From NCBI GenBank assembly GCA_043799385.1, contig JAZDNV010000001.1, forward strand, positions 96,361-160,360: DNA of 64,000 nucleotides, in the 5' to 3' direction. Positions 1-64,000 of this stretch are shown here, in pieces; the first letter of the stretch is position 1; each line of letters begins with the position of its first letter. The notes below the pieces were generated by a model. It did no database searches. It was given only the letters and a program-made list of their open reading frames with translations, and was not told the origin of the DNA. Position numbers and translations under genes: made by a program. Origin of the DNA: Candidatus Aenigmatarchaeota archaeon (GTDB lineage Archaea; Aenigmatarchaeota; Aenigmatarchaeia; GW2011-AR5).

Positions 1-78
1 AATTCATCGACCTTCAGTTTTATTTCATTCGTGTCATCGGGTTTGTCAATTTTCATATTATCACATGAATGTTTCAAT

Positions 79-438
79 TTAAATTATTTCCCTCAATCGC
101 TTGCGTTCCATCATGGCTTCCATAATCTCGTAATCGACCTTCCTTTCCCACTGGTCGAAATATTCCTCGATTCGCTTCAGGTTTTCCATCGCTGTCATGA
201 ACACTGAATCTGCAATTTTTACATGCGGTACTTCATCAAGAAGACCGTTTCTGCGATAGAGGTATTTCTTCTTTTCCTTAGATATCGTCTGCTTCCAGCC
301 ATAGAGCCCCTTGAAAAATTTGCTCCTGTCGTAATCAGATTCAAAATTCTCTGTTTTTGTATGAAAACTAATTATAACTACCTGAGCAAAATTCCGCCTC
401 ACTATCATGACAATCACTTTTAGTGTTCTATGTGACAC
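79..438 (-). CDS. hypothetical protein (119 aa), Lys/Arg-rich, no recognisable motif
   Basis: ORF in track; no conserved motif recognised; located at the window edge upstream of the dehydrogenase gene. Confidence 0.3.
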   Translation of the reverse strand: MSHRTLKVIVMIVRRNFAQVVIISFHTKTENFESDYDRSKFFKGLYGWKQTISKEKKKYLYRRNGLLDEVPHVKIADSVFMTAMENLKRIEEYFDQWERKVDYEIMEAMMERKRLREII

Positions 439-496
439 TAAAATATTTAAAGGTATTGGTTTGATTGACGTTTTGTCTAACGAAAGGTTGGAAAAA

Positions 497-1453
497 TCAA
501 TTCACTTCGTTTGTTGGTGTGCCTTTGAGAAAGTTCTCTAGGTTTGAAAGAAATATATCCTGCTTTGCTATTCTGGCTTCCGCTGTTATGTATGCTATTG
601 GCGGATAAATTATGCAGTTTTTGTATTTTGAGAGCTTCTTTAATTGCTCTGGTGGCGTTTCGTCAGAGTGATCAAGTATGAATGTTATATCCCCCTTTTC
701 AAGCCTGTCAGCTAAAGCGTCTATGTCCACCAATTCCATTGGTGCAGTGTTTATCACAATGGCGCCACTCTTGACTTTCTTGATGAGTTCTTCATTCAAG
801 AATTTTTCAGTTTCATTTGTCTGTGCAAGATTCAACGACAGGAAATCACATTTAGGAATAAGAGAATCCGCATCTTCGTATTTTATACCTTTATTTTCAA
901 ATACACCCTTTCTGTTTCTAGACCAGTATCTGACGTCAGCGCCAAACCCAAGAGCAAGCTCTGCGACCCTGCCTCCGATTCTTCCCAAGCCAACAATACC
1001 AAATATCTTATCTTTGATTTCGCTTGCAGAAATTCCGGTTTCAGAATAATTGCCGATTATTCCGCGTTGTTTGCCTTCTTCCAGACACCTGATATTTTCT
1101 AGAATCGCGGCCAAGACGAATTCAGCGACCGCTTCGGTGCTGTAGCCGGGAATGTTGCAGACAGTTACTCCTTTACTTCTTGCATAGTCAATATCAACTT
1201 TTCCGTAAGCTGTGGCTAATACTCCGATATATTTCAGGTTAGGGGCGTTATCAATGTCTTCTCTATTAATGTTTATTCCAAAACCTAAAAGCAGGCAGTC
1301 AGTATCAGTTAATTCTTTCCTTATTTCATGGCTATCCTTAGGGAGTATTTTCCCTTCACTTGATAACAAACTAATTTTATTCCAATATTCCGGATCAAAC
1401 TTAGACTCATCAATTCCTATCATCAGCATTTTCCTGAACTTCATAAATTCCAT
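497..1453 (-). CDS. D-isomer specific 2-hydroxyacid dehydrogenase (glycerate/glyoxylate reductase or phosphoglycerate dehydrogenase family)
   Basis: Rossmann NAD motif GIVGLGRIGGRVAELA, catalytic-domain layout and length (318 aa) typical of the D-2-hydroxyacid dehydrogenase family. Confidence 0.8.
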   Translation of the reverse strand: MEFMKFRKMLMIGIDESKFDPEYWNKISLLSSEGKILPKDSHEIRKELTDTDCLLLGFGININREDIDNAPNLKYIGVLATAYGKVDIDYARSKGVTVCNIPGYSTEAVAEFVLAAILENIRCLEEGKQRGIIGNYSETGISASEIKDKIFGIVGLGRIGGRVAELALGFGADVRYWSRNRKGVFENKGIKYEDADSLIPKCDFLSLNLAQTNETEKFLNEELIKKVKSGAIVINTAPMELVDIDALADRLEKGDITFILDHSDETPPEQLKKLSKYKNCIIYPPIAYITAEARIAKQDIFLSNLENFLKGTPTNEVN

Positions 1454-1518
1454 TATTGTTGGAATCCTTAAATATCGAAGGAAATTAATCTCTTAAATTT
1501 TTCTGAGATAGTTAATTC

Positions 1519-2202
1519 ATGAAGCTTGTTACGAATTCTCCGCTGGATAAGCTGATTGGCGGCATAGAGTGCGATGCAATAACAAACGTCTACGGTCCGG
1601 CTGGCTCTGGAAAAACCAACATCGTGATTTGTGCGTTGATTGGCGTTGCCAACGACAAGAAAGTAATATACATAGACACAGAAGGCTCGTTCTCTTTAGA
1701 GCGATTCGAGCAACTTGGCGGCAGCGAGAAGCAACTGAAGAACATAATATTCATCGAGCCGCACGAGTGGAAGGAGCAGCATAGCTCTGTGCAGGATATA
1801 GAGAAGATAACGCAGAAAGAGGATGTAGGTCTGATAGTGATAGACTCATTCGTGGCATTGTATCGGCTGGAACTTGACGAAAAGAATTTCCAGCTGATAA
1901 ATCGTCAGCTGGCTACACAGTATTCGATACTATCAAAGATAACAAGGAAATATAAGATACCTGTTCTGATAACTAATCAGGTTTATGGTTACCGCAGCGG
2001 CGAAGAAGATAAAACCGAATTGACATCGCGAACAATCGCAAAGTATTGGTCAAAGGCATTGATTGAACTGAAGAAACTGGACAAATCAAACCATCGCATC
2101 GCAATCGTTCGCAAGCACCGTTCAATGCCCGAAGGAAAAAGCATTGAGTTCGAGATTACTGAAAATAAACTAAAAGAAGTTGGAAAATTCAGTTTTATAT
2201 GA
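1519..2202 (+). CDS. radB: DNA repair and recombination protein RadB (RecA/RadA-family ATPase paralog)
   Basis: Walker A GPAGSGKT, about 227 aa single-domain RecA-like protein, IDTEG and VVIDS motifs typical of archaeal RadB. Confidence 0.8.
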   Translation: MKLVTNSPLDKLIGGIECDAITNVYGPAGSGKTNIVICALIGVANDKKVIYIDTEGSFSLERFEQLGGSEKQLKNIIFIEPHEWKEQHSSVQDIEKITQKEDVGLIVIDSFVALYRLELDEKNFQLINRQLATQYSILSKITRKYKIPVLITNQVYGYRSGEEDKTELTSRTIAKYWSKALIELKKLDKSNHRIAIVRKHRSMPEGKSIEFEITENKLKEVGKFSFI

Positions 2203-2223
2203 GATTTTGAATGAGGTTTTGGA

Positions 2224-2787
2224 ATGATTCTGGAAAAAATGATAGACAACCGTGCATGTTATACAAGAGTCCATGTAGTCAAGGCTATGCTGCTGATGGA
2301 AAATCGATGCAGCCGCGAAAAGTTGATGAGCGACCTCAAACTCAATGAAGCACCTACCAAGACGCTTCTAAACCGGCTGCGCAAAAATAAATTTGTTGAA
2401 TCGACAACAAAGGGTCATAAATTAGCAAAAAAAGGCCATGATTTTCTGAATTTTGTGAGAAAAAATATTTACGGTCCAAAGGACGTTGGCATCTCGAGAA
2501 TAACCATGTCGAAGTACAACATTGCATATCTTGTCAAGGGAAGGGCAGATAAAATAAAGCTTGGCATTGAGCAGCGCGATCAGGCAATAGTTTTTGGCGC
2601 CGATGGTATGACGTCTCTGGTTTACAAGGATAAATTGCTTATACCTGGAATGAGGTGGACGGTCCCGAAATGGATGGAAAATATTTTCACGCTGGAGGAG
2701 AATGACGTAATTCTTATAGGCTCCGCCGGCGACAAGGTAACCGCTGATCTGGCGGCGTTAAACTCTGCAATTGCATTAATTATTTAA
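2224..2787 (+). CDS. hypothetical protein with probable N-terminal winged-helix DNA-binding region
   Basis: N-terminal about 70 aa basic helix-rich segment (KLNEAPTKTLLNRLRKNKFVES) resembles wHTH regulators; C-terminal domain unassigned; overlaps radB stop region suggesting co-transcription. Confidence 0.4.
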   Translation: MILEKMIDNRACYTRVHVVKAMLLMENRCSREKLMSDLKLNEAPTKTLLNRLRKNKFVESTTKGHKLAKKGHDFLNFVRKNIYGPKDVGISRITMSKYNIAYLVKGRADKIKLGIEQRDQAIVFGADGMTSLVYKDKLLIPGMRWTVPKWMENIFTLEENDVILIGSAGDKVTADLAALNSAIALII

Positions 2788-2809
2788 GCCTTGTTGGATA
2801 AGTCATCCA

Positions 2810-3082
2810 ATGATTCGCCAGATATACGGATTCATAGACCTTTCAGCAGCGGTCATCATATTTTTCGGGTTGCAACTTCCTACGATAATAAAATTAATCA
2901 TAGCGTTGGTTATGGTAATCAAAGGAGCACCAAGCCTGATAGGCGATTTGATATGCAAGGTTTATGGTGTTGTAGACTTGCTTGTCGCCTTTGTAATTTT
3001 CTTCGCTTTTCCAATACCGAATGTTATAAAAGGAATAACTGTGTTTATTCTGATAATAAAAGGAATTTCGAGTCTGATATGA
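2810..3082 (+). CDS. small membrane protein with an internally duplicated two-TM unit
   Basis: Two about 40-aa repeats (DLSAAVIIFFGLQLPTIIKLIIALVMVIKGAPSLIGDL / DLLVAFVIFFAFPIPNVIKGITVFILIIKGISSLI); hydrophobic; preferred over the overlapping alternative-frame ORF 2791..3177. Confidence 0.45.
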   Translation: MIRQIYGFIDLSAAVIIFFGLQLPTIIKLIIALVMVIKGAPSLIGDLICKVYGVVDLLVAFVIFFAFPIPNVIKGITVFILIIKGISSLI

Positions 3083-3182
3083 ATACCGATACCATGTTCA
3101 TTTTCGGCATCATCTTGATGATATACTTAGGCGCGCTGTTTTTCGGCCTCTTGTTTAAATCCTTGATAAGCATATAATTCTT

Positions 3183-3488
3183 ATGAGGAATATAGAAACC
3201 CTTCCTCATGTAACGATAATAGCTTTCATACTGATATTTCTAATAATCGCTGCATATTTCGCTTCGCTGATTCCTGTTAACTTCATGATAACGGCAGCAA
3301 TAGCGATAATAATTATAGTATTCGTGGTGTCATTCATGTTTTTCGGAGAGATAACTGGAATCCTGCTTGTGACGCTGGCGTTGCTCGTGTTCATCTTCAA
3401 TATAGCCCTGAGAGATATAACAGCTTCGCTATTCTATTCGTCAATAGTTTTGGTTGTCATAATAATGGTTAACGTTTTGAAGCACTGA
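3183..3488 (+). CDS. small integral membrane protein (101 aa, 3 predicted TM segments)
   Basis: Highly hydrophobic ORF; no motif. Confidence 0.4.
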   Translation: MRNIETLPHVTIIAFILIFLIIAAYFASLIPVNFMITAAIAIIIIVFVVSFMFFGEITGILLVTLALLVFIFNIALRDITASLFYSSIVLVVIIMVNVLKH

Positions 3489-4386
3489 GTTTCAAAATCC
3501 CATTTTCATGCCCCAAAAGAATAGCGAGTATAGCCATCCTCACATGAACGCCGTGTCGTGCCTGCTTGAATGGTATGAACCTAGGATCGTCATCTATCTC
3601 AGGGTTCAGTTCACCAACTCTAGGCAGAGGATGCATTATCCTGGTCTTTGCAGGTAGCAGATCAAGGAATTTCTTATTTATCTCGTACTTGAAATCTGAC
3701 CCAGCAGGCATCCGCTCCTTCTGGATTCTTGTTGCATAGATCACGTCCGGGTCTAGGTCACCGACAATATCGATTTCAGTATAATCACCGTTTTTCAGAT
3801 ATTCTGGCATCTCCAGTCCCTTGGGTGAAATGCCGAAGAACCTGTTGTTGTTAAATTTCCTTAACGCCTTTATCAAGGAATGAACGGTTCTTCCAAACTT
3901 CAGGTCGCCCGTAAAAACTATTACGAGGTCGTCAAGTCGTCCAAACTCTTTCTTTATTGTGTAAAGGTCCAGCATAGCCTGCGTCGGGTGCTGGTCTGAG
4001 CCGTCGCCTGCGTTTATCACAGGAACATTTACAAGGTCAGCGTATTTTTTTACCGAACCTGCGCCAGGGTCTCTTATTGCAAGTATATCGCAATACTGTT
4101 CGAGTATTCTTACTGTATCTTCTTTGCTCTCGCCCTTTTCCAAAGACGAACCAATAGGCTTAAAGTTCTGGACATCACCACCGAGCGTATGCATCGCAGT
4201 TGTAAAGCTCATCTCCGTTCGTGTCGAAGGCTCAAAGAATGCTGTTATCAATATTTCACCCCTGCACAAATCAAGTTTATTGCCCCTGCCAGAAAAAGGC
4301 TCCAGTATTTTCGCGCAGTCAAGAATGAACTCTATATCCTTCCTCGACAACTCATCGACGGACAATATATCCTTCCTGTTCCACAT
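3469..4386 (-). CDS. pyrB: aspartate carbamoyltransferase catalytic subunit
   Basis: Carbamoyl-phosphate binding motif STRTR (FFEPSTRTEMSF), HPLP motif (IMHPLPRV), length 305 aa. Confidence 0.85.
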   Translation of the reverse strand: MWNRKDILSVDELSRKDIEFILDCAKILEPFSGRGNKLDLCRGEILITAFFEPSTRTEMSFTTAMHTLGGDVQNFKPIGSSLEKGESKEDTVRILEQYCDILAIRDPGAGSVKKYADLVNVPVINAGDGSDQHPTQAMLDLYTIKKEFGRLDDLVIVFTGDLKFGRTVHSLIKALRKFNNNRFFGISPKGLEMPEYLKNGDYTEIDIVGDLDPDVIYATRIQKERMPAGSDFKYEINKKFLDLLPAKTRIMHPLPRVGELNPEIDDDPRFIPFKQARHGVHVRMAILAILLGHENGILKLSASKR

Positions 4387-4428
4387 AATTTATCGATACT
4401 CAATAAAAATATTTAAACCAACCGAATT

Positions 4429-4929
4429 CTAGAGACTTTCGACTATTATCTCTGCAAAATCGTTTGCAGCCTTTGGTCCGTTTGCGGTTATTATATTACC
4501 GTCTTTTTCAACAGGGGTTGCTGTGTATTTTGCACCTTTGGCGCCCAGTTTTTCGCCAAGGCTTGGCCAAACAGTTGCTTTTTTGCTTTTCAGTATTTCT
4601 GCGTTTGCCAGTATCATCGGCGCGATGCATATGGCCGCGGTTATCTTATTTTTCTCATAGAACCGCTTTGCCAGTGATAATATTTTCTGGTTGTTGAAAT
4701 AAACTTCTGCGCCAGGACCGCCGACAAGCACTAATGCATCGTAAGCATCGACGACGATATCATCAATTAGTTTTGTCTTTACACTATGACCGAACATGCC
4801 TATAGCTTCGTTTGCTGTCGATGCGACATCTACTCTTGCTCCAGAACGTTCAAAGACAAGCTTCGTGTCCAGCAATTCCTCGTCCCTGAAATCCTTTGGC
4901 GCGACTACCATCAGTATGCTTTTCATCAC
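4429..4929 (-). CDS. DJ-1/PfpI family protein (class I glutamine amidotransferase-like)
   Basis: 166 aa; nucleophile-elbow-like AAICIAP (compare AAICHGP), LVLVGGPG region typical of DJ-1/PfpI. Confidence 0.75.
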   Translation of the reverse strand: MMKSILMVVAPKDFRDEELLDTKLVFERSGARVDVASTANEAIGMFGHSVKTKLIDDIVVDAYDALVLVGGPGAEVYFNNQKILSLAKRFYEKNKITAAICIAPMILANAEILKSKKATVWPSLGEKLGAKGAKYTATPVEKDGNIITANGPKAANDFAEIIVESL

Positions 4930-4934
4930 GACAC

Positions 4935-5267
4935 CTAATACTTGTTGATAAGCTCGCAGTTTACATTTAACTCAACGAAATGTTTGGCCACGCTACCGAA
5001 CGATGAGCACTGGTTTTCCGGTAAATTATCCACGTCTTGCCGTGGAGCATGCGCAACATCACAGACCCATTTTTCGTCACCAGTGCTGCCAATGTCGTTG
5101 CTCAGGCAAGGGCCGTTTGCCAAACCGTCGATGCTTTTCTGTTTGCATAATTGTATGCATGAGGCGATGATTTGTTCTTCGTTTGACGCAACTTCGCTAT
5201 TCTGGACGCATGCGCTTATCAAAACTAGGGCTAGGATTAGAATCGGTGCCATGTTTAGCTTTGTCAT
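4935..5267 (-). CDS. small secreted cysteine-containing protein (signal peptide plus lipobox-like ISAC)
   Basis: N-terminal hydrophobic signal MAPILILALVLISAC followed by an 8-Cys mature domain; no family recognised. Confidence 0.4.
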   Translation of the reverse strand: MTKLNMAPILILALVLISACVQNSEVASNEEQIIASCIQLCKQKSIDGLANGPCLSNDIGSTGDEKWVCDVAHAPRQDVDNLPENQCSSFGSVAKHFVELNVNCELINKY

Positions 5268-5297
5268 AAATAAATGGCTTAGTTAAAGGATTAAAAA

Positions 5298-7427
5298 TTA
5301 CTTGATTACCTTTTTCTCGGTTTTTGGCTTGTCGCTCTTCTCAGCTGGCTCGCGTTTCTTCAGCTTGCTTTTATCCAACCAATCCTTCTTTGTCGGGCAG
5401 GTCAGATCAACGCACATGCGGAACGGTCGGCGACCTGGATTACGGACTTCTATTATCGGCGATTTGCACTGATCGCACGTTTTCTCCGTAGACGTTATGA
5501 TTCCTTCACGCGGCGCCGGAGCGCTGAATTTGCATATCCCCTTCTTGAAGTTGCTGCAGCCGATAAAGCGGCAACCCGTGCGCCAGTTCTTATGGACTTT
5601 TAACATTCCGCCGCATTTAGGGCATTTTCCAATCAGGCTCTGCTTGTCCTGTGTTGCAATCACTGCTTCGGTCAATTCCTTGCCTATCTTCGCCTCTTTT
5701 AACTTGAAGCTCTTGCATATCTTTATTATCCTGGTTTTTGCCTCGTCGAGAACTTTCTCCCTCTTTATCTTGCCGTTTTCAACAAGGTCGCATTCTTCCT
5801 CGAAATGCCTTGTCAATTTTTCTGATACAACGTCAGGAACGTTCTTTTCAAGTATGTCTGATAACTGAGAGCCGAGTTCGGTTACTTCGATGCTCTTTCC
5901 TATGAGATAACCACGATTGTACAAAATCTGCAGGATTTGCGCTCGCGTGGCTTTTGTGCCCAATTCCTTAGCCTCCATTTCCTTAAGAACCGAGCCCTGC
6001 GAGAATCTTGGCGGCGGCTGGGTTTCTTTTGCCGTTTGCGAGACGTTCTTTACCTTCAATTTATCGCCGATTTTGATTTCAGGAAGAATGACTTCTTCGC
6101 GTGCTGCATATTTGCCGTATAGCGATAGCCAACCGGGCTCTATCGTCTTCGTACCGTGCAGGAAGAATACAAAACCGTTGACGTCTAAGATTACTTTCTG
6201 GCTCTCTCTCTTCGCAGGGTCGCCGAAGCATGCCAGAAAGCGATGCACTACTAAATCATAAACCTTTCTCTGACGGTCGTCTAACTTTTTCGGCGCGTCG
6301 CCCGTAGGATAGATAGCCGGATGAGCTGGATCGGTTCTGCTGCCTTCTTCTGGTTTTTTATCAACGAGCGTCGATGCTATCTTGAATCGATCTTGTTTTG
6401 CCAGATTGCTCAATATCTTTTTGTAATTTATGTCAGGCGGTAATTTTTCCGATGATGTTCTCGGATAAGATATCAATCCCGCTTGGTAAAGCGATTCAGC
6501 AATGGACATGCCGAACTGCGGCGAGAAACCGAAGAATCGATAGACGTCAGCAAGGAATGAAGTTGTATTATACGGTTTAGGCGGTCTCTGTGACATCACT
6601 TTCTTTTTTATATCCTTGACCAGAGCTTCTTTTGATTTTGCCTTGCTCGTTATCTCGTCAGCCCTGCTCTTGTCCCAGAGCTTTTCTTTTTCATAGAGAG
6701 CCTTGAACGCCTGCTTGCCTATAAGGACTTCAAGCTCTATTTGCCAGAACGGCTCGGGCTTGAATGCAGAAATCTTTTTTTCATGCTTTGTCAGCATGTG
6801 CAGTATTGGGCCCTGGACGCGGCCTGTTGACAATACCCTAAAACGTTTTGCGTGGTTCTTTATCGCATTCGTCAATGCGCGCGTCAGCGAAACGCCCCAC
6901 ATATAATCCAAGTAATGCCGCGTCAATCCCGCCTCGATCTGGCCGAAGTCAAGGCTCTTCGTCATTTTATCATAACTTTCTATGAGCTCTTCTTTTGTCA
7001 TTGTTGAGAACTTCATCCGTTTTGCGTCATTCTTTTTACAGAGAAAACGCAGTATATTATAGCCGATGACCGAGCCCTCTTCGTCGTAGTCGCAGCATAC
7101 TATATAATCCTTGCCGCCTGGAACGATCTTTTCGACAACGTCAAAATATTTCTTTGTAAAGCTCGCAGGACCCGATGCTTTGTAAGAAGGAACCCAATCA
7201 ACGTCGAATATCGGATAGTCCCAGCCCTTTGTAGTTTGTTTTAGCGTGAATAGGTGACCAACTGCTGCGACGATTACGTGCTTTTTGCCCTTCTTCTTGA
7301 ATTCGTAATAGTCGACGCCTTCGTCGCTCTTAGTCGCTTTCAAGCTACCCTTGTCGGCCAATGCTATTGCAATCGTTTTAGCGGCCATTGGTTTTTCTGC
7401 TATCATCACAACGGTCATAACTATCAC
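5298..7427 (-). CDS. topA: DNA topoisomerase I (type IA) with C-terminal zinc-ribbon repeats
   Basis: N-terminal TOPRIM region (MIAEKPMAAKTIAIAL, EGS acidic cluster), active-site region LISYPRTSS with Tyr, three C-terminal CxxC...CxxC Zn ribbons; 709 aa. Confidence 0.9.
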   Translation of the reverse strand: MIVMTVVMIAEKPMAAKTIAIALADKGSLKATKSDEGVDYYEFKKKGKKHVIVAAVGHLFTLKQTTKGWDYPIFDVDWVPSYKASGPASFTKKYFDVVEKIVPGGKDYIVCCDYDEEGSVIGYNILRFLCKKNDAKRMKFSTMTKEELIESYDKMTKSLDFGQIEAGLTRHYLDYMWGVSLTRALTNAIKNHAKRFRVLSTGRVQGPILHMLTKHEKKISAFKPEPFWQIELEVLIGKQAFKALYEKEKLWDKSRADEITSKAKSKEALVKDIKKKVMSQRPPKPYNTTSFLADVYRFFGFSPQFGMSIAESLYQAGLISYPRTSSEKLPPDINYKKILSNLAKQDRFKIASTLVDKKPEEGSRTDPAHPAIYPTGDAPKKLDDRQRKVYDLVVHRFLACFGDPAKRESQKVILDVNGFVFFLHGTKTIEPGWLSLYGKYAAREEVILPEIKIGDKLKVKNVSQTAKETQPPPRFSQGSVLKEMEAKELGTKATRAQILQILYNRGYLIGKSIEVTELGSQLSDILEKNVPDVVSEKLTRHFEEECDLVENGKIKREKVLDEAKTRIIKICKSFKLKEAKIGKELTEAVIATQDKQSLIGKCPKCGGMLKVHKNWRTGCRFIGCSNFKKGICKFSAPAPREGIITSTEKTCDQCKSPIIEVRNPGRRPFRMCVDLTCPTKKDWLDKSKLKKREPAEKSDKPKTEKKVIK

Positions 7428-7439
7428 AGAACTTCTCTT

Positions 7440-7460
7440 ATAATATAGTGGGAATATTTA
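7440..7460 (-). promoter_or_regulatory. candidate archaeal BRE/TATA promoter for topA
   Basis: On the minus strand a TTTAAATATT box sits about 22-30 nt upstream of the topA ATG (7427), consistent with a leaderless or short-leader archaeal transcript. Confidence 0.35.
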
Positions 7461-7471
7461 AAGCTTGACAG

Positions 7472-7562
7472 ATGCCATAAGCTTAAGGGCTATTAACTGT
7501 GGTTAATAGCCCATCGTTGAGGATTAGACTTGCGATTCTAATCCTAGTTAAGCTTATGGCAT
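7472..7562. repeat. 91-nt nested inverted-repeat element: 15-bp outer stem enclosing two perfect hairpins
   Basis: ATGCCATAAGCTTAA (7472-7486) pairs with TTAAGCTTATGGCAT (7548-7562); inside are GGGCTATTAAC-TGTG-GTTAATAGCCC (11-bp stem, 7487-7512) and GGATTAGA-CTTGCGAT-TCTAATCC (8-bp stem, 7521-7544). Intergenic between topA and a secreted-protein gene. Confidence 0.5.
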
Positions 7563-7608
7563 TGCTTGGGCTGATAGAAAAGAATAAAAATAAGACAAAG
7601 AGAAAAAA

Positions 7609-8163
7609 CTAATAAATTCTAGGATTTCTTAGCGTTCTTGGTTGCGGTGTCGATGCTCTCATATTGCTTACGAAACCTCTAGTAAAGTCGTAAACTCCCG
7701 TTTCAACATTACTTGGATTTCTATAGTCTCTTGCAATCATCTGGAGTTCTCTAGGGCCTTTTGGCGTTAGGACCGGTTCGTTGTCTGTTACAATGTTGTA
7801 ATAGAGTGTTGTTATATGCCTTCCGTTTCTGTCGTATAATCTCAAAGAGAAATCCGGAACATCTGGGCAATCCGCGTCGCGAGGTTTTAGTTCATAACGG
7901 CCGTTGAAACCTCTCATTGCGTTCTGAACACCAGTTTCAATTGCACGTCTGCCCTGTGCTTCAGAAAATGCGTTACTATACCTCTCATCTCTACGTACTG
8001 TTGCGTCATCTTTTTTCTGTGTTTTACTATCTTCTGCTGATGGCTGCTGTATCGCTGCAGGTGTTGTGTTATTACTGTTTACTGTAATACAACCGATGCT
8101 ACTGAAAAGGCTAGTTAAAAGAAGTCCTGTAACACCAATCATTGCCTTTGTTTTGTTTTGCAT
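7609..8163 (-). CDS. secreted/lipoprotein-like hypothetical protein (184 aa)
   Basis: Signal peptide MIGVTGLLLTSLFSSIGC with Cys lipobox-like site; hydrophilic mature part; no family recognised. Confidence 0.45.
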   Translation of the reverse strand: MQNKTKAMIGVTGLLLTSLFSSIGCITVNSNNTTPAAIQQPSAEDSKTQKKDDATVRRDERYSNAFSEAQGRRAIETGVQNAMRGFNGRYELKPRDADCPDVPDFSLRLYDRNGRHITTLYYNIVTDNEPVLTPKGPRELQMIARDYRNPSNVETGVYDFTRGFVSNMRASTPQPRTLRNPRIY

Positions 8164-8209
8164 TTTTATCTAACCTCATAATTCAACAGGGGTTAACCTG
8201 AGATAATTA

Positions 8210-10195
8210 TCAGTAATAATCATCTGAGTAATAATCACCATAACCACCATCATAACCGCTGTCATAGCAGTTATCGCAATAATAATCATTGCCATCATAC
8301 TGGTAACCGCCATAGTATTGGTAATAATTGTCGTTGTAGTAATCACCGCCAGTGTACTGGTAACCGTCATCATAGCAGTTATCGCAATAGTAGTCGCCGC
8401 CATAGTAAGGATAATTGTAGTCGTAGCAATTGCTGCCATAACATCCACCACCGCAGTTGTAGCAATTCGGGTACGTTCCGCACTGACCCCAAGATGAACA
8501 GCTATAACCGCCGCAGTTGTATCCCTGGCATCCACCGCACGAATAGCAGTTAGGATAAGTTCCGCACTGACCCCAGTCCGAACATCTGTAATTATTGCAT
8601 GGCGGGGTGCATGTATTGCAATAACCGTTGCTACAACCGTAGCTGCAAGTCTCTATCAATCTTTTTTCATCACGTTCTATGCATGTCGTTCCAGAGCATG
8701 AATAATCCCTGTACGTTTGATAGACATTGTTATTGAAGCAGTATTTCGAGTCTATGAAACCATCCTTTGCGTTGCAGTCTACGCAGTTAGGAGAAACCCC
8801 GCACGAAGTATCAGTTCCGCTGCATGTCTGGCAGGTTTGGCACTGGCCGTTGCTGCAGGTGCTGCTGCACGTCTCGACTAATTTATCGGTTTCACTATAT
8901 GTGCATCCGTTGCCTGAACAGTAATAATCCCGATACTTCTGATAGACGTTGTTACCAGAGCAGAATCGCGAGCCTGTATATCCGTCATTGTTATTACAGT
9001 TGTTGCAGTTCGGATAAACGCCGCACGAATTGTCCGTTCCGCTGCACGACTGACACGTTGTGCACTGGCTATTACAGTAACCGTTGCTACAACCATTGCT
9101 GCAGTATTCTATGGATTTTTCGCTTTCGCTATAAGTGCAGCTGTTGCCTGAGCAATAGTAGTCCCGGTATTTCTGATAAACATTATTTCCGCTGCAATAT
9201 CGCGAACCTACGTATCCGTCACTTCTATCGCAATCAGATGATGAGCATGTCTGGCACTGGCTGCCCGAGCAAGAGCCGCAGCCGCTTCCACAACCGCCCG
9301 TGCACGATGTGCCTTGGCATCCGCAATTGCTGCCTGTGCATGGATACTGGTAAGGGTAATAGTTGTATAAGCATGAGCCACTGGAGCAACTGTATAGACA
9401 ATCCTCAACTAATTCTTCCTGCGAGGTCCAGCTTGAATAGCATTTGCCATTACTGCATCCGCGGTCGAAATAATTCCTTGAGTGATAAACATCATTGTTC
9501 TTGCAGTAGTTGCTGCCCCACAGGTCATAGCTGCTTGAGCTGCAGCTCTGCTTGAATTTGTTTATGTCAGTATACGTGCAATACGATGCAATTGTTCCAG
9601 GATTCACACACTTGTATGTCCTGTATTTCTGGTACACGTCGTTGCCGGAGCACTGCGTTTCATCAATCCAGTCACTCTTGCCGCAATCAGAGTCAGTACT
9701 GCAACCAATACATTCGCCGTTGCTGCATCTTGCGCAACTTTTGCAATTATCCTTTAACGTTCTCGTCTGCGTTGTTTTTTCAAAGCAACGGCCGTATTCA
9801 CAAGAATAATCGATAAATTCCTGGTCCCTGCATATGCACCTGTTATTGCCGTCACAGCAAGGATAGCTCTTGACGTCTACCCATTTATCCTTTGCGTTGC
9901 AATCCTCGACAATTTTGTTTGATTCGCTGAAAACGCAGCTTCCGTCTCTGCGTTGGTAATCCCTGTAAAACTGGTAAACATTTTCACCTGAGCAGAATTT
10001 TTCTCCGACAAAACTATCCAATTTGTTGCAATCATCGCATGTGATGGCATTGCAGACGTTGAATATACCTGAAACGCAACTTGCATTTTCGCACGTCTTC
10101 AATACGAATGCAGTTGGCGCCTGCGTATAAATCACATAGGCTATGCCAACGAACAACAGAATAAACACTATTGCGACCTTTGCTGCGTATTCCAT
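8210..10195 (-). CDS. membrane-anchored secreted cysteine-rich modular repeat protein with Tyr/Asp/Gly-rich C-terminal tail
   Basis: N-terminal TM/signal (VAIVFILLFVGIAYVIY). At least 5-6 tandem about 55-aa modules with consensus DGY.GSRYCSGNNVYQKYRDYYCSGN.CTYSE..K..E.CS..CSNG.C, the first two more divergent. Duplicated SDWGQCGTYPNCY.CGG motif; terminal about 60 aa composed almost only of Y, D, G, N, C. Confidence 0.6.
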   Translation of the reverse strand: MEYAAKVAIVFILLFVGIAYVIYTQAPTAFVLKTCENASCVSGIFNVCNAITCDDCNKLDSFVGEKFCSGENVYQFYRDYQRRDGSCVFSESNKIVEDCNAKDKWVDVKSYPCCDGNNRCICRDQEFIDYSCEYGRCFEKTTQTRTLKDNCKSCARCSNGECIGCSTDSDCGKSDWIDETQCSGNDVYQKYRTYKCVNPGTIASYCTYTDINKFKQSCSSSSYDLWGSNYCKNNDVYHSRNYFDRGCSNGKCYSSWTSQEELVEDCLYSCSSGSCLYNYYPYQYPCTGSNCGCQGTSCTGGCGSGCGSCSGSQCQTCSSSDCDRSDGYVGSRYCSGNNVYQKYRDYYCSGNSCTYSESEKSIEYCSNGCSNGYCNSQCTTCQSCSGTDNSCGVYPNCNNCNNNDGYTGSRFCSGNNVYQKYRDYYCSGNGCTYSETDKLVETCSSTCSNGQCQTCQTCSGTDTSCGVSPNCVDCNAKDGFIDSKYCFNNNVYQTYRDYSCSGTTCIERDEKRLIETCSYGCSNGYCNTCTPPCNNYRCSDWGQCGTYPNCYSCGGCQGYNCGGYSCSSWGQCGTYPNCYNCGGGCYGSNCYDYNYPYYGGDYYCDNCYDDGYQYTGGDYYNDNYYQYYGGYQYDGNDYYCDNCYDSGYDGGYGDYYSDDYY

Positions 10196-10285
10196 AAAGG
10201 AATTAAAACGGAAAACTTTTTATAACTATTTAGAGACAATTTTGTAATGTTCTCGTAATTGAAAAGCATCACGCTGGAAGCACAA

Positions 10286-11566
10286 CTATTTTTTCCCTAT
10301 CTTTTCGAAGCCGCAGTAAGGCTGCAACGCTTTAGGAATAAGAATCGAGCCATCGCTTTGCTGGTGTTGCTCTATTATGGCTATCATCGTGCGACTTGTG
10401 GCCATGGCCGTGTTGTTTAGCGTATGGACAAAACCGATTGGTGCTGTTCCTGCTTTTTCACGATAGCGAATTCCTAGGCGTCTTGCCTGATAATCCGTGC
10501 AGTTTGAGTTAGAACCGATTTCGCGGTATTTGCCGTCAGCCATCCATACGTCTGTATCGTACTTCTTTGCAGCTATGGTGCCTATGTCGCCTGTGCAGAC
10601 GTTTACGACACGATAATGCAAACCAAGAGCCTGATACAAGTCTTCGCAGTTTTTCTGCAACTCCTCGTGCAATTTCCATGACTGCTCTGGTAGGCAGAAT
10701 ATGAACTGCTCTATCTTGTTGAACTGGTGCATGCGGAAAAGGCCTTTCGTGTATTTTCCATGAGAACCGATTTCCTTTCTGAAGCACGGAGAAACGCCAA
10801 TGAGCTTTAATGGCAGACGATCTTTTTCCAAAACATCATTCATGAGCATCGATCCAAGCGGATGCTCGGCCGTTGCAATGAGATACATCGGCTCCTTCTC
10901 TATCTTGTAGGTGACCATCTCGAAGTCACTTGGGTCTATCATGCCCTCATATGCTTTTCGATTTATCATGAAAGGCGGTTCTATTAGTACGTAACCGCGT
11001 TTTCTAAGCATGTCTATTGCAAACCTTTGTATGGCAAAATCCAGAATCACCAATTCTTCTTTCAGGTAGAAGAAGCCTGTACCAGAAACTTTAGCCGCTC
11101 GTTCCGAGTCAATTAATCCGAGTTTCTCGAGAATTTCCATATGGTTTTTTGGCTCGAACGAAAACCTAGGAGGGTTGCCCCATTTTCTTATTTCGACGTT
11201 GTCGTTCTCATCTTTGCCTATAGGCACCGAATCGTGCAGCATGTTCGGCAGGCGCATAAGGATAGAGTTGCATTTTTCATTCATCGATGCTAGTTCATCG
11301 TCCAGTTTTTTTATCTTATCCGGAATCTCCTTTACATCCTTCATCTTTGCAGAAACGGACTTTCCTTTTGCCTTGAGGTCTGCAATCTCCTTTGTTACCG
11401 TATTCCGCAATTGCTTCAGCTTTTCTACCTTCTGAATCACATCTCTTTTCTCTTCATCGTGCTTTATCAGCTCGTTAAGAAGTTTCAATTTTTCCGTATC
11501 ATGCCTTTTCTTCAGGTTCTCTTCCACCAATTTCGGGTTTTCTCTAATCAGCTTTATGTCTAACAT
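10286..11566 (-). CDS. serS: seryl-tRNA synthetase
   Basis: N-terminal coiled-coil arm (MLDIKLIRENPKLVEENLKKR), class II core motifs, 426 aa. Confidence 0.9.
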   Translation of the reverse strand: MLDIKLIRENPKLVEENLKKRHDTEKLKLLNELIKHDEEKRDVIQKVEKLKQLRNTVTKEIADLKAKGKSVSAKMKDVKEIPDKIKKLDDELASMNEKCNSILMRLPNMLHDSVPIGKDENDNVEIRKWGNPPRFSFEPKNHMEILEKLGLIDSERAAKVSGTGFFYLKEELVILDFAIQRFAIDMLRKRGYVLIEPPFMINRKAYEGMIDPSDFEMVTYKIEKEPMYLIATAEHPLGSMLMNDVLEKDRLPLKLIGVSPCFRKEIGSHGKYTKGLFRMHQFNKIEQFIFCLPEQSWKLHEELQKNCEDLYQALGLHYRVVNVCTGDIGTIAAKKYDTDVWMADGKYREIGSNSNCTDYQARRLGIRYREKAGTAPIGFVHTLNNTAMATSRTMIAIIEQHQQSDGSILIPKALQPYCGFEKIGKK

Positions 11567-11570
11567 AAAA

Positions 11571-12650
11571 TCATCTCGTTATCTCCTGCTTTCTTACGAA
11601 ATCATATAGATCTTTTGCTTTTCCCATCTCAAAATGCTCCCTCACCGGTTTTATCATCATATCCAAATAGTTTGCAGTCGCTGATTTCAGGTCAGAAGGG
11701 TGTAATTGGCCGTTGGCGAAGGCGTTTTCTAATTCCTTGTAATCGTAAAATTCTATATCACCTCCGAATTTCTCTGCCCGCTCGACTTTCATGCTTTTGA
11801 ATTTTCTGAATACAAGCTCTTTGCAATACTCCAGTACAGGATTATCAATATGCTTTGCCGGGCAGAATGCTGACTGTATCTTTTTTGCTATTTCATCCTT
11901 TGAGTCATGAACAAATATGGCTGTCTGCGGCTTGCTTTTACTCATCTTTGATGAAATTTCTGTATCTATCTTTTTGCTATCTTCAAACCCTTCAGGCTTT
12001 TTTACGCCTTCCAGACCCATGAGCATATGATGTGAGACTACAACAGGCTTCCACAAACCAAGCTTAGGACCGACCTCTCGTGCCAGTATATTTGCTCGTC
12101 TCTGGTCGACTCCGAGTTGGCATATATCCGCGCCTAATGCAAAAATATCTGCGGTTTGCATCATTGGATAGAAATATTGTGCAACCTCTTGCATCTCTCC
12201 CTGTGTGCGGCCCATTATAGTGAGCATCCTGTTAGCGCGATTAACCGTAGTGTTCTTGGAGATTAGGATTACTTTTTCCCAGTATGCCCTATCTGCCATT
12301 ACATCAGAAGCCCAGACAAATTCAACTCCCTTGCCGACGCCTGCGGCCTTCCAAACCTCAATGAAATATTCACCAACCTTTCTTATCTTCTCCAGGTCTC
12401 CGCCCATCTTGTTGTTCAACCAACCAAACCAGTCTGCTATGTAAAGCTTGAAATGCACGCCTGCTTTCACCAAATCCTGTAGGAGCAACGGCCTGTAAAC
12501 GCCGAACGGTAGGTGCGCCAGTCCTGATGGTTCAAAGCCGTCATAGGCAATCGGATGATTCTTTGTCTGCAACAATTCGCGAAGTTCCTGCTCTGTTATG
12601 ACTTCTTCGGCTACGCCTTTCACTAGCCGTAACCTTTCTTCTACGTCCAT
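11571..12650 (-). CDS. tyrS: tyrosyl-tRNA synthetase (archaeal type)
   Basis: Class I KMSKS motif; GFEPSG region; C-terminal half aligns closely with archaeal TyrRS (AEKFGGDIEFYDYKELENAFANGQLHPSDLK versus the M. jannaschii TyrRS pattern PEKFGGDL...ELHPMDLK, recalled from memory). Confidence 0.8.
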   Translation of the reverse strand: MDVEERLRLVKGVAEEVITEQELRELLQTKNHPIAYDGFEPSGLAHLPFGVYRPLLLQDLVKAGVHFKLYIADWFGWLNNKMGGDLEKIRKVGEYFIEVWKAAGVGKGVEFVWASDVMADRAYWEKVILISKNTTVNRANRMLTIMGRTQGEMQEVAQYFYPMMQTADIFALGADICQLGVDQRRANILAREVGPKLGLWKPVVVSHHMLMGLEGVKKPEGFEDSKKIDTEISSKMSKSKPQTAIFVHDSKDEIAKKIQSAFCPAKHIDNPVLEYCKELVFRKFKSMKVERAEKFGGDIEFYDYKELENAFANGQLHPSDLKSATANYLDMMIKPVREHFEMGKAKDLYDFVRKQEITR

Positions 12651-12683
12651 CGAACCACTATTATTTATTTTGCAACACGAAGT

Positions 12684-13091
12684 TTATAAAAACCCCGCAC
12701 TGACTTTCTTATGCGGTTCGCGAGAGTAGATGTGCGGCGCCTTTTCTATAAGCTTGTCTGATTCCTCTTGCGTAACTAGCATTGCCGTTTCCAATTTTTC
12801 CACGTCACGTATGCCTTCATACGGTCTTGCTGCCCTGCTAGGAACCAGACAGTATACTATAACCTTATGGGTTTTATCAGGCAATTCATTGCCATTGCAG
12901 TCGAACGACATTGTATGTTGGCTACCGTCGTTTCTGTAAACAGCCATAACAGTGTTGCCTGTTGGGTATACGTCAATTGGGCATACTGCTCCAGGATGCC
13001 TTTCAAGCACCTTTCTTACAACCTTTTCGCGCACATCAAGTGCCATATTCATGATATCACCTCGTTTTTTATTGGATGAAATAAAAATCAA
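12684..13091 (-). CDS. hypothetical protein (about 120-135 aa)
   Basis: ORF with several Cys/His; real start may be the internal MNMALD; no family recognised. Confidence 0.35.
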   Translation of the reverse strand: MIFISSNKKRGDIMNMALDVREKVVRKVLERHPGAVCPIDVYPTGNTVMAVYRNDGSQHTMSFDCNGNELPDKTHKVIVYCLVPSRAARPYEGIRDVEKLETAMLVTQEESDKLIEKAPHIYSREPHKKVSAGFL

Positions 13092-13347
13092 TTTCGGAAT
13101 TAAAGGCAGTTTTTAATGCTTTCGGAGGGAGCAGGTGACTGAAACCGAAGAAAGCGTTTATTTCTGCCTCAACTATCAGGCATAGAAATAACTATAGGAA
13201 AAGCTAAACCAGGATTTGTTATTTACGTTAGCTTTCATTCAAATCTCCTTTCATACCCTTTAACACAAAAATTTAAATATCAATACTTAAGCGCATCATG
13301 AAATAGCAAGCTTTTTTACCTGACAGTTCAATTAATTCAAGATAGTT

Positions 13348-14589
13348 ATGGAGATCAAAATACTCGGTTCTGGCCGCGAAGTAGGCAAGAGCGCGATACT
13401 GGTAAGCGACAAGAAAACTGACATAGTGATGGATTACGGCGTCAAGCTGCAGCCAGAGCCGCCGACCTATCCGATAAGGCCTAATAAAATCGATGCAGCA
13501 ATACTCACTCATGCGCATCTGGACCACTCAGGCGGATTGCCTATTCTTCACAAAAAATGGAGGAAGCCTTTATTCATGAACACGGTTACGCTAGAATTGA
13601 TAGAAATGCTCGTTTCAGATTCGATTAAGATTGCAAGGAAAGAAGGCTATTCAATACCATTTTCAAAGAACGACCTGAGGAGGATGATAAAGAACACAAA
13701 GATCGTGAACTACAATGAACAATTTCGCGTGGGCGATTTTAATTGCTCGCTCTATGACTCAGGCCATATACCAGGTTCATCGTCCATTCTTCTCGAAAAC
13801 AAGAAAAGAATTTTCTATACAGGTGATATACAGACGGTTGACTCTAATCTTCTCAGGGCGTGCAGATTACCGGATAAAGCCGATGTATTGATAACAGAAT
13901 CAACGTACAGCTACAAGGACCATCCGAAAAAAGAAGGGGAAGAAGAACGATTCTTAGCATCAATAGAAGAGTCGATGGCAAACGAGGAGTTTGCGCTCGT
14001 GCCGGTATTTGCTGTCGGCAGAGCGCAGGAAGTTCTGCTGATTCTTGAAAAATATGCAAACAAAATTGCATTGGACGGAATGGCAAAAGGCGCGAGCGAA
14101 TTGATCGCGAGTTACGGCAGCTATCTGAGGGATGCAAAACGTTTCAAAAAAATACTTGGAAAGGTTCATTGGGTAAAAACCAGAGAAGAACGTGAAAGGG
14201 CGTTGAAGAGATATCCGATAATACTCTCGTCTGCTGGTTTGTTGGGTGGAGGGCCAATCGTGCATTATCTTCGCGAGATAAAACATAAACCAGAGAGCAA
14301 GGTGATATTCACAGGTTTTCTTATAGAAGACACGCCAGGCGCTAACTTGATACAGACAAAGATATTCGAGAACTCGGAAGAAAAGTTCAAGGTGCATTGC
14401 AAGCTGGAGCAATACGACATGAGCGCGCACACCGACCGCACGGGTTTGTTTGGAATAATAGAAAAACTAAAGCCATCTCAGGTTGTGTGCGTCCACGGCG
14501 AAAAATGTGAAGAGTTCGCATTCGATATTGAGCAGAAATTCGGAATAAGCGCAGTCGCACCGAAGAACGGTGAAACGATTAGAGTATAA
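13348..14589 (+). CDS. beta-CASP metallo-beta-lactamase ribonuclease (aCPSF2-like, no KH domains)
   Basis: MBL motif HAHLDHSG near N-terminus, beta-CASP-length insert, 413 aa typical of archaeal aCPSF2. Confidence 0.75.
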   Translation: MEIKILGSGREVGKSAILVSDKKTDIVMDYGVKLQPEPPTYPIRPNKIDAAILTHAHLDHSGGLPILHKKWRKPLFMNTVTLELIEMLVSDSIKIARKEGYSIPFSKNDLRRMIKNTKIVNYNEQFRVGDFNCSLYDSGHIPGSSSILLENKKRIFYTGDIQTVDSNLLRACRLPDKADVLITESTYSYKDHPKKEGEEERFLASIEESMANEEFALVPVFAVGRAQEVLLILEKYANKIALDGMAKGASELIASYGSYLRDAKRFKKILGKVHWVKTREERERALKRYPIILSSAGLLGGGPIVHYLREIKHKPESKVIFTGFLIEDTPGANLIQTKIFENSEEKFKVHCKLEQYDMSAHTDRTGLFGIIEKLKPSQVVCVHGEKCEEFAFDIEQKFGISAVAPKNGETIRV

Positions 14590-14592
14590 CTC

Positions 14593-15438
14593 CTACATTC
14601 TCCAGAAATCCATATAAGGTTTTGCCGTATTATTGTCTATTTCTGCAATGATAAAATGTCTAGAAAAATCCAATTCCTTGCGAACTATTCTTAATTTCGG
14701 AAGTATCACTCCTACACCACCATCCGAGCCTTTAATAAAAACCGGTATCGCGCCATTATAGAATACGTATCCAACAACATCTCTATATTTATCATAACTA
14801 GTGCCATGCTCATTTTGTTTGCCGTGATTGACAACGAGAATATTCTCTATCGTATCGTTTCTGACCGTAGTAAATATATGTCTTCCGTTATTTGTAAGAC
14901 AGTCATACTCTCTTATGAAAACCACAGGTTCTAAAATTATACCGCTTTCGCGATCTACACCTAAATGCCTTACGACTATAATATCGTCCTTTCTGACATT
15001 TTCTATAATCTCCCTCTTTTGCCCGGCTAGCCCTCCTGAATAAAACGATGTCAAGTTGCCCGATCTAGTAGTGCCGTCTGAAGATAGAAAGTCAACCGAT
15101 TTTTTGTAACCACTGATACCTTTTACAACGCCCCTGAAGATAGAAGGATGACGGTCAAACTCTTCGTATGCAATCTTAGATAGCCATTCTTCATAAGGAT
15201 TCAATTTTGTTGCAGCTGTTATATGAACATCATCCGAAATTTCTTCAGTCTTGAGTGAAAAATAATTGCCGGAAGTTTTATGCTCAACCATTCCAGGTCC
15301 AGTATATGACGAAAGAAATTTTTGCAAGACTTGCTTTGTAGCGGTTTTTAGTTCGGGTATTTTCTGCCTTAGGTTGTCGTATGTTATCTGTTCGCCACGT
15401 TTATAACATTTGGATAAATCAATCACAGGTAATGACAT
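14593..15438 (-). CDS. hypothetical protein, possibly degenerate metallophosphoesterase-like
   Basis: 281 aa; weak VVNHG and VVRHLG motifs reminiscent of calcineurin-like phosphoesterases; divergent from rtcA. Confidence 0.35.
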   Translation of the reverse strand: MSLPVIDLSKCYKRGEQITYDNLRQKIPELKTATKQVLQKFLSSYTGPGMVEHKTSGNYFSLKTEEISDDVHITAATKLNPYEEWLSKIAYEEFDRHPSIFRGVVKGISGYKKSVDFLSSDGTTRSGNLTSFYSGGLAGQKREIIENVRKDDIIVVRHLGVDRESGIILEPVVFIREYDCLTNNGRHIFTTVRNDTIENILVVNHGKQNEHGTSYDKYRDVVGYVFYNGAIPVFIKGSDGGVGVILPKLRIVRKELDFSRHFIIAEIDNNTAKPYMDFWRM

Positions 15439-15490
15439 ACAAAATCGATATCTAAAATCTTTTTAAATATACTAATTCCGATATCAAAAT

Positions 15491-16522
15491 ATGATAGAGA
15501 TAGACGGCAGCCATGGCGAGGGCGGCGGACAGATTTTGCGGACAGCAATAGCGCTGTCTGCGATTACTGGGAAGCCTTGTAAAGTATACGAGATAAGAGC
15601 CAATCGTTCTAGACCAGGATTACAGGCGCAGCATCTGGCTGCGCTGAACGCTGTTGGGAAATTATGCAACGCCGAGATTATCGGCAATGAGCTTGGCTCA
15701 ACGGAAATCGAATTTATTCCGCATGAGATAAAAGGCGGGTCGCTGTCGATAAACGTTGGCACGGCTGGTTCGACTGCGCTCGTTCTTCAGGCGTTACTGA
15801 TTCCGGCTTTTCATTGCAAAAAGCCTTTGGACATAAGCATAACTGGTGGAACGCTGAACAAATGGGCTCCATCTATATATTACCTACAGAACATCACATT
15901 AACACTGTTCAGAAAGCTCGGTTGCAATGCAGAGATAATATTACACAAACACGGTTTCTATCCAAAAGGCGGCGGCATTGTCGAAGCAAAAATAACGCCT
16001 AGTACAGTTCGTGCTATTGAACTTATCAAGAGTGGCAAAGTTCTGGAAATAAGCGGTCTATGCTTGGCTAGTGAAGATTTGCAGAACGATAAAGTCGCTG
16101 AGCGAATGCAGAAGGTAGCGCGACAGGGCGTATTTCGCGAGTTCCAGCTTAGCCCGAAGATCAAGACAGAGTATGCGCAGAGCGAGAGCACAGGATGTGG
16201 AATAGATATCATCGCTGTCTGCGAAAACACAATAATTGGTGCTAACGCGATTGGTGAACCGGGCAAACGCGCTGAAAAAGTCGCGACCGAGGCGTTAGCT
16301 GAATTGATTGAATTCCACAGCAGTGATGCGACGTTAGACAAGCACATGGCTGACCAGATAATCCCTTACATGGCATTAGGCACGGCTAATGACAAAAAAG
16401 AGAGTATGGTAAAAGTCGTTGAGATTACCGAGCACACGAGAACGAACGTCTGGGTTGTTGAGAAATTCCTGTCAGTGAAGTTCGAGATAAATGAAAAGGA
16501 AAAAACAATTAGTTGCAAATGA
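15491..16522 (+). CDS. rtcA: RNA 3'-terminal phosphate cyclase
   Basis: N-terminus MIEIDGSHGEGGGQILRTAIALSAITGKP matches the RtcA signature; 343 aa. Confidence 0.85.
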   Translation: MIEIDGSHGEGGGQILRTAIALSAITGKPCKVYEIRANRSRPGLQAQHLAALNAVGKLCNAEIIGNELGSTEIEFIPHEIKGGSLSINVGTAGSTALVLQALLIPAFHCKKPLDISITGGTLNKWAPSIYYLQNITLTLFRKLGCNAEIILHKHGFYPKGGGIVEAKITPSTVRAIELIKSGKVLEISGLCLASEDLQNDKVAERMQKVARQGVFREFQLSPKIKTEYAQSESTGCGIDIIAVCENTIIGANAIGEPGKRAEKVATEALAELIEFHSSDATLDKHMADQIIPYMALGTANDKKESMVKVVEITEHTRTNVWVVEKFLSVKFEINEKEKTISCK

Positions 16523-16984
16523 TTACTTTATCGGTACCTTCTTTTTCTTCTTCTCTTCCGGATGTAGTTTTGGCAGAGTAACTGTGAGCAGGCCGTCCTC
16601 CAGTTTCGCGTCTGCATTTTCAGGGTCAACGTTTTTCGGCAATGAGAACGCTCGCCTTATCGCTCCGGATGACCGCTCGTGCATGTAGGATTTCTCCGTC
16701 CTTTCTATTTTTTCCTCCTTCTTTGCCGCAGCTATCTCTATAAAATTTTCTGTGACATTAAGGCTTATCTCATCCTTTTTGAAGCCCGGCAGCTCTGCCC
16801 TTATTACTACCTTCTTGTCAGTTTCACCCATGCTTATCGGTATCGTCTTCTCGAAACTGGCCTCAGGAAATTTTATTCCCGGGAAAGTGAATCTGAGTTC
16901 AAATGGGTCGTTGAAATCCTTTTTTATATTTTCAATTGGCTCCTCCCAGAAGAAACGGAATTCCTTTTCTTTCTTCTTTTTCAT
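16523..16984 (-). CDS. small heat shock protein, Hsp20/alpha-crystallin family
   Basis: Alpha-crystallin domain (VIRAELPGFKKDEISLNVTENFIEI...LEDGLLTVTLPK); 153 aa. Confidence 0.8.
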   Translation of the reverse strand: MKKKKEKEFRFFWEEPIENIKKDFNDPFELRFTFPGIKFPEASFEKTIPISMGETDKKVVIRAELPGFKKDEISLNVTENFIEIAAAKKEEKIERTEKSYMHERSSGAIRRAFSLPKNVDPENADAKLEDGLLTVTLPKLHPEEKKKKKVPIK

Positions 16985-17034
16985 GCGTTCACCAATAAAT
17001 CTAGGACAAGCAAAAATTCTTAAGGCTTGTGTAA

Positions 17035-17688
17035 TCAGAAGAATTCTTTTTCATCGTTTGCGACAATCATCTGCTTTATCAGGAAGTCCACACCGCCTAC
17101 CTTAGGCATACCATGGCCTGGCAGAAGATAGGACACAGGGTATTTTGCCAATTTCTTTAGCGAGTTGCAAAGCTTGTACTTGCTACCGCCTGGAAAATCG
17201 GTTCTGCCGATGCCGTCTTCAAATAACGTGTCTCCGGATATTAATATCTTCTTTTCTTTTTCATAAAGGCATATCGATCCAGGCGTATGACCAGGAGTCG
17301 ATATCACTTCAAACGTGAAGTTTGCCGTCCTTATCATACTGCCGTTCTTCAATACACGGTCAACGGTAGTGACTCTGGCCACTTCGCCGAACATCTCGGA
17401 TAAAGTATCTATGCCACTTTCCAGCGATTCTTTGTCGTTTTCATGTATTGCAATTTCCGTCTTGAGCCAATCGCGAAATTTTCTGTTCGCGCCAGAATGG
17501 TCGTAGTGGCAATGTGTATTCACAATATATTTGATATTGCTGACATCGCACAATCTTGATATTTCTTCCTTTATTTCCGAAAAGAACAAACCGCTGCCAG
17601 AGTCGACGATGAGTTCGCCATCAATCAGATAAATATTAGAATCATACCCTACTCCGCCCATCATTATGATTCCCTTCAAAATCTGCAT
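17035..17688 (-). CDS. MBL-fold metallo-hydrolase (glyoxalase II-like)
   Basis: HCHYDHSG, TPGHTPGS, ISGDTLF and LLPGHG motifs of the metallo-beta-lactamase superfamily; 217 aa. Confidence 0.75.
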   Translation of the reverse strand: MQILKGIIMMGGVGYDSNIYLIDGELIVDSGSGLFFSEIKEEISRLCDVSNIKYIVNTHCHYDHSGANRKFRDWLKTEIAIHENDKESLESGIDTLSEMFGEVARVTTVDRVLKNGSMIRTANFTFEVISTPGHTPGSICLYEKEKKILISGDTLFEDGIGRTDFPGGSKYKLCNSLKKLAKYPVSYLLPGHGMPKVGGVDFLIKQMIVANDEKEFF

Positions 17689-17710
17689 GATAATACTATT
17701 CCACTAATTT

Positions 17711-18502
17711 TTAAATGCTTTGAATTTCTCTGCCTATTATGTCATGCGCATTGACGGAAAAGAACGAGCCGTTGTTTCTCAAAACCAGCAAATTCCCTTT
17801 TGCTGCCACAACACGGCCAGAAATGCTTATACCATCGCAGACCGAGATGTTTTCCGGGTCAGACAAAACATTTTGCAGTCGATAGAACCGTCTCATGTCG
17901 TAAATCTCAGGTTTTATGAGGTCAAATTTTTTTTCCTTCAGGCTAACCAGTGCCTTTGTTATATTTTCGGTAGCTACGTTCGGGTTGCCAAATAATGTTT
18001 TGTGTTTTTCGCTGCCAAGTATCCTATCAGCGATTGTCAGGTTATTCTTTATCTTTTGCTCTACGCTCCTCGCTTCTCTACCATCACGGATGAACGCTAT
18101 CTTTGCACCGAAATCCGCGCCCTGTTCGACCAGACGCTCTAATATCCTGTGTTCATAGGATATACCAACCTTCAGCAACGAGTCAAAAGCCGCCAGATAG
18201 ATATAGTAATTGTTTTTTTCGCACTCGCTACGTTTTTTTGGGTTTATGCACTCGCCACTGCATCTTATGCACTGGAAGAAGTCGTCATTCACTCGGCAGT
18301 CATCGCAATTCCACCCATGCCTTATCTCCCTGTTGTCCGGGCACGGATGATGCTTGCCATCTTTAAAAAAACCAACGCAGAATTTTTTTCCAAGATTGAT
18401 TGAGACATTTTCGTCGAATAATCGCATCCTACCAAAGTCCTTGCCGTCCTTTAAATTAAAGAAAGGTTCCCAGTTTACCCATTTGTAGCCGGTTATTTGC
18501 AT
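17711..18502 (-). CDS. hypothetical protein with Cys cluster (putative zinc-binding)
   Basis: 263 aa; CPDNREIRHGWNCDDC...CIRCSGEC cluster; no family recognised. Confidence 0.4.
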   Translation of the reverse strand: MQITGYKWVNWEPFFNLKDGKDFGRMRLFDENVSINLGKKFCVGFFKDGKHHPCPDNREIRHGWNCDDCRVNDDFFQCIRCSGECINPKKRSECEKNNYYIYLAAFDSLLKVGISYEHRILERLVEQGADFGAKIAFIRDGREARSVEQKIKNNLTIADRILGSEKHKTLFGNPNVATENITKALVSLKEKKFDLIKPEIYDMRRFYRLQNVLSDPENISVCDGISISGRVVAAKGNLLVLRNNGSFFSVNAHDIIGREIQSI

Positions 18503-19092
18503 ATTCGGTCAAAAGCCATCGTCACGTTTGCTAAAGTTTTTTCATCCATCAAGTCGTTTTTTAGCATTGAAAAAAGGTTTTTTGTCATCATCTCGAATTC
18601 CTTTCTGTACCTGAATTTATATAAGGTTTCCCTGAAAAAATCAGAGGAATAGTTATCAATTCCGTGAAAGCTCAACCAAGGAAGACTCATACCAATGAAA
18701 TCATTGAGTTTTTCTATTCCCTTCCCGTGTTCTGAAAAGATTATGTAGTAATAATAGAACAGCTCGTCTGAGAATTTTTTTGCAATCTTACGGTTCACGA
18801 TTATATCTTCAATGAATTCAGGAACATCCATGAATTTTTTCAAGTTTGCTTTGAGCAGCATTCTCAGAATAATTATTTTTATCGCCTTTTCGTCACAGCT
18901 CTGCACGAACGGGTCTTTATAATCTATCGTGATGGCGGCGTCAAAATCCAAGATTTCTATTTTATTCGTATCTCCCACGGAAAAAACAAGATTTTCATAC
19001 GGGACATCGATGAATTGTATGATTCTGTCAAATAGTTTGAATACGGTTCTTGTCCTGTCATCGGTCTTTTCGTATTTTTTTACAACGTGCAT
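18493..19092 (-). CDS. hypothetical protein (199 aa)
   Basis: ORF overlapping start of previous gene (operon); no recognised motif. Confidence 0.35.
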   Translation of the reverse strand: MHVVKKYEKTDDRTRTVFKLFDRIIQFIDVPYENLVFSVGDTNKIEILDFDAAITIDYKDPFVQSCDEKAIKIIILRMLLKANLKKFMDVPEFIEDIIVNRKIAKKFSDELFYYYYIIFSEHGKGIEKLNDFIGMSLPWLSFHGIDNYSSDFFRETLYKFRYRKEFEMMTKNLFSMLKNDLMDEKTLANVTMAFDRICK

Positions 19093-19114
19093 ATTCTATA
19101 TTAATTACCATAAT

Positions 19115-19960
19115 TTAAATTACACCTTTCCACTCCTTTATCGCTTTTTCATAGCGTTCGATATTGCCTATATCGAACCATTGGCCGCTGAACGGGTAAC
19201 CAAAAAGCTTATTCCTCTTGGCGATCTTCGGAAAAACGTCTTTTTCCAGAGACGAGAAGCCGTCCGGGATCATTTTTATGACATCCGGCTCAAGTATGTA
19301 AAATCCCGCGTTGATGAGGTTTGATTCGATTTTCTTCGGTTTTTCCATGAATTCCAGTATGTTAGTTCCGTCTAATTTCACGACGCCGTAATTTCCAGGC
19401 TCTTCAACCGTTGTCAGCGCAAGCGTCGCTAAAGCATCATTATTTTTATGTAGGCGGAACATCTCTTCAATGTTTATATTCTTTAATTCATCGCCATTCG
19501 AAACTATAAACGGTCCATTCAGGTGGTTTTTCGCAAGCTTTATCGGCCCGGCCGTGCCCAATGGTTCGTCTTCTTCAACGTAAGTTATTTTAACGCCGAA
19601 CTTCAAGCCATCGCCGAAATGGTTCCTTATCTTTTCTTTCATGTGGCCTACAGAAAGAATAATGTCGGTTATGCCATACTTCTTCAGCAGGTCGAAGAGA
19701 TGCTCAAGCATGGCCTTACCCTTTATCGGCATCAACGCCTTTGGTATTTCATATGTTATCGGCCTCAACCTTGTTCCTTTACCACCGCAGAGTATTAGCG
19801 CCTTTCTCGGGCAGTTGTCGCCAAAAGCCCGCAATAGAAGCAGCTCAAGCGCATGACTCCTGTTCTTTATTGTGTGGCCATCGACAATTCTGTCGATCTT
19901 CTCAACAAATTCCTTGTCAACCGTTACGCTTATCCGCTCTTTCATAAAATTATCATACAT
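19115..19960 (-). CDS. sugar-1-phosphate nucleotidyltransferase with N-terminal ribbon-helix-helix-like domain
   Basis: N-terminal about 45 aa (RISVTVDKEFVEKIDRIVDGHTIKNRSHALELLLLRAF) with CopG/RHH-like beta-alpha-alpha pattern. Followed by nucleotidyltransferase G-loop ALILCGGKGTRLRPIT and RmlA/ManC-like body. Confidence 0.65.
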   Translation of the reverse strand: MYDNFMKERISVTVDKEFVEKIDRIVDGHTIKNRSHALELLLLRAFGDNCPRKALILCGGKGTRLRPITYEIPKALMPIKGKAMLEHLFDLLKKYGITDIILSVGHMKEKIRNHFGDGLKFGVKITYVEEDEPLGTAGPIKLAKNHLNGPFIVSNGDELKNINIEEMFRLHKNNDALATLALTTVEEPGNYGVVKLDGTNILEFMEKPKKIESNLINAGFYILEPDVIKMIPDGFSSLEKDVFPKIAKRNKLFGYPFSGQWFDIGNIERYEKAIKEWKGVI

Positions 19961-19970
19961 CGTAATACTT

Positions 19971-20795
19971 TTAAATACTCCCCCACTCTTTTATCGCCTT
20001 TTCGTAGCCTTCATTGCTTCCGACGTCGAATATCTTTCCGTCGTGAACGAATCCGGACAACTGGTTTTCTCGTGCCAGCTTCGGGAATAACGTTTCTTCT
20101 ATCAAACCTTTACCGTTGTGGACAAGATTTAAAACATCAGGTTCAAGTATATAGAAGCCCGCGTTTATCAGGCTTGGTCCACTGGTCCTCGGATTTTCTA
20201 TGAATTTTGTTATATGATTGCCCTTCATCGCAGCAACGCCACCCCTAGGATTTTCCGTGAGAACAAGCAGAATCGTAGCAAGCGTTGATTGTTTTTTATG
20301 AAAATTTAGTATTTCGTAAATATCGGGATTCATCAGCGTATCAACGTTCATTGCAATGAAAGTGTCTTTTATATAATCCCTCGCCAGGTAAAGCGGATAG
20401 GCGGTGCCCATTGGTTTTTCCTCAGTGAGATAAGTTATGTTAACGCCAAATTTGCTACCATTACCGAAGTACTCCTTCACCTTTTCGTGCATGCTTCCCA
20501 CTGATAGGAGAATATTCCTTATATCATACCTTCTGAGCATGCTTATCTGGTATTCAAGTATCGGCCGACCGTGAATAGTTATCATCGGCTTCGGTATCTC
20601 ATAGGTCATAGGTCTTAGCCTTGCACCCGTTCCACCGGCAAGAATAAGTGCAGTGTTGATATCGGTTTTGCTCATCGCCCTCAACAAAAGGCTTTCGACT
20701 GCATGGCTCCTGCTCTTTATGTTCCTCTTGTCTATCATCCTGTCTAGCTTCTTCAGTATATCGTTCTTTATCGTTATCGTCACTCTTTCGACCAT
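19971..20795 (-). CDS. sugar-1-phosphate nucleotidyltransferase paralog with N-terminal ribbon-helix-helix-like domain
   Basis: Paralog of the downstream gene: VTITIKNDILKKLDRMIDKRNIKSRSHAVESLLLRAM then ALILAGGTGARLRPMT G-loop; only 10 nt separate the two genes. Confidence 0.65.
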   Translation of the reverse strand: MVERVTITIKNDILKKLDRMIDKRNIKSRSHAVESLLLRAMSKTDINTALILAGGTGARLRPMTYEIPKPMITIHGRPILEYQISMLRRYDIRNILLSVGSMHEKVKEYFGNGSKFGVNITYLTEEKPMGTAYPLYLARDYIKDTFIAMNVDTLMNPDIYEILNFHKKQSTLATILLVLTENPRGGVAAMKGNHITKFIENPRTSGPSLINAGFYILEPDVLNLVHNGKGLIEETLFPKLARENQLSGFVHDGKIFDVGSNEGYEKAIKEWGSI

Positions 20796-20823
20796 TCATA
20801 CACCAAACACACTTTATTATACA

Positions 20824-20885
20824 AAAGTATGAACGAAAAATATTTAAAAAGTATGAATAAGTATGAACATTAATATAAATAGGGT
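20824..20885. promoter_or_regulatory. divergent promoter region with three AAGTATGAA(C/T) direct repeats and TATA box for the heptose operon
   Basis: Repeats at 20825, 20849, 20859 (spacing 24 and 10 nt); TTAATATAAATA about 25 nt upstream of hddA ATG (20895); lies between the divergently transcribed RHH-NTase genes and the heptose/PPP operon. Confidence 0.4.
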
Positions 20886-20894
20886 GTATCAAAA

Positions 20895-21968
20895 ATGATA
20901 ATAAGAAGCCGGGCACCGGTGAGGATATCTTTCGGAGGCGGCGGGACAGACGTGCCGCCGTACTGCGATGAGCATGGCGGCTGCGTTCTATCAGCAACTA
21001 TAAACAAATACTCCTATGCGTCGCTGGAATCCAGGAACGACCAGGAAATCCACATAGAATCAGGCGATTTCCTGAAAAAACTGAGGTTCGGAAGCATAGA
21101 CGAGATGGCATACGACAATGAGTTGGATTTATTGAAGGCTGCGATAAAAAACCTAAACACCACACGAATGGGATTGAACATATTTCTGAGGAGCAGCATC
21201 CCGCCGAAGTCCGGCCTAGGCGGCTCTGCATCATGCTTCGTTGCGCTAATCGGGTTGTTCAACCATATAAGGGCTGATAAGATGACAAATTACGAAATAG
21301 CGGAATTAGCGCACAGGCTGGAGCGCGAGGAATTAAAGATAGCAGGCGGCAAGCAGGACCAGTATGCTGCTGTGTTCGGAGGGATAAACTTTATTGAATT
21401 CGGTGGCAATTGGGTCAGGGTTAATCCTATAACAATGAAGAAGGACCACCTGCTGGAACTGGAGAAGCATCTGGTTCTTGTTTATGTCGGCGACCGGCCA
21501 AAAGAGGACGTTACCAGAGAATACATAACAGGAAAAACGAAGACAGATGACATAATCGGAGACCAGGTCAAATCGGTTCTAGAAAAGAAAGAATCGGTTA
21601 TAGAGGCGCTTGACAGGACCAAAGAAATTGCGTTGGATATGAGGCGTGCGTTCATGATAGGAGATTTGATTGGCTTTGGTGAATTATTGCACAAGGCCTG
21701 GGAGGAGAAGAAGAAGTTTTCAAACATGATATCGAATAGATACATAGATGATCTGTATGCGTTGGCTAGAAAACACGGTGCAATAGGCGGGAAGATTACC
21801 GGTGCAGGTGGCGGCGGTTTCATGTTGTTCTTCTGCGAGCCGAACAAGGAGCAGATCGTTGCAGAGCAGCTTGAAAAGGCCGGCGCAAGGCCGACAAGTT
21901 TCGCGTTTGATTTTGATGGCTTGCAGACATGGGAAGTGGGTTATCTCACCGGTAGGGTGTACAGATGA
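20895..21968 (+). CDS. hddA: GHMP sugar kinase, probable D-glycero-alpha-D-manno-heptose 7-phosphate kinase
   Basis: GHMP motif PPKSGLGGSASCFVAL; N-terminus APVRISFGGGGTD typical of HddA/HldE-kinase-like GHMP kinases; directly upstream of gmhA/gmhB/hddC. Confidence 0.65.
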   Translation: MIIRSRAPVRISFGGGGTDVPPYCDEHGGCVLSATINKYSYASLESRNDQEIHIESGDFLKKLRFGSIDEMAYDNELDLLKAAIKNLNTTRMGLNIFLRSSIPPKSGLGGSASCFVALIGLFNHIRADKMTNYEIAELAHRLEREELKIAGGKQDQYAAVFGGINFIEFGGNWVRVNPITMKKDHLLELEKHLVLVYVGDRPKEDVTREYITGKTKTDDIIGDQVKSVLEKKESVIEALDRTKEIALDMRRAFMIGDLIGFGELLHKAWEEKKKFSNMISNRYIDDLYALARKHGAIGGKITGAGGGGFMLFFCEPNKEQIVAEQLEKAGARPTSFAFDFDGLQTWEVGYLTGRVYR

Positions 21969-22001
21969 GATGAATGGCGATACAATTCAAAACAGCGGTG
22001 T

Positions 22002-22595
22002 TTGAAAATGAAAGACAAAATAAAAGAAGCAATCGATGAGCACAGCAAATTAATAGATGAGATTGTAAGCGATTCTGAACTAATGAAAAAGATAGAAATC
22101 ATAACAAAAAGAATAATTGAATCTTACAAGATGGGCGGCAAGCTCGTTATTTTCGGCAACGGCGGCTCAGCAAGCGACGCGCAGCATATCGTCGCGGAGT
22201 TGATAAACAAGTTCAAGCTGGACAGACCGATGCTCAACGCACTGGCGCTGAACGTCAATACGTCTGTCATAACCGCTATTGCAAACGACTCTTCATACGA
22301 TGATGTTTTTTCAAAACAGATAGAATATCTGGTTGATTATAAGGACGTTGTTATCGGTATAAGCACCAGCGGAAAGTCAAGGAGCGTAATAAAGGCAATG
22401 CAGACGGCGAGAAATAAGGGCGCGCTTACAGTCGGCTTTACAGGAAGGACAGGCGGACCAATGAAGGATTATGTTGACATATTATTGAACATGCCATCCG
22501 ATTCCACGCCGAGAATACAGGAGGCGCACATACTGGCTGGGCACATAATCTGTGAGCTGATAGAGCAGGAATTATTCGGTAAGAAATATGAATAG
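22002..22595 (+). CDS. gmhA: sedoheptulose-7-phosphate isomerase (SIS domain)
   Basis: GKLVIFGNGGSASDAQHIVAEL phosphosugar-binding SIS signature, 197 aa. Confidence 0.8.
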   Translation: MKMKDKIKEAIDEHSKLIDEIVSDSELMKKIEIITKRIIESYKMGGKLVIFGNGGSASDAQHIVAELINKFKLDRPMLNALALNVNTSVITAIANDSSYDDVFSKQIEYLVDYKDVVIGISTSGKSRSVIKAMQTARNKGALTVGFTGRTGGPMKDYVDILLNMPSDSTPRIQEAHILAGHIICELIEQELFGKKYE

Positions 22596-23163
22596 AGCTG
22601 TATTCCTAGACAGGGACGGCGTAATTATCCGTCAGATGGAGGTAGTTTGCAAGCCAGAGCAGCTAAAAATACTGAAGGATTCAGGCAAGGCCATAAAGTT
22701 ACTGAACAATCTTGGGTTTCGTGTTGTGGTTGTCACGAATCAGCCGCAGGTTGCCAAGAACCAATGCACGGAAAGAGATGTCAGAAAAGTCAACGAATCG
22801 CTAAGGGCGAAGCTAATGAAGAGCGGTGCAAAGGTGGATGCTATATATTTCTGCCCTCATCATCCCGAAAGGCAGCATAGAGACATAATAGAAAAATGCA
22901 GAAAGTATAGGATAGCGTGTGAGTGCAGGAAACCCGATATCGGGATGCTTTTAAAGGCAAAGAAGAAATTTAACATTGATATACATTCATCTTTTATTGT
23001 TGGCGACCGCACAGTCGATGTACAGACAGGAAAGAATGCTGGTTGCAAGACAATATTAGTGAAAACAGGCTATGCCGGCAGCGACAAGAAATATGATGCG
23101 AAACCGGATTTCATATGCAGAGATTTGTATCGTGCAGCAAAGCTTATTGAGGGATTCGTATGA
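22588..23163 (+). CDS. gmhB: D,D-heptose 1,7-bisphosphate phosphatase (HAD-IIIA)
   Basis: HAD motif I FLDRDGVI, motif VVVTNQ, GDR motif (IVGDRTVD), Cys pattern CxHxxxxxC typical of GmhB zinc site; 191 aa. Confidence 0.75.
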   Translation: MNRAVFLDRDGVIIRQMEVVCKPEQLKILKDSGKAIKLLNNLGFRVVVVTNQPQVAKNQCTERDVRKVNESLRAKLMKSGAKVDAIYFCPHHPERQHRDIIEKCRKYRIACECRKPDIGMLLKAKKKFNIDIHSSFIVGDRTVDVQTGKNAGCKTILVKTGYAGSDKKYDAKPDFICRDLYRAAKLIEGFV

Positions 23164-24644
23164 AGGCAGTTATCATGGCCGGCGGGGTTGGAGAACGTCT
23201 GAGGCCGTTAACAGACGAAATGCCGAAGCCTATGCTGAAAATTGCAGGAAAACCCATACTTCAACACCAGATAGAGCTGCTGAAACGTTATGGAATAGAT
23301 GAAATAGTCATATGTGGTTCGCATCTTTTTGAAAAGATTAAGGAGTACTTTGGCGACGGCTCAGCTTTCGATGTAAGGATAGAATACTTGAGGGATGAAC
23401 AACTGGGAACAGGCGGCGCGCTGAAGAATGCCGAGAAATTTTTAGACGAAACATTTATTCTTCTCTATGGCGATACGATGATGAGGATGAATCTAAAACG
23501 ATTGATAGATTTCCACAAAAAAAGCAACGCAACGGTAACAATAACGCTGCATGAAACTGACCATCCGCATGACAGCGATTTGGTAAAAATAGATGAAAAT
23601 GGCATGGTCGTCCGCATATTCAACAAGCCGAATACGGGTATGCCTTCAAGACTAGGTAAATCATCGGTCTTTATCGTCGAACCTTCTGTGCTCAGTGATA
23701 TACCTGAAACAAGAAACGATTTTGAAAAGGATGTAATATCAAAATTAGTACCGTCAGGAAAGGTTTACGGATACTGCACAAGTGAATTCATAAAAGACAT
23801 CGGAACAACCGATAGGTACAAAAAGGTCAATGAGATATTCAGTAAGGAAAAAGAATTGAAAGTTATTGCTAAGGAGATAAGAAAACACATAATTAAAATG
23901 ACAACTTGTGCCAAATCTGGTCATCCGGGCGGCTCGCTATCAGCAGCTGATATAATAACGGCATTATATTTCTATAAAATGAGATATCGTCCGGATGAGC
24001 CCAACTGGAACGAGCGCGATAGATTCATTCTATCAAAAGGACACGCATGCCCAGTTCTGTATGCGGCTCTTGCAATTGCCGGATTTTTTCTGGCTGATGA
24101 ATTGATGACATCAAGAAAAATTAATTCAAGGATACAGGGTCACCCGTCAATGATTCTTCCGGGAATAGATGCATGTTCGGGTTCTCTCGGCCAGGGATTA
24201 TCTGTTGCGAACGGCATCGCTTTATCAGCTAGGATTGATAAAAAAGACTACAACGTGTATATTTTACTTGGCGACGGTGAGTTGCAGGAAGGCCAGATAT
24301 GGGAGGCTGCGATGACATCGTCCCAATACAAAATTAATAACCTTACCGCTATAGTTGATCGTAATGGATTACAGATTGATGGCAATACTGAAGACGTAAA
24401 GGGGTTGAATCCGTTGGCAGAAAAGTGGAGATCATTTGGTTGGCACGTTATTGAGATAGACGGTCATGACTTTCCACAGCTGTTGTACGCATTGGATATG
24501 AAGAGCGATAGACCAAAGGTAATAATTGCAAACACAATTAAGGGCAAGGGTGTCTGCTCAATGGAAAATAATATAGAATTCCATGGAAAGGTTTTGTGTG
24601 ATGAAGAATGCCAAAGAGCGATGAAAGAATTAGAATCGCAATAG
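23160..24644 (+). CDS. fusion protein: N-terminal heptose-1-phosphate nucleotidyltransferase (HddC-like) + C-terminal transketolase N-terminal (TPP-binding) half
   Basis: Residues about 1-230: G-loop IMAGGVGERLRPLT, NTP-transferase body. Residues about 240-494: transketolase motifs SGHPGGSLSAADIITALYF and GSLGQGLSVANG...LLGDGELQEGQIWEA. Single uninterrupted 494-aa ORF. Confidence 0.75.
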   Translation: MKAVIMAGGVGERLRPLTDEMPKPMLKIAGKPILQHQIELLKRYGIDEIVICGSHLFEKIKEYFGDGSAFDVRIEYLRDEQLGTGGALKNAEKFLDETFILLYGDTMMRMNLKRLIDFHKKSNATVTITLHETDHPHDSDLVKIDENGMVVRIFNKPNTGMPSRLGKSSVFIVEPSVLSDIPETRNDFEKDVISKLVPSGKVYGYCTSEFIKDIGTTDRYKKVNEIFSKEKELKVIAKEIRKHIIKMTTCAKSGHPGGSLSAADIITALYFYKMRYRPDEPNWNERDRFILSKGHACPVLYAALAIAGFFLADELMTSRKINSRIQGHPSMILPGIDACSGSLGQGLSVANGIALSARIDKKDYNVYILLGDGELQEGQIWEAAMTSSQYKINNLTAIVDRNGLQIDGNTEDVKGLNPLAEKWRSFGWHVIEIDGHDFPQLLYALDMKSDRPKVIIANTIKGKGVCSMENNIEFHGKVLCDEECQRAMKELESQ

Positions 24645-25069
24645 GATGCGACCATAGGGGATACGACTTGAAGGAGTCGTTAAAGGGTTATCTAGCTGGT
24701 AATGGCCATGAGGTAAAGGATTTCGGTACACACAGCAAAGATAGCGTTGATTACCCAGTTTTTGCAAAAGAGGTTGCAATGGCCATTGCAACCGGTGAAT
24801 ACAATCGCGGCATTCTCATATGCGGCAGCGGCATAGGCATGCAAATAGCTGCCGACAAGATAAAGAAGATACGGGCTGCGAACTGCCGTGATGAAGATGA
24901 TGCGTACAGGAGCAGGGCGCACAATGATGCGAACGTGCTGACACTAGGCGCAGATAAAATTACTGGTGATTTGGCAAAGAGGATTGTTGATAAGTGGCTG
25001 ACAACTGATTTCGAGGCAGGAAGGCACCAGAGAAGAGTAGACATGATAGAGGAGATGGAAAATGGTTAA
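24608..25069 (+). CDS. rpiB: ribose-5-phosphate isomerase B
   Basis: IAIGCDHRGYDLKESL, ILICGSGIGM motifs of RpiB/LacAB; 153 aa. Confidence 0.8.
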   Translation: MPKSDERIRIAIGCDHRGYDLKESLKGYLAGNGHEVKDFGTHSKDSVDYPVFAKEVAMAIATGEYNRGILICGSGIGMQIAADKIKKIRAANCRDEDDAYRSRAHNDANVLTLGADKITGDLAKRIVDKWLTTDFEAGRHQRRVDMIEEMENG

Positions 25070-25718
25070 GGTTGGAGCATCGTTGTTGGCAAAACAAGAG
25101 GAGATGGAAAAAGAATCATTAGCCAAGAAAATAACCAAACTGGAAAAGGCAGGAATAGATATGATACACTGGGACGTCATGGACGGTGTGTATAACCCTA
25201 TTAATACCATGGCTTTCCAGGGTCCTGATGTGATAAAGGAACTGAGGAAAATAACAGGGTTGCCGTTTGTCGCCCACTTGATGATAGCCAACCCGATAGA
25301 AAAAATACAGGCGTTCCATGAAGCAGGATGCGATATTATCGTTTTTCATTACGAAGCGTGCAAGAAAGACGATGTAAGCAAGACGATAGACGAGATAAGG
25401 TCATACAAAAGAATACCAGGCATTGCCATAGAGCCTGATACTCCAGTTGGGGTAATCTATCCGTATCTTGATCTATTAGATTACGTGCTCATAATGACCG
25501 TAAAAACGGGTTATGCTGGTCAGAAATTTATTGATGAGACCAATAAGATACGCAATCTTGCGTTAAAAAAAGGCAGTTTCGAGATAGATGTAGACGGTGG
25601 AATTAACGACATTACAGGGAAATTATGCATAGGGGCAGGCGCAACTGCCCTGTCAGCTGCCAGCTACATATCAGGCAGCGATGATTACAGCGTTGCAATA
25701 AAAAAATTGCGTGGTTAA
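25062..25718 (+). CDS. rpe: ribulose-phosphate 3-epimerase
   Basis: Rpe signature around HWDVMDG, TIM-barrel length 218 aa, DVDGGIN metal/phosphate-binding region. Confidence 0.8.
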   Translation: MVKVGASLLAKQEEMEKESLAKKITKLEKAGIDMIHWDVMDGVYNPINTMAFQGPDVIKELRKITGLPFVAHLMIANPIEKIQAFHEAGCDIIVFHYEACKKDDVSKTIDEIRSYKRIPGIAIEPDTPVGVIYPYLDLLDYVLIMTVKTGYAGQKFIDETNKIRNLALKKGSFEIDVDGGINDITGKLCIGAGATALSAASYISGSDDYSVAIKKLRG

Positions 25719-26634
25719 AATGAAATCAACACGTGATGCGTTCGGTGAGGCACTTGCAGAATTTGGCAGCGATGAGCGAATAGTCGTTCTTGACGCTGAC
25801 CTATCCAAATCAACTAAGACATGCATGTTTGCAGAAAAATTCCCAGACAGATTTTTTAACGTCGGTGTAGCTGAGCAGGATCTATTCGGAACTGCAGCAG
25901 GATTTGCTCTAACAGGAAAAATACCGTTTGCAAGCACTTTCGCCATCTTTGTTTGCAGGGCATGGGAGCAGATTAGAAACGCAATTGCATATCCAAACCT
26001 TAACGTGAGAATTGCTGCAACACATAGCGGCATAAGCTGCGGTGAGGACGGGGTTTCACATCATGCTACAGAGGATATTGCATTGATGCGTGCAATACCG
26101 AACATGGCAGTAATCGTTCCAGCGGATGCAATAGAAACAAAAAAAGCAATAAAGGCAACGCTAGATTGGCGTGGCCCTGTCTACATAAGGATGAACAGGC
26201 CGAAGAGCCCGTTAATATTCAATGATGATTATGACTATGAAATCGGCAACGCCAGCGTAATCAAAGACGGCAGCGATGTTTCAATAATAGCATGTGGCAT
26301 CATGGTCAGCGAGGCGGTGAAGGCATCAGAGATACTCAATAAAAACGGCATATCAGCAGAGGTTGTAAACATGCACACGATAAAACCGCTTGACGCAGAA
26401 ACAATTTTAAAGACAGGAAAAAAGACAGGGAGAATAGTTACGTGCGAAGACCACGGTATCATTGGCGGCCTTGGCTCTGCGGTCGCAGAAGTCATCGCAG
26501 GAAGCAATATCAAACTGGAGAGAATCGGCGTTAAAGGCTTTTGCGAATCCGGGAGCCACGAAGAACTTTTTATGAAATACGGATTGAATGCAGAAAGTAT
26601 TGCAAACGCTATTAAAAATCAGGTGATTAAATGA
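25711..26634 (+). CDS. transketolase C-terminal half (pyrimidine-binding and C-terminal domains)
   Basis: Split archaeal-type transketolase subunit B: FNVGVAEQDLFGTAAGFALTGKIPF, IRMNRP motifs; 307 aa. Confidence 0.8.
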   Translation: MVKMKSTRDAFGEALAEFGSDERIVVLDADLSKSTKTCMFAEKFPDRFFNVGVAEQDLFGTAAGFALTGKIPFASTFAIFVCRAWEQIRNAIAYPNLNVRIAATHSGISCGEDGVSHHATEDIALMRAIPNMAVIVPADAIETKKAIKATLDWRGPVYIRMNRPKSPLIFNDDYDYEIGNASVIKDGSDVSIIACGIMVSEAVKASEILNKNGISAEVVNMHTIKPLDAETILKTGKKTGRIVTCEDHGIIGGLGSAVAEVIAGSNIKLERIGVKGFCESGSHEELFMKYGLNAESIANAIKNQVIK

Positions 26635-27401
26635 AGATTTTTATTGACACATCAAAGCTAAACGAGATAAAAAAGATAAACGAACTTGGGGTATTGGACG
26701 GAGTTACGACCAACCCGTCTTTGATAAAACAAGCGGTCGACGATTTGAAGAGCAAAGGAGAAAATATTGATTTAGAGGATTACATAAAGGAAATCTGCAA
26801 AGCCTCAGGAAAGAATAAACCTGTCAGCTTAGAGGTAATAAGCACTGATGTAGCGTCGATGGTAAGCGAGGCAAAACTATTGCACAAGAAGTTCAATTTT
26901 GCAAACAACGTTGTAATAAAAATACCGCTAACTGCAGATGGATTAAAGGCGATTAATGAATTGAATAAATCCGGTATAAAAACGAATGCAACACTGATAA
27001 TGACAGTCGAGCAGGCATTGCTCGCAGCAAAGGCCGGAGCAACTTACGTATCACCATTCGCCGGAAGAATAGACGATTATCTACGGAGCGGTACGGAATA
27101 CAAAAAATCCGACTACTTTCCAGCGCATGGAACAGGAAAAGATGATAACGGAATAGTCAGCGGTGTTGACCTTGTGAGAAAGATCACAGATATATTCGAA
27201 ATTTTCAAAATAGATACAGAGATAATAGCGGCAAGCATTCGGAATGCAAGACAAGTTCGTGAAGTCGCATTAGCAGGCGCGCATATAGCGACTATACCGT
27301 TTTCTGTAATCAACGAGATGCTAAAACATTCAAAGACAGATGAAGGAATAATAAAATTCTCAGAGGATACGATACCAGAATACAGGAAAATATTCGATTA
27401 G
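26631..27401 (+). CDS. tal: transaldolase (short, fructose-6-phosphate aldolase-like type)
   Basis: MKIFIDTS...GVLDGVTTNPSLI signature, Schiff-base Lys region VVIKIP; 256 aa. Confidence 0.8.
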   Translation: MKIFIDTSKLNEIKKINELGVLDGVTTNPSLIKQAVDDLKSKGENIDLEDYIKEICKASGKNKPVSLEVISTDVASMVSEAKLLHKKFNFANNVVIKIPLTADGLKAINELNKSGIKTNATLIMTVEQALLAAKAGATYVSPFAGRIDDYLRSGTEYKKSDYFPAHGTGKDDNGIVSGVDLVRKITDIFEIFKIDTEIIAASIRNARQVREVALAGAHIATIPFSVINEMLKHSKTDEGIIKFSEDTIPEYRKIFD

Positions 27402-28459
27402 CTTTGCACATCGCTTATTATTTTTTTCATTTTTGTTACAAAGGCACCTATGTCAAACCTTTCTGCATTTTTCTGGATTAACTTATTATTCCATTTCATT
27501 TTTTCAAATTTTCCTATAGAATTGATTAGGGATTCTACGCTCGGCTCGAAGAAGACACCGGTATTCTTATTTACAGTTTCGAGAAGACCACCTTCTCTGA
27601 CAGCAATCACAGGCTTTCCGGCACATTGCGATTCGATTGCTGACAAGCCTAGGTCTTCATCCATCGCAGCGACGACGGTTGCTTTGCATCTTGCATACAA
27701 ATCGATAAGTTCCTCTTCACTGACATTACCAACGAACTCAATGTTATCATGACCTTCTGCTAATTTATTTAGTTTGCTTTCTTCCGGGCCGGTTGATGCT
27801 ACGACCAATCTTTTTCCATTTTTCTTGAAAGCTTCTACTACAAGGCCAACGCGCTTTAACGGATCTAGGCGAGACGTGGATAAGTAAAAATCTTCTGACG
27901 GCTTGCAATAAAATTTTTTCGTTTCTATTCCCGTATATACAACGTCGCATTTTTTGTAGGCGTCTTCGCCGTAAAATTTCCTAACCCTATTTTTGACGTT
28001 TTCAGAATTCGGGCAGATTCTGTCAAACTGCCTCATATATATCTGGTCCTTTTTCTTCCAGTAATTCATGAACATTTTGAATAGCGGACGCTGGATTATG
28101 TTAGTTCTTTTTATGAAGTATTCGTTGAGGTCGTATAGGTATCTTGGCGGTGTATGTAGGTAGAGAATGTTCGGATGATTTTTCGCAGCCGTTATGCACC
28201 AGGTTCCTGAAAAGACGAATGCATCATAATTTGGAAATTTGTATTTTTCGAATTTTTTTGCTATCATCAGGTTTCGCAGTATGTGAGGCAATCTCCTACT
28301 GATGCCGAGGCTTGTTATTTTTACACCGTCTGTGTCAAAGGTCTTATTGTAATCAACGAACCCCGTGTAGATATCCGCGCCCAAAGCCCTGGCTAAATTC
28401 AATACCAGACGCTCACCGCCGCCACGTTTGTCAAAATAATCATGCAGTATTGCTATCAT
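27398..28459 (-). CDS. glycosyltransferase family 4 (GT-B, retaining)
   Basis: GT4 C-terminal EX7E-like region (ESQCAGKPVIAVREGGLLETV); likely start at internal MIAILHD (28459), giving an ATGA overlap with the upstream GT4. Confidence 0.65.
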   Translation of the reverse strand: MIAILHDYFDKRGGGERLVLNLARALGADIYTGFVDYNKTFDTDGVKITSLGISRRLPHILRNLMIAKKFEKYKFPNYDAFVFSGTWCITAAKNHPNILYLHTPPRYLYDLNEYFIKRTNIIQRPLFKMFMNYWKKKDQIYMRQFDRICPNSENVKNRVRKFYGEDAYKKCDVVYTGIETKKFYCKPSEDFYLSTSRLDPLKRVGLVVEAFKKNGKRLVVASTGPEESKLNKLAEGHDNIEFVGNVSEEELIDLYARCKATVVAAMDEDLGLSAIESQCAGKPVIAVREGGLLETVNKNTGVFFEPSVESLINSIGKFEKMKWNNKLIQKNAERFDIGAFVTKMKKIISDVQS

Positions 28460-29523
28460 AACAATTCCTTGTATACCCTTTCTACATTCTCCGCTGTCCT
28501 GTCCCATGAAAACATTTTTGCTGTATCCAACCCATTCTTTCTCAATTTGTTTCTAAAGCCATCGTCCTGCAGGAGTTTGGTTATATTTTCTGCAAGTTTT
28601 TCGCCTAATAACGAATTGTTTTTATTGCAAAAGAAATAGGTTGATAAATCCTTTGCCACAACAGGCGTGCCGCATGCCATTGATTCAGCGAGAATCAACC
28701 CCAGGCCTTCAACAGAAGACGGGTTGATCAGGAACTGAGACGATTTGATTAGCCTTATCTTCTCCCTCTCAGGAACAAACCCGCGAAATTCAACGTTTAT
28801 TTTCAGTTTTTTTGTCATCCTTTTCAGATTCTCCTCTTCCGGGCCAGTTCCAACTATTATTAACTTTGTGTCTGTTTTTACCTTTCCGAACGCCTTAAGA
28901 AGCATATCAACATTCTTGTATTTTATCAGGCGCCCAACGTATATTATCTGGTCCACCTTTCTCGCCTTCACGCTGTTTATGAAATCCAAATCAATGCCTG
29001 ATACTATGGTTGTTATGTCTGATTTGAAACCCAACTGTCTCAGTTTTTTTTCTGTCGGCGGTGAGTTCGCAATTATCCTATCATATCGTAATCTAGACCA
29101 GAAGAATTCCATCGATTTTCCGAACCACGAATAAGGCTTGGAAAAATAACTGCTCCACTGATCCCAGTATATGTCATGAAAAGTAGCAACAATCGGTCTT
29201 CTAGTTAAGGGTGCAAAGAACCCCATGAAGGATGCCATTCCCTGATTAGCGTCTATGACATCATATTCGCTTTTCAGAGCCTTCAGGAAAGGCTTATAAC
29301 TCAACAACGGAAATAAAGACCTTTTACCCATACCGTGCCTGATGCCGAGCCTTATAATCTCTATGTCTTTATAGATTTCGTGGTCATCGCATCCGTTTAG
29401 CTTCAAAGAATATACGGTTATCTCATGTTTTTTTGACAATCTTTTTGCTATCTCTAGGTATCGTCTTTCTGCTCCGCCAAAAAGATACGGGTAGAACAAC
29501 TCACTGAGCATGCATATGTGCAT
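28456..29523 (-). CDS. glycosyltransferase family 4
   Basis: GT4 motifs (PSSVEGLGLILAESMACGTPVV), 355 aa. Confidence 0.7.
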   Translation of the reverse strand: MHICMLSELFYPYLFGGAERRYLEIAKRLSKKHEITVYSLKLNGCDDHEIYKDIEIIRLGIRHGMGKRSLFPLLSYKPFLKALKSEYDVIDANQGMASFMGFFAPLTRRPIVATFHDIYWDQWSSYFSKPYSWFGKSMEFFWSRLRYDRIIANSPPTEKKLRQLGFKSDITTIVSGIDLDFINSVKARKVDQIIYVGRLIKYKNVDMLLKAFGKVKTDTKLIIVGTGPEEENLKRMTKKLKINVEFRGFVPEREKIRLIKSSQFLINPSSVEGLGLILAESMACGTPVVAKDLSTYFFCNKNNSLLGEKLAENITKLLQDDGFRNKLRKNGLDTAKMFSWDRTAENVERVYKELL

Positions 29524-29574
29524 GCTTTCATTTAAAAAGAAAAGTTTTAATTTATGCCATAATAAGGTAGGGAT

Positions 29575-30846
29575 ATGAAGATATCTATAATAGGCTCTGG
29601 TTATGTCGGCCTGTCCACAGGACTAGGACTTGCGTCACTCGGTTATGAAATCATATGCGTTGATGTAGACAGAGGCAAAGTCGATTCGATAAATAACGGA
29701 AAACTGCCGATTTATGAGGACGGGATGCAGGAAATACTCAACAAAGCTCTTAAGAAAAAGACATTCAAAGCTACAACAGACTTTGCGTATGCTATAGAAA
29801 ATTCAGAAGTAAGCTTTGTAGCAGTTGGCACGCCATTCAAGGACGGTCTTTATTTGAAATATGTTATGGACGCTGTAACCGATATATCAAAAGCATTGAA
29901 AAGCAAGAAAGGATACCATCTAGTTGTCATGAAGTCAACGGTTCTGCCAGGAACGACAGAGAGCATCATACCAATACTTGAAAAATCCTCGAAAAAGCGC
30001 GTTGGAAAAGATATTGGTCTGTGCATGAATCCTGAATTCCTGAGAGAAGGCAAAGCCCTTGATGATTTCCTGAAGCCAGACAGGATTGTAATAGGCGAAT
30101 TTGACAAGAAATCAGGAGATGCTCTGGAAAAACTTTACAAGGGCGTCAATGCGCCTGTTTTCAGAACCAACCTTAAGACGGCGGAGATGATAAAATATGC
30201 GGCGAATACATTCCTTGCATCTAAAATCTCTCTTATAAATGAAATAGGCAATATCTGCAAAAAGCTAGGTATAGATACGTATGATGTTGCAAAAGGAATC
30301 GGTTATGACAAGAGAATCTCGCCGCAATTTCTGGAATCAGGTATAGGTTTTGGCGGTTCATGCTTCAAAAAGGATTTGTCTGCACTGGCAAAAAAAGCAA
30401 AGAGTCTCGGAGTCGATACGAGAATAATAGATGCCACGCTCTGCGTAAATGAGAACCAGCCGCTAAAAATAACTGAGTTTTTGAAGGACGTCAAGAACAA
30501 GAAAGTGACGATACTCGGCCTTGCCTTCAAGCCGGGAACAGACGATATACGCGAATCGCCTGCGATAAGGATAATAAGTGAGCTTTTGAGGAAAGGAGCG
30601 TGCGTTTCTGCGTATGACCCGAAGGCAATGGACAACGTTAAGAGGGTATTCCCGAACATAACCTATTGTCGCAGCGCAAAAGAGGCGCTGGAAAACGCTG
30701 ATGCCTGCGTAATTTTGACTGAATGGGAGGAGTTTAAAAAACTTTCCGAGAAGGAATTTTCAGTGATGAAAAATAAAGTGATAGTAGAAGGCAGGAAAAC
30801 GTTGAATCCTAAAATAGTTAAAAAATTTGATGGTGTCTGCTGGTGA
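29575..30846 (+). CDS. nucleotide-sugar 6-dehydrogenase (UDP-glucose/GDP-mannose/UDP-ManNAc dehydrogenase family)
   Basis: N-terminal NAD fold MKISIIGSGYVGLSTGL, catalytic Cys region GFGGSCFKKD; 423 aa. Confidence 0.8.
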   Translation: MKISIIGSGYVGLSTGLGLASLGYEIICVDVDRGKVDSINNGKLPIYEDGMQEILNKALKKKTFKATTDFAYAIENSEVSFVAVGTPFKDGLYLKYVMDAVTDISKALKSKKGYHLVVMKSTVLPGTTESIIPILEKSSKKRVGKDIGLCMNPEFLREGKALDDFLKPDRIVIGEFDKKSGDALEKLYKGVNAPVFRTNLKTAEMIKYAANTFLASKISLINEIGNICKKLGIDTYDVAKGIGYDKRISPQFLESGIGFGGSCFKKDLSALAKKAKSLGVDTRIIDATLCVNENQPLKITEFLKDVKNKKVTILGLAFKPGTDDIRESPAIRIISELLRKGACVSAYDPKAMDNVKRVFPNITYCRSAKEALENADACVILTEWEEFKKLSEKEFSVMKNKVIVEGRKTLNPKIVKKFDGVCW

Positions 30847-30850
30847 TGAT

Positions 30851-31669
30851 ATGAAAGCGATAATACTTGCTGCCGGACGCGGAACAAGGCTGCGCCCATT
30901 AACATACGGCATACCTAAACCGCTTCTTCCGGTAAAAGGAACGCCGATGATAGACTGGGTCATACGAAGCATTTCCAGTGAAAAGATAGAAGAGATAATT
31001 GTTGGCACGTCAGGAACAATTGGAGAAAACATGGAAGAGCGGGTGCTATCGCATATTCACGGCATCTGCATCGATTCCTATCTTAAGAACCAGACTTATG
31101 ATTGCAAAATAAGAACGGTCCCTACTTTACAGCGCGAGACAGGCGGTGATTTGAGGTATATTCTTGAAGAAATCAACATGAAGAAAGGAAAGATAATAGT
31201 TGTTTATGGCGACAATCTCACGTCATTCAACATTGACAAACTTCTCGATTATCATGAAAAATGCAAAAACGAGCTTGGCATCGCAGGCACAGTAGTCTTG
31301 TTCGAATCACCTGAGAGCGATGTGAACCGCTTCGGGATAGCGAAATTAAAAAACGTGAAAGGCTTTGATTTGGTAACATCTTTCATAGAAAAGCCGTCGT
31401 TGCAAGAAGCACCGTCACGATACGCGAGTGCCGGTTATTACATTCTTGAAGTGGACGAGGTATTCGATATGCTTCCGCATGAAAAGGTAAAGGTTGAGCA
31501 TTCAGTATTCCCAGTCTTGGCAAGCCAGAACAAACTTGCTGGTTATATAACAAAGCTTCCTTACTGGATTGATATAAGCACCTTGGAGGCATACATTACG
31601 GCGAACAAGATGGCTCATGACGGTCTTATAATCCCACCATCGCTTCCGAATAAAGGAAACAACATATGA
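30851..31669 (+). CDS. sugar-1-phosphate nucleotidyltransferase
   Basis: G-loop AIILAAGRGTRLRPLT; probable start at MKAIIL (30851) rather than 30827. Confidence 0.7.
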   Translation: MKAIILAAGRGTRLRPLTYGIPKPLLPVKGTPMIDWVIRSISSEKIEEIIVGTSGTIGENMEERVLSHIHGICIDSYLKNQTYDCKIRTVPTLQRETGGDLRYILEEINMKKGKIIVVYGDNLTSFNIDKLLDYHEKCKNELGIAGTVVLFESPESDVNRFGIAKLKNVKGFDLVTSFIEKPSLQEAPSRYASAGYYILEVDEVFDMLPHEKVKVEHSVFPVLASQNKLAGYITKLPYWIDISTLEAYITANKMAHDGLIIPPSLPNKGNNI

Positions 31670-33141
31670 TGATTATGAATATCAAGAAAATAGTTTTACT
31701 TTTATTGGCTATTAATGCAGTTCTAGTCCTCATCCCTGCAATTGTTTTTAATCTGCCGATTGTTCAGACAGACGGTGCGTCTCATTACGTTTATGCCAAG
31801 GTTTATTCAGAAACATTTTCACTGGATTCTGAAAATCCCGAATACAACCGCATGGGTTCTGTCGAAAAAAAGCTTTCTGACTACCCGCCATTTGTTACGA
31901 TAGTTTTTGGCTCGATTATAAAAATGTTCGGCAATGACATATTCCTTATAAACGGTGGTTTCGGTCTTGCATTCTTTCTGCTTGCATCAATATTCATGTA
32001 TATCTTCATAAAAGATATCACAAAAAACAACACTGTTGCGATTATAGGCCTTGCTTTCTTCATTCTGAATATAAGAGCTTATTACACGCTCTTCACAGGA
32101 ATATACCCAGCGTTCGTCTCCTTCTGCCTTTCCATACCGGCGCTGTATTTTTCATATAAATTCTTTTTGTCAGGTAATAATAGGAATCTTGTGTTGTCGC
32201 TGCTTTTCACCTGTATGACTGTCTTTGCTTATACTATACAGGGTCTTTATCTAATATTCCTAGAAATCATGTTATGGTTCGGGATAAAGCTTGAGGAAAA
32301 ACTTTCTGTGCACTTCCCGAAAATAAATGCTAGGATAAAAAGAATTTCATTGAGCGACTTCAAGAATGCGATTTATCTGCTAATACCCACTGCGTTATTC
32401 TTATTTTTTGTTATAATCTCATTCACACTGAAGGGCACCACAAGAGAGACGTGGTTAAGCGGATGGTTTTCAGGACTGATGAGCACCTGCACCGGTTACC
32501 AATGTGTCTGGAAGCACTTCTTTATAGTTGAAGGGTTGATTGCACTATTTGCGATATTCGGTTCAATCTACCTGTTCTACAAAAAAGACTGGAAGATAAT
32601 CACGCTTCTTTTAGGTGGTTTTTTGATAGTGATATCAGGAAGCATTTTTATCGAGGGTGAACCGACAATACTGGTTTACATCTATCGTTTCTATACAACA
32701 TTTTCAGCGCTGCTGGTGATACCGGCAAGCGTTTTCATATATAAAATCATTTCAATGAAAGAGGTCAGAAATATAGGAATAGTGTTTCTGGCTCTATGCA
32801 TTTTTATTCAGTTGGCGATATTAGGATACTTCTATTTGAATATCGGACCTGCGATAACGCAGGGTGAGTACGATGCGGCTTCATTTCTTTCTGGTCATAC
32901 GAAATCGAATATACTTTACGTAAACAATGAGGTTGATGAAGGGACGTTCAGGTCGTTCAAGTGGGTTGTTGTCTTTGCCAAATCAGAAAAATACAGCGTA
33001 AGCGAGAGCGTAGGCAATTTGACCGGATTTGACTACGTCTTCGTTCAGGATAAGGATAAACTGAGTGCTGATGAAAAAAACAAGCTAGGCAATAACATAG
33101 CATTCAATAGCGGCAACGCACAGGTTTACAAAATAGCCTGA
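31666..33141 (+). CDS. polytopic membrane protein, possible GT-C-type glycosyltransferase or glycan polymerase
   Basis: 491 aa, more than 10 predicted TM helices, large C-terminal extracytoplasmic domain; embedded in glycan cluster; no specific family motif recognised. Confidence 0.4.
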   Translation: MMIMNIKKIVLLLLAINAVLVLIPAIVFNLPIVQTDGASHYVYAKVYSETFSLDSENPEYNRMGSVEKKLSDYPPFVTIVFGSIIKMFGNDIFLINGGFGLAFFLLASIFMYIFIKDITKNNTVAIIGLAFFILNIRAYYTLFTGIYPAFVSFCLSIPALYFSYKFFLSGNNRNLVLSLLFTCMTVFAYTIQGLYLIFLEIMLWFGIKLEEKLSVHFPKINARIKRISLSDFKNAIYLLIPTALFLFFVIISFTLKGTTRETWLSGWFSGLMSTCTGYQCVWKHFFIVEGLIALFAIFGSIYLFYKKDWKIITLLLGGFLIVISGSIFIEGEPTILVYIYRFYTTFSALLVIPASVFIYKIISMKEVRNIGIVFLALCIFIQLAILGYFYLNIGPAITQGEYDAASFLSGHTKSNILYVNNEVDEGTFRSFKWVVVFAKSEKYSVSESVGNLTGFDYVFVQDKDKLSADEKNKLGNNIAFNSGNAQVYKIA

Positions 33142-33839
33142 GTTCTCCACCAGGCGATTTTCATCAGGAATTTTATGTTGTTGAATATCTCCCTCTGTAT
33201 GTTTATCTTTGTTTTGCCGTATATTCGCGTGGACAACGTAACAGGCACTTCTATTATGCTCTTCTTCCTTTGCAAAAGCCTAAACAGGATTTCTGCATTT
33301 ATCATGAAACCTTTGTCAGTTAGCGTTAGATCTTTTAGGTCTTTTGTTCTGTAAAGCCTGAAGACAGATGTGACAGAACTTATCTTTTTCCCAAGGACAA
33401 GAGAATAAAGGAAGGTCACGACTTTGCTTAGTATGATTCGGAAGAACGGGACATTTTCAGTTTTGCCGCCTTTTGCGAAATGCGATCCAATAACGCAGTC
33501 GTAATAATCCCTTTGAGCAAGCAATTTAGGTATCTCCCGCGGATGAAAAGTAAAATCAGAATCAAGCGTTATTGTAAAATCGCCTTTCACGTTTTCTATA
33601 CCAGTCATTATTGCGTAGCCAAGGCCCTTGTTTACCCCGTGCATTACCAGCCTGATGTTCTTGTACTTTTTCTGGAGTTTTCTGACTTCTTTTACCGTGT
33701 CGTCCTTGCTGCCGTCATCTATTACGACGATTTCGTATTTACCAAGATTTTTCAGTACCGGTATTAACTCAGGCCCAATCCTCTTTATATTATCCTCTTC
33801 ATTATAGGCAGGTATTATTATCGATAGCATTTTCGACAC
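33126..33839 (-). CDS. GT2 glycosyltransferase, dolichyl-phosphate mannose/glucose synthase-like
   Basis: SIIIPAYNEEDNI, VIDDGSKDDT (DXD region) characteristic of DPM1-like GT2; 237 aa. Confidence 0.75.
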   Translation of the reverse strand: MSKMLSIIIPAYNEEDNIKRIGPELIPVLKNLGKYEIVVIDDGSKDDTVKEVRKLQKKYKNIRLVMHGVNKGLGYAIMTGIENVKGDFTITLDSDFTFHPREIPKLLAQRDYYDCVIGSHFAKGGKTENVPFFRIILSKVVTFLYSLVLGKKISSVTSVFRLYRTKDLKDLTLTDKGFMINAEILFRLLQRKKSIIEVPVTLSTRIYGKTKINIQREIFNNIKFLMKIAWWRTQAIL

Positions 33840-33906
33840 CAGTAATTAATAGTATAAGTTATTTTTAAGAACATTGTTCTTAAAAGAGACGTCATTTATG
33901 GCCATC

Positions 33907-34998
33907 TCATTTTAAGATGTATAATATCTTTGTCGCGGCATGACCGTTCCCAAATGGATTGCTCCATCTTATCCTTTTTTTCAGCATAATTTTTGCAGCC
34001 TTTAGAATATTGTCAGGTTTCGTCCCAGCAAGTACGTTGCCTATCTTTAGCGTTTCCGGTCGTTCTGTGTTCTCCCTTAGCGTAACGCAAGGCACGTGCA
34101 GAATACAGCTTTCCTCCTGCAGTCCGCCAGCATCCGTTAGTACCAACTTTGCGTTTGCCTCTAGTTTCAGCATTTCAAAGAAACCTACCGGTTCGATAAC
34201 CCGTATGTTTTTTGATACGCGTATCTTGAACTTATCCAGCATCTTCTTTGTTCTCGGGTGCATCGGGTATATTATATCAATTTTGAATTCGTTATACAGT
34301 TTTTCTAGGCCATCCATTATTCCTTTCAATTTTTTATTGTCATCGACGTTTTCCTGGCGATGGGCGGTAACCAGGAAGTATTCACCTTTCCTTAAATTGA
34401 GCTTATCCAATATATCTGATTTTTCGAACATTTTCCTGACATCATATACTGCGTCAACTATCGTATTCCCGGTTATGTATATCTTCTTTTCTTCTATACC
34501 TTCTTTCAACGCATTGTCTTTTGACTGCTTTGTCGCAGCGAAGAGGTAATCAGACATATGGTCGCTGAGCACGCGGTTTATCTCCTCGGTCATGGTCCTG
34601 TCATAGCTTCTCAGACCTGCCTCTATGTGACCTAATTTTATGTTCATGTTTATCGGGCTGGTCTTCAACTTGCTTACGCAAACAGAGCCGGCTAGTACGG
34701 TATTCGTATCGCCCTGCACCAAGACAACATCAGGTTTTTCCTTCAGCAGAATCTGTTCTATCCTTATAAGCATCCTTCCCGTGTGCTCGCTCTGCAGCAT
34801 CGGTGATTTCGACCTTATGCCTAACGTATAATCAGGCAACGGAAGCGACAGCTGTTTATAGAACAGCTTGTCCATGTTGTAGGAATAGTGCTGGCCTGTG
34901 TGCAGTATGAAGTATTCCAAGCCGCGTTTTTCGCACTCCTTTATAACAGGGCTCATCTTTATTATTTCAGGCCTTGTGCCCATTATTATGGCTATCAT
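33907..34998 (-). CDS. UDP-N-acetylglucosamine 2-epimerase (non-hydrolysing), WecB/MnaA-like
   Basis: MIAIIMGTRPEIIKMSPV...HTGQHY signature; probable start at internal MIAIIMG (34998). Confidence 0.8.
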   Translation of the reverse strand: MIAIIMGTRPEIIKMSPVIKECEKRGLEYFILHTGQHYSYNMDKLFYKQLSLPLPDYTLGIRSKSPMLQSEHTGRMLIRIEQILLKEKPDVVLVQGDTNTVLAGSVCVSKLKTSPINMNIKLGHIEAGLRSYDRTMTEEINRVLSDHMSDYLFAATKQSKDNALKEGIEEKKIYITGNTIVDAVYDVRKMFEKSDILDKLNLRKGEYFLVTAHRQENVDDNKKLKGIMDGLEKLYNEFKIDIIYPMHPRTKKMLDKFKIRVSKNIRVIEPVGFFEMLKLEANAKLVLTDAGGLQEESCILHVPCVTLRENTERPETLKIGNVLAGTKPDNILKAAKIMLKKRIRWSNPFGNGHAATKILYILK

Positions 34999-35002
34999 AC
35001 TA

Positions 35003-36097
35003 TCACACAAACAAATCCAATTCAACGCCTTCCTTTTTCAAGTATTTATCGTAAAATATTAATGCCTGTAACGCAAACATAGATACCCATGAGTTTATAT
35101 GATTAAGTTTCTTTCCATTTTCGAAACCATAAAAGAACCCGCCTTTGTGTTCGGTGGAAAGGTTCTGCGATTCCAGCAAACGTTTTCTAAGTTTTTCTAT
35201 CCGCTCCTTTTCGTTGATATCCTTCTGTTGCAGGAATATCGTTCCCAGGCGAAGCGTTTGCGCCAAGACGTCATTGCGTTCGTTCTTGTCGCTTGGATAA
35301 GAAGACGGCATACCGCCATCCTCCTGCTGGTTATTCAATGACCACACGACTGCATTCAGAGCACTTTCAACAAACCTGTTTTTATCAAGCTTCAATCCGG
35401 CGTATAGAAGACCCTCAGCCGAATATGAATGCGGGTGCAGATGAGTTTCGTTGCCCAACGTCAAGAACCTACCGTTCTTCTGAAATTTTATCGATTCCTC
35501 GCAGACCTTTATTGCAGCTTTCCGATATTTTGCTTCATTTAGAATATCATGAACAGCCAACAGGCCAAGAGATAATTTTGCATGGTAGCTGCCTGAAACA
35601 GTTGACCATTTATCACCGATGTTTAGATTCTTTTTCTCGCCTGTGTCATAAATTGAGTAAAAGAGACCATCGGATTTCTGCATCCCAAGCAAAAAGTCAG
35701 CTATCTTTACAGAAAAATCAAGATACTTTTCCATCTGTGTGAGTCGATACAAGTTCGCTAGTCCGAAAAGAACCATGCCATTATCAAACGAATATACGGT
35801 ATTATCGAACCCATTTTCATAATACCGTGCCCTCGTATAGTTGTTTTCCATAGCGATATTTATCAACCAGTTGGCAGCAAGCATTGCCCTGTCAAGAAAA
35901 ATTCCCCTGCCGGTGAGTTTATGCAGTTGCAGAAGCGTTGTGATGCCATACCCTGTTATCTCAGAATAGACATAAGCGTATTCTTTTTTATCTAGGTTGT
36001 ACCAGGCATTGAAGCCGCCATTCCATTCGTTGTCGCTGATATTCTGAATTCCAGAATTCAACAACCAATCTGCAAGCAAAGTTATGCTAGAATTCAT
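35003..36097 (-). CDS. hypothetical (alpha/alpha)6-toroid protein, possibly N-acylglucosamine 2-epimerase (AGE) superfamily
   Basis: 364 aa with repeated aromatic/Gly-rich helical hairpin pattern; weak family assignment by composition only. Confidence 0.35.
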   Translation of the reverse strand: MNSSITLLADWLLNSGIQNISDNEWNGGFNAWYNLDKKEYAYVYSEITGYGITTLLQLHKLTGRGIFLDRAMLAANWLINIAMENNYTRARYYENGFDNTVYSFDNGMVLFGLANLYRLTQMEKYLDFSVKIADFLLGMQKSDGLFYSIYDTGEKKNLNIGDKWSTVSGSYHAKLSLGLLAVHDILNEAKYRKAAIKVCEESIKFQKNGRFLTLGNETHLHPHSYSAEGLLYAGLKLDKNRFVESALNAVVWSLNNQQEDGGMPSSYPSDKNERNDVLAQTLRLGTIFLQQKDINEKERIEKLRKRLLESQNLSTEHKGGFFYGFENGKKLNHINSWVSMFALQALIFYDKYLKKEGVELDLFV

Positions 36098-36678
36098 TTG
36101 ATTTCACTATAAATCTTTTTGGGAATATCAAATTTCTTTTTACACTGCCGGCAAGCCATAACAACTGCAACGCCTTCTTTTATTTTTTCAAGCTTTTTTC
36201 CGCAATTGCATACAAATCCCCTTAGCGTTGCCGGGTTGCCATAGACTAGTGCGTGTGCAGGAATGTCTTTTGTTATGACAGAGCCGGCGCCTATCAATGC
36301 GAAATCACCTATTTTTACATTTGGCAACAGCACAGAATTTGCGCCAATCGACGCGCCTTTGCCGACAATAGTAGAATCCTTTAAATCGATTATCAGCTTG
36401 CTTCTCGGGTTTTTATCATTTACAAAACAGACATGAGGTCCTATGAAGACATCGTCCCCAATTATCGCGTTTCTGTAGATTGATGCCTTATTTTGTATGG
36501 CGACGTTATTGCCGATTTTGACGTTTTTGTCAACGTAGACACCATACGCAAGAATACAATTTTTTCCTATAGTTGCGTTCTCTCGCACATGAACGAAATT
36601 CCATACCTCAGTGCCTTCACCAATCTTTGCTTTTTTGTCTATTATCGCCGTAGGAGCTATCACAGCTTCTTCACCCAT
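36094..36678 (-). CDS. hexapeptide-repeat (left-handed beta-helix) sugar N-acetyltransferase with C-terminal zinc ribbon
   Basis: Multiple [LIV]GxxxxIG hexapeptide repeats (WbpD/PglD-like); C-terminus CNCGKK...CRQCKKK (CxC...CxxC). Confidence 0.7.
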   Translation of the reverse strand: MGEEAVIAPTAIIDKKAKIGEGTEVWNFVHVRENATIGKNCILAYGVYVDKNVKIGNNVAIQNKASIYRNAIIGDDVFIGPHVCFVNDKNPRSKLIIDLKDSTIVGKGASIGANSVLLPNVKIGDFALIGAGSVITKDIPAHALVYGNPATLRGFVCNCGKKLEKIKEGVAVVMACRQCKKKFDIPKKIYSEIK

Positions 36679-37610
36679 TCTATGTTTAGCTTTATACCTT
36701 CGCTGAGCATGACCTTGGGTTCCCAGCCGAAAAGCTTATTGGCTTTTGAGTAATCACAACATAATCTTTGCACTTCAGCGGTCCTGTCTGGTATGTGTAT
36801 AATTTTTGATGAACTCCCTGTCATCTCAACAACCTTTTGTGCCAGTTCGTTTATGCTGGTTTCCTTTCCAGTACCAAAATTAACCGCCTCACCTATGGCT
36901 TTTTTATTTGTTCCCATCGTGATGAATGCGTTGACCATGTCGCTGACATACGTGAAATCGCGTGTCTGTTCGCCGTTGCCATGTATTGTCAAATCCTTCC
37001 CCTGCAACGCGAGGCTTATGAATTTTGGTATAACATCATACGTGTGCCTGGGCCCGTAAGTGTTGAAAGGTCTTATTATTGATATAGGCAGATGATAGGT
37101 GTTGCAATAGGAATATGCGTAGCGGTCTGCGGCAACTTTTGACGCTCCGTACGGATGAGCAGGGTTCATCGGATGATCCTCGTCTATTGGCACATACTTG
37201 GGCGTGCCGTATACTTCGCTGGACGATGTGCAGACTATCTGATCTGCGTTCAAATCCATTGCTGCGTGCAGGACGTTCAGCGTACCGACAAGATTCGTTT
37301 CCATCACATCCATCGGATGCTCGAACGAGTTCGGCACATATGCGTCTGCAGCCAGATGGAATATGATTTCAGGCTCAACCTTTTTTATTATACCGATTGA
37401 ATCGCGATTTGCTATGTTGCCAATTAAAACCTTTATCTTGCCAGCCAGGTGAGGTATGTTTCTCAGCTTGAACTGCGTTGGGTCAGACGGGCTATATACG
37501 AATATCGATACGTCACAACCGAGATCGACTAGCTTTTCTGTCAGATGCGAACCTATGAATCCGTCCGCTCCTGTCACTAGTACTCTTTTGTTTTGCATAT
37601 CGCCGACCAT
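36660..37610 (-). CDS. NAD-dependent nucleotide-sugar epimerase/dehydratase (SDR family)
   Basis: VLVTGADGFIGSHL glycine motif, YxxxK (YGASK) catalytic motif; 316 aa. Confidence 0.8.
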   Translation of the reverse strand: MVGDMQNKRVLVTGADGFIGSHLTEKLVDLGCDVSIFVYSPSDPTQFKLRNIPHLAGKIKVLIGNIANRDSIGIIKKVEPEIIFHLAADAYVPNSFEHPMDVMETNLVGTLNVLHAAMDLNADQIVCTSSSEVYGTPKYVPIDEDHPMNPAHPYGASKVAADRYAYSYCNTYHLPISIIRPFNTYGPRHTYDVIPKFISLALQGKDLTIHGNGEQTRDFTYVSDMVNAFITMGTNKKAIGEAVNFGTGKETSINELAQKVVEMTGSSSKIIHIPDRTAEVQRLCCDYSKANKLFGWEPKVMLSEGIKLNIEWVKKL

Positions 37611-37640
37611 ATCATCACTATTAGCAGTAGTTCAAAAAAC

Positions 37641-38219
37641 TTAAGAATCTTTAATGGCGTAAGCCCAGACAACGGTTTTGTAAAGTCCAACTGCATTCAG
37701 AATCTTTCTAGGAATCAAAAATTTTCTGTCAAACTCCTTAAGATAGAAATATACAGGCGTGTCGAAACATATTTTTTGAACTTTAAACCGCGACAGCAGC
37801 GATTTCAGCGATTTTTTCGAGAACGGTTTCTTATGAGTCTTGTCTGAGTAGAACTTGTACCCAACAGGTGTAATCGCTGAAACCCAGTGGGGCGTTTCTA
37901 CCACTAGTTTTCCATTCTTCTTCAAGACTCTATGAAACTCGTCTACCGCTTTTTTCGGTAAGTCCAAATGCTCGATGACGTGAAAGCAGAATACAGCATC
38001 GAAATAGCTGTTTTTGAAAGTTAGCTTCTCAACGTCGCATTTTTTGAATTTTACGAACGACGGCAATTTTGCAGATTTCTTGTCAATGCCATAAATATTC
38101 ACGTCATTCCTGATTTTTTTGATGAATTTCGAGATTATGCCTGAGCCACAACCAGCATCCAAAACCTTCGAATTTCTTGGCAATTCCGAAACGATTTTCT
38201 CAAGGTATCCTATGTTCAT
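37641..38219 (-). CDS. class I SAM-dependent methyltransferase
   Basis: Motif I VLDAGCGSGIIS; 192 aa. Confidence 0.65.
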   Translation of the reverse strand: MNIGYLEKIVSELPRNSKVLDAGCGSGIISKFIKKIRNDVNIYGIDKKSAKLPSFVKFKKCDVEKLTFKNSYFDAVFCFHVIEHLDLPKKAVDEFHRVLKKNGKLVVETPHWVSAITPVGYKFYSDKTHKKPFSKKSLKSLLSRFKVQKICFDTPVYFYLKEFDRKFLIPRKILNAVGLYKTVVWAYAIKDS

Positions 38220-38268
38220 AATTCTATTTTGAAATAAAGCTTTAATTTATTCCCAACTTACTATTTCC

Positions 38269-39189
38269 ATGATAGACGTGTTGGTTTTCACCTACAACAA
38301 CGAGGACATAATTGAACGCTGCCTAAAAAGCATAAAGAATCAAAGCTATAAAAAATTCTCCTGCATGGTCATAGACGATGCATCAACGGACGGCACGGTA
38401 GAATTAGTGAAAAAAAAGTATCCGTGGGTCAATGTATACAAAAAAGAAAAAAACACAGGCCCGACTGAAGGAAGGAATATCGGAATAGAAAAGACTAAAA
38501 ATAAGTATATAGCAATGCTCGATAGCGACGTTGAATTGAGCAAAGATTGGTTAAAGAATCAAGTCGCGCTCATAAAATCAGACAAAGACATAGGGATAGT
38601 TGGGTCAAAGCTGCTACTTCCAAACGGAAATATAAATTCAGCAGGCGGTTCTATAACGAGGCTTGGTTTTGGGTTTGACAAGACAACGGATTCAAAAAAA
38701 CAGGAGCAGGTCATTTACGTCTGCAGCGCCGCATGGATGATGAGGCGGTCGATAATAGAAAAGATAGGTTTTTTCGACGAGCGATTCTTTTATCCGCACG
38801 AGGATACCGACTACTGCTGGCGAGCATGCATCGCAGGGTTCAAGGTTGTATACAATCCTTTTACAGTTGCTTACCATCTCAGCGGAGGCACGATAAAAAA
38901 GATGAGCAAACGGGTTGCTTACAATGCTTCAAAGAACAGGATAAGGTCACTGTTAAAAAATTATGAACCAAAAAACATACTGAAATACATGCCGTTGCAT
39001 ATCGCATTAGTAATCTTGGACATACCATTGAAGAACAATCGAATTGCCAAAATTAAAGGGTTGCTATGGAATCTAACAAATATCATGGATACGATAAAAA
39101 GAAGAAAGGACGTGCAGAAAACAAGAAAGGTTAGCGATAAAGAATTGATGGTTTTGTTTTCCAAAAAATGGATAAATGAGAAGGTGTGA
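38269..39189 (+). CDS. GT2 glycosyltransferase
   Basis: VLVFTYNNEDII, VIDDASTDGT; DxD at MLDSDVE; 306 aa. Confidence 0.7.
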   Translation: MIDVLVFTYNNEDIIERCLKSIKNQSYKKFSCMVIDDASTDGTVELVKKKYPWVNVYKKEKNTGPTEGRNIGIEKTKNKYIAMLDSDVELSKDWLKNQVALIKSDKDIGIVGSKLLLPNGNINSAGGSITRLGFGFDKTTDSKKQEQVIYVCSAAWMMRRSIIEKIGFFDERFFYPHEDTDYCWRACIAGFKVVYNPFTVAYHLSGGTIKKMSKRVAYNASKNRIRSLLKNYEPKNILKYMPLHIALVILDIPLKNNRIAKIKGLLWNLTNIMDTIKRRKDVQKTRKVSDKELMVLFSKKWINEKV

Positions 39190-40610
39190 AGATGAGAGTT
39201 CTGGTAACGGATTTGCCGTGGAAGGGAAAGAAATACGCTGGCCGCGCCGGCATGCGATGGGCGCATACGTCTGACAAACAACCGGTAATAAGTTTCAGGC
39301 CATTCCCGTTTTATCTGGCGTGCACTTCCGCAGTGCTGGAAAGAGCTGGTCATGATGTATTGGTCGTAGATGCGCTGGCTGAAAATTTATCAGAGGATGA
39401 ATATTTCAAGCGCATCGCAGGGTTTTCTCCTGATTTCATAGTCGCAGAAATACATACGCCGTCATACAATAACGACCGAACTTACATGAAAAAATTAAAA
39501 GAACTCACCGGCGCGAAGATGATATTCGCAGGCCCGCAGCCGACGGCATTGCCAGAGCAGGTCCTGAAAGAGAATAAAGGAGTAGCAGACTTTGCCCTTG
39601 TTTCTGAGTATGAATTTCTGGCGTTGATGGCAGTAGAAGGCAAAGCAAAAAAAGGCATAGTCAAGTCAAAAAAGCTTGTTGATATCAATGACATACCGTG
39701 GCCAGCCAGGCACATGTTTAAGATGAATCTTTACAACGAGGTCTTCTGCAGGAACTATCCGAATATACAGATGATGGCTTCACGGGGCTGCCCGTTGCGT
39801 TGCAGCTACTGCAACATATTCACGATGAACAACTTCCAGAGGATTCATAGAAAACGAGACGTTGGTAACGTTGCGGATGAGATGCAGTTTTGTATTGATG
39901 AATACAAGCCGAAGGAGCTCTATCTGGATGACGATAATATTGATATATCGCCGCAATGGCTAAGCGACCTTCTCGATGAGAAAATAAAAAGAATCGGCGA
40001 CTTTCCATTCACCTGCATGGGTCATGTGAATGTAAAAGAAGAGCTCTTGGAGAAGATGAAAAAAGCCGGTTGTGTTGGCATAAAGCTTGGAATAGAATCT
40101 TCGAATAATTATGTATTGAAAAGGCTTGGCAAAGGCATGACAAACGAGATGGCTGTGCGTACAATAAAGAAGTGCAAGGAACTTGGCATAAAGACGCATC
40201 TCACGTTCTGCATAGGCCTGCCGGGTGACACAGAGCAGACGGTAAGTGATACGATAGATTTTGCAATGAAATATGGCGACAGCTTTCAGATAAGCACAGC
40301 CGCGCCGTTTCCAGCAACACCACTATGGGACGAGGCGGTGAAAAACAATTGGATAAAATTCAAATCCTGGGACAGTTTTGATGGCATGAAGGACGCGATA
40401 ATAAACTATCCGAACCTTTCAAATAAATGCCTGCAGAACATCGCAATGAATGCTCAGGCGATGAGTTACAGGAAGGCGGTGAAGAGCGGTGAATGGAAAA
40501 AATACGTTAAAATGATATTCCAGGAAAGAGGGATAACCGGAGTAACAAAGATGGCTTTCATCCGCGGGCCGGGTATGATCTACAATCTTTTGAAATCTAA
40601 ACGCCGATGA
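39186..40610 (+). CDS. cobalamin (B12)-binding radical SAM enzyme (class B rSAM) - paralog A
   Basis: N-terminal B12-binding Rossmann-like domain; radical SAM Cys triad CPLRCSYC; TIM-barrel rSAM core; ATGA overlap with the upstream GT2. Confidence 0.75.
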   Translation: MKMRVLVTDLPWKGKKYAGRAGMRWAHTSDKQPVISFRPFPFYLACTSAVLERAGHDVLVVDALAENLSEDEYFKRIAGFSPDFIVAEIHTPSYNNDRTYMKKLKELTGAKMIFAGPQPTALPEQVLKENKGVADFALVSEYEFLALMAVEGKAKKGIVKSKKLVDINDIPWPARHMFKMNLYNEVFCRNYPNIQMMASRGCPLRCSYCNIFTMNNFQRIHRKRDVGNVADEMQFCIDEYKPKELYLDDDNIDISPQWLSDLLDEKIKRIGDFPFTCMGHVNVKEELLEKMKKAGCVGIKLGIESSNNYVLKRLGKGMTNEMAVRTIKKCKELGIKTHLTFCIGLPGDTEQTVSDTIDFAMKYGDSFQISTAAPFPATPLWDEAVKNNWIKFKSWDSFDGMKDAIINYPNLSNKCLQNIAMNAQAMSYRKAVKSGEWKKYVKMIFQERGITGVTKMAFIRGPGMIYNLLKSKRR

Positions 40611-41730
40611 GCTTCTTCAGGAGCTTTAACTGATTATTTTTTGTGAACCGGTTTGCATGTTTTTTTGCGTTCAAAGATAACCTTGAATACGACTTTTTTT
40701 CATCAAGCTTTAGGATATTTTTAATCCACTCTTCTATGTCGAATATATCTCTTACTACAAGTCCACCATTGCCTATTGCTTCTGGTATGCCCCCGCGATT
40801 GCTGCCAACGCATGGTATGCCGCTCACTCCAGCTTCCAGCGCGACACGACCGAATGGTTCTGGCCATATTGATGGTACTAAAAGCATTTTTGTTTTGCCA
40901 TATACATCGCGCATATCACTAACATAAGAAATATAATCTACATTCTGATGTTTCTTGAATTTCGCTGCCCATTTCTTGTTTCCACCGACAACCAAGAATC
41001 TTTTATCTGGAAGCGAATCTACTATATCCAAGGCGATTGACGCGCCTTTGATTGTAGTCGGGTTTATGAATGTCGTATAACTGCCGGATTTTGTTTTGAA
41101 CATGTCAATATTTAAAATAGGGTAAAAAACCTTCGAGTCAAGTCCATAGAATCTCCTAAGCATCCCTGCCATGTACGTGCTGTTTGATAATATCATGTCA
41201 GCGTTCCCCAGAGATTTTTCCTGCCATGATATGTATTTTTTGATGAACGGATGCTGTAATTTATACTGTAACGGAGAGCAACTCAGGCATTTTCTGTCAC
41301 ATGAATCAGGGCTCACTGTCCTGAAAGAGAACGGGCAGAAATGGTCATAGTTGTGCAGGAATACAACTGATTTTATGCCAGATTTTTTCGCAACTTCTAT
41401 TGTTGATGGCGTGTATTCCAATTGGGTAAAAACTAAATCAGGTTTTATTTCTTTTACCTTTTTTTCAAGATGCCTCTTCCAGATGAGGTTTGCAGAGTAT
41501 TGCCTAATTATGCTACGGTTGAATATCGGGATATTCTTGAAGACAAAGCTTCTTGGCTTAGGTAGCAGGTTTAGCGATGATTTCTTCATCTGCCCTACGT
41601 ACAATACATATATTTCATGCTCATTGGATAACTCATTCATCAATTCCTCTAAAAAAACCTCAGCGCCGCCTATATGCGGGTAAAAGTTCTCTGCTGAAAA
41701 TAGTATCTTCATTTCACTCAGCCCTTTCAA
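40597..41730 (-). CDS. glycosyltransferase family 4
   Basis: GT4 C-terminal motif (PSIWPEPFGRVALEAGVSGIPCV); start may be the internal MKILFSAENF (41712). Confidence 0.7.
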   Translation of the reverse strand: MKGLSEMKILFSAENFYPHIGGAEVFLEELMNELSNEHEIYVLYVGQMKKSSLNLLPKPRSFVFKNIPIFNRSIIRQYSANLIWKRHLEKKVKEIKPDLVFTQLEYTPSTIEVAKKSGIKSVVFLHNYDHFCPFSFRTVSPDSCDRKCLSCSPLQYKLQHPFIKKYISWQEKSLGNADMILSNSTYMAGMLRRFYGLDSKVFYPILNIDMFKTKSGSYTTFINPTTIKGASIALDIVDSLPDKRFLVVGGNKKWAAKFKKHQNVDYISYVSDMRDVYGKTKMLLVPSIWPEPFGRVALEAGVSGIPCVGSNRGGIPEAIGNGGLVVRDIFDIEEWIKNILKLDEKKSYSRLSLNAKKHANRFTKNNQLKLLKKLIGV

Positions 41731-43123
41731 GTGTAAAAAATTTCAGGAATCTTAAACCACTTAAAGCTATTTTAGTCACCATAAGTGGATTGTTAAAGAA
41801 ACGCCTTAACCATAACTTCATCTCAAAATACCGAATTTTACTCCTCGCTTCGCTGAAAACCATTTTGAATTCTTCATAATCCACATCATCATCAAGAAGA
41901 ATCGGTTTTCCCAGATGATATTCGGATAGCGTACGCCAGTCCATATGGTTCGATACACGACCCCTCTTCAATGCTATGTCCCACATCTCCGTGCCAGGCA
42001 ACGGCGACATTATTGAAAGCCAGGCAATTTCAGCGTCCTGCTTTCTGAGGAAGTTTATGAATTCCACGGTTTTCCTCATGTCATCTATCGTTTCTGTCGG
42101 ACTTCCGATTATCAATGCCGCGCCTACGCGTATGCCATATTTTTTACAAAGAATCACAGACTTTTTGTTGTTGTCTAATGTTACCGATTCTCTTTTTAGA
42201 TACTTAATCATACGGTCGCTGCCTGACTCAAAGCCGAAGTTGAAGAATATCACACCCAATTCATTCGCGATTCTGCACAGTTCATCGTCAACTAAATTGG
42301 CACGAGCCATTGCATTGAATTTTATCTTTCCTAAAATCCCCCGTTTCTTCAGGTCATTTGCTAATTCCTTCAGTCTTTCCTTATTGACAAGAAACAGGTC
42401 ATCCCATATGGAGATGAACTCAACCTTATAATTCCTGTAAAGGTACTCGATTTCGTCTGCTACTCTCCTGACAGAATGCATTCGGTATTTTTTCCAGAAC
42501 AGGCTCGTGGAGCAGAATCGGCAGTGGTAAGGGCAGCCGCGACTTGTCATGATATTCGCCATTCTCACAGCTTTTCTTGTTTCCAGTATGCATTTGTTTT
42601 TGAATCTTTTGCTGAAAAAGCTGCGGTCTATTATCGGTATCCTGTCCAATGACATTATCATTTCCCTCGGCTTTGTTATGACGAGCTTGTTTTTATCGGA
42701 GAATACCAATCCATTTATTTTCTTCAGGTCACTTTTTTTGGTTTTATTGCTTCTGAATGCCTTCATCAGATCAAACATGGTTTCTTCACCTTCGCCTATG
42801 ACCCCGATATCAAAGACAGGATCGAATGATTCAGGCAGGGTAGATATGTGAACGCCACCGATAAGAATCACGACATCCTTGAATTCCTTTTTTATGTTCT
42901 TTGCAAGTTCGCATGCCTTTCCATAATACATGGTCATCGCTGATAAACCGATTATGTTAGGTTTCTCTTTTCTGAGTTCATCTATGATATTCTCATATTT
43001 TGCATCTATTATTACAGTATTGTCGAAGTTTCCATACTCTTTAAGATACGTTGCTATTGAGCCTAGACCTATAGGCGGGTCTGCACCGCTGCTTCTGTAC
43101 ATAGGAACAAGTGCTAACTTCAT
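41714..43123 (-). CDS. cobalamin-binding radical SAM enzyme - paralog B
   Basis: B12-binding N-domain (IIGLSAMT...VILIGGVHIS), CPYHCRFCS radical SAM motif; 469 aa. Confidence 0.75.
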   Translation of the reverse strand: MKLALVPMYRSSGADPPIGLGSIATYLKEYGNFDNTVIIDAKYENIIDELRKEKPNIIGLSAMTMYYGKACELAKNIKKEFKDVVILIGGVHISTLPESFDPVFDIGVIGEGEETMFDLMKAFRSNKTKKSDLKKINGLVFSDKNKLVITKPREMIMSLDRIPIIDRSFFSKRFKNKCILETRKAVRMANIMTSRGCPYHCRFCSTSLFWKKYRMHSVRRVADEIEYLYRNYKVEFISIWDDLFLVNKERLKELANDLKKRGILGKIKFNAMARANLVDDELCRIANELGVIFFNFGFESGSDRMIKYLKRESVTLDNNKKSVILCKKYGIRVGAALIIGSPTETIDDMRKTVEFINFLRKQDAEIAWLSIMSPLPGTEMWDIALKRGRVSNHMDWRTLSEYHLGKPILLDDDVDYEEFKMVFSEARSKIRYFEMKLWLRRFFNNPLMVTKIALSGLRFLKFFTLERAE

Positions 43124-43755
43124 TTTCTCGCCCTCACAATCAGGCCAGCTGCTATTGTAGGAAACCTTGTTGCCACTCCGGAAACAAATTTATAAAATAC
43201 TGATTTATCGTCCTCGCCCAACCATGGCAGTATGTAAAGATAGCTGCCTGCGATGACATCTACCTTGAACTTATTTTTCTTTAGTAAAAATCTCAAATCA
43301 CCAGATGAAAATATATGGACGTGGCCTAGATTCTCCAAAGATGATATATATGTTGGCGTCTGGCCGAAAAACAATAACCTTAATCTCGTGTTTATTGACG
43401 CAACGTTTGGTGTCGTGAACACAAAATAACCGCCTTTCTTCAATATGCGGTGGCACTCACTCAGGAAAAAATTCACGTCAGCTATATGCTCAATTACGTC
43501 ACGTGCAAACAGTATATCAAAGTAATTACTTTTGTATGGAAAACCTTTTGTTATATCATGCTGCCTGACTTTCAATCCATTTTTCTTCGCGATTTTTACA
43601 GAATCTGAGATATCGACTCCGTAATAGTCTGCCTCTGGAAAAAACTTGGCCCAGCGGCCGACATGGCATCCGATATCAAGAACCTTCTTTCCTTTACTCA
43701 CCGGCAAGAACTCTTTGATTTTCTTGGCATGCGTCGGAACGAATGTTATTTTCAT
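43120..43755 (-). CDS. class I SAM-dependent methyltransferase
   Basis: VLDIGCHVGRW motif I, 211 aa; 4-nt overlap with downstream rSAM B. Confidence 0.65.
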   Translation of the reverse strand: MKITFVPTHAKKIKEFLPVSKGKKVLDIGCHVGRWAKFFPEADYYGVDISDSVKIAKKNGLKVRQHDITKGFPYKSNYFDILFARDVIEHIADVNFFLSECHRILKKGGYFVFTTPNVASINTRLRLLFFGQTPTYISSLENLGHVHIFSSGDLRFLLKKNKFKVDVIAGSYLYILPWLGEDDKSVFYKFVSGVATRFPTIAAGLIVRARK

Positions 43756-45602
43756 TTCAACACCTGTTCTACAAGTTTTGCAAACCTTTCGGCTGATTTT
43801 CCATCAGTTTTGTATATACTCTTAGTTATTAAGCGCCTTCTCGCCGATTCCAGCCTTTTTCGCAATGCTTTATTGTTTATAATATTTTTAATCGATGGCG
43901 CTATGTCTTTTTCCATGTAAGCGCCGACGGCTGCTCCGCTTGAAACGAACGGAAATTTATCAGGCTGACCAGATAGATTCACTATCAGAACTGGCTTATC
44001 GAATAGCATGGCTTCAAGCGCAGTCGTCGAATAATAAGTAATCGCTAAACCGCACGAATTGAACAATTCATATAAGTCAACGCACTTGACAATTATAGGC
44101 TTGATGTCATATTCGTTTGCGATTTTTTTATGCAACTCGTCATTTTCATCCGGATGCAATTTTACAATAAGCTGTAGATCTGGAAATTCTTCAATCGCTT
44201 TGAAAACCCCATGCAACAACGCCTCGTTCTCCTCCTTTGATACAGGTTGAGTTGTCAGGACGACTATAGTCTTGTCTTTCGGAATGCCGAACTTTTCATA
44301 CACGCTGTTCTTGTTGTAATACATTTTCTTTAGGAATAGTTCATCGTATCTCGGGTCGCCGGTAATCTCTATTCTTTTTCTTTCAACACCGCGTCTTGCC
44401 CAGAAATCCTTTGTCATCTGCCCAAAGGCAGCTATTTTGCTAGCATAAACATTTCCGTCTTTCGGATAACCAACATCTATTACACCGTGGTCTGAAAGAA
44501 GTACAGGAATATGCCTGCTTGATACCATATCATACAGTTTTGCCCACCTGCCGATCTCATCATAATTTATCAGAAGATCTGGTTTTCCCTCTTCGATGAA
44601 ATTCTTTAGCGCTTCGATATGCTTTACCAGTTCTGGAAAATCATGCTTTAGATAGAATTCGAACAGCAATATAGATGAGTCATACAAGTCTGTATTTTTG
44701 TACGATAACATATTTCTGAATTTTTCATCCTTTTTTAATTCAGACAGCGACTCCTTGAATGCGCTCTCCATGATTTTTGTTTTTGCAGCGACATCTTTTG
44801 TAATATAACTTGATACATGCTCTGTACGGCCTATGGACGATTTTGATTCGTCTATGCTGAGAAATACAACATCATTCTTTATCTTGTTTATCCACGGCGT
44901 TATCACAGCGAACCTGAAGTTTGAGCTTATTGGAATTACAATCAGCTTTCCGACTTTATCGAAATGCAACCTCTTACACGGCTTTAGTCGTTTTGTTCCC
45001 CAAGGTTGGACAAATCGCATTGCAAATGGAATCAGCATACGTCTGATTTTGTTAAACCAAGAGGCCTTTCCCGTTACCATGGCACCTCTAGACTTTGCTA
45101 TACTATAGGTTATGCTTCCCATCTGGCTGCCTGTGTCGAATATGTGAATATGTTCAGGCTTTTCTCTGTTTATTATCTTTTCAGCAAGCGATATGTCTGA
45201 AAATATCCTTGAGAAGTAGTTCCAGGAATCAGCTCGAACGATTTCCCATAGCGAACAACCGTCGTGTGTCACAGCATTCTTGAATTTATCATATTTTTCA
45301 ATGTTGATGATGAATTTCATCGCATCTTCTTCAGCGATCTTGTAGAAATCAGCGGATATGTAGTCATTATGATTTCTGCACGCTATCCCAGCTCTGTCCA
45401 ATTTTTCATTTGTTTCATGATCTAACGCGACTATCACAAGTTCTTTTTTCTTGGACAGTTTTTTGATGGTCGGTATTACTTTTAGGTTGAATGTCAAGTA
45501 AGAGTGCAAACCCGCAATGGAGTTGTAAATGCTTGAAACAAATTTTATTGTTGTCGGGATTCTTCCCCTTCTGGAATCTAAGATTATAAGCGTCTTTTCC
45601 AT
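43752..45602 (-). CDS. large GT-B-like transferase, CDP-glycerol glycerophosphotransferase (TagB/TagF) or capsule-synthesis family-like
   Basis: 616 aa; C-terminal region LQLIVKLHPDEND...ITYYSTTALEAM resembles the KxHP region of TagF/Glyphos_transf-type enzymes; family assignment tentative. Confidence 0.4.
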   Translation of the reverse strand: MEKTLIILDSRRGRIPTTIKFVSSIYNSIAGLHSYLTFNLKVIPTIKKLSKKKELVIVALDHETNEKLDRAGIACRNHNDYISADFYKIAEEDAMKFIINIEKYDKFKNAVTHDGCSLWEIVRADSWNYFSRIFSDISLAEKIINREKPEHIHIFDTGSQMGSITYSIAKSRGAMVTGKASWFNKIRRMLIPFAMRFVQPWGTKRLKPCKRLHFDKVGKLIVIPISSNFRFAVITPWINKIKNDVVFLSIDESKSSIGRTEHVSSYITKDVAAKTKIMESAFKESLSELKKDEKFRNMLSYKNTDLYDSSILLFEFYLKHDFPELVKHIEALKNFIEEGKPDLLINYDEIGRWAKLYDMVSSRHIPVLLSDHGVIDVGYPKDGNVYASKIAAFGQMTKDFWARRGVERKRIEITGDPRYDELFLKKMYYNKNSVYEKFGIPKDKTIVVLTTQPVSKEENEALLHGVFKAIEEFPDLQLIVKLHPDENDELHKKIANEYDIKPIIVKCVDLYELFNSCGLAITYYSTTALEAMLFDKPVLIVNLSGQPDKFPFVSSGAAVGAYMEKDIAPSIKNIINNKALRKRLESARRRLITKSIYKTDGKSAERFAKLVEQVLK

Positions 45603-45624
45603 CGAATCACTTTATTTAAAAGAA

Positions 45625-46659
45625 TTAAATTATTTTCTCTTTATATAAGAACTCTCTTATCTCGTTCTTTGTCATCGGTTTTGCATCCCTGGAGCAGTAT
45701 CCGCCTTTTACAGGTTTGCCGCTGTACTTCACATCCTTTTTGAAATGTTCAAGGTGCGGCGTATATATGTGCGGCAATATTATGAACATATCATCGGTTT
45801 CCAATGCATTACTGGCTTCTTCAGCAGTCATCAACTCTTCATGGATCTTCTCGCCGTTTCTCATTCCAACGGTTTCGACCTTTATTTTTTCGGGTTTGAA
45901 GCCGTATTTTGGCGCAAGCTCCTCTATCATCACTTCGGCTAAGTCAACGACCCTGAGAACAGGCATCTTAAGTATGAATATCTCACCCTCCTTCATCTCT
46001 GCACATGCTTTTAGTATCAGCTTAACAGCCTGATTGATAGACATAACAAATCGTGTCATCCCAGAATCTGTTATTGTCACGGGACCGCCCTTTGCAATCT
46101 GCTCCCTGAACAGCGGTATAACAGAACCGCTGGAGCCTAAGACGTTGCCGAAACGGACGCATGCGAACTTCGTTTCCCTCCACTTGTAATAATAAGTAGC
46201 CAGAACAAGCCTTTCAGACAGGAGCTTTGTTGCTCCCAAGGTGCTGACAGGATTAACAGCTTTGTCAGTGCTTATCGCCAAGAAGCGGTCAACGTCTTCT
46301 TCCAACGCCGCTTCGATGAGATTCTGCGTTCCTGCAACGTTTGTTTTGAACGCTTCGAATGGGTTGTATTCGCATAAAGGTATATGCTTCAGCGCTGCTG
46401 CATGAAATATTATGTCAATTCCCTTGACAGCCATTTTTAATCTGCTAATGTCGCGAACATCGCCCAGAAGGAACCGTAGGTTATGGTTATTCTTCAATTC
46501 CCTATAGACTTCAACCTGCTTGGCTTCGTTTCGGCTAAAAATCCTTATCTGTGCTGGCTTGTATTTCAAAAGTTCTTTGACTATTTCCAGGCCTATCGAG
46601 CCAGTACCGCCTGTCACGAGAATCTTTTTACCTTCAAAGAAATTTTTCATAGATATCAT
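45625..46659 (-). CDS. UDP-N-acetylglucosamine 4,6-dehydratase (PseB/FlaA1/CapD-like polysaccharide biosynthesis protein)
   Basis: KKILVTGGTGSIG, IRIFSRNEAKQ, HAAALKHIPLCEYNPFEAFKTNVAGT - canonical CapD/PseB/PglF signatures; 344 aa. Confidence 0.8.
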   Translation of the reverse strand: MISMKNFFEGKKILVTGGTGSIGLEIVKELLKYKPAQIRIFSRNEAKQVEVYRELKNNHNLRFLLGDVRDISRLKMAVKGIDIIFHAAALKHIPLCEYNPFEAFKTNVAGTQNLIEAALEEDVDRFLAISTDKAVNPVSTLGATKLLSERLVLATYYYKWRETKFACVRFGNVLGSSGSVIPLFREQIAKGGPVTITDSGMTRFVMSINQAVKLILKACAEMKEGEIFILKMPVLRVVDLAEVMIEELAPKYGFKPEKIKVETVGMRNGEKIHEELMTAEEASNALETDDMFIILPHIYTPHLEHFKKDVKYSGKPVKGGYCSRDAKPMTKNEIREFLYKEKII

Positions 46660-46674
46660 CTTTATGAAATCCTT

Positions 46675-47379
46675 TTAAACATTATTTTGTTTATTTTTCA
46701 AAACCGATTCTATGAATTCAAAATCCAATGCCGTATCTATATCCAGCGAGCTCGTGTGGTCCATTATGATAGCGCTGCAGTCTTTGGTTATAAGAACCCT
46801 CCTTTTCAGCAAAGCACTGGTCTTCGTTATATAAACTGCGCCGTTTGGCTGGTAAACTTTTGGCAGTTGCTGGCGCTCAAGGCAGAAATAATCTGTTTTC
46901 GATTTAACGAATGGATACAATCGTTTATTCTTGTATTCGACCAGCCAGAAAGGCGGGAATTCCGCTTCCTTAACGCTCATCAGCGACTCGGATTTAGTCT
47001 TTAGTATCGTTTTTATTCCAAGCGAGATGTGTTCTGCCTTTCTCAAAGGCGAGGTAGGCTGCAGCGTAACTACGTAATCTGGATAATACCCGTTTTTTTC
47101 CAGCTGTTTTACTGCATGTATTATCACAGGCGGCGTGTGCGTCGTATCTTTTGCCAGATGAGACGGTCGCATGAACGGAACTTCTGCGCCATAGCTTTTT
47201 GATACTTCTGCAATCTCCCTGCTGTCTGTAGTGACTATAACGCGGTCAAGCTCTTTGCACTTCAAAGCGCCTTCTATCGAATAGGCTATCAACGGTTTGC
47301 CGTTTAATGGTCTGATATTCTTGCCCGGTAGCCCTTTCGACCCGCCGCGTGCAAGAATCACGCCGAGAAATTTCTTCAT
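46675..47379 (-). CDS. CMP-sugar synthetase (acylneuraminate/pseudaminate cytidylyltransferase family)
   Basis: ILARGGSKGLPGKNIRPLNGKPLIAY matches the NeuA/PseF/LegF P-loop-like signature; 234 aa. Confidence 0.7.
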   Translation of the reverse strand: MKKFLGVILARGGSKGLPGKNIRPLNGKPLIAYSIEGALKCKELDRVIVTTDSREIAEVSKSYGAEVPFMRPSHLAKDTTHTPPVIIHAVKQLEKNGYYPDYVVTLQPTSPLRKAEHISLGIKTILKTKSESLMSVKEAEFPPFWLVEYKNKRLYPFVKSKTDYFCLERQQLPKVYQPNGAVYITKTSALLKRRVLITKDCSAIIMDHTSSLDIDTALDFEFIESVLKNKQNNV

Positions 47380-47417
47380 AATTATCGATTACGGGCTAAG
47401 CTTAAAAATCTATAGAA

Positions 47418-48431
47418 CTATAACCCTGGGAAAAGACTTGCTTGGTCTATTCTCACCATTGCATGCGGATTGGTATTAGAATAATTCTTCCCGGTTTTAG
47501 TGTCAAGGTCAGGTCTGTAGTCGAATGAAGCCAGATAACCTGCTGATTCTAAAAATCCCATTATATCAGTCATCTTTCTTTTATATCTTTTGCTCCTATG
47601 TTCAGTTTCGGTGAAGTAGCCGTGTGGATAAGCGTACATGGATACATCCTTACCAGTTATTGACTCTAGCTTTATTTTCGGGGCTGTTATTTCAGATTCA
47701 TACCACTTTTTATTAAGGGTTGTGAGCACGAAGTGGCTTGCCGAATGGCATCCTATTCTTACGCCATTTTCTGATAAATTCCTTACTTCACCCTCATTTG
47801 AAAACAACTGCCTTGCCATTATCTCTTCATCACTATTGGAAAACATGCTGTAAAATATAGAGTCTATTACGCCCTTCTTCAGTTCAGAAGGCAGGATAAA
47901 ATGAATGGCGTACTTGAGTGTCCTGGCATCGGGTCTTTCAAGCTGATAGTAGAATTCCGCTTCCTTTGCATGTTTTTCAAAGATGCCATTAAGATTGGGA
48001 TTCAAATCCAGCATTTTTTTCAGAGATGATTTTGCTTCCATCATTATTTTATCAGAACCGAACATGCCTATCAGTGCCTGTAGCTTGTATGTTGGCGGTA
48101 GTTTTCCCTCCATCATGTCGGTATTTATGAAAAATGTTGCTGGTATGCCATATTTTTGAAGTAGAGGGAGAAGCATATCATGTTCATATCCCTCATCAAA
48201 TGTTATCGACAAAGAATTATCATCTAGTTTTTCATTATCTCTAAGTTTTTTTGAGGCATGTTCCAAATCAATAATGTTATATTTTCTCTTTCTTGCAATC
48301 ATCATTTGCGCTTCAAATCTTCTGATATCGCAATGCAATCCCGCAAGCTCGAAACTATCATCACCTATTACGGCTCTTGGTGGTTCTCTACCTACATGGT
48401 GATATGTGATGACTAAAAGGTTCCCGGTCAT
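47418..48431 (-). CDS. polysaccharide deacetylase (CE4 family)
   Basis: TFDEGY (TFDDG-type) motif and HVG region; 337 aa. Confidence 0.6.
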   Translation of the reverse strand: MTGNLLVITYHHVGREPPRAVIGDDSFELAGLHCDIRRFEAQMMIARKRKYNIIDLEHASKKLRDNEKLDDNSLSITFDEGYEHDMLLPLLQKYGIPATFFINTDMMEGKLPPTYKLQALIGMFGSDKIMMEAKSSLKKMLDLNPNLNGIFEKHAKEAEFYYQLERPDARTLKYAIHFILPSELKKGVIDSIFYSMFSNSDEEIMARQLFSNEGEVRNLSENGVRIGCHSASHFVLTTLNKKWYESEITAPKIKLESITGKDVSMYAYPHGYFTETEHRSKRYKRKMTDIMGFLESAGYLASFDYRPDLDTKTGKNYSNTNPHAMVRIDQASLFPGL

Positions 48432-48464
48432 TTTCCGATATAAGAAGCAAAAATTTAAATATGG

Positions 48465-49487
48465 CTATTTCTTCATCGATGTTAGCCTGGGTATTACCCT
48501 TCTCTTCCTGTTTTTCAAAGGCAATCTTACCCCTTTTCCGGATTTGCTCGATTCGTGTATCGCCATCGCGATTTCGACTGCCTTCATTCCGTCCACTCCT
48601 GTGCAAGAGGGCTTCTCGCCTTTTTCAATGCAATCTATTATCTCTTCTACCGCAAGAACCAGCGGCGACCCTGCAATTACTTTTGGAAACTTTGCCGGGT
48701 ACAGCTTTTTTATTCCCACATCTTTTGGCAGCATAAGTCTGATGTCTTCAATCATCTCATTGCATTTTATCGCTCCGGCAGAGCCGAATACGCTGAAATA
48801 CCACAAAACATATTCGTTCCAGTCGCTATCGATGATGGCCACTGCGCCGTTTTTAAATTTTAATAAGGCATTACCGCCCGGGTCGTTCTCATTTACATTT
48901 ATAGTGCCATAAACAGAAACAAGGTCGCCTGCAAAAAACCGCAACAAATCAAAAAGGTGCGTTCCTGCGTTCATCAGGCCGATTGGGCAGAACCCCTGCA
49001 TCATCTTTAGTTCGCCGATGCTATTCTTTTCTATCATTTCCTTGATTTTTCTGTAGTGCGGATACCACCTTCGTGTATGGTCGACAGAAAGAACAACACC
49101 GTTCTTTTTGCAGGATTTTATCATTTTCTCGCATTCATCTATGCTGACTGCCATCGGTTTTTCGCAGAATATCGCTTTTACACCGGATTCGGCTGCTCTT
49201 TCTACAATGCTGCAATGCAGCGGTGCATGTGTACATACGCTGACAATATCTATTTTTTCGTTTTTCAGCATTTTTTCATAATCAGTATACGTGTTTCGTA
49301 TGTTCCATTTCTTTGAGAAGTAATCAAGTCGTGTTTTATCAACATCGCATGCTGCAACTAGCTTCACGTTTTTTACCGCTTTGTAGGCGCCTGCATGGCC
49401 GAACGGTTTTTTTGCCAACGGCTGTGAACCAAGCTCGTCCGCGATTCTACCACAACCGATTATTGCAGCGTTGTATGTCATTTTCAA
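48465..49487 (-). CDS. Gfo/Idh/MocA family NAD(P)-dependent sugar oxidoreductase
   Basis: N-terminal AAIIGCGRIADE Rossmann motif, EKP motif (FCEKPMA); 340 aa. Confidence 0.75.
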   Translation of the reverse strand: MKMTYNAAIIGCGRIADELGSQPLAKKPFGHAGAYKAVKNVKLVAACDVDKTRLDYFSKKWNIRNTYTDYEKMLKNEKIDIVSVCTHAPLHCSIVERAAESGVKAIFCEKPMAVSIDECEKMIKSCKKNGVVLSVDHTRRWYPHYRKIKEMIEKNSIGELKMMQGFCPIGLMNAGTHLFDLLRFFAGDLVSVYGTINVNENDPGGNALLKFKNGAVAIIDSDWNEYVLWYFSVFGSAGAIKCNEMIEDIRLMLPKDVGIKKLYPAKFPKVIAGSPLVLAVEEIIDCIEKGEKPSCTGVDGMKAVEIAMAIHESSKSGKGVRLPLKNRKRRVIPRLTSMKK

Positions 49488-49600
49488 AACCTCAGCTAAA
49501 TTTCATTATCTTGAGTTTTGAAAAGTCATTTACAGATGACATTTTCAAAACACCTCAACTCCATTGTTTTGAATTGGGATGCTCGTGATTGCAGAGAATC

Positions 49601-50806
49601 TCATCTGAATTCGCTCTTGTTTTCGATTATTTTCTTGATTGCGTTTACAACATCCTTCATGTCATCTATCGTCGCTGGCGGTCTTGCAACAGAGAACCAT
49701 ATAGCTTTCTTGCATAATTCTTCTGCAACCTTGCAATTGCATTTCTTGTAATCCAAGCTGCCTTTATAGAAGCTGCAGTTGAACGGACAACCCTGATTGC
49801 CGTAGACGATTTTTTCCCGGAACAATGGATTCTTGTATAGCGGATGTGGATAGCCAAAGGCGTTTGGTATGCCTTCGGCCTTCAGCGCTTCGGAAAAGTC
49901 TTTTATTGGTATACCAACCTTATTCTCATCGTATTCTATTGCATACAAATGGTAAACATGCTTTATGTCCTTTGAATCGTGCGGCGTCTTTACACCATTC
50001 ATGCGCAGATTTTTGGACAGAAATTTAGCAAGCTTTATCTTACCGTCATTAAGTTTGTTCAATTTCTTTAACTGGACAATGCCTATTGCTGCTTCCATCT
50101 CGGTCATACGGTAGTTCCAGCCAAGAATATTTGAAAGATACTCGCGCTTTTTCCCCTCGACAATGACTTCGCCGTGGTTTCGAATCATTCTACAACGTTC
50201 TGCTAACTGCAGGTCGTTGGTTATTATCATTCCACCCTCGCCTGTCGCCACGTCTTTTTTCTCCTGGAAGCTGAAGCAACCGATATCGCCAATAGTTCCT
50301 ACTAATCTGCCCTTATATTTCGCGCCTATCGCCTGGGCAGCGTCTTCGATGATATTTAGCTTGTGCCTTTTTGCAATTTCCATTATACCATCCATATCTG
50401 CCGGGTGGCCAAGAAGATGGACTGGTATTATCGCCTTTGTTCTAGGTGTTATCGCTTTGCGGATTTCGTTTGGGTCCAGGCAGTACGAATCCTTATCAAT
50501 ATCAGCAAAAATCGGTATGGCGTTGTGCATCAAAACGCTCGTTGCAGTAGACGTGAACGTATAAGGAGGAACAATGACCTCGTCTCCCGGGCCGATGCCA
50601 CACGCGGCTATTGCGGCGTGCAACGCTGCTGTTCCGGAATTGACAGCTATGGCGTATTTTGAATTGTGATACTCAGCGAATCGCTTTTCGAATTCCTTTA
50701 TCGTTTTGCCACCGAGAAAATTGGGTTTTAGCGTTGAGAACGTTGATAGTTCGCCGCTCTTCAATACATTCATAACTGCGTTTATCTCTTCCCTACTGAT
50801 TACCAA
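49601..50806 (-). CDS. DegT/DnrJ/EryC1/StrS family PLP-dependent sugar aminotransferase
   Basis: N-terminus EINAVMNVLKSGELS; full-length (401 aa) DegT-family aminotransferase architecture. Confidence 0.8.
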   Translation of the reverse strand: MVISREEINAVMNVLKSGELSTFSTLKPNFLGGKTIKEFEKRFAEYHNSKYAIAVNSGTAALHAAIAACGIGPGDEVIVPPYTFTSTATSVLMHNAIPIFADIDKDSYCLDPNEIRKAITPRTKAIIPVHLLGHPADMDGIMEIAKRHKLNIIEDAAQAIGAKYKGRLVGTIGDIGCFSFQEKKDVATGEGGMIITNDLQLAERCRMIRNHGEVIVEGKKREYLSNILGWNYRMTEMEAAIGIVQLKKLNKLNDGKIKLAKFLSKNLRMNGVKTPHDSKDIKHVYHLYAIEYDENKVGIPIKDFSEALKAEGIPNAFGYPHPLYKNPLFREKIVYGNQGCPFNCSFYKGSLDYKKCNCKVAEELCKKAIWFSVARPPATIDDMKDVVNAIKKIIENKSEFR

Positions 50807-50865
50807 CCATTTTGGCCATTGACTTTTTCTTATCGGTTTTCCGCCATGAATCGCTAAGTTCGTAA

Positions 50866-52308
50866 CTACACACCCTTTGATAATTTATTTTGCTGCTTTA
50901 TATTTAATAGTGTTTTTATCACATGCATGCTCAAATAACCGAACCGCGGTAATCCAACGTCCTTGCATTTCTTCAATGCCATAAAAGGCAGGAATAGCGC
51001 GTTATTTTTCATATAGTTGATAAACATCCTTCTCTGGGCTTCTTCCTTTAACCGTTTCAGTTCATCGTCCGAGAAATCAGTCATGTTCAGGTATATCCTC
51101 TCGCCGAAGCCTGTGCCATCGCCAAATCTTGATAAATATTCATCATCATCTTTAACCAATCCTTTTCTCTTGACCTCCGCCCAGACAGGCGTTCCTGGGT
51201 AAGGGGTGAAATAAAAGAAGTATTCAAGTTCATTAACCTTTTTCATATATCTTACCGTATCCTCTATCGATTCCTTTGTTTCACCTGGTATGCCTATCAT
51301 TATCGAGACGCGTGGATGAACGCCGGCCTTCTTTGCATTCATCACACCTTCATACTGCTGCTCCAGAGTGACGCCTTTTCTTATTGTATTGAGATTCTTT
51401 TGATTAGCGCTCTCTATGCCGTATAGCAATGCAACGCAGCCGGATTTCTTCATGAGTTTCAAAAGCTCGAGGTCAGAGACATTCACGCGGCCAGCTGCAT
51501 CCCATGTTATGTTCATCTTTTTCTCTATCAGCAGGTTGCAGAATTTAACGACACGGTCGCGGTTGACTACGAATGTTTCATCACTGAAACTGAATCTTGA
51601 AACTTTGTATTTCTCTTTCAGGACTTCCATCTCCTCGATTATATTCTCCGGGCTTCGCAATCGCGATTGATTGTGAAAAGCGTCGTTGCAGTATATGCAT
51701 TTGTACGGGCATCCACGACCAGTCAATAGGTTCATGCTGTTGAAATCCCCGTAGCCGTATATATGGTATTTCAGGTATATCTCTATCGGAAATATGTCCC
51801 AGGCAGGGAACGGCACATCATCCAGGTTTTGTATCAGTGGTCGCGGCGCAGTTTTTACTATTTTTCTACCAGTTCTGAAGTAGATGCCTCTTACTTTATT
51901 GAGGTTGCCATTCTTTTCCAGGGTCTTTGCCAGATCGACTGCAGTAAGCTCGCCTTCTCCAACGACGACTACGTCAACCACTGTTTTTTGAAGAAGCAGC
52001 TCAGGAACAATAGTCGCCAACGGCCCGCCAATCACGATTTTCTTTTTTGGGTGCAACTCTTTTATCTTCCCGACAAGCTTCTTTATGTAGTTGTACTGGG
52101 TAACGATCCCAGTCAAGCCGATGACGTCAAAATCATAATCTTTGAGTCTTTTTATCGCATCTTCTATTGTGTATTTGTTCGCATGCATATCTAACGCTTG
52201 CACGTTATGGCCGGCATCTATCAGGTATCTGGCTACATAACCGAGACCCAACGGAAATGACGTTGGCTCGCGGCCAATCACTCTGGGATGAATTAATAGT
52301 ATCTTCAT
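50866..52308 (-). CDS. cobalamin-binding radical SAM enzyme - paralog C
   Basis: B12-binding domain (VIGLTGIV...IVIGGPLATI), radical SAM CPYKCIYCN; 480 aa. Confidence 0.75.
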   Translation of the reverse strand: MKILLIHPRVIGREPTSFPLGLGYVARYLIDAGHNVQALDMHANKYTIEDAIKRLKDYDFDVIGLTGIVTQYNYIKKLVGKIKELHPKKKIVIGGPLATIVPELLLQKTVVDVVVVGEGELTAVDLAKTLEKNGNLNKVRGIYFRTGRKIVKTAPRPLIQNLDDVPFPAWDIFPIEIYLKYHIYGYGDFNSMNLLTGRGCPYKCIYCNDAFHNQSRLRSPENIIEEMEVLKEKYKVSRFSFSDETFVVNRDRVVKFCNLLIEKKMNITWDAAGRVNVSDLELLKLMKKSGCVALLYGIESANQKNLNTIRKGVTLEQQYEGVMNAKKAGVHPRVSIMIGIPGETKESIEDTVRYMKKVNELEYFFYFTPYPGTPVWAEVKRKGLVKDDDEYLSRFGDGTGFGERIYLNMTDFSDDELKRLKEEAQRRMFINYMKNNALFLPFMALKKCKDVGLPRFGYLSMHVIKTLLNIKQQNKLSKGV

Positions 52309-52338
52309 GCTCTCACTAATAAGACAGAAAATTTAAAT

Positions 52339-53805
52339 TCATTTCTTGCCGCGCAATCGGTTTATTATTTTTATTTCCCTCTTATCGAAGACTTTGAAAA
52401 CGAACAGCAGCGCTGCGTAAACCAGAAATCCTAACGCGAAGACGGCTATTTTTTCAACCAGTACCTGTGGATTCAACAGCCACATGACCAGGCCAGAGAC
52501 TACGGCCGCGGTCAGCACTTTATGCACGGCAAGGTAACGATAATCGATTGATACATGCTTTTTGCAGTAAAAATACATCATGAGGAACATGATGAAATAG
52601 CTAACGGTTGTTGCGATAGCTGCGCCGTACATCCCAAACCTTGATATCAATAGTATATTCAATGCTATGTTTATTGCAGCGCTGGTTATGTATATGGCCG
52701 GTATAATCTTTGTTCTGCCCCTGAGCAGGATGTTCTGGTAAAACAAGAATACCATCGCTGCGAATAGAGGAAATGGTATTAGAAACGGCATTATCGCAGC
52801 CGCATCAGCGTACGCAGGACCGGATATCATGCCGACAACCTGATAACCAAGGCTCAGCATGAACGCCATGAACGGCAGTATTGTGACGATGTTGTATTTC
52901 AATGCAATATTAAAAAGCAGGTTATGGTCGCCTTTTCTGTTCCACGCCTCAGCTATGTACGGCTGGAGAACATTCGATACGGTTGCACCGAGAACGTATA
53001 TGAGGTTGATGAGCGAATAGCCAAGCGAGAAGATGCCGACTGTTGCCGGATTTGTAAAATAGTTCAATACGTATCTGTTTCCCATCTCTATGATTAAGCT
53101 GCCGAGAAAAATAAATATTACAGGCATGCTGAAAATCAACGCAGGGACTACTACACTCATTTCAATTCTCCATGATTTTAGCACAGAGAACACATCCCTT
53201 GATTTAAGCGAGTAGAGGACGATCGCAACAACGCTAGAGAATAGCCATATCACAACCACACGCAGGATTGTCAATTCGCCAAATCCCACGACAGCTGATA
53301 AAATCGCCACAAGTATTATCTGCTGGATAAAAAGTATTATGCTGTTTAATTCTATCTTCTTGTTTGCCACAAAGTACGCTGAATACAATCGTGTGAGCGT
53401 CGAGATAAAAATTATAACGAACAAAAACTGCAACCCGAGGCTGAAGTTTTCTATTTTCATTATAGCCGACAGGAAACTCTGCGCAGGCGGTGTGATAAAT
53501 ATCACAGCAACTGCCAATAGGAATATCAGTTCAAAAAACATTAACGAAAAGAACGTGCTCATTTTCTTTTGATGCGGCAATCCTGGCAGCTTCGTTATTA
53601 TGAACTGCGATAAACCCAACTCAAGCAATACTACAAGCGAGCTTACGGTGACCGCGAAGAGCGAGTATACACCATAGTCGTTGACCGTAAGGTTTCTAGT
53701 CAGCAGGAATATCAGCAGCGGGTTGATTATTATTGTAAGTATCAGACTAGCATAAGAAAAACTAATCTGCCTTATCATCCTGATGTATTCGCTCATATCA
53801 ATCAA
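52339..53805 (-). CDS. Wzx-type polysaccharide/oligosaccharide flippase (MOP superfamily)
   Basis: 488 aa, about 12-14 TM helices with typical MOP/PST layout. Confidence 0.65.
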   Translation of the reverse strand: MIDMSEYIRMIRQISFSYASLILTIIINPLLIFLLTRNLTVNDYGVYSLFAVTVSSLVVLLELGLSQFIITKLPGLPHQKKMSTFFSLMFFELIFLLAVAVIFITPPAQSFLSAIMKIENFSLGLQFLFVIIFISTLTRLYSAYFVANKKIELNSIILFIQQIILVAILSAVVGFGELTILRVVVIWLFSSVVAIVLYSLKSRDVFSVLKSWRIEMSVVVPALIFSMPVIFIFLGSLIIEMGNRYVLNYFTNPATVGIFSLGYSLINLIYVLGATVSNVLQPYIAEAWNRKGDHNLLFNIALKYNIVTILPFMAFMLSLGYQVVGMISGPAYADAAAIMPFLIPFPLFAAMVFLFYQNILLRGRTKIIPAIYITSAAINIALNILLISRFGMYGAAIATTVSYFIMFLMMYFYCKKHVSIDYRYLAVHKVLTAAVVSGLVMWLLNPQVLVEKIAVFALGFLVYAALLFVFKVFDKREIKIINRLRGKK

Positions 53806-55292
53806 GCTATCCTATAGATTTTAATTTTTGTATTTTTATTCTCGTAAACTAGGGTACCGTCTAACGGTACGTCCTTGTCAAACTTGCTGATTACCATGTC
53901 GCTGTTTTCCGGATAAAAGACATATGATATGTTATAGTCAATAAAGTCCTCTGCAGTCGTTTTGTTAATGAACTCGAAAAAGACTATGCTATACGCATAT
54001 CTATCGAATTTATACGAGTTGCACTGGCTGTTCGGTGTTAGGAATACTGCGTCTTTTTCCGTATTGCTCTTTATCCAGTTGAAATCATCCTCGTATTTAT
54101 TCCACATGTCATTGGCGACAAAGGCTTTACCGAACTCGCCGGAAACGAAGATTATCGCAGATATCGCTATGAGTGCAACTACAGTCCTTTTATTTACGAA
54201 TCTTTCAATTCCGAGTGCCCAGTATACAGCAAAAAATGTCATGGCAGGCAGTATGTACCTGATTATGAAGAGGTTGATTGTGAATGAAATAAGGAGATTG
54301 AATATGAGAAATGAAATGAGGAGTATGTTTATCACATCAAAACCGAAGCTTCTCTTAACATTTCTCAACCCGACAAGGAAAAAGAAGAAAAATACCGCTG
54401 TCGCTGCTAGCCAGATTAAAGCCATGTATGGATTCAGGATTGTCAGATTATCAATATTTCCGTTTGGAACCCCGAATAAAGATAGGTAGAACGATGTCGA
54501 AAGGCTGGAAATATCAGCATTCAATTGGCCGAAGCCTAACTCAGATGTGGAGAAATCTTGGTAACCGCCAAATAGATTGTTGAAGTACGGCCAGATGGGA
54601 TTGCCAAGATACATCCAGTCTCTCAAATACCAGGGCGATGCTATTGCAAATGCGACGATAATGAATATTGCCGATTTCTTTAGGAAATCTTTCCTTGTTT
54701 TTGTGAATATGATATAGAGGATGACCGGCAGCATGAAGAATGCGCTGACCTTTGCCAGAAGCGCCAATCCGGCTAATGCAGATGATAAAATCAGGCGATC
54801 TTCAAGCATGTAATAGATGCTTGCCAAAACAAAAAACGCAAGCGTTGTATCGACATATCCAATAGAGCTTTCATACATATGCCCTGGTATGAACGCCAGG
54901 AATACGGTGCTGTAGAATGCAGTTTTTGAGTTGAACAATTTTTTAACCAGCAGGAATGAATACAACAAAAACAAGCTGCCGAAAATAGGAGAGATGAGTT
55001 TTAGCGATATATCGCTAATCAGCCAATTGAAAGACAGGTAGCTTGCTGCTGTGAACAAGTGAAACAACGGCGGTGCCCAGAAGACGCTTCTTCCCAAAGG
55101 CTCGAACAATGGTATTGATAAATCTCTTCCAATGAATCGCGATGCAGAAAGGTGCCAGCACGCATCGCCGCTCACAGCAGAGATAACAGCCAAGGCGAAT
55201 CTTATCACTATTGCCGCAAGTATTATCATCAGGGCGTATCTCGTATATTTATCTTTCACAGATTTTCTAATATCAAATCTCATTGAAATCAC
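53802..55292 (-). CDS. GT-C membrane glycosyltransferase (PMT/ArnT-like, GT39/GT83-like)
   Basis: 496 aa polytopic; first extracytoplasmic loop with acidic/His motif (SGDACWHLSASRF) reminiscent of PMT/ArnT DE-loop. Confidence 0.5.
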   Translation of the reverse strand: MISMRFDIRKSVKDKYTRYALMIILAAIVIRFALAVISAVSGDACWHLSASRFIGRDLSIPLFEPLGRSVFWAPPLFHLFTAASYLSFNWLISDISLKLISPIFGSLFLLYSFLLVKKLFNSKTAFYSTVFLAFIPGHMYESSIGYVDTTLAFFVLASIYYMLEDRLILSSALAGLALLAKVSAFFMLPVILYIIFTKTRKDFLKKSAIFIIVAFAIASPWYLRDWMYLGNPIWPYFNNLFGGYQDFSTSELGFGQLNADISSLSTSFYLSLFGVPNGNIDNLTILNPYMALIWLAATAVFFFFFLVGLRNVKRSFGFDVINILLISFLIFNLLISFTINLFIIRYILPAMTFFAVYWALGIERFVNKRTVVALIAISAIIFVSGEFGKAFVANDMWNKYEDDFNWIKSNTEKDAVFLTPNSQCNSYKFDRYAYSIVFFEFINKTTAEDFIDYNISYVFYPENSDMVISKFDKDVPLDGTLVYENKNTKIKIYRIA

Positions 55293-55831
55293 TTGTCCGC
55301 ATATATTATACAGTTCATGAAAAGTTCAAAATATTTTGCACGTATTTTATTTCTGTCAAATCCAGCCTCTGCGAGAATATCCATTATTTCAGAGCGGTAG
55401 TACGTTTTTTTATGCTCTTCTGCACCTTTTTTTGAGACAAGTTGCAAACTACCTAGAAATTGTATGATGAAATTTGCGATAGGCGTTGGCGTCGTGATTA
55501 TCAATCGGCCGCCGCTTCTCAAGACCCTGCGGCATTCCTTCATTACATCCACTATGGTGTCTTCTTCTATATGCTCAAAGACTGCAAGCATTGTTATGCA
55601 GTCAAAATAGTCTTGTTTGAACGGCAACCCCTTTCTTATGTCCCCTTTCATACACCTTGAATCTCTTGGCAGGTCAATGTCGATGCCATACTTGTCTTTG
55701 AAATCGACATGCTTCAGCAAATAACCGGAGCCGCAGCCCAAATCTAATATCCTTCCCCTGGATTCTGGCAGATATTTGTTCGTCTGACTTATTCTCATTG
55801 ATCTAAGAAACGGTTCTAACAACTCGCTCAT
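55289..55831 (-). CDS. class I SAM-dependent methyltransferase
   Basis: ILDLGCGSGYLL motif I; 180 aa. Confidence 0.65.
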   Translation of the reverse strand: MSELLEPFLRSMRISQTNKYLPESRGRILDLGCGSGYLLKHVDFKDKYGIDIDLPRDSRCMKGDIRKGLPFKQDYFDCITMLAVFEHIEEDTIVDVMKECRRVLRSGGRLIITTPTPIANFIIQFLGSLQLVSKKGAEEHKKTYYRSEIMDILAEAGFDRNKIRAKYFELFMNCIIYADK

Positions 55832-55833
55832 AG

Positions 55834-56955
55834 TTATTCAAATTTTACTCTAAATAACTTCACTTCCCCTCCCCAGTTATTTACGAACTCAAAGTTTTCG
55901 AGCCCCTGGCCGTTAAAGAAGTACATTTTAGTGAACAACGAATTCTCGAGTTCAGGCGGTATGTAAATCAGCAGTTGCCTGTCAGGCGTCAGCCATAACA
56001 GGCCCTTGATTTCAGAGTCAGGGTAAGTCTTTACAGCTCCCATGCCATCCTTTGTGACATAGAATATTTTTTCAACTGACAGGAATTGGCTGCCCTGCTG
56101 AAGATAAGGCTTTATTGTCCCATTTATTTCATATAAGACGAATGACTGCTGTTCTGCCATCGGATACGTGTAAGCTATCGCGTTCTGTGCAACTATAGGC
56201 TTTGCTTGGCTCAGGCCAAGCATGAGATAATAGTATTTCTTACCCTTTTCGGCAGGTTCCCATGTTGTGAAGTACGACCACCATACGCTCTTGCTTATTA
56301 GGTCAGATGAAGCTATGTAGTAAAGCTCATCACAACCCAGTTTCTTATACTCTTTCAAAATATCCAGCGCCAACGTCTCGTTTCCCGTGAGCAATGTTGC
56401 GGCTATGTCCTGTATTCGTGCTGTCGTGACAGTGCCGTTCGAAAACATCATAATACGGTTTATGCCGTTGTCGTATTTCTTTATCACCATACCCGATTCG
56501 TCGCTGCTGGTGTTTCTTATCAGCAGAGCGTTCTGCGAAGCGCCATCGAAAACGACCGCTCGCTGCGCGATTCCTGTTATGAAATGCCCTGGGTCCCAGT
56601 ACGTCGCAATAACTGCGCAATCCTTTGTGTTATTTCTGATCCAGTTCAATGCGTTGAACCAGTTGTCGGATAAAACGGTGCCCTGTGATTTTGCTACGTA
56701 CAACCCCGGTGAAAAGTAAAATGAGTATGTAATGGAAAATATCATGAACATCAATAAAGTAAGGTATATCTCCCTCTTTTCGATGAATTTTGTCGCGTAC
56801 AATGCCCATGAAATAATTGCAATCACGAACATTACTGCAAACCACTCAAGAATTAAGACGGATGCGTTAAGCACAAAGATGAGTATCAATGACAGCAGCG
56901 ACAACCCGACCAATGAAAGTATTCTTTTATCCATATCAATCCTCAAGTTTTTCAT
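55834..56955 (-). CDS. aglB: AglB/STT3 oligosaccharyltransferase C-terminal portion (last TM helices + WWDYG-like motif + periplasmic domain)
   Basis: ATYWDPGHFITGIAQRAVVFDGASQN aligns with the archaeal STT3 signature WWDYG[YH][WF]I...GQRA..DGG; three N-terminal TM helices then soluble domain; 373 aa. Confidence 0.55.
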   Translation of the reverse strand: MKNLRIDMDKRILSLVGLSLLSLILIFVLNASVLILEWFAVMFVIAIISWALYATKFIEKREIYLTLLMFMIFSITYSFYFSPGLYVAKSQGTVLSDNWFNALNWIRNNTKDCAVIATYWDPGHFITGIAQRAVVFDGASQNALLIRNTSSDESGMVIKKYDNGINRIMMFSNGTVTTARIQDIAATLLTGNETLALDILKEYKKLGCDELYYIASSDLISKSVWWSYFTTWEPAEKGKKYYYLMLGLSQAKPIVAQNAIAYTYPMAEQQSFVLYEINGTIKPYLQQGSQFLSVEKIFYVTKDGMGAVKTYPDSEIKGLLWLTPDRQLLIYIPPELENSLFTKMYFFNGQGLENFEFVNNWGGEVKLFRVKFE

Positions 56956-58132
56956 TTTCAGTAATAACCCTCAGCAGTTTTGATAGCAATATTGCTGAAC
57001 CAATCGCCATTGGCGCTGAGAACAGAATCGAAAATCTTACCGCGATTATGGTCGCCAGCAACGGGCCTATGAACCATATCGAAAGTAGAATAATCGTGTC
57101 CAAGTGCTGTTTTTTCCTGTAGTAAGAGTAGAACAAATATATCAGACAATAGAGCATGAGGAAGAATGGTGATATAATAATCGCTATCCCGCCGATGGCG
57201 CTCGTTCTTTGTATTATATTTCTTATGTCGCCGGATTCCTGCATCTCTGCGACCGAAACGTAAACGTTAGGGAATTCGCCGGCTTCGCTTTTGATGTCAC
57301 CGAACGTGAACGGTCCCTGCACGGTTGAAACGATGTGACTCACCCCCAATATAGGTACGGTCATGCAGAAATACGTGATAGCCATTATGACGAACATCAA
57401 TAAAATACATTTTGAATTGTGAATGAATTCTTTCCTTGACTGCAAATAATTCGTTATTAACTTCAGAACTAAGAAGCCTGTTATCAGCCATACTACGTAC
57501 CACCAACCTGCCCATGAATATGCCCAGATCCCCAGGAATATTCCGGTAAGAACAGAATACATAACTGCTTTTTTATCAAGAACTTTTTTCAGGTCTATGT
57601 ATTTGTATGTAATCAGGAATAACGCGATTACGATTAATGGCAGTAAAAGTGTGAAAGCATCCGAGTCTGGATCGCCGCCCAGCGTTCGGCTCATTACGGC
57701 AACGTCAAAGACGATGAAGAAAGCGGCTATGATGCCTGCTCGCTTGTCGTAGAGAATCTTTCCGATAAAATACATTGGTATTGCCATCAGCGAAGCCAGC
57801 AATGCCGGAAGATATATCAGGTACTGCCACAGCTCAAGGTTAGGCATGAAAGATTTGAACAACATGTAGCCCCATGCGCCAAGGTATTGGTAGAAGAACG
57901 GATAATTGGTTGGAACTGGATGGCCGTATGGTGCCTGGTCAAGATAGTCGTAATTTGGCATCAAGCCGTTGTTGTCGATTATCATGTTCATCTGCTTCAT
58001 AAACGCGTATGAATCTATGTTGCGCAGGTACGGCCATCGGTAATCTATCGTCCTCACGTACATGCCCAGGAATATTATGAGCACTACAATGATTATTGCC
58101 CAATACCTTACCAAGAAATTTTTCAAATCCAC
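56936..58132 (-). CDS. aglB: AglB/STT3 oligosaccharyltransferase N-terminal transmembrane portion
   Basis: 398 aa, about 10 TM helices; first external loop YVRTIDYRWPYLRNIDSYAFMKQ resembles the STT3 EL1 acidic DxD/DSYYH region; ends in a different frame 20 nt inside the start of 55834..56955. Confidence 0.5.
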   Translation of the reverse strand: MDLKNFLVRYWAIIIVVLIIFLGMYVRTIDYRWPYLRNIDSYAFMKQMNMIIDNNGLMPNYDYLDQAPYGHPVPTNYPFFYQYLGAWGYMLFKSFMPNLELWQYLIYLPALLASLMAIPMYFIGKILYDKRAGIIAAFFIVFDVAVMSRTLGGDPDSDAFTLLLPLIVIALFLITYKYIDLKKVLDKKAVMYSVLTGIFLGIWAYSWAGWWYVVWLITGFLVLKLITNYLQSRKEFIHNSKCILLMFVIMAITYFCMTVPILGVSHIVSTVQGPFTFGDIKSEAGEFPNVYVSVAEMQESGDIRNIIQRTSAIGGIAIIISPFFLMLYCLIYLFYSYYRKKQHLDTIILLSIWFIGPLLATIIAVRFSILFSAPMAIGSAILLSKLLRVITENEKLED

Positions 58133-58136
58133 AGCA

Positions 58137-59288
58137 TCACTTCGGATTCAGATTGAATGTATTTATGTAAAGGTCTTCATTGCCATGCCTTACTGTAAAT
58201 AGAATGAACAAAACTATAAAAACTGTATAAATCAGATTTATGTGCATTTTGTACTTACCTTCACTAAGCTTTGCTACCATCATGAATGCAGGAAACAGGA
58301 CTAAAACGAATCTTGGTATGCCGAACAGCAGAGACGTAGATATGGGAAGAATAAGACTCAGCACAGAATAAATACCGTACTCTTTTTTGATGTGCCTTAA
58401 TGACAGCAAGGACAGTGCGATGAATGCTGCAGCTACGGCTATGTCAAAAAAGTAATAGATTGTCCCGCCAAAAGTCTTTGATGTTATTCCCATGTAGAAC
58501 GTGTTTATGAATGCTACCCATGGCAATGCAAGCTCCCGTGCAAACCCCTGCTGGGCCTTGAACATCATGAACGCATCGCCTATGGAAAAATAATGGTATG
58601 CCATTATCGTAAGTATGCCTAAAGGTATCAGTAATATGAAAAGAACGTTCGGACTTATCCTGAATTTCTTCTCGCGAAGGTAGATGTACAATATCGGTAA
58701 AAGCAGGATTACGCCTTGCGATCTCGTCAGTGATGCAAAAAACCCGGCGATTCCCGAATGCATGTATTTCCCCTCTTGTGCAAACCAGAAGCAGGCCAAT
58801 GACAAGAACAGAAACAACGACTCTGTGTACGCTGCCGTGAAGAAATAGGCAGTCGGGAATAGCAAAAGATAGAAAACGGTCTTATACGCCATTTTACCAT
58901 TCATCTCCTTCTTGACTAGCAGATAAAGCATTGTCACCGCAAGGAATGAGAATATGTTTGATATGAGAAAGGCGGCAATATCATAACCAAGAAAACCGAT
59001 TGCCTTTATCATCAGCGGATAGAGAGGATACCAAGCGTAGTTGCCCATACCTTCATTGAAGTTGGGATTATAGCCGTTTTTTGCTATATCCAGGTACGCT
59101 CCTGCGTCTGACTGCATCCACGGATTAAGGAACAGACTATCACTGCGGATCTGACGGTGCGTGAGTTCGATTGGTATAAGCTGGCTGAAAATACCGACAA
59201 CAAGCAAAACAATCTTGATGAGCAGAAAGATTGCCACCACTCTTTTATAGAACCCATCTTTCCACAATGTTCTGAATTTATTCATCAT
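58137..59288 (-). CDS. PIG-V/Gpi18-like (GT76-like, DUF2029-type) membrane mannosyltransferase
   Basis: Polytopic 383 aa; motif MQSDAGAYLDIAKNGY resembles the conserved WDAEHYLxIAxxGY loop of GPI mannosyltransferase 2-type GT-C enzymes. Confidence 0.45.
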   Translation of the reverse strand: MMNKFRTLWKDGFYKRVVAIFLLIKIVLLVVGIFSQLIPIELTHRQIRSDSLFLNPWMQSDAGAYLDIAKNGYNPNFNEGMGNYAWYPLYPLMIKAIGFLGYDIAAFLISNIFSFLAVTMLYLLVKKEMNGKMAYKTVFYLLLFPTAYFFTAAYTESLFLFLSLACFWFAQEGKYMHSGIAGFFASLTRSQGVILLLPILYIYLREKKFRISPNVLFILLIPLGILTIMAYHYFSIGDAFMMFKAQQGFARELALPWVAFINTFYMGITSKTFGGTIYYFFDIAVAAAFIALSLLSLRHIKKEYGIYSVLSLILPISTSLLFGIPRFVLVLFPAFMMVAKLSEGKYKMHINLIYTVFIVLFILFTVRHGNEDLYINTFNLNPK

Positions 59289-59341
59289 AACTAAATCTAT
59301 TTTTTTGTTAAGCTTTTATTCATTGTGTTTAAAATGATTCT

Positions 59342-59995
59342 ATGAAGTACAGGGAGCAATGGGATGACCATTGGAAAAAGCTTGACAAGTCATTCTTTGG
59401 AAGACTAACGGAATTCCATAGAAAGATTATAATATCCAAGGCAGTCAGCTACTACATGGACAGGTATTTTCCAGACAAAGGCACATTCGTTGAGTGCGGT
59501 TCTGGAACTTCGCAGACATCCATAAAAATAAACAAAAGAAAAAGAAGACTAATTGCATTGGACATATCGTCTCAGGCGCTCAACGAAGCCAGAAACGTCA
59601 AAAAGATAGACCACTTCATCAAGGCTGATATATTTCGCCTGCCGTTCAAAGACGATTGCATAGACGGCATATGGAACCTTGGCGTTATGGAACACTTTAG
59701 CAAATCTGAAATAAGCCATGTACTCAGCGAGTTCTACCGAGTAATGAAAGACGGTTCGCATATAATCCTTTTCTGGCCGCCCATGCACGGCTCGTCGCAG
59801 ATAGCGCTGAGGCCGGTTGAAAAATTCTTCAACATGCTCAAAAAGGAAAAGTTTCAGTTCTTTCCAGGCGAGATAAGCAAACCGAAATCAAGGAGCCATG
59901 CAAAGAGCTTGTTGGGTTCAAAGTTCAAGGTGGTTGACATACACTTTGACCGCAGAGACATGTTCACTCATTATGTTGTTGTTTGCAGAAAATAG
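59342..59995 (+). CDS. class I SAM-dependent methyltransferase
   Basis: FVECGSGTSQTS motif I, LGVMEHF motif; 217 aa. Confidence 0.6.
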   Translation: MKYREQWDDHWKKLDKSFFGRLTEFHRKIIISKAVSYYMDRYFPDKGTFVECGSGTSQTSIKINKRKRRLIALDISSQALNEARNVKKIDHFIKADIFRLPFKDDCIDGIWNLGVMEHFSKSEISHVLSEFYRVMKDGSHIILFWPPMHGSSQIALRPVEKFFNMLKKEKFQFFPGEISKPKSRSHAKSLLGSKFKVVDIHFDRRDMFTHYVVVCRK

Positions 59996-60691
59996 CTAGA
60001 ATTTCTTTCTTATGCTGTGAACGTACAGGTTCATGACATGCCTTATATATCTTGAAATTTCTTTTGGTGTCATTATCTTGCTTTTGCCTGCTTTTCTGTT
60101 TATGAAGATGAAAGGGACTTCTATGAAATTTTTGTACTTGCCCTTGACCATTATTTCCAGGCATATCTTGCAACTATCAGGATTGATGCTCACGCCATCT
60201 ATAACGCTTTTTTTAACAAGGAAGAAACCTGACATCGGATCTTTTATTTTTGCTATAGGCTTTACCAGAAGTATCGCTGATTTTGATATCAATCTCCTGA
60301 GCTTTGTCCACTTCTCATCCGCTCCTCCGCCTGGTATATACCTGCTGGCTACAACAACATCATAATCCTTTATCTTTTCAATCATTCTTCTCAACGTTTC
60401 CGGTGGGTGGCTCAGGTCCGCGTCCATCACGCCGACTATATCGGTTTCTGCTGCCTTGAAGCCATCGAGAATCGCCGAGCCAAGACCGGATTTGTTCTTG
60501 CGGTGAAGCACGTTTACACGTCTGCATGTCTTCTTTAATTTTTCTGCAATTTCACCAGTTCCGTCCGGAGAATTGTCATCTACTACCAATATTCTGATGG
60601 CTTTTATCTTCAGCAAATCTTTGACAAGTATTGGAAGGTTCTTGCTCTCATTGTACGTTGGCACGATTATCGTTATCATTTCAATCAACAA
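59996..60691 (-). CDS. GT2 glycosyltransferase, dolichyl-phosphate hexose synthase-like
   Basis: [33 protein letters not shown] (DxD/SH motif) typical of DPM1/AglD-like synthases; 231 aa. Confidence 0.75.
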
Positions 60692-61376
60692 ACCTGTATT
60701 TTATTATTGCATACAACGCCTTCACGCCGTCCTTCCAGTTTATCTTTTTTCCCTCGCTGAAATTTCTAGGATTAAAGGATATCGGAACCTCGTATATCCT
60801 GTACCCGCGTTTAAGAATCTTTGCTGTAATCTCAGGCTCTATTTCAAATCTGTTGGATTTGAGCGTTATATTCTTTACAACGTCTTTTTTGAAGACCTTG
60901 TAGCACGTCTCCATGTCTGTTATGTTTTTTCCGTACACAAGATTCATCGCCAAGTTCAAAAGCTTATTTCCCATGTAGTGCGAAGGGATACTTGTTTTAC
61001 CCTTTCCAAAGAGTTTCAGCTTCTTGCCAACCAGCCTTGAGCCATAGACCACGTCTTTGCCGTTCATTATAGGATCGAGCAATTTCTTGTAGTCTTGCGG
61101 GTCGTATTCAAGGTCGGCATCCTGTATCAATATTACATCGCCCGTGGCTTTTGCCAGGCCCGTGCGCACGGCACGGCCCTTGCCCATGTTTTTTTCATGG
61201 TAGAACACCTTACACCCTTTCAGCTTTTTCAGGACGTTCCTAGTTCCGTCCGTGGAGAAATCATCGACGATTATAATCTCTTTACCAATCTTCAGCTCGA
61301 CCCTTTTTATCCTATCCACTATTTCCGCTATGGTTCTGTATTCGTTGTAGACCGGTATGATAATTGATAATTTCAT
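60681..61376 (-). CDS. GT2 glycosyltransferase, dolichyl-phosphate hexose synthase-like (paralog)
   Basis: [36 protein letters not shown]; 231 aa. Confidence 0.75.
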
Positions 61377-61379
61377 AAC

Positions 61380-62762
61380 TTATGCCAACCATCTGTATAT
61401 CCTTAAGAGCACGAATTTTAAATTCTCAAGGTTCTTTATCTCGGAGAGCATTTTCAGCATTATGTGCGGCCGCAGATAGAAGCGCAGGAACGCCTTTCTC
61501 CTCAGGTTCTTTAATTGCCTTTCACTTATTCCGTCAGGCGTCCACACTATCTTGTCAAGCGAGAATTTATCCCAGTCAAGTTTTTTTATCTTGCCCTGCC
61601 TGACAAGGTCGTTGTACGCTTCTGTCCCTGGGAACGGCTTATACGCAGAAAAGCCCGCTCTTTTTAGCGGAAGTTTGCAGGCAAAATCTATTGTTGCATT
61701 GATGTCAGCGATTGTCTCTCCGGGGTAGCCGAGAATGAAGAATCCAATTATCTCCAATCCTTGGTCGTGAATCATGTTGGCCTTTTTTTCTATGGTTTCG
61801 GACATAAGATTTTTTTTCATAAGTTTCCTTATCCTGTCGACTCCGGACTCGACGCCAACTGAAATGGAATAAAGGCCTGATTTCTTCATCAGTTTCAGCA
61901 GTTTCGGGTCCAGCGTGTCTATTCTCACCCCGTTCGGGCAGGCCCAGCTTACGCCAAGATTTTTCTTGATTAACTTTTTGCAGAACTCTTCGACGAATCT
62001 TCTGTTCATGGTGAAATTGTCGTCTTCTATATGAATCTCGCGAATGCCGTAATTCTTGACAAGGAACTCTATCTGGCTTATCGCGTAATCGACGCTGTGG
62101 CTGCGTATCTTCCTGCCGCTTATCACAGAGCCGCCGCAGTAGGTGCACTGAAACGGACAGCCGCGCGTTATGATTAGCGGCGCGGTAGGGTATTGCTTGC
62201 AGAACGCGCCGTGCGGAGCGAGCGGGTAGCTCTTGAGGTCATATAAATCCCAACTAGGATCGAAGTCGTCGAGATTTTCTGGAAAGACCCTATCTGTCTT
62301 ATGTATCTTATTTCCAGCGCGATATGCAATTCCAGGCACGCTCTTTATACGCTTCTCCATCGAATTTGCAATCATGCTGACGAATTTAGGAAAACTAATT
62401 TCAGCTTCTCCGATAAAAACATAATCAACATCTTTCAAGTAGTTCAGCGTTCCAGTTGGATCCAACGTTGCCTGAGGACCGCCAACGACAACGATTGCAT
62501 TCGGCATCAATTCTTTTACGATTCTGGAGAATTCTTTTACAGTGTTCAGGTCAACTGTGTAACACTGCAGACCGATTATATCGAATCTCTTGCCAACAAG
62601 ATAATCCTTGAACTTATCCGCCTTCCATCCATTCTTTATGCAGTCCAGTATTGTAACGTTATGCTCCCTCACCGTGCTTGAGATATAACCAAGGCCCAGT
62701 GGTGGCTGGACCTCATTCGTTATCTGGAAAGGCTTTACAAGCAGTATGTTTAGCTTTTTCAT
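61380..62762 (-). CDS. cobalamin-binding radical SAM enzyme - paralog D
   Basis: B12-binding domain (IIGLQCYT...VVVGGPQATL), radical SAM CPFQCTYCGG; 460 aa. Confidence 0.75.
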   Translation of the reverse strand: MKKLNILLVKPFQITNEVQPPLGLGYISSTVREHNVTILDCIKNGWKADKFKDYLVGKRFDIIGLQCYTVDLNTVKEFSRIVKELMPNAIVVVGGPQATLDPTGTLNYLKDVDYVFIGEAEISFPKFVSMIANSMEKRIKSVPGIAYRAGNKIHKTDRVFPENLDDFDPSWDLYDLKSYPLAPHGAFCKQYPTAPLIITRGCPFQCTYCGGSVISGRKIRSHSVDYAISQIEFLVKNYGIREIHIEDDNFTMNRRFVEEFCKKLIKKNLGVSWACPNGVRIDTLDPKLLKLMKKSGLYSISVGVESGVDRIRKLMKKNLMSETIEKKANMIHDQGLEIIGFFILGYPGETIADINATIDFACKLPLKRAGFSAYKPFPGTEAYNDLVRQGKIKKLDWDKFSLDKIVWTPDGISERQLKNLRRKAFLRFYLRPHIMLKMLSEIKNLENLKFVLLRIYRWLA

Positions 62763-62815
62763 ATTTTTAAAATATGAACGAATTATTTATATAAATAGCA
62801 TCGATTATTGATATT

Positions 62816-63763
62816 ATGCTGAAAAGATACAGGTTTCTGTTGCTGGGTATAAGCATTGCAATCCTTGCAGCGATAGTATGGTATTCGAACCCCGCTGCTT
62901 TGGTATCGCTGCTCTACACGGCTGATATGAAATGGATAGTAATTGCTTTTATCATCTCGAACATATCGATATGCCTGAGGGTATTGAAATGGAAGGTCTT
63001 ACTGAAAAATGTCGGCTTCCGTGAACTTTACCCCGTTCAGATTCTAGGCATGACCATAAGCAACTTCACGCCCGGTAAGCTCGGCGAGCCGATAAAAGCC
63101 ATTATACTAAAGATGCGAAAAGGCTTGGCAGTATCCGAGACGTTGCCATCGATCATGTGGGAGAGGATAATGGATATAGCAATACTTATAATTTTTTCAA
63201 TAGTAGCGTTACAGTTTATCAGTCTTGATTCAAGGTTCTTTCTGATAAGCTTAATAAGCGTTGGAATTTTTTCATCTGTAATATTAACGCTTTCAATAAT
63301 TATATACAGCAGAAAAATTGGCGTCAGGTTTTTCGCATTTTTCAAGAAATTTCCATTTTTGAATAAAGTATCTGATAATTTCATAGAAACTTTCTATAGT
63401 AGCAAGATAAAAAAAAGAGGAATATTCAAGTGCCTGATTCTGACGATATTTCCATGGCTTTTTGAGGGCGTTATACTCTATCTTTCTTTTCTTGCTTTTG
63501 GCATAACAACTAATCCGCTGGTGCTGGCCGGCATAGTTGCCCTGTCGGTATTGATAGGCGTAGCGAGCTTCCTGCCCGGCGGAATGGGCTCTGCCGACGT
63601 GGCGATGATATTTATTCTCGGCATGACCGGACTAGGAAATACCGTTACAGTTGCCGCCGTGCTGCTTTATCGATTTCTCTCGCTTTGGTACGGAATCTTA
63701 ATAGGCGGTCTATCGTTCGTCTATCTCAGCAGAAAGATGGACTTGAAAAAAATTCTAGATTAG
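62816..63763 (+). CDS. UPF0104/lysylphosphatidylglycerol-synthase-TM-like 'flippase-like' membrane protein
   Basis: 315 aa, 8 TM; N-terminal conserved region NISICLRVLKWKVLLK...FTPGKLGEPIKA typical of the TIGR00374 flippase-like family often paired with DPM-synthase-type GT2s. Confidence 0.55.
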   Translation: MLKRYRFLLLGISIAILAAIVWYSNPAALVSLLYTADMKWIVIAFIISNISICLRVLKWKVLLKNVGFRELYPVQILGMTISNFTPGKLGEPIKAIILKMRKGLAVSETLPSIMWERIMDIAILIIFSIVALQFISLDSRFFLISLISVGIFSSVILTLSIIIYSRKIGVRFFAFFKKFPFLNKVSDNFIETFYSSKIKKRGIFKCLILTIFPWLFEGVILYLSFLAFGITTNPLVLAGIVALSVLIGVASFLPGGMGSADVAMIFILGMTGLGNTVTVAAVLLYRFLSLWYGILIGGLSFVYLSRKMDLKKILD

Positions 63764-63984
63764 AAAGCCAGCGGGAATTTTGTTATTGCAAACTTCAGTA
63801 ATTTAAGCCGCGGCAGTTTTGTCCAGATTTTTGTGAATTTATCATAATCGAACTCTTCTATTCTTTCTATATGCGGGCCAAAATCCCTGAATATACTGTC
63901 AACGTCCTTGTTGGTGAGATTTCTGTATATCTTCCTCAAAAATAACTGCAAACGTATTTCGTGGCCGAAGTCTTTCTTCCACAT
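63760..63984 (-). CDS. hypothetical protein, probably C-terminal fragment of a gene that continues beyond the window
   Basis: ORF runs to within 16 nt of window end; no motif recognised. Confidence 0.25.
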   Translation of the reverse strand: MWKKDFGHEIRLQLFLRKIYRNLTNKDVDSIFRDFGPHIERIEEFDYDKFTKIWTKLPRLKLLKFAITKFPLAF

Positions 63985-64000
63985 GCCCTCATACTGCTTC

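Follow-up and report, generated by a model that had tools for sequence, protein, structure and literature searches.

The glycosylation island of approximately 45 kb within the 64-kb stretch analysed here (the window), part of the MAG of a tiny, uncultured Aenigmatarchaeota (DPANN) archaeon, encodes four radical SAM proteins (rSAM_A to rSAM_D), which are probably tailoring enzymes of an AglB-dependent cell-surface glycan pathway, each working with adjoining sugar-handling enzymes and most likely carrying out C-methylation. The island, an archaeal protein-glycosylation locus, possesses AglB/STT3, three GT-C proteins, a Wzx flippase, GT2 and GT4 glycosyltransferases (GTs) and sugar-nucleotide genes, in agreement with the preliminary description of this DNA, which had recognised an archaeal glycosylation island. 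No genes for isoprenoid or lipid biosynthesis were identified in the island, nor were precursor-peptide-like or RiPP accessory genes seen there.

The four ORFs that had been described as B12-binding radical SAM proteins were found where they had been placed. In a profile check, all of them matched both PF02310 (B12-binding; Pfam cutoff 32.1 bits) and PF04055 (Radical_SAM; 77-103 bits) above cutoff, the PF02310 score of rSAM_A being marginal (38.2 bits). The cysteine motifs quoted for them are also present, and they are the only ORFs in the window with a radical-SAM-type CxxxCxxC. None reaches the cutoff of a curated NCBIfam family (HpnJ, BchE, AprD4, PhpK and others), so no function can be transferred by orthology; they appear to be distinct class-B (cobalamin-domain) radical SAM enzymes which presumably use cobalamin. 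The proteins share just 25-31% pairwise identity and each has separate orthologs in other genomes. The paralogy ascribed to them is thus tenable at the superfamily level and not as a recent event, and in place of the proposed single "rSAM + GT (+ methyltransferase)" cassette that is repeated, there are four old, distinct subfamilies with differing partners.

The first of these proteins is encoded beside a GT2 gene:

38269-39189, plus strand: GT2 glycosyltransferase, partner of rSAM_A (Pfam Glycos_transf_2, 117 bits)
39186-40610, plus strand: rSAM_A, B12-binding radical SAM protein (PF02310 38 bits, PF04055 86 bits, CPLRCSYC)

The stop of the GT2 gene overlaps the start of rSAM_A by 4 nt. An NCBI-named cluster representative of the rSAM_A subfamily (P0121) has 472 aa, two residues fewer than the window ORF, and its length would fit an rSAM_A start at the third codon (39192). 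Orthologs with 45-82% identity occur in Aenigmarchaeota, Woesearchaeota and Nanoarchaeota, and the subfamily appears to be DPANN-specific. At one locus (L085) the ortholog (63% identity) is directly preceded by a GT2 that is 49.5% identical to that of the window. A GT2 also lies directly upstream of the ortholog in a Woesearchaeota locus (L174), where it is downstream of AglB, and in an Aenigmarchaeota locus (L175). Fused forms exist as well: two proteins (P0197, P0204) consist of an A-like rSAM with a C-terminal GT2, the latter half being best matched by the window GT2 38269-39189, while further relatives combine the rSAM with a GT2 (P0214) or with a class I methyltransferase (MT) domain (P0174).

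At the other end of the island, rSAM_D also has GT2 genes as neighbours:

59342-59995, plus strand: class I SAM methyltransferase (Pfam Methyltransf_11, Methyltransf_25)
59996-60691, minus strand: short GT2 of the polyprenyl-phosphate sugar synthase type (Glycos_transf_2 128 bits; partial NCBIfam matches to PgfS, AglJ, ArnC)
60681-61376, minus strand: short GT2 resembling AglJ/dolichyl-phosphate hexose transferases, partner of rSAM_D (NCBIfam AglJ 138 bits, cutoff 325; Dol-P hexose transferase 79 bits)
61380-62762, minus strand: rSAM_D, B12-binding radical SAM protein (PF02310 63 bits, PF04055 89 bits, CPFQCTYC)
62816-63763, plus strand: flippase-like membrane protein, LPG_synthase_TM/TIGR00374 (Pfam 165 bits; NCBIfam TIGR00374 137 bits, above the cutoff of 43.2)

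A gap of 3 nt separates the rSAM_D gene from GT2 60681-61376 downstream of it, beyond which lies GT2 59996-60691; the flippase-like gene is divergent. Its orthologs show 55-81% identity in DPANN and 48-50% over the full length in Patescibacteria, and the subfamily appears common to DPANN and CPR. One ortholog (61%, L089) sits directly beside a GT2 that is 58.7% identical to GT2 60681-61376, and another homolog (L176) has a GT2 at both sides. The approximately 50%-identical relatives in Patescibacteria are found alone between FtsA-like and AlaRS genes, away from any GT.

The third GT-linked protein, rSAM_B, lies between a GT4 and an MT:

40597-41730, minus strand: GT4 glycosyltransferase, downstream of rSAM_B (Pfam Glycos_transf_1, Glyco_transf_4)
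41714-43123, minus strand: rSAM_B, B12-binding radical SAM protein (PF02310 60.5 bits, PF04055 77 bits, CPYHCRFC)
43120-43755, minus strand: class I SAM methyltransferase, upstream of rSAM_B (Pfam Methyltransf_23, Methyltransf_11)

rSAM_B overlaps the GT4 by 17 nt, and the MT has 4-nt overlaps with each of its neighbours, rSAM_B being one. The best relative of rSAM_B is 59% identical and the next are 40-46%; relatives include fusions of the composition rSAM+GT2+GT4 (P0420), rSAM+GT4 (P0442), MT+rSAM (P0417) and rSAM+MT (P0440).

Neighbour maps, made with crude ORF calling and BLAST against the window proteins, show that other DPANN genomes again have orthologs of GT2+A and GT2+D paired, and the fusion types among relatives comprise rSAM-GT2, rSAM-GT4, rSAM-GT2-GT4 and MT-rSAM, mirroring the gene orders GT2-A and MT-B-GT4 of the window. 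As these pairs are conserved and fused in other organisms, the arrangement goes beyond chance, and the rSAM-GT(-MT) link appears functional rather than accidental. Neighbourhood conservation is borne out for the GT2+A and GT2+D pairs and for the fusions, but not for the CPR relatives of rSAM_D, which stand away from GTs. Approximately half of the more distant rSAM relatives scanned have no recognisable glycan neighbours.

rSAM_B, rSAM_C and AglB belong to one string of co-directional genes at 40597-59288, made up of 16 ORFs (15 genes if both AglB ORFs are taken as one) spaced by -20 to +113 nt; besides AglB/STT3 it contains the GT4, MTs, Wzx, GT-C proteins and the PseB-, PseC- and PseF-like genes. 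The presence of AglB/STT3 in the same string was not mentioned in the preliminary description. The genes of its upstream part are:

53802-55292, minus strand: glycosyltransferase of GT-C fold (Pfam PMT_2, 40.6 bits)
55289-55831, minus strand: class I SAM methyltransferase (Pfam Methyltransf_11, Methyltransf_23)
55834-58132, minus strand: AglB (STT3) oligosaccharyltransferase in two ORFs (56936-58132, 55834-56955) that overlap by 20 nt (Pfam STT3 106 bits in the N-terminal ORF; DPD in the N-terminal part, WWDYG-like YWDPG in the C-terminal ORF)
58137-59288, minus strand: multi-pass membrane protein, weakly GT-C-like (PIG-V/PMT_2; weak Pfam matches below cutoff)

Between these genes and rSAM_B lie rSAM_C and a set of sugar-nucleotide genes:

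43752-45602, minus strand: 616-aa GT-B-like protein, putative nonulosonic-acid transferase (C-terminal part: sub-cutoff NCBIfam matches to the BFO_1060 family glycosyltransferase, at 93 bits, and to TIGR04396; Pfam Glyphos_transf, GT52, Capsule_synth)
45625-46659, minus strand: PseB-like UDP-GlcNAc 4,6-dehydratase (Polysacc_synt_2 356 bits; NCBIfam PseB 340, cutoff 408)
46675-47379, minus strand: PseF-like CMP-sugar cytidylyltransferase (Pfam CTP_transf_3; NCBIfam PseF 184, cutoff 206)
47418-48431, minus strand: polysaccharide deacetylase family protein (Pfam Polysacc_deac_1, 69.5 bits)
48465-49487, minus strand: GFO/IDH/MocA sugar oxidoreductase (Pfam GFO_IDH_MocA; partial NCBIfam match to archaeal UDP-GlcNAc 3-dehydrogenase)
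49601-50806, minus strand: PseC/LegC-like sugar aminotransferase (DegT_DnrJ_EryC1 372 bits; NCBIfam PseC 271, cutoff 423)
50866-52308, minus strand: rSAM_C, B12-binding radical SAM protein (PF02310 87 bits, PF04055 103 bits, CPYKCIYC)
52339-53805, minus strand: Wzx-type oligosaccharide flippase (Pfam Polysacc_synt_3, Polysacc_synt)

The genes from 43752 to 50806, absent from the preliminary description, appear to form a Pse-like sugar-nucleotide module, the PseB-, PseC- and PseF-like proteins all scoring below the trusted NCBIfam cutoffs; as no NeuB/PseI synthase was found in the 64-kb window, the module is incomplete here. It had been stated that each rSAM adjoins a GT, which applies to A, B and D but not to rSAM_C, flanked as it is by the Wzx-type flippase and the PseC-like aminotransferase. 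The GTs nearest to it are the GT-C protein two genes upstream and the putative nonulosonic-acid transferase six genes downstream. The adjacency to Wzx is repeated at four other loci (L001, L016, L020, L043), and homologs of the 43752-45602 protein occur beside or near C-type rSAMs at five (L001, L003, L016, L043, L087).

Across many phyla, among them Elusimicrobiota, Omnitrophota, Nanoarchaeota, Woesearchaeota, Desulfobacterota and Firmicutes (the last with the cultured Heliobacterium chlorum DSM 3682), homologs of rSAM_C (37-48% identity) are found amid NeuB, CMP-transferase, PseB-type and DegT genes. A set of 143 immediately flanking ORFs includes, by Pfam, CTP_transf_3 (7), GT2 (7), DegT (5), Wzx-type (5), GT4 (5) and NeuB (3) proteins, as well as 14 further radical SAM proteins. 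When loci with a NeuB, CMP-transferase or PseB-type gene at most six genes from the rSAM were counted, such genes were present at 26-27 of 39 loci in the rSAM_C clade versus 0 of 42 outside it, the clade being drawn from a rough neighbour-joining tree without support values. Judged by this gene context, rSAM_C appears to be linked not to a GT but to a nucleotide-sugar pathway of the pseudaminic-acid-like type. Its AF2 model (pLDDT 91.3) has long C-terminal helices and matches the class-B rSAMs TsrM, MgmA, AprD4, OxsB, CysS and TokK (E 1e-17 to 1e-21).

In the proposed pathway, rSAM_A would work with its soluble-type GT2, rSAM_B with a class I MT and the GT4, and rSAM_D with the flippase-like membrane protein and either one or both of the short GT2s resembling dolichyl-phosphate-sugar synthases, while rSAM_C would act in a pseudaminic-acid-like (PseB/PseC/PseF-like) CMP-sugar pathway with the putative nonulosonic-acid transferase and the Wzx flippase as its endpoint. 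Cleavage of SAM by the [4Fe-4S] cluster would generate a 5′-deoxyadenosyl radical, which would abstract hydrogen at an unactivated carbon in the sugar just made or transferred by the partner enzyme. A, B and D would act on a lipid-linked sugar, and C on one that is nucleotide-linked or free. A methyl group from methylcobalamin would then most likely be added to give a C-methylated sugar or acyl substituent. Domain architecture, fold, conserved pairing, fusions and the association of the rSAM_C clade with nonulosonic-acid genes are observed, while cobalamin use, substrates and reaction type are inferred, with C-methylation as our leading guess for the reaction.

The rSAMs could instead be cobalamin-independent radical dehydratases or deoxygenases resembling AprD4 (or epimerases) with a purely structural N-terminal Rossmann domain, yielding deoxy or epimerised sugars with the neighbouring oxidoreductases. 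AprD4 is a cobalamin-independent diol dehydratase acting on an aminoglycoside sugar; it is the best PDB sequence match (6FD2) for A (E 2e-12) and C (4e-16) and gives the highest TM-score of the rSAM_C model (0.74/0.78), so methyl transfer is not assured. SDR and GFO/IDH/MocA reductases share the operon, and the B12-domain score of A is marginal. However, scores in the NCBIfam AprD4 model amount to 66-101 bits where 500 are required, and in A, C and D at least the AprD4 match begins only around residues 124-159, leaving the N-terminal domain uncovered, whereas the BchE and HpnJ matches run through this domain and the B12-binding scores of B, C and D are strong (60-87 bits). Such activity is considered quite unlikely. 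Very improbable, and already disfavoured, is modification of a protein or peptide (S-layer protein, RiPP) by enzymes that are mere neighbours of glycosylation genes, or an accidental co-location in a gene-dense, horizontally shaped island. Partial matches to the protein/peptide-modifying class-B enzymes MgmA (TIGR04014), ApyD and TIGR03975, and the place of MgmA (9CCB) near the top of the structural matches, are set against the lack of RiPP-type genes in the island, the specific pairing with GT orthologs kept across DPANN orders, the GT and MT domain fusions and the clade-specific association of rSAM_C with nonulosonic-acid genes.

Ring contraction without methylation, by which mostly D and also A would turn a lipid-linked (amino)sugar from the adjoining GT2 into a carbocyclic (cyclitol/calditol-like) head group, is an unlikely alternative on the following grounds. 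HpnJ leads the partial NCBIfam matches of A (189 bits) and D (180 bits) and ranks second among those of C (207 bits), but these scores are about one third of the 577.6-bit cutoff and those of BchE are similar. We know of no sequence feature that tells ring-contracting from methylating class-B enzymes. The hopanoid pathway follows the same logic, the GT HpnI adding GlcNAc, HpnK removing its acetyl group and HpnJ, a putative rSAM, bringing about ring contraction (PMC13459092). GT2s beside D, a polysaccharide deacetylase and the flippase-like membrane protein encoded divergently from D are all present in the window; however, the deacetylase (47418-48431) belongs to the Pse-like module and does not adjoin D, and the NCBIfam models of HpnI, HpnK and HpnL gave no match at E<=1e-5 for the GT2s, deacetylase and membrane protein. 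A module of the HpnI/J/K/L type was searched for in the window and not found. It is also rather unlikely that the rSAMs methylate, cyclise or remodel isoprenoid chains, either of host-scavenged membrane lipids or of the dolichol carrier, with the GTs merely supplying these molecules with glycolipid head groups. CPR and DPANN are regarded as lacking lipid synthesis of their own; rSAM_D is kept in both, unlinked to GTs in CPR, and many distant relatives (Bathyarchaeia, methanogens) lack glycan neighbours. There are partial matches to the lipid-acting families HpnR, ladderane-lipid rSAM and HpnJ. Archaeal GrsA and GrsB share an arrangement of Rossmann domain, TIM barrel and C-terminal helix (PMC13459092); together with the long C-terminal helices of the rSAM_C model and the hydrophobic and basic C-termini of all four proteins, it speaks for lipids. 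Against this, the island lacks lipid genes, the rSAM_C clade sits in operons for soluble nucleotide sugars (NeuB, CMP-transferase, aminotransferase) and rSAMs are covalently fused to GT2/GT4 catalytic domains, which indicates sugar chemistry.

The tailoring of surface-glycan sugars thus remains the preferred reading. As had been claimed, a link between rSAMs and GTs is not a described pathway, no description having been found in the literature searched, and its recurrence in many microbes, also in fused forms, points to undescribed radical chemistry on cell-surface glycans. Methyl transfer is the reaction of most characterised class-B enzymes, with GenK, GenD1, Fms7 and MoeK5 as examples that act on sugars, while Fom3 provides an example of class-B methylation on a CMP-linked substrate.

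The four B12-binding radical SAM ORFs and the two glycosyltransferase (GT) genes considered as partners of rSAM_A and rSAM_D are as follows:

38269-39189 (+): GT2, partner of rSAM_A
39186-40610 (+): rSAM_A
41714-43123 (-): rSAM_B
50866-52308 (-): rSAM_C
60681-61376: GT2, partner of rSAM_D
61380-62762 (-): rSAM_D

All four radical SAM proteins possess the Radical_SAM domain (PF04055, 77-103 bits, Pfam cutoff 29.5), with CxxxCxxC motifs at residues 197-209, and the B12-binding domain (PF02310, Pfam cutoff 32.1 bits), the latter scoring 60.5, 87.1, and 63.0 bits in rSAM_B, C, and D and a marginal 38.2 bits in rSAM_A. The preliminary description had read four such proteins at these positions; both profiles exceed their cutoffs in every one, and the Cys motifs that it quoted are present. 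A scan of the window for further radical SAM genes returned these four only. The AF2 model of rSAM_C (pLDDT 91.3) has a predicted class-B fold, matching TsrM, MgmA, OxsB, CysS, and TokK with E-values of 1e-17 to 1e-21 and TM-scores of 0.61-0.69, at identities of 16-22% to these enzymes and AprD4; this comparison of overall fold with solved class-B enzymes concerns rSAM_C only. Sequence comparison places AprD4, MgmA, CysS, OxsB, and TokK nearest among solved structures. The class-B architecture of the four proteins is thereby established, their use of cobalamin itself being a prediction. AprD4 provides a precedent for a class-B look-alike that works without cobalamin, and we know of no reliable sequence signature for cobalamin-binding residues.

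The host is a DPANN archaeon; identical sequences on record for three of the proteins are labelled Candidatus Aenigmatarchaeota. Its DNA here is AT-rich (GC approximately 0.39-0.45), with no compositional break at the glycosylation island of approximately 45 kb that holds the four genes. Positions 1-19 kb carry housekeeping genes (topoisomerase, aminoacyl-tRNA synthetases, RNA cyclase), and beyond approximately 19.1 kb nearly every gene of the window is sugar-related. No tRNAs and no RNA families, including cobalamin riboswitches, were identified in the window. Among the housekeeping genes there is a 661-aa ORF (8210-10195, -) with no Pfam match, possessing CGSGCGSC and CNSQCTTC motifs. The island also has a 491-aa ORF with no Pfam match (31666-33141, +) and a 364-aa ORF with only weak six-hairpin glycosidase-like matches (35003-36097, -), both of which are kept in a syntenic Aenigmarchaeota locus (L175). 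Genes for two NTP transferases, a GHMP kinase, a GmhA-like SIS isomerase, and a GmhB-like HAD phosphatase (19115-27401) look like a complete NDP-heptose route. They are clustered with genes for sedoheptulose-7-phosphate supply, namely ribulose-5-P epimerase, transaldolase, and a split transketolase, the N-terminal half of which is fused to a nucleotidyltransferase (23160-24644). Two genes of the GT9 heptosyltransferase family are found in the related locus L085.

Within the island, 16 minus-strand ORFs (59288 to 40597) form a co-directional string in which the distance between neighbors ranges from -20 to +113 nt.

Genes of the minus-strand string, in order from 59288 to 40597 (MT, class I SAM methyltransferase)
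1 (-): GT-C-like membrane protein
2 (-): AglB/STT3 oligosaccharyltransferase (two overlapping ORFs)
3 (-): MT
4 (-): PMT_2-type GT-C
5 (-): Wzx flippase
6 (-): rSAM_C
7 (-): PseC-like aminotransferase
8 (-): GFO/IDH/MocA oxidoreductase
9 (-): polysaccharide deacetylase
10 (-): PseF-like cytidylyltransferase
11 (-): PseB-like dehydratase
12 (-): 616-aa GT-B-like protein
13 (-): MT
14 (-): rSAM_B
15 (-): GT4

The C-terminus of the 616-aa protein resembles the Tannerella BFO_1060 family. AglB has an STT3 domain (106 bits, Pfam) together with DPD and YWDPG motifs, and shares the string with Wzx, the GT-C proteins, GT4, and rSAM_B and C. On its gene content the locus qualifies as a predicted AglB-dependent N-glycosylation cluster, although AglB is split into two overlapping ORFs. 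These (55834-58132, -) overlap by 20 nt, the first containing the transmembrane part with DPD and the second the soluble part with YWDPG (WWDYG-like); a frameshift, an error of assembly, decay to a pseudogene, or an oligosaccharyltransferase that is truly in two parts could account for the split. Outside the string, the plus-strand GT2 (38269-39189) overlaps rSAM_A by 4 nt. rSAM_D is followed by two short GT2s resembling AglJ and dolichyl-phosphate-hexose synthases, and the gene before it, in divergent orientation, encodes a flippase-like membrane protein. The earlier view that each radical SAM gene adjoins a GT thus stands for rSAM_A, B, and D but not for rSAM_C, which is flanked by Wzx and the aminotransferase.

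The four proteins share just 25-31% pairwise identity and each has its own orthologs. They are, on this sequence evidence, four old and separate subfamilies, and the idea of one rSAM-GT cassette repeated four times has to be abandoned. Orthologs of rSAM_A (45-82% identity) are restricted to Aenigm-, Woese-, and Nanoarchaeota, while those of rSAM_D are found in DPANN (55-81%) and, full-length, in Patescibacteria/CPR (48-50%). Homologs of rSAM_C (37-48%) occur in a very broad range of mostly anaerobic bacteria and archaea. For rSAM_B there is a single relative at 59% identity, the next being at 40-46%; the genomic context of these orthologs lies outside the metagenome scans, in which a single-protein search with rSAM_B returned no relatives and an alignment-based repeat only relatives of at most 38% identity. 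Runs of four to six consecutive B12-rSAM genes, adjoining GT2, MT, and SPASM genes, occur in some loci (L044, L072, L076, L099, L113, L145, and L001), so that the four copies of the window are not extreme. The CPR members of the rSAM_D subfamily, which are many, full-length, and approximately 50% identical (for example protein P0311 and the Portnoybacteria loci L091-L093), stand alone, with an FtsA-like gene on one side, alanyl-tRNA synthetase on the other, and sugar genes absent from the vicinity. An rSAM_D-type enzyme is common to both ultra-small episymbiotic radiations, DPANN and CPR. Inteins (Hint/Intein_splicing/LAGLIDADG) are present inside three rSAM_A homologs (P0166, P0168, P0170) and one rSAM_B homolog (P0362).

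Two independent lines, conserved gene pairs and domain fusions, indicate that the link between radical SAM and GT genes is meaningful. With regard to gene pairs, in loci L085 and L086 the gene immediately before an rSAM_A ortholog (63% identity) is an ortholog (49.5%) of the window GT2. Woesearchaeota locus L174 has the order AglB-GT2-GT4-GT4-GT2-rSAM_A-GT4, with a second GT2-B12-rSAM pair nearby, and in Aenigmarchaeota L175 a whole stretch is syntenic with the window (approximately 29.5-40.6 kb), again with GT2 before rSAM_A. In Nanoarchaeota locus L089 an rSAM_D ortholog adjoins an ortholog (58.7%) of the GT2 at 60681, while in L176 it lies between two GT2s of approximately 230 aa. Conservation of gene neighborhood, a check proposed with the original reading, is thus found for GT2-rSAM_A (L085, L174, L175) and for rSAM_D-GT2 (L089, L176).

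With regard to fusions, two proteins (P0197, P0204) join an rSAM_A-like enzyme to a GT2 that finds its best match in the GT2 at 38269-39189 of the window, and further rSAM_A relatives combine the radical SAM unit with GT2 (P0214) or with a class I MT domain (P0174). Relatives of rSAM_B include rSAM+GT2+GT4 (P0420), rSAM+GT4 (P0442), MT+rSAM (P0417), and rSAM+MT (P0440). The gene orders GT2-rSAM_A and MT-rSAM_B-GT4 of the window are consequently found elsewhere as single polypeptides, giving Rosetta-stone support for rSAM_A and B. Other arrangements were also observed. Two complete B12-rSAM units occur in tandem in P0403 and P0476, and SPASM radical SAM genes recur beside B12-rSAMs in many glycan loci. 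Locus L088 (1-1987) encodes an 822-aa fusion of GT4 and a SPASM-type radical SAM, beside a second SPASM radical SAM and an rSAM-GT2 fusion. Locus L175 has two peculiarities (11568-13075 and 974-1693): one B12-rSAM is split into a Radical_SAM ORF (329 aa) and a B12-binding ORF (185 aa), and the UDP-glucose dehydrogenase gene is followed by an inserted ORF for a LAGLIDADG endonuclease.

The closest relative of rSAM_C (48% identity) is in a similar island, L001, where a 642-aa homolog of the 616-aa GT comes before it and Wzx after it; the surroundings include three further B12-rSAMs and, at a distance of 10 kb, a NeuB-cytidylyltransferase fusion. The gene directly upstream of the rSAM_C homolog in Elusimicrobiota L003 is NeuB. 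A scan for rSAM_C homologs with one genome per species returned 80 loci, many of which are surrounded by NeuB, CMP-transferase, PseB-type, DegT, hexapeptide acetyltransferase, and 2-epimerase genes, including that of the cultured Heliobacterium chlorum DSM 3682 (L033). Desulfosporosinus and Hungatella are further cultured carriers.

Pfam content of the 143 ORFs immediately flanking rSAM_C homologs
Other radical SAM: 14/143 (7 B12, 6 SPASM)
CTP_transf_3: 7/143
GT2: 7/143
MT: 6/143
DegT: 5/143
Wzx-type: 5/143
GT4: 5/143
NeuB: 3/143

Within the rSAM_C clade, 26 of 39 loci (27 with L001) have a NeuB, CMP-transferase, or PseB-type gene within six genes, in contrast to none of the 42 loci outside it, and the association is seen with seven of the ten closest homologs. 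The tree is a rough neighbor-joining tree without support values and neighbor annotation was crude; despite this the contrast is large, and rSAM_C would appear to belong to a clade linked to nonulosonic-acid genes. In the window itself, Pse models are the top match for each of the PseB-, PseC-, and PseF-like genes, all below the NCBIfam cutoffs (340 vs. 408, 271 vs. 423, and 184 vs. 206 bits respectively), and tblastn with 23 NeuB proteins from related loci gave no NeuB/PseI match in the 64 kb. For these two reasons a nonulosonic end product is a candidate only, though a NeuB gene may lie elsewhere on the 166-kb source contig.

None of the four proteins reaches an NCBIfam equivalog cutoff. Their best partial matches (129-211 bits) are to HpnJ (TIGR03471, cutoff 577.6 bits; A 189, B 129, C 207, D 180) and BchE (TIGR02026, cutoff 481 bits; A 104, B 190, C 211, D 167), and membership of either family was rejected. 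JGI labels homologs as "anaerobic Mg-protoporphyrin IX monomethyl ester cyclase", at odds with these sub-cutoff BchE scores; such labels appear to be over-annotations, judging from score and from context, as with the Heliobacterium chlorum homolog lying among Leg/Pse-type genes. Scores to the AprD4 family diol dehydratase model (NF033070, cutoff 500 bits) are 66-101 bits, the match in rSAM_A, C, and D beginning only at approximately residues 124-159. Also rejected were PhpK (TIGR04479, cutoff 600; best 163 bits, from rSAM_C), Sden_1168 (NF038361, cutoff 575; best 160 bits, from rSAM_D), and KedN5-type C-methyltransferases (NF033712, cutoff 700; best 85 bits), with the MgmA and HpnR models likewise far below cutoff. 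The four proteins also score far below the cutoff of TIGR04295, whose short name "B12_rSAM_oligo" hints at a related context once seen by a curator.

The four proteins are quite probably tailoring enzymes of a glycan pathway coupled to their neighbors, and would act on sugars delivered by partner enzymes. That the reaction is cobalamin-dependent C-methylation is more tentative and stands somewhat below an even chance; the two statements taken together are rather likely. GenK, GenD1, MoeK5, and Fom3 are precedents for class-B C-methylation of sugar or CMP-linked substrates. The two grounds for preferring C-methylation are these precedents and its position as the commonest of the class-B reactions (PMC12931638).

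Modification of lipids or of the dolichol carrier instead of the sugar finds support in the occurrence of rSAM_D without GT context in CPR, in a layout like that of GrsA/B, and in the many distant relatives that have no glycan neighbors, yet it is unlikely, the window proteins being placed among AglB, Wzx, and nucleotide-sugar genes. Contraction of the ring of a lipid-linked sugar by an enzyme of the HpnJ/Cds type follows a logic described for the hopanoid module (PMC13459092), but is at least as improbable, HpnJ membership failing on both score and context. Least likely of these three is a cobalamin-independent dehydration like that of AprD4, which is the nearest structure for rSAM_A and C by sequence and for rSAM_C by TM-score; the AprD4 model is far below cutoff, and rSAM_B, C, and D have strong B12-domain scores. 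Glycan tailoring, with C-methylation as the tentative reaction, is the preferred reading.

A wider proposition, for which the chances are close to even but slightly against, is that a large, hitherto undescribed class of B12-domain radical SAM enzymes by function has obligate GT partners, often fused, and tailors the surface glycans of anaerobes, DPANN, and candidate phyla, including a clade that modifies nonulosonic acids of the pseudaminic/legionaminic type. If so, hosts would display sugars absent from glycan databases, such as C-alkylated, rearranged, or carbocyclic nonulosonic acids or hexoses. Prokaryotic glycan chemistry would then be wider than known, especially in anaerobes and in ultra-small DPANN and CPR, whose surfaces mediate host attachment. 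There would be a new way of modifying nonulosonic acids, which matter in host-microbe recognition, and genome-reduced DPANN cells would be spending scavenged cobalamin on surface decoration. Class-B radical SAM enzymes are among the largest pools of enzymes of unknown function, the characterized members having antibiotics, cofactors, lipids, and a small number of proteins as substrates. Experiments could start directly from the GT-rSAM fusions and from Heliobacterium chlorum, a cultured carrier.

The enzyme class and its tailoring of sugars in antibiotic pathways are already known; what would be new is its recruitment, by coupling or fusion to GTs, into the pathways of surface glycans and nonulosonic acids. 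Among the open-access papers searched, none connects surface glycans, N-glycosylation, nonulosonic acids, or DPANN with radical SAM enzymes of the B12-domain type, and none combines "radical SAM" with "nonulosonic", or radical SAM with AglB and N-glycosylation. A 2026 review of class-B enzymes contains neither "polysaccharide" nor "glycan" (PMC12931638). The initial statement that the rSAM-GT arrangement had not been described agrees with this, none of the open-access papers searched having described it.

Like rSAM_A to D, the enzymes GenK, GenD1/GntE, Fms7, and MoeK5 (sugars) and Fom3 (a CMP-linked substrate) have a B12-binding Rossmann domain and a radical SAM barrel. Their targets are unactivated carbons in sugars or in cytidylylated intermediates. 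C-methylation is listed as the dominant class-B activity in the 2026 review (PMC12931638). Their genes are found in the secondary-metabolite clusters of actinomycetes and comparable organisms, whereas rSAM_A to D are in primary cell-surface, N-glycan, or nonulosonic-acid clusters and, unlike the antibiotic-pathway C-methyltransferases, pair with or are fused to GT2/GT4. No close relationship to the latter was seen, as judged by the KedN5, PhpK, and Sden_1168 models rather than by alignment with GenK, Fom3, or MoeK5. AprD4 (PDB 6FD2), a radical SAM 1,2-diol dehydratase from the apramycin pathway, has an amino sugar as its substrate and is the closest solved structure to rSAM_A and C by sequence and to rSAM_C by TM-score, at 16-17% identity. 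It works without cobalamin, unlike what the strong B12-domain scores of rSAM_B, C, and D would suggest for these.

The described pseudaminic and legionaminic acid pathways (PseB/C/H/G/I/F, LegB/C/H/G/I/F) contain no radical SAM step. The neighbors of rSAM_C are PseB-, PseC-, and PseF-like, and its homologs sit in complete NeuB-containing clusters.

In the hopanoid module, the action of the GT HpnI and the deacetylase HpnK is followed by ring contraction by HpnJ, a putative B12-domain radical SAM enzyme (PMC13459092). The logic is shared, in that a GT places a sugar on a lipid and an adjoining B12-domain radical SAM enzyme remodels it, and HpnJ is the best or near-best curated partial match for rSAM_A, C, and D, at approximately one third of its cutoff. 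An archaeal hpnI-J-K-L made up of rSAM_D, the two GT2s, and the flippase-like protein (with the deacetylase) was considered and rejected on the NCBIfam results: the neighboring GT2s, deacetylase, and membrane protein have no match to HpnI, HpnK, or HpnL at E<=1e-5. There are no shc/hopanoid genes in the window. Moreover, the host is an archaeon and the partner GT2s are AglJ/Dol-P-hexose-synthase-like, unlike those of the hopanoid module.

The GDGT ring synthases GrsA and GrsB consist of a Rossmann domain, a TIM barrel, and a C-terminal helix (PMC13459092); they are archaeal, with a B12 domain and the same layout as the proteins here. Calditol synthase Cds, also an archaeal radical SAM enzyme, is proposed to contract lipid-linked glucose. 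These three, compared here by description and not by sequence, were identified through Sulfolobus knockouts and have the cores or head groups of GDGTs as their substrates, whereas rSAM_A to D lie in AglB/Wzx/nucleotide-sugar operons and have relatives fused to GTs.

Follow-up and report, generated by a model that had tools for sequence, protein, structure and literature searches.

A conserved two-gene form of the archaeal oligosaccharyltransferase AglB in Aenigmatarchaeota

Results

Two adjacent ORFs carry the parts of one AglB

The window, i.e., the whole 64-kb stretch of aenigmatarchaeotal DNA analyzed here, contains two consecutive minus-strand ORFs with homology to the oligosaccharyltransferase (OST) AglB/STT3. 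Archaeal aglB typically resides in a gene island for glycan biosynthesis, and the setting of the two ORFs, a tightly packed glycosylation operon, is alike. The ORFs and the segments around their break are as follows:

56936..58132, minus strand: aglB-N, the membrane half of AglB (assigned TM1-TM12); 398 aa, GTG start at 58132, TGA stop at 56938-56936
55834..56955, minus strand: aglB-C, with TM13 behind an additional TM hairpin and in front of the external acceptor-binding domain; longest ORF 373 aa with an ATG start, or 366 aa from ATG 56934
56939..56971, minus strand: C-terminal tail (RVITENEKLED) with which the N-half ends on the cytoplasmic side, putatively the former TM12-TM13 loop; the tail consensus R(M/L)xxGEDKxx(E/G)D is kept in homologues
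56794..56952, minus strand: two extra TM helices of the C-half (residues 2-29 and 36-54 by AlphaFold2), a lineage-variable hairpin
56686..56778, minus strand: TM13 equivalent of STT3/AglB (C-half AlphaFold2 helix 60-90), aligned to STT3A 465-554, a range that includes the last TM helix and WWDYG

In the ORF listing the two add up to 771 aa (398 + 373 aa). The longest ORFs share 20 nt (56936-56955), and the frame of the C ORF is +1 with respect to that of the N ORF. The initial annotation, which had read one AglB/STT3 of this combined length across two ORFs, described both exactly as they are listed. Neither is a chance ORF, as hundreds of homologues match each of them at E < 1e-100. A second AglB copy was not found within the 64-kb window. 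Furthermore, Rfam and ARAGORN searches found no RNA gene in the whole window, and hence no RNA element at the aglB-N/aglB-C junction.

The N ORF matches the Pfam family STT3 (PF02516) with an E value of 4e-30 over profile positions 4-374 of 405. Against Archaeoglobus fulgidus AglB-L (3waj), residues 6-272 were aligned, and residues 385-446 were aligned weakly (4.7 bits). The AlphaFold2 model of the N-half (pLDDT 91.5 being the value for the C-half, and 85.6 for this one) has a sole low-confidence segment, residues 281-295. Foldseek placed this model in the GT-C fold, with 3wak, 7e9s, 5gmy, and 3waj as the best matches, followed by yeast and human STT3 and PglB; the best PDB matches had a probability of 1.00 and TM-scores of 0.58 to 0.70 normalised to the query. 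Since a hydropathy scan was too low in its TM helix calls, the AlphaFold2 secondary structure was used instead. By our reading, the N-half would hold 12 membrane helices (TM1-TM12), and not the approximately ten initially annotated. This count relies on the sequence alignment with A. fulgidus AglB rather than on an unambiguous helix count in the model, and the assignment of TM1-TM12, tentative helix by helix over the TM2-TM5 region of the AlphaFold2 secondary structure, follows the published STT3/AglB topology.

The C-half gave no match in the Pfam search, and its identity came from PDB sequence, profile, and fold searches. The ORF includes ATYWDPGHFITGIAQRAVVFDGAS, which HMMER aligns to the region of solved STT3 chains that holds TM13 and WWDYG (residues 468-552 of human STT3A). 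Its AlphaFold2 model begins with three long helices (residues 2-29, 36-54, and 60-90) followed by an alpha/beta domain, in line with the three TM helices and soluble domain anticipated earlier. Each of the top 31 Foldseek matches of this model in the PDB is to PglB, to the C-terminal domain of an AglB, or to STT3. The break between the genes falls in what we read as the TM12-TM13 loop on the cytoplasmic side, where the TM12 label is our own assignment, made from the C-terminal alignment to 3waj (the weak stretch 385-446, 4.7 bits) and the motif position rather than from a residue-level structural superposition.

Invariant catalytic residues are divided between the halves

Residue invariance was scored over 29 homologues, and all the catalytic residues are invariant in both halves. 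The motifs, in the order N-half to C-half, are:

58013..58015, minus strand: D40 codon (YLRNIDSY), encoding the first of the catalytic Asp residues, in external loop 1; invariant in the 29 homologues and aligned with the Asp of 'GGNDPW' in 3waj
57659..57673, minus strand: D154-P-D156-S-D158 of GGDPDSD, a predicted DxD-type metal-binding motif; D154, P155, D156, and D158 invariant
57245..57256, minus strand: S293-V-A-E296, a TIXE-type motif of the flexible external loop 5 (EL5); V292, S293, V294, and E296 invariant, A295 almost so
57035..57037, minus strand: R366 codon (AVRFSILF), encoding the conserved Arg that precedes the final helix of the N-half; R366 and F367 invariant
56587..56601, minus strand: Y119-W-D-P-G123, a putative version of the WWDYG sequon-binding motif; invariant in the 29 homologues as ATYWDPGHFI
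56290..56304, minus strand: D218-L-I-S-K222 in SSDLISKSVWW, a candidate DK-type motif; D218, L219, K222, S223, W225, and W226 invariant

In the N-half, D156 and D158 align with D-H-H of 'GFNDHH' in 3waj. SVAE was assigned as the TIXE/SVSE-type Glu by motif and position, not by structural superposition; it adjoins the end of the only low-pLDDT segment, as expected for EL5. R366, the Arg between TM11 and TM12, aligns to 'QNRFAYYF' of 3waj, again within the weak stretch of 4.7 bits. In the C-half, YWDPG matches WWDYG of solved STT3 chains column for column, with the first Trp changed to Tyr, and a distant split relative (L068) has WWDQG at this position. The region from D218 to K222 has no sequence alignment to solved AglB domains, though the fold of the domain matches them by Foldseek.

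The junction and the start of aglB-C

Two features mark the junction in the window:

56941..56944, minus strand: GAGG, a Shine-Dalgarno (SD)-like motif within the two codons (GAG GAT) that close the N-half, 6 nt before ATG 56934
56932..56934, minus strand: probable true start codon of aglB-C (ATG, Met8 of the longest ORF), 1 nt past the N-half TGA, where the N-termini of homologues align

The 20-nt overlap in different frames, as first annotated, holds for the longest ORFs, but it is probably an artefact of taking the longest C ORF; the likely start is ATG 56934, which leaves a 1-nt spacer. This start is the better supported one because the N-termini of homologues align to Met8 and because the most frequent junction among the relatives, at 12/59, is stop + 1 nt + ATG. 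The relative L027 has the identical pair of ATG codons, at -20 and +1. An SD-like GAGG, GGTGAT, or GGAGG lies 3 to 12 nt before the C-half ATG at 46 of 59 junctions, as compared with 11% of random 16-mers.

Otherwise, the junctions are diverse. The frame relation from N- to C-half is +1 in 34, +2 in 14, and 0 in 10 (n = 58), and the N-half ends with TGA in 26, TAA in 24, and TAG in 9 loci (n = 59). The spacing ranges from -14 to +13 nt, with additional gaps of 33 to 172 nt, and TAAATG and ATGA overlaps are among the types. A 223-aa methyltransferase gene sits between the halves in three loci (L019, L025, and L060). The tail of the N-half has a mean charge of -0.9 (negative in 42/59) and the head of the C-half a mean of +0.95 (positive in 37/59); charge complementarity as a docking device was considered, but the signal is weak and we do not claim it.

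The split is conserved among relatives

Comparison with orthologous loci, as proposed in the initial annotation, was performed on 63 species-representative loci, of which the 59 with upstream DNA were used. In all 59, the two halves share a strand and the C-half directly follows the N-half; 57 of these species-level loci are split in the same way and 2 are fused. For each half, every one of the best 120 homologues is a stand-alone protein (358 to 519 aa for the N-half, 296 to 488 aa for the C-half) with 45 to 73% identity, and almost all come from Aenigmatarchaeota MAGs. In a profile search against 1.84 billion cluster representatives, about 22 stand-alone C-half clusters came at the top, and full-length AglBs of 700 to 880 aa appeared only below 257 bits. 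Some short hits of this search were pieces of full-length proteins cut off by contig ends and were not counted as split, e.g., P0296 (296 aa), which clusters with the 721-aa P0391.

Purifying selection acts strongly on the two halves, with dN/dS values of 0.03 to 0.14 (one value 0.32) across 9 unsaturated pairs, including the pair with the inserted gene. The number of extra TM helices before TM13 in the C-halves is 0, 2, or 4; 1-TM C-halves such as L019 lack them, and L001 and L016 have twice the two seen in the window. Fused forms also occur among the relatives (L044, L049, P0261, and P0391). Of these, L044 and L049 nest within the split clade (clade support 99 to 100%, nesting 81 to 89%), and L044 still has the additional TM hairpin seen in its split sisters, a pattern as expected of re-fusion. 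The distant split locus L068 has a tree placement support of 20 to 52%. There may have been one ancestral split followed by several re-fusions, or several independent splits.

Discussion

The split of AglB is real and old, being carried as two adjacent conserved genes by this genome and by nearly all sampled relatives. The locus has what is expected of a split gene: separate ORFs, a start signal for each, purifying selection, and fused orthologues elsewhere. The STT3 family is typified by a single polypeptide with 13 TM helices and an external domain; here, a stop codon and a separate start interrupt it in 57/59 loci. Because its catalytic subunit is not a single polypeptide, we describe the locus as a variant of the AglB/STT3/PglB family (GT-C, CAZy GT66). 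It is very probably a genuine two-gene AglB, encoding a heterodimeric archaeal N-oligosaccharyltransferase. A genuinely split two-subunit OST was the first of the readings offered by the initial annotation, and the 57 split loci, the purifying selection, and the varied junctions all support it.

Several other explanations have to be weighed. The two products might be functionally independent, for instance, the N-half being another GT-C transferase and the C-half a separate surface protein, with no joint OST. The link between the products is drawn from the genes, and the C-half has gained extra TM helices. Nevertheless, adjacency and gene order are strict in 59/59 loci, motifs meaningful only together are co-conserved, re-fusion appears to have recurred inside the split clade, and the genes sit in a glycosylation operon; independence of the halves therefore appears quite improbable.

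Slightly less credible still is programmed recoding, in which readthrough of the stop codon or a +1 shift of frame at GAT-TGA would yield a single full-length AglB. In the window, an SD-like GAGG stands a few nucleotides before an in-frame TGA and the downstream frame is +1, an arrangement that resembles the frameshift site of bacterial RF2, and +1 is also the commonest frame relation (34/58). Across the family, however, each of the three frame relations and each of the three stop codons is represented, spacers extend from -14 to +172 nt, and a gene can be inserted, so that no single recoding event would be workable. Besides, a conserved slippery codon was not found among the junctions, a stop just upstream of the ATG closes the C frame in several loci (e.g., L006, L019, L026, and L058), and the GAT codon would not be expected to re-pair in the +1 frame. 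Programmed frameshifting, another of the initial readings, thus fails as a general mechanism.

An assembly or sequencing indel, by which a one-base error would have broken one continuous aglB, has next to no likelihood. The exact junction of the window is known from one assembly (P0001 and P0121 each have one member, on one contig), and the +1 difference between the frames is what a single-base error gives. On the other hand, the identical loop is broken in 57/59 species-level genomes, which come from many studies and several assemblers and include one single-cell genome (L020). A 1-nt indel could not produce in-frame stop-ATG junctions, ATGA overlaps, long spacers, or an intervening gene, and a start codon and an SD motif lie exactly at the junction. 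Recent pseudogenisation, with a frameshifted aglB in decay, is equally hard to credit: DPANN archaea frequently lose genes and have reduced genomes (PMC6349945), but dN/dS is low for both halves, internal stops were found in neither, the catalytic residues are invariant across lineages only 45 to 70% identical, and the split clade is old and diverse. Taken together, the conserved split, the varied junctions, the purifying selection, and the invariant catalytic residues exclude an assembly indel and pseudogenisation and strongly disfavor a programmed frameshift, although all three had been entertained at first.

How would a two-gene AglB work? AglB, STT3, and PglB transfer a lipid-linked glycan to the Asn of N-x-S/T sequons, and solved structures of AglB and PglB have the active site where the membrane domain meets the external domain. 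In the two-gene enzyme, aglB-N would contribute every residue predicted to bind the lipid-linked glycan and the metal (D40, D154/D156/D158, E296, and R366), and aglB-C would contribute TM13 with the hairpin added before it and the external domain that bears the predicted sequon-binding YWDPG. Translation of the C-half most likely begins at its own start codon (ATG 56934) and would use the GAGG in the last N-half codons, as in classic translational coupling. The two chains would then assemble side by side and non-covalently in the membrane, an arrangement that could rebuild the active site between these domains. Both the physical assembly and the enzymatic activity of this two-chain enzyme are what we infer from the genes and the predicted folds.

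To our knowledge, the solved and characterized STT3/AglB/PglB enzymes are all single chains. We put forward, as a speculative proposal that is less likely than not to hold, that Aenigmatarchaeota as a group depend for N-glycosylation on a catalytic OST of two obligate chains, which would be the first divided enzyme of the STT3 family known from nature; that the TM12-TM13 loop is a permissive seam, cut and re-joined several times; and that the hairpins of the C-subunit (0, 2, or 4 helices) evolved as a docking module which offsets the lost covalent link. If this were true, the acceptor-binding module would be a separately exchangeable part.

If the two chains are active together, as presumed, the conserved natural split would mean that the enzyme can dispense with a covalent connection from TM12 to TM13. 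Split AglB may therefore offer a natural two-piece system for the study of assembly, for swaps of the acceptor module, and for the design of split OSTs. There is also a consequence for annotation. NCBI annotates the C-half as 'hypothetical protein'; since the C-half has no Pfam match and the N-half has no WWDXG motif, surveys that look for full-length AglB or for this motif could misjudge the N-glycosylation capacity of this phylum.

The halves share with A. fulgidus AglB-L (3waj, 3wak, 5gmy, and 7e9s), STT3, and PglB the GT-C fold and the OST-type external domain, as well as the EL1 Asp, the DxD-type motif, the TIXE-type Glu, the conserved Arg, and a putative WWDYG-type motif. In contrast to those enzymes, AglB is here encoded by two genes split in the TM12-TM13 loop, has YWDPG for WWDYG, and carries 0, 2, or 4 extra TM helices in the C-half. 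We found no report of a split AglB, nor AglB among listed split genes, in the literature searched in full text.

Other glycosyltransferases are divided as well. In Alg13/Alg14 and EpsE/EpsF, the enzyme is split into a membrane-anchor and a catalytic subunit, and, as for AglB, split and fused forms occur by lineage, re-fusion is repeated, and the prokaryotic genes are adjacent (PMC4973528, PMC8993221). They differ from AglB in fold (GT-B, MurG-like) and in reaction. Furthermore, the AglB break is inside a polytopic membrane domain, and both AglB parts are integral membrane proteins.

Split genes have been described in DPANN archaea, namely, reverse gyrase, AlaRS, and DNA polymerase of Nanoarchaeum equitans, and Dph1/2 (PMC6349945). 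Split AglB belongs to the same superphylum and likewise comprises two functional pieces, as predicted, of a normally single gene with fused versions in relatives. Whereas those examples are mostly information-processing enzymes and the N. equitans pieces are often far apart, the AglB halves are adjacent and apparently translationally coupled. Split AglB adds a membrane glycosyltransferase to the list of DPANN split genes. The eukaryotic multi-subunit OST (6c26 and 6s7o) is comparable in that its activity depends on several membrane proteins that assemble non-covalently around STT3. There, STT3 is one chain with accessory partners, whereas here the catalytic subunit itself is divided.

An AglB encoded by two genes

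The initial annotation had recognised an AglB/STT3 oligosaccharyltransferase (OST) spread over two minus-strand ORFs, and the coordinates of both were exactly reproduced.

56936-58132, minus: aglB-N ORF (N-half), 398 aa, GTG start
55834-56955, minus: aglB-C ORF (C-half) in its longest form, 373 aa, upstream ATG at 56955
56938-56936, minus: N-half stop codon TGA
56934-56932, minus: likely C-half start codon ATG, 1 nt past the N-half TGA
56944-56941, minus: Shine-Dalgarno-like GAGG, 6 nt ahead of the ATG at 56934-56932

The N-half matches Pfam STT3 (PF02516; E 4e-30, profile positions 4-374 of 405) and aligns to residues 6-272 of Archaeoglobus fulgidus AglB-L (3waj); a second stretch, paired with 3waj 385-446 and including the conserved Arg (AVRFSILF vs QNRFAYYF), is weak at 4.7 bits. 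Its AlphaFold2 model (pLDDT 85.6, pTM 0.87) ends in three long helices (322-340, 344-363, 368-392), and a PDB fold search returned 3wak, 7e9s, 5gmy and 3waj, all A. fulgidus AglB, as the best matches, then STT3 and PglB. The C-half gave no match in the Pfam search. Against solved STT3 (human STT3A 468-552), its residues 51-146 match the last TM helix and the WWDYG region; the WWDYG signature claimed for this ORF reads YWDPG at the aligned positions. The AlphaFold2 model (pLDDT 91.5) gives three long N-terminal helices (2-29, 36-54, 60-90) followed by an alpha/beta domain, in agreement with the three TM helices and soluble domain originally described, and the top 31 fold matches in the PDB were all PglB, archaeal AglB C-terminal domains or STT3. 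Across 29 homologues of each half, D40 (YLRNIDSY), D154/D156/D158 (GGDPDSD), E296 (SVAE) and R366 are invariant in the N-half, as are Y119-W-D-P-G-H124 and D218...K222 in the C-half. Judged by these alignments, the two halves would jointly hold the full catalytic inventory of AglB. The Pfam match, STT3 alignments, fold matches and invariant motifs agree with the proposed identity, and the locus is an AglB by fold and motifs. Whereas the family's catalytic subunit is usually a single polypeptide, two genes encode it here.

The longest ORFs overlap by 20 nt (56936-56955), with aglB-C in frame +1 relative to aglB-N, and the minus-strand junction reads ...ACT GAA AAT GAA AAA CTT GAG GAT TGA t ATG GAT AAA AGA.... 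This overlap most likely stems from taking the longest ORF, and the C-half product is likely to be 366 aa, because GAGG precedes the ATG at 56934, the N-termini of C-half homologues match the Met at 56934 and not the upstream Met, and the related locus L027 likewise has two ATGs, at -20 and +1. The overlap in different frames noted earlier is therefore correct for the longest ORFs, but probably not for the genes as translated.

Position of the break

According to the 3waj alignment, the last N-half helix is the one that follows the conserved Arg, and we take it to be TM12 of the published AglB/PglB topology. Since the C-half helix 60-90 would be TM13 by our own reading of that topology, the break appears to fall in the cytoplasmic TM12-TM13 loop. 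The short C-halves of relatives, with a basic segment, one TM helix and then the domain (e.g., L019: MRVEKRKIALVTFLAVIIVY...), fit an N-in/C-out TM13 and support a cytoplasmic break. Ahead of TM13, the window's C-half carries a further two helices (56794-56952). The N-half would have 12 TM helices instead of the roughly ten first counted, a number that, the TM2-TM5 region included, comes from the 3waj alignment.

The number of TM helices before the external domain of the C-half differs by lineage: one in L019, three in the window and five in L001 and L016. The corresponding distances from the RF motif (R366-F367 of the N-half) to WDPG are 97, 144 and 197-211 residues. In two N-half homologues, P0143 and P0154, the cytoplasmic TM10-TM11 loop has an insertion of ~50 aa that includes two hydrophobic helices (alignment columns 486-536), putatively another site of TM hairpin gain.

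Conservation and re-fusion of the halves

Lengths are 296-488 aa throughout the best 120 homologues of the C-half (45-67% identity) and 358-519 aa throughout the best 120 of the N-half (48-73%); named homologues of both are nearly all from Candidatus Aenigmatarchaeota MAGs, and one such MAG has NCBI entries identical to the window's own two proteins. Among 1800 matches of a profile search over 1.84 billion cluster representatives, the top ~22 (>257 bits) were stand-alone C-halves or fragments, full-length AglBs (700-880 aa) starting lower. Scanning one genome per GTDB species gave 63 loci. The N-half lies directly upstream of the C-half on the same strand in all 59 with upstream DNA, and the four loci lacking it each begin less than 170 nt from a contig end. 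In this comparison of orthologous loci, 57 of the 59 are split likewise and two (L044, L049) are single ORFs. L050 (QMSS01000037.1, labelled Thermoplasmata) and L064 (JAWAMY010000001.1, labelled Pacearchaeota) are near-identical to Aenigmatarchaeota L052 and L058, with which they also nest in the tree; therefore, their label or binning is probably wrong.

In a neighbour-joining tree of concatenated N+C halves and full-length relatives (675 columns, 100 bootstraps), the main split clade has 99-100% support, and the fused L049 (81-89%) and L044 (84-87%) nest within it. L044 retains two extra TM helices, with 140 residues from RF to WDPG (141-142 in the split L035 and L026, its sisters), and L049 has the one-TM form of its split sister L051. 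Given this nesting and the TM form shared with split sisters, the best reading of both is a secondary re-fusion. Both states also occur in the sister group, with P0261 (826 aa) and P0391 (721 aa) fused and L061/L063 split. L068 (GCA_016195275.1, 1596-3936), a distant AglB of Aenigmarchaeota, is broken in the same loop, its halves overlapping by 8 nt, and its motif is the canonical WWDQG, not YWDPG. At its deeper branches, the tree fits one split as well as several; with either, the TM12-TM13 loop can, as far as the sequences tell, be both broken and joined again. The halves are unlikely to function independently, considering their strict adjacency, their co-conservation and the re-fusions.

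Variation of the junction

Besides the window, there are 58 split junctions, in which the C-half is in frame +1 (34), +2 (14) or 0 (10) relative to the N-half. With the window included (59; L003 and L021 being one gene in two assemblies), the N-half stops are TGA (26), TAA (24) and TAG (9). Spacing from the stop to the nearest ATG is 0 nt (TAAATG, in frame) in 5, +1 in 12, +2 in 3, +4 in 4, +10 in 5, -4 (ATGA) in 7, -11 or -14 in 6, 33-172 nt in 8 and ~650 nt in 3. The ~650-nt spacers, in three species, each contain a complete class-I SAM-methyltransferase gene (223-224 aa):

L019, 3314-3988: methyltransferase gene between the halves
L025, 2111-2782: methyltransferase gene between the halves
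L060, 3318-3989: methyltransferase gene between the halves

Programmed frameshifting, one of the options initially listed, would join the halves into one product; it is very unlikely, since frames, stops and spacers all vary and three loci have a gene in between.

The N-half ends in a conserved tail, R(M/L)xxGEDKxx(E/G)D, whose last codons (GAG GAT or GGT GAT) make GAGG or GGTGAT 3-12 nt ahead of the C-half ATG. A Shine-Dalgarno-like motif is present at 46/59 junctions, compared with 11% of 16-mers drawn at random from these loci. Over the 59 loci, there is a weak trend towards an acidic N-half tail (mean charge -0.9) and a basic N-terminus of the C-half (mean +0.95). The positive-inside rule and the Shine-Dalgarno constraint (GAG GAT = Glu-Asp) may account for it.

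In nine pairs of loci short of saturation (Nei-Gojobori), dN/dS was 0.03-0.14 for both halves, except for one N-half value, 0.32; for L019/L025, a pair with the methyltransferase gene in between, it was 0.065 and 0.033. Neither half is decaying, and purifying selection on both persists where that gene intervenes. Numerous projects and assemblers contributed these loci, one of which, L020, is from a single-cell genome. Two further options, recent pseudogenisation and an assembly indel, are excluded, the former by this purifying selection and the conserved motifs, the latter because the split is so widespread and so varied. The suggestion of genuinely split OST genes is thus borne out by the 57/59 loci, the stand-alone homologues and purifying selection.

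Gene neighbourhood and proposed mechanism

The halves belong to a tightly packed minus-strand operon inside a glycan-biosynthesis island, which also holds nucleotide-sugar enzymes.

43752-62762, minus: glycan-biosynthesis island around aglB
45625-46659, minus: PseB-like dehydratase
46675-47379, minus: cytidylyltransferase
49601-50806, minus: DegT aminotransferase
50866-52308 and 61380-62762, inside the island: two B12-binding radical-SAM enzymes
52339-53805, minus: flippase-like protein
53802-55292, minus: PMT_2 GT-C protein
58137-59288, minus: PIG-V-like GT-C protein
59996-60691 and 60681-61376, minus: two GT2 enzymes
within 43752-62762, minus: polysaccharide deacetylase, GFO-type oxidoreductase, methyltransferases

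No tRNA, rRNA or Rfam family was found in the 64-kb window (1-64000; gathering threshold).

In the best-supported model, aglB-N and aglB-C would be co-transcribed and translated in a coupled manner into two polypeptides, which we infer to assemble non-covalently in the membrane into an active enzyme. The N subunit would give the metal and lipid-linked-glycan site, and the C subunit TM13 and the sequon-binding motif. In the literature searchable as full text, no split AglB/STT3/PglB came up; an earlier notice of one may exist. The nearest analogies are the split glycosyltransferases Alg13/Alg14 and EpsE/EpsF (PMC4973528, PMC8993221) and the split genes of DPANN archaea (PMC6349945).

The two B12-binding radical-SAM enzymes may be glycan or sugar methylases; to our knowledge, such enzymes are unusual in agl clusters.
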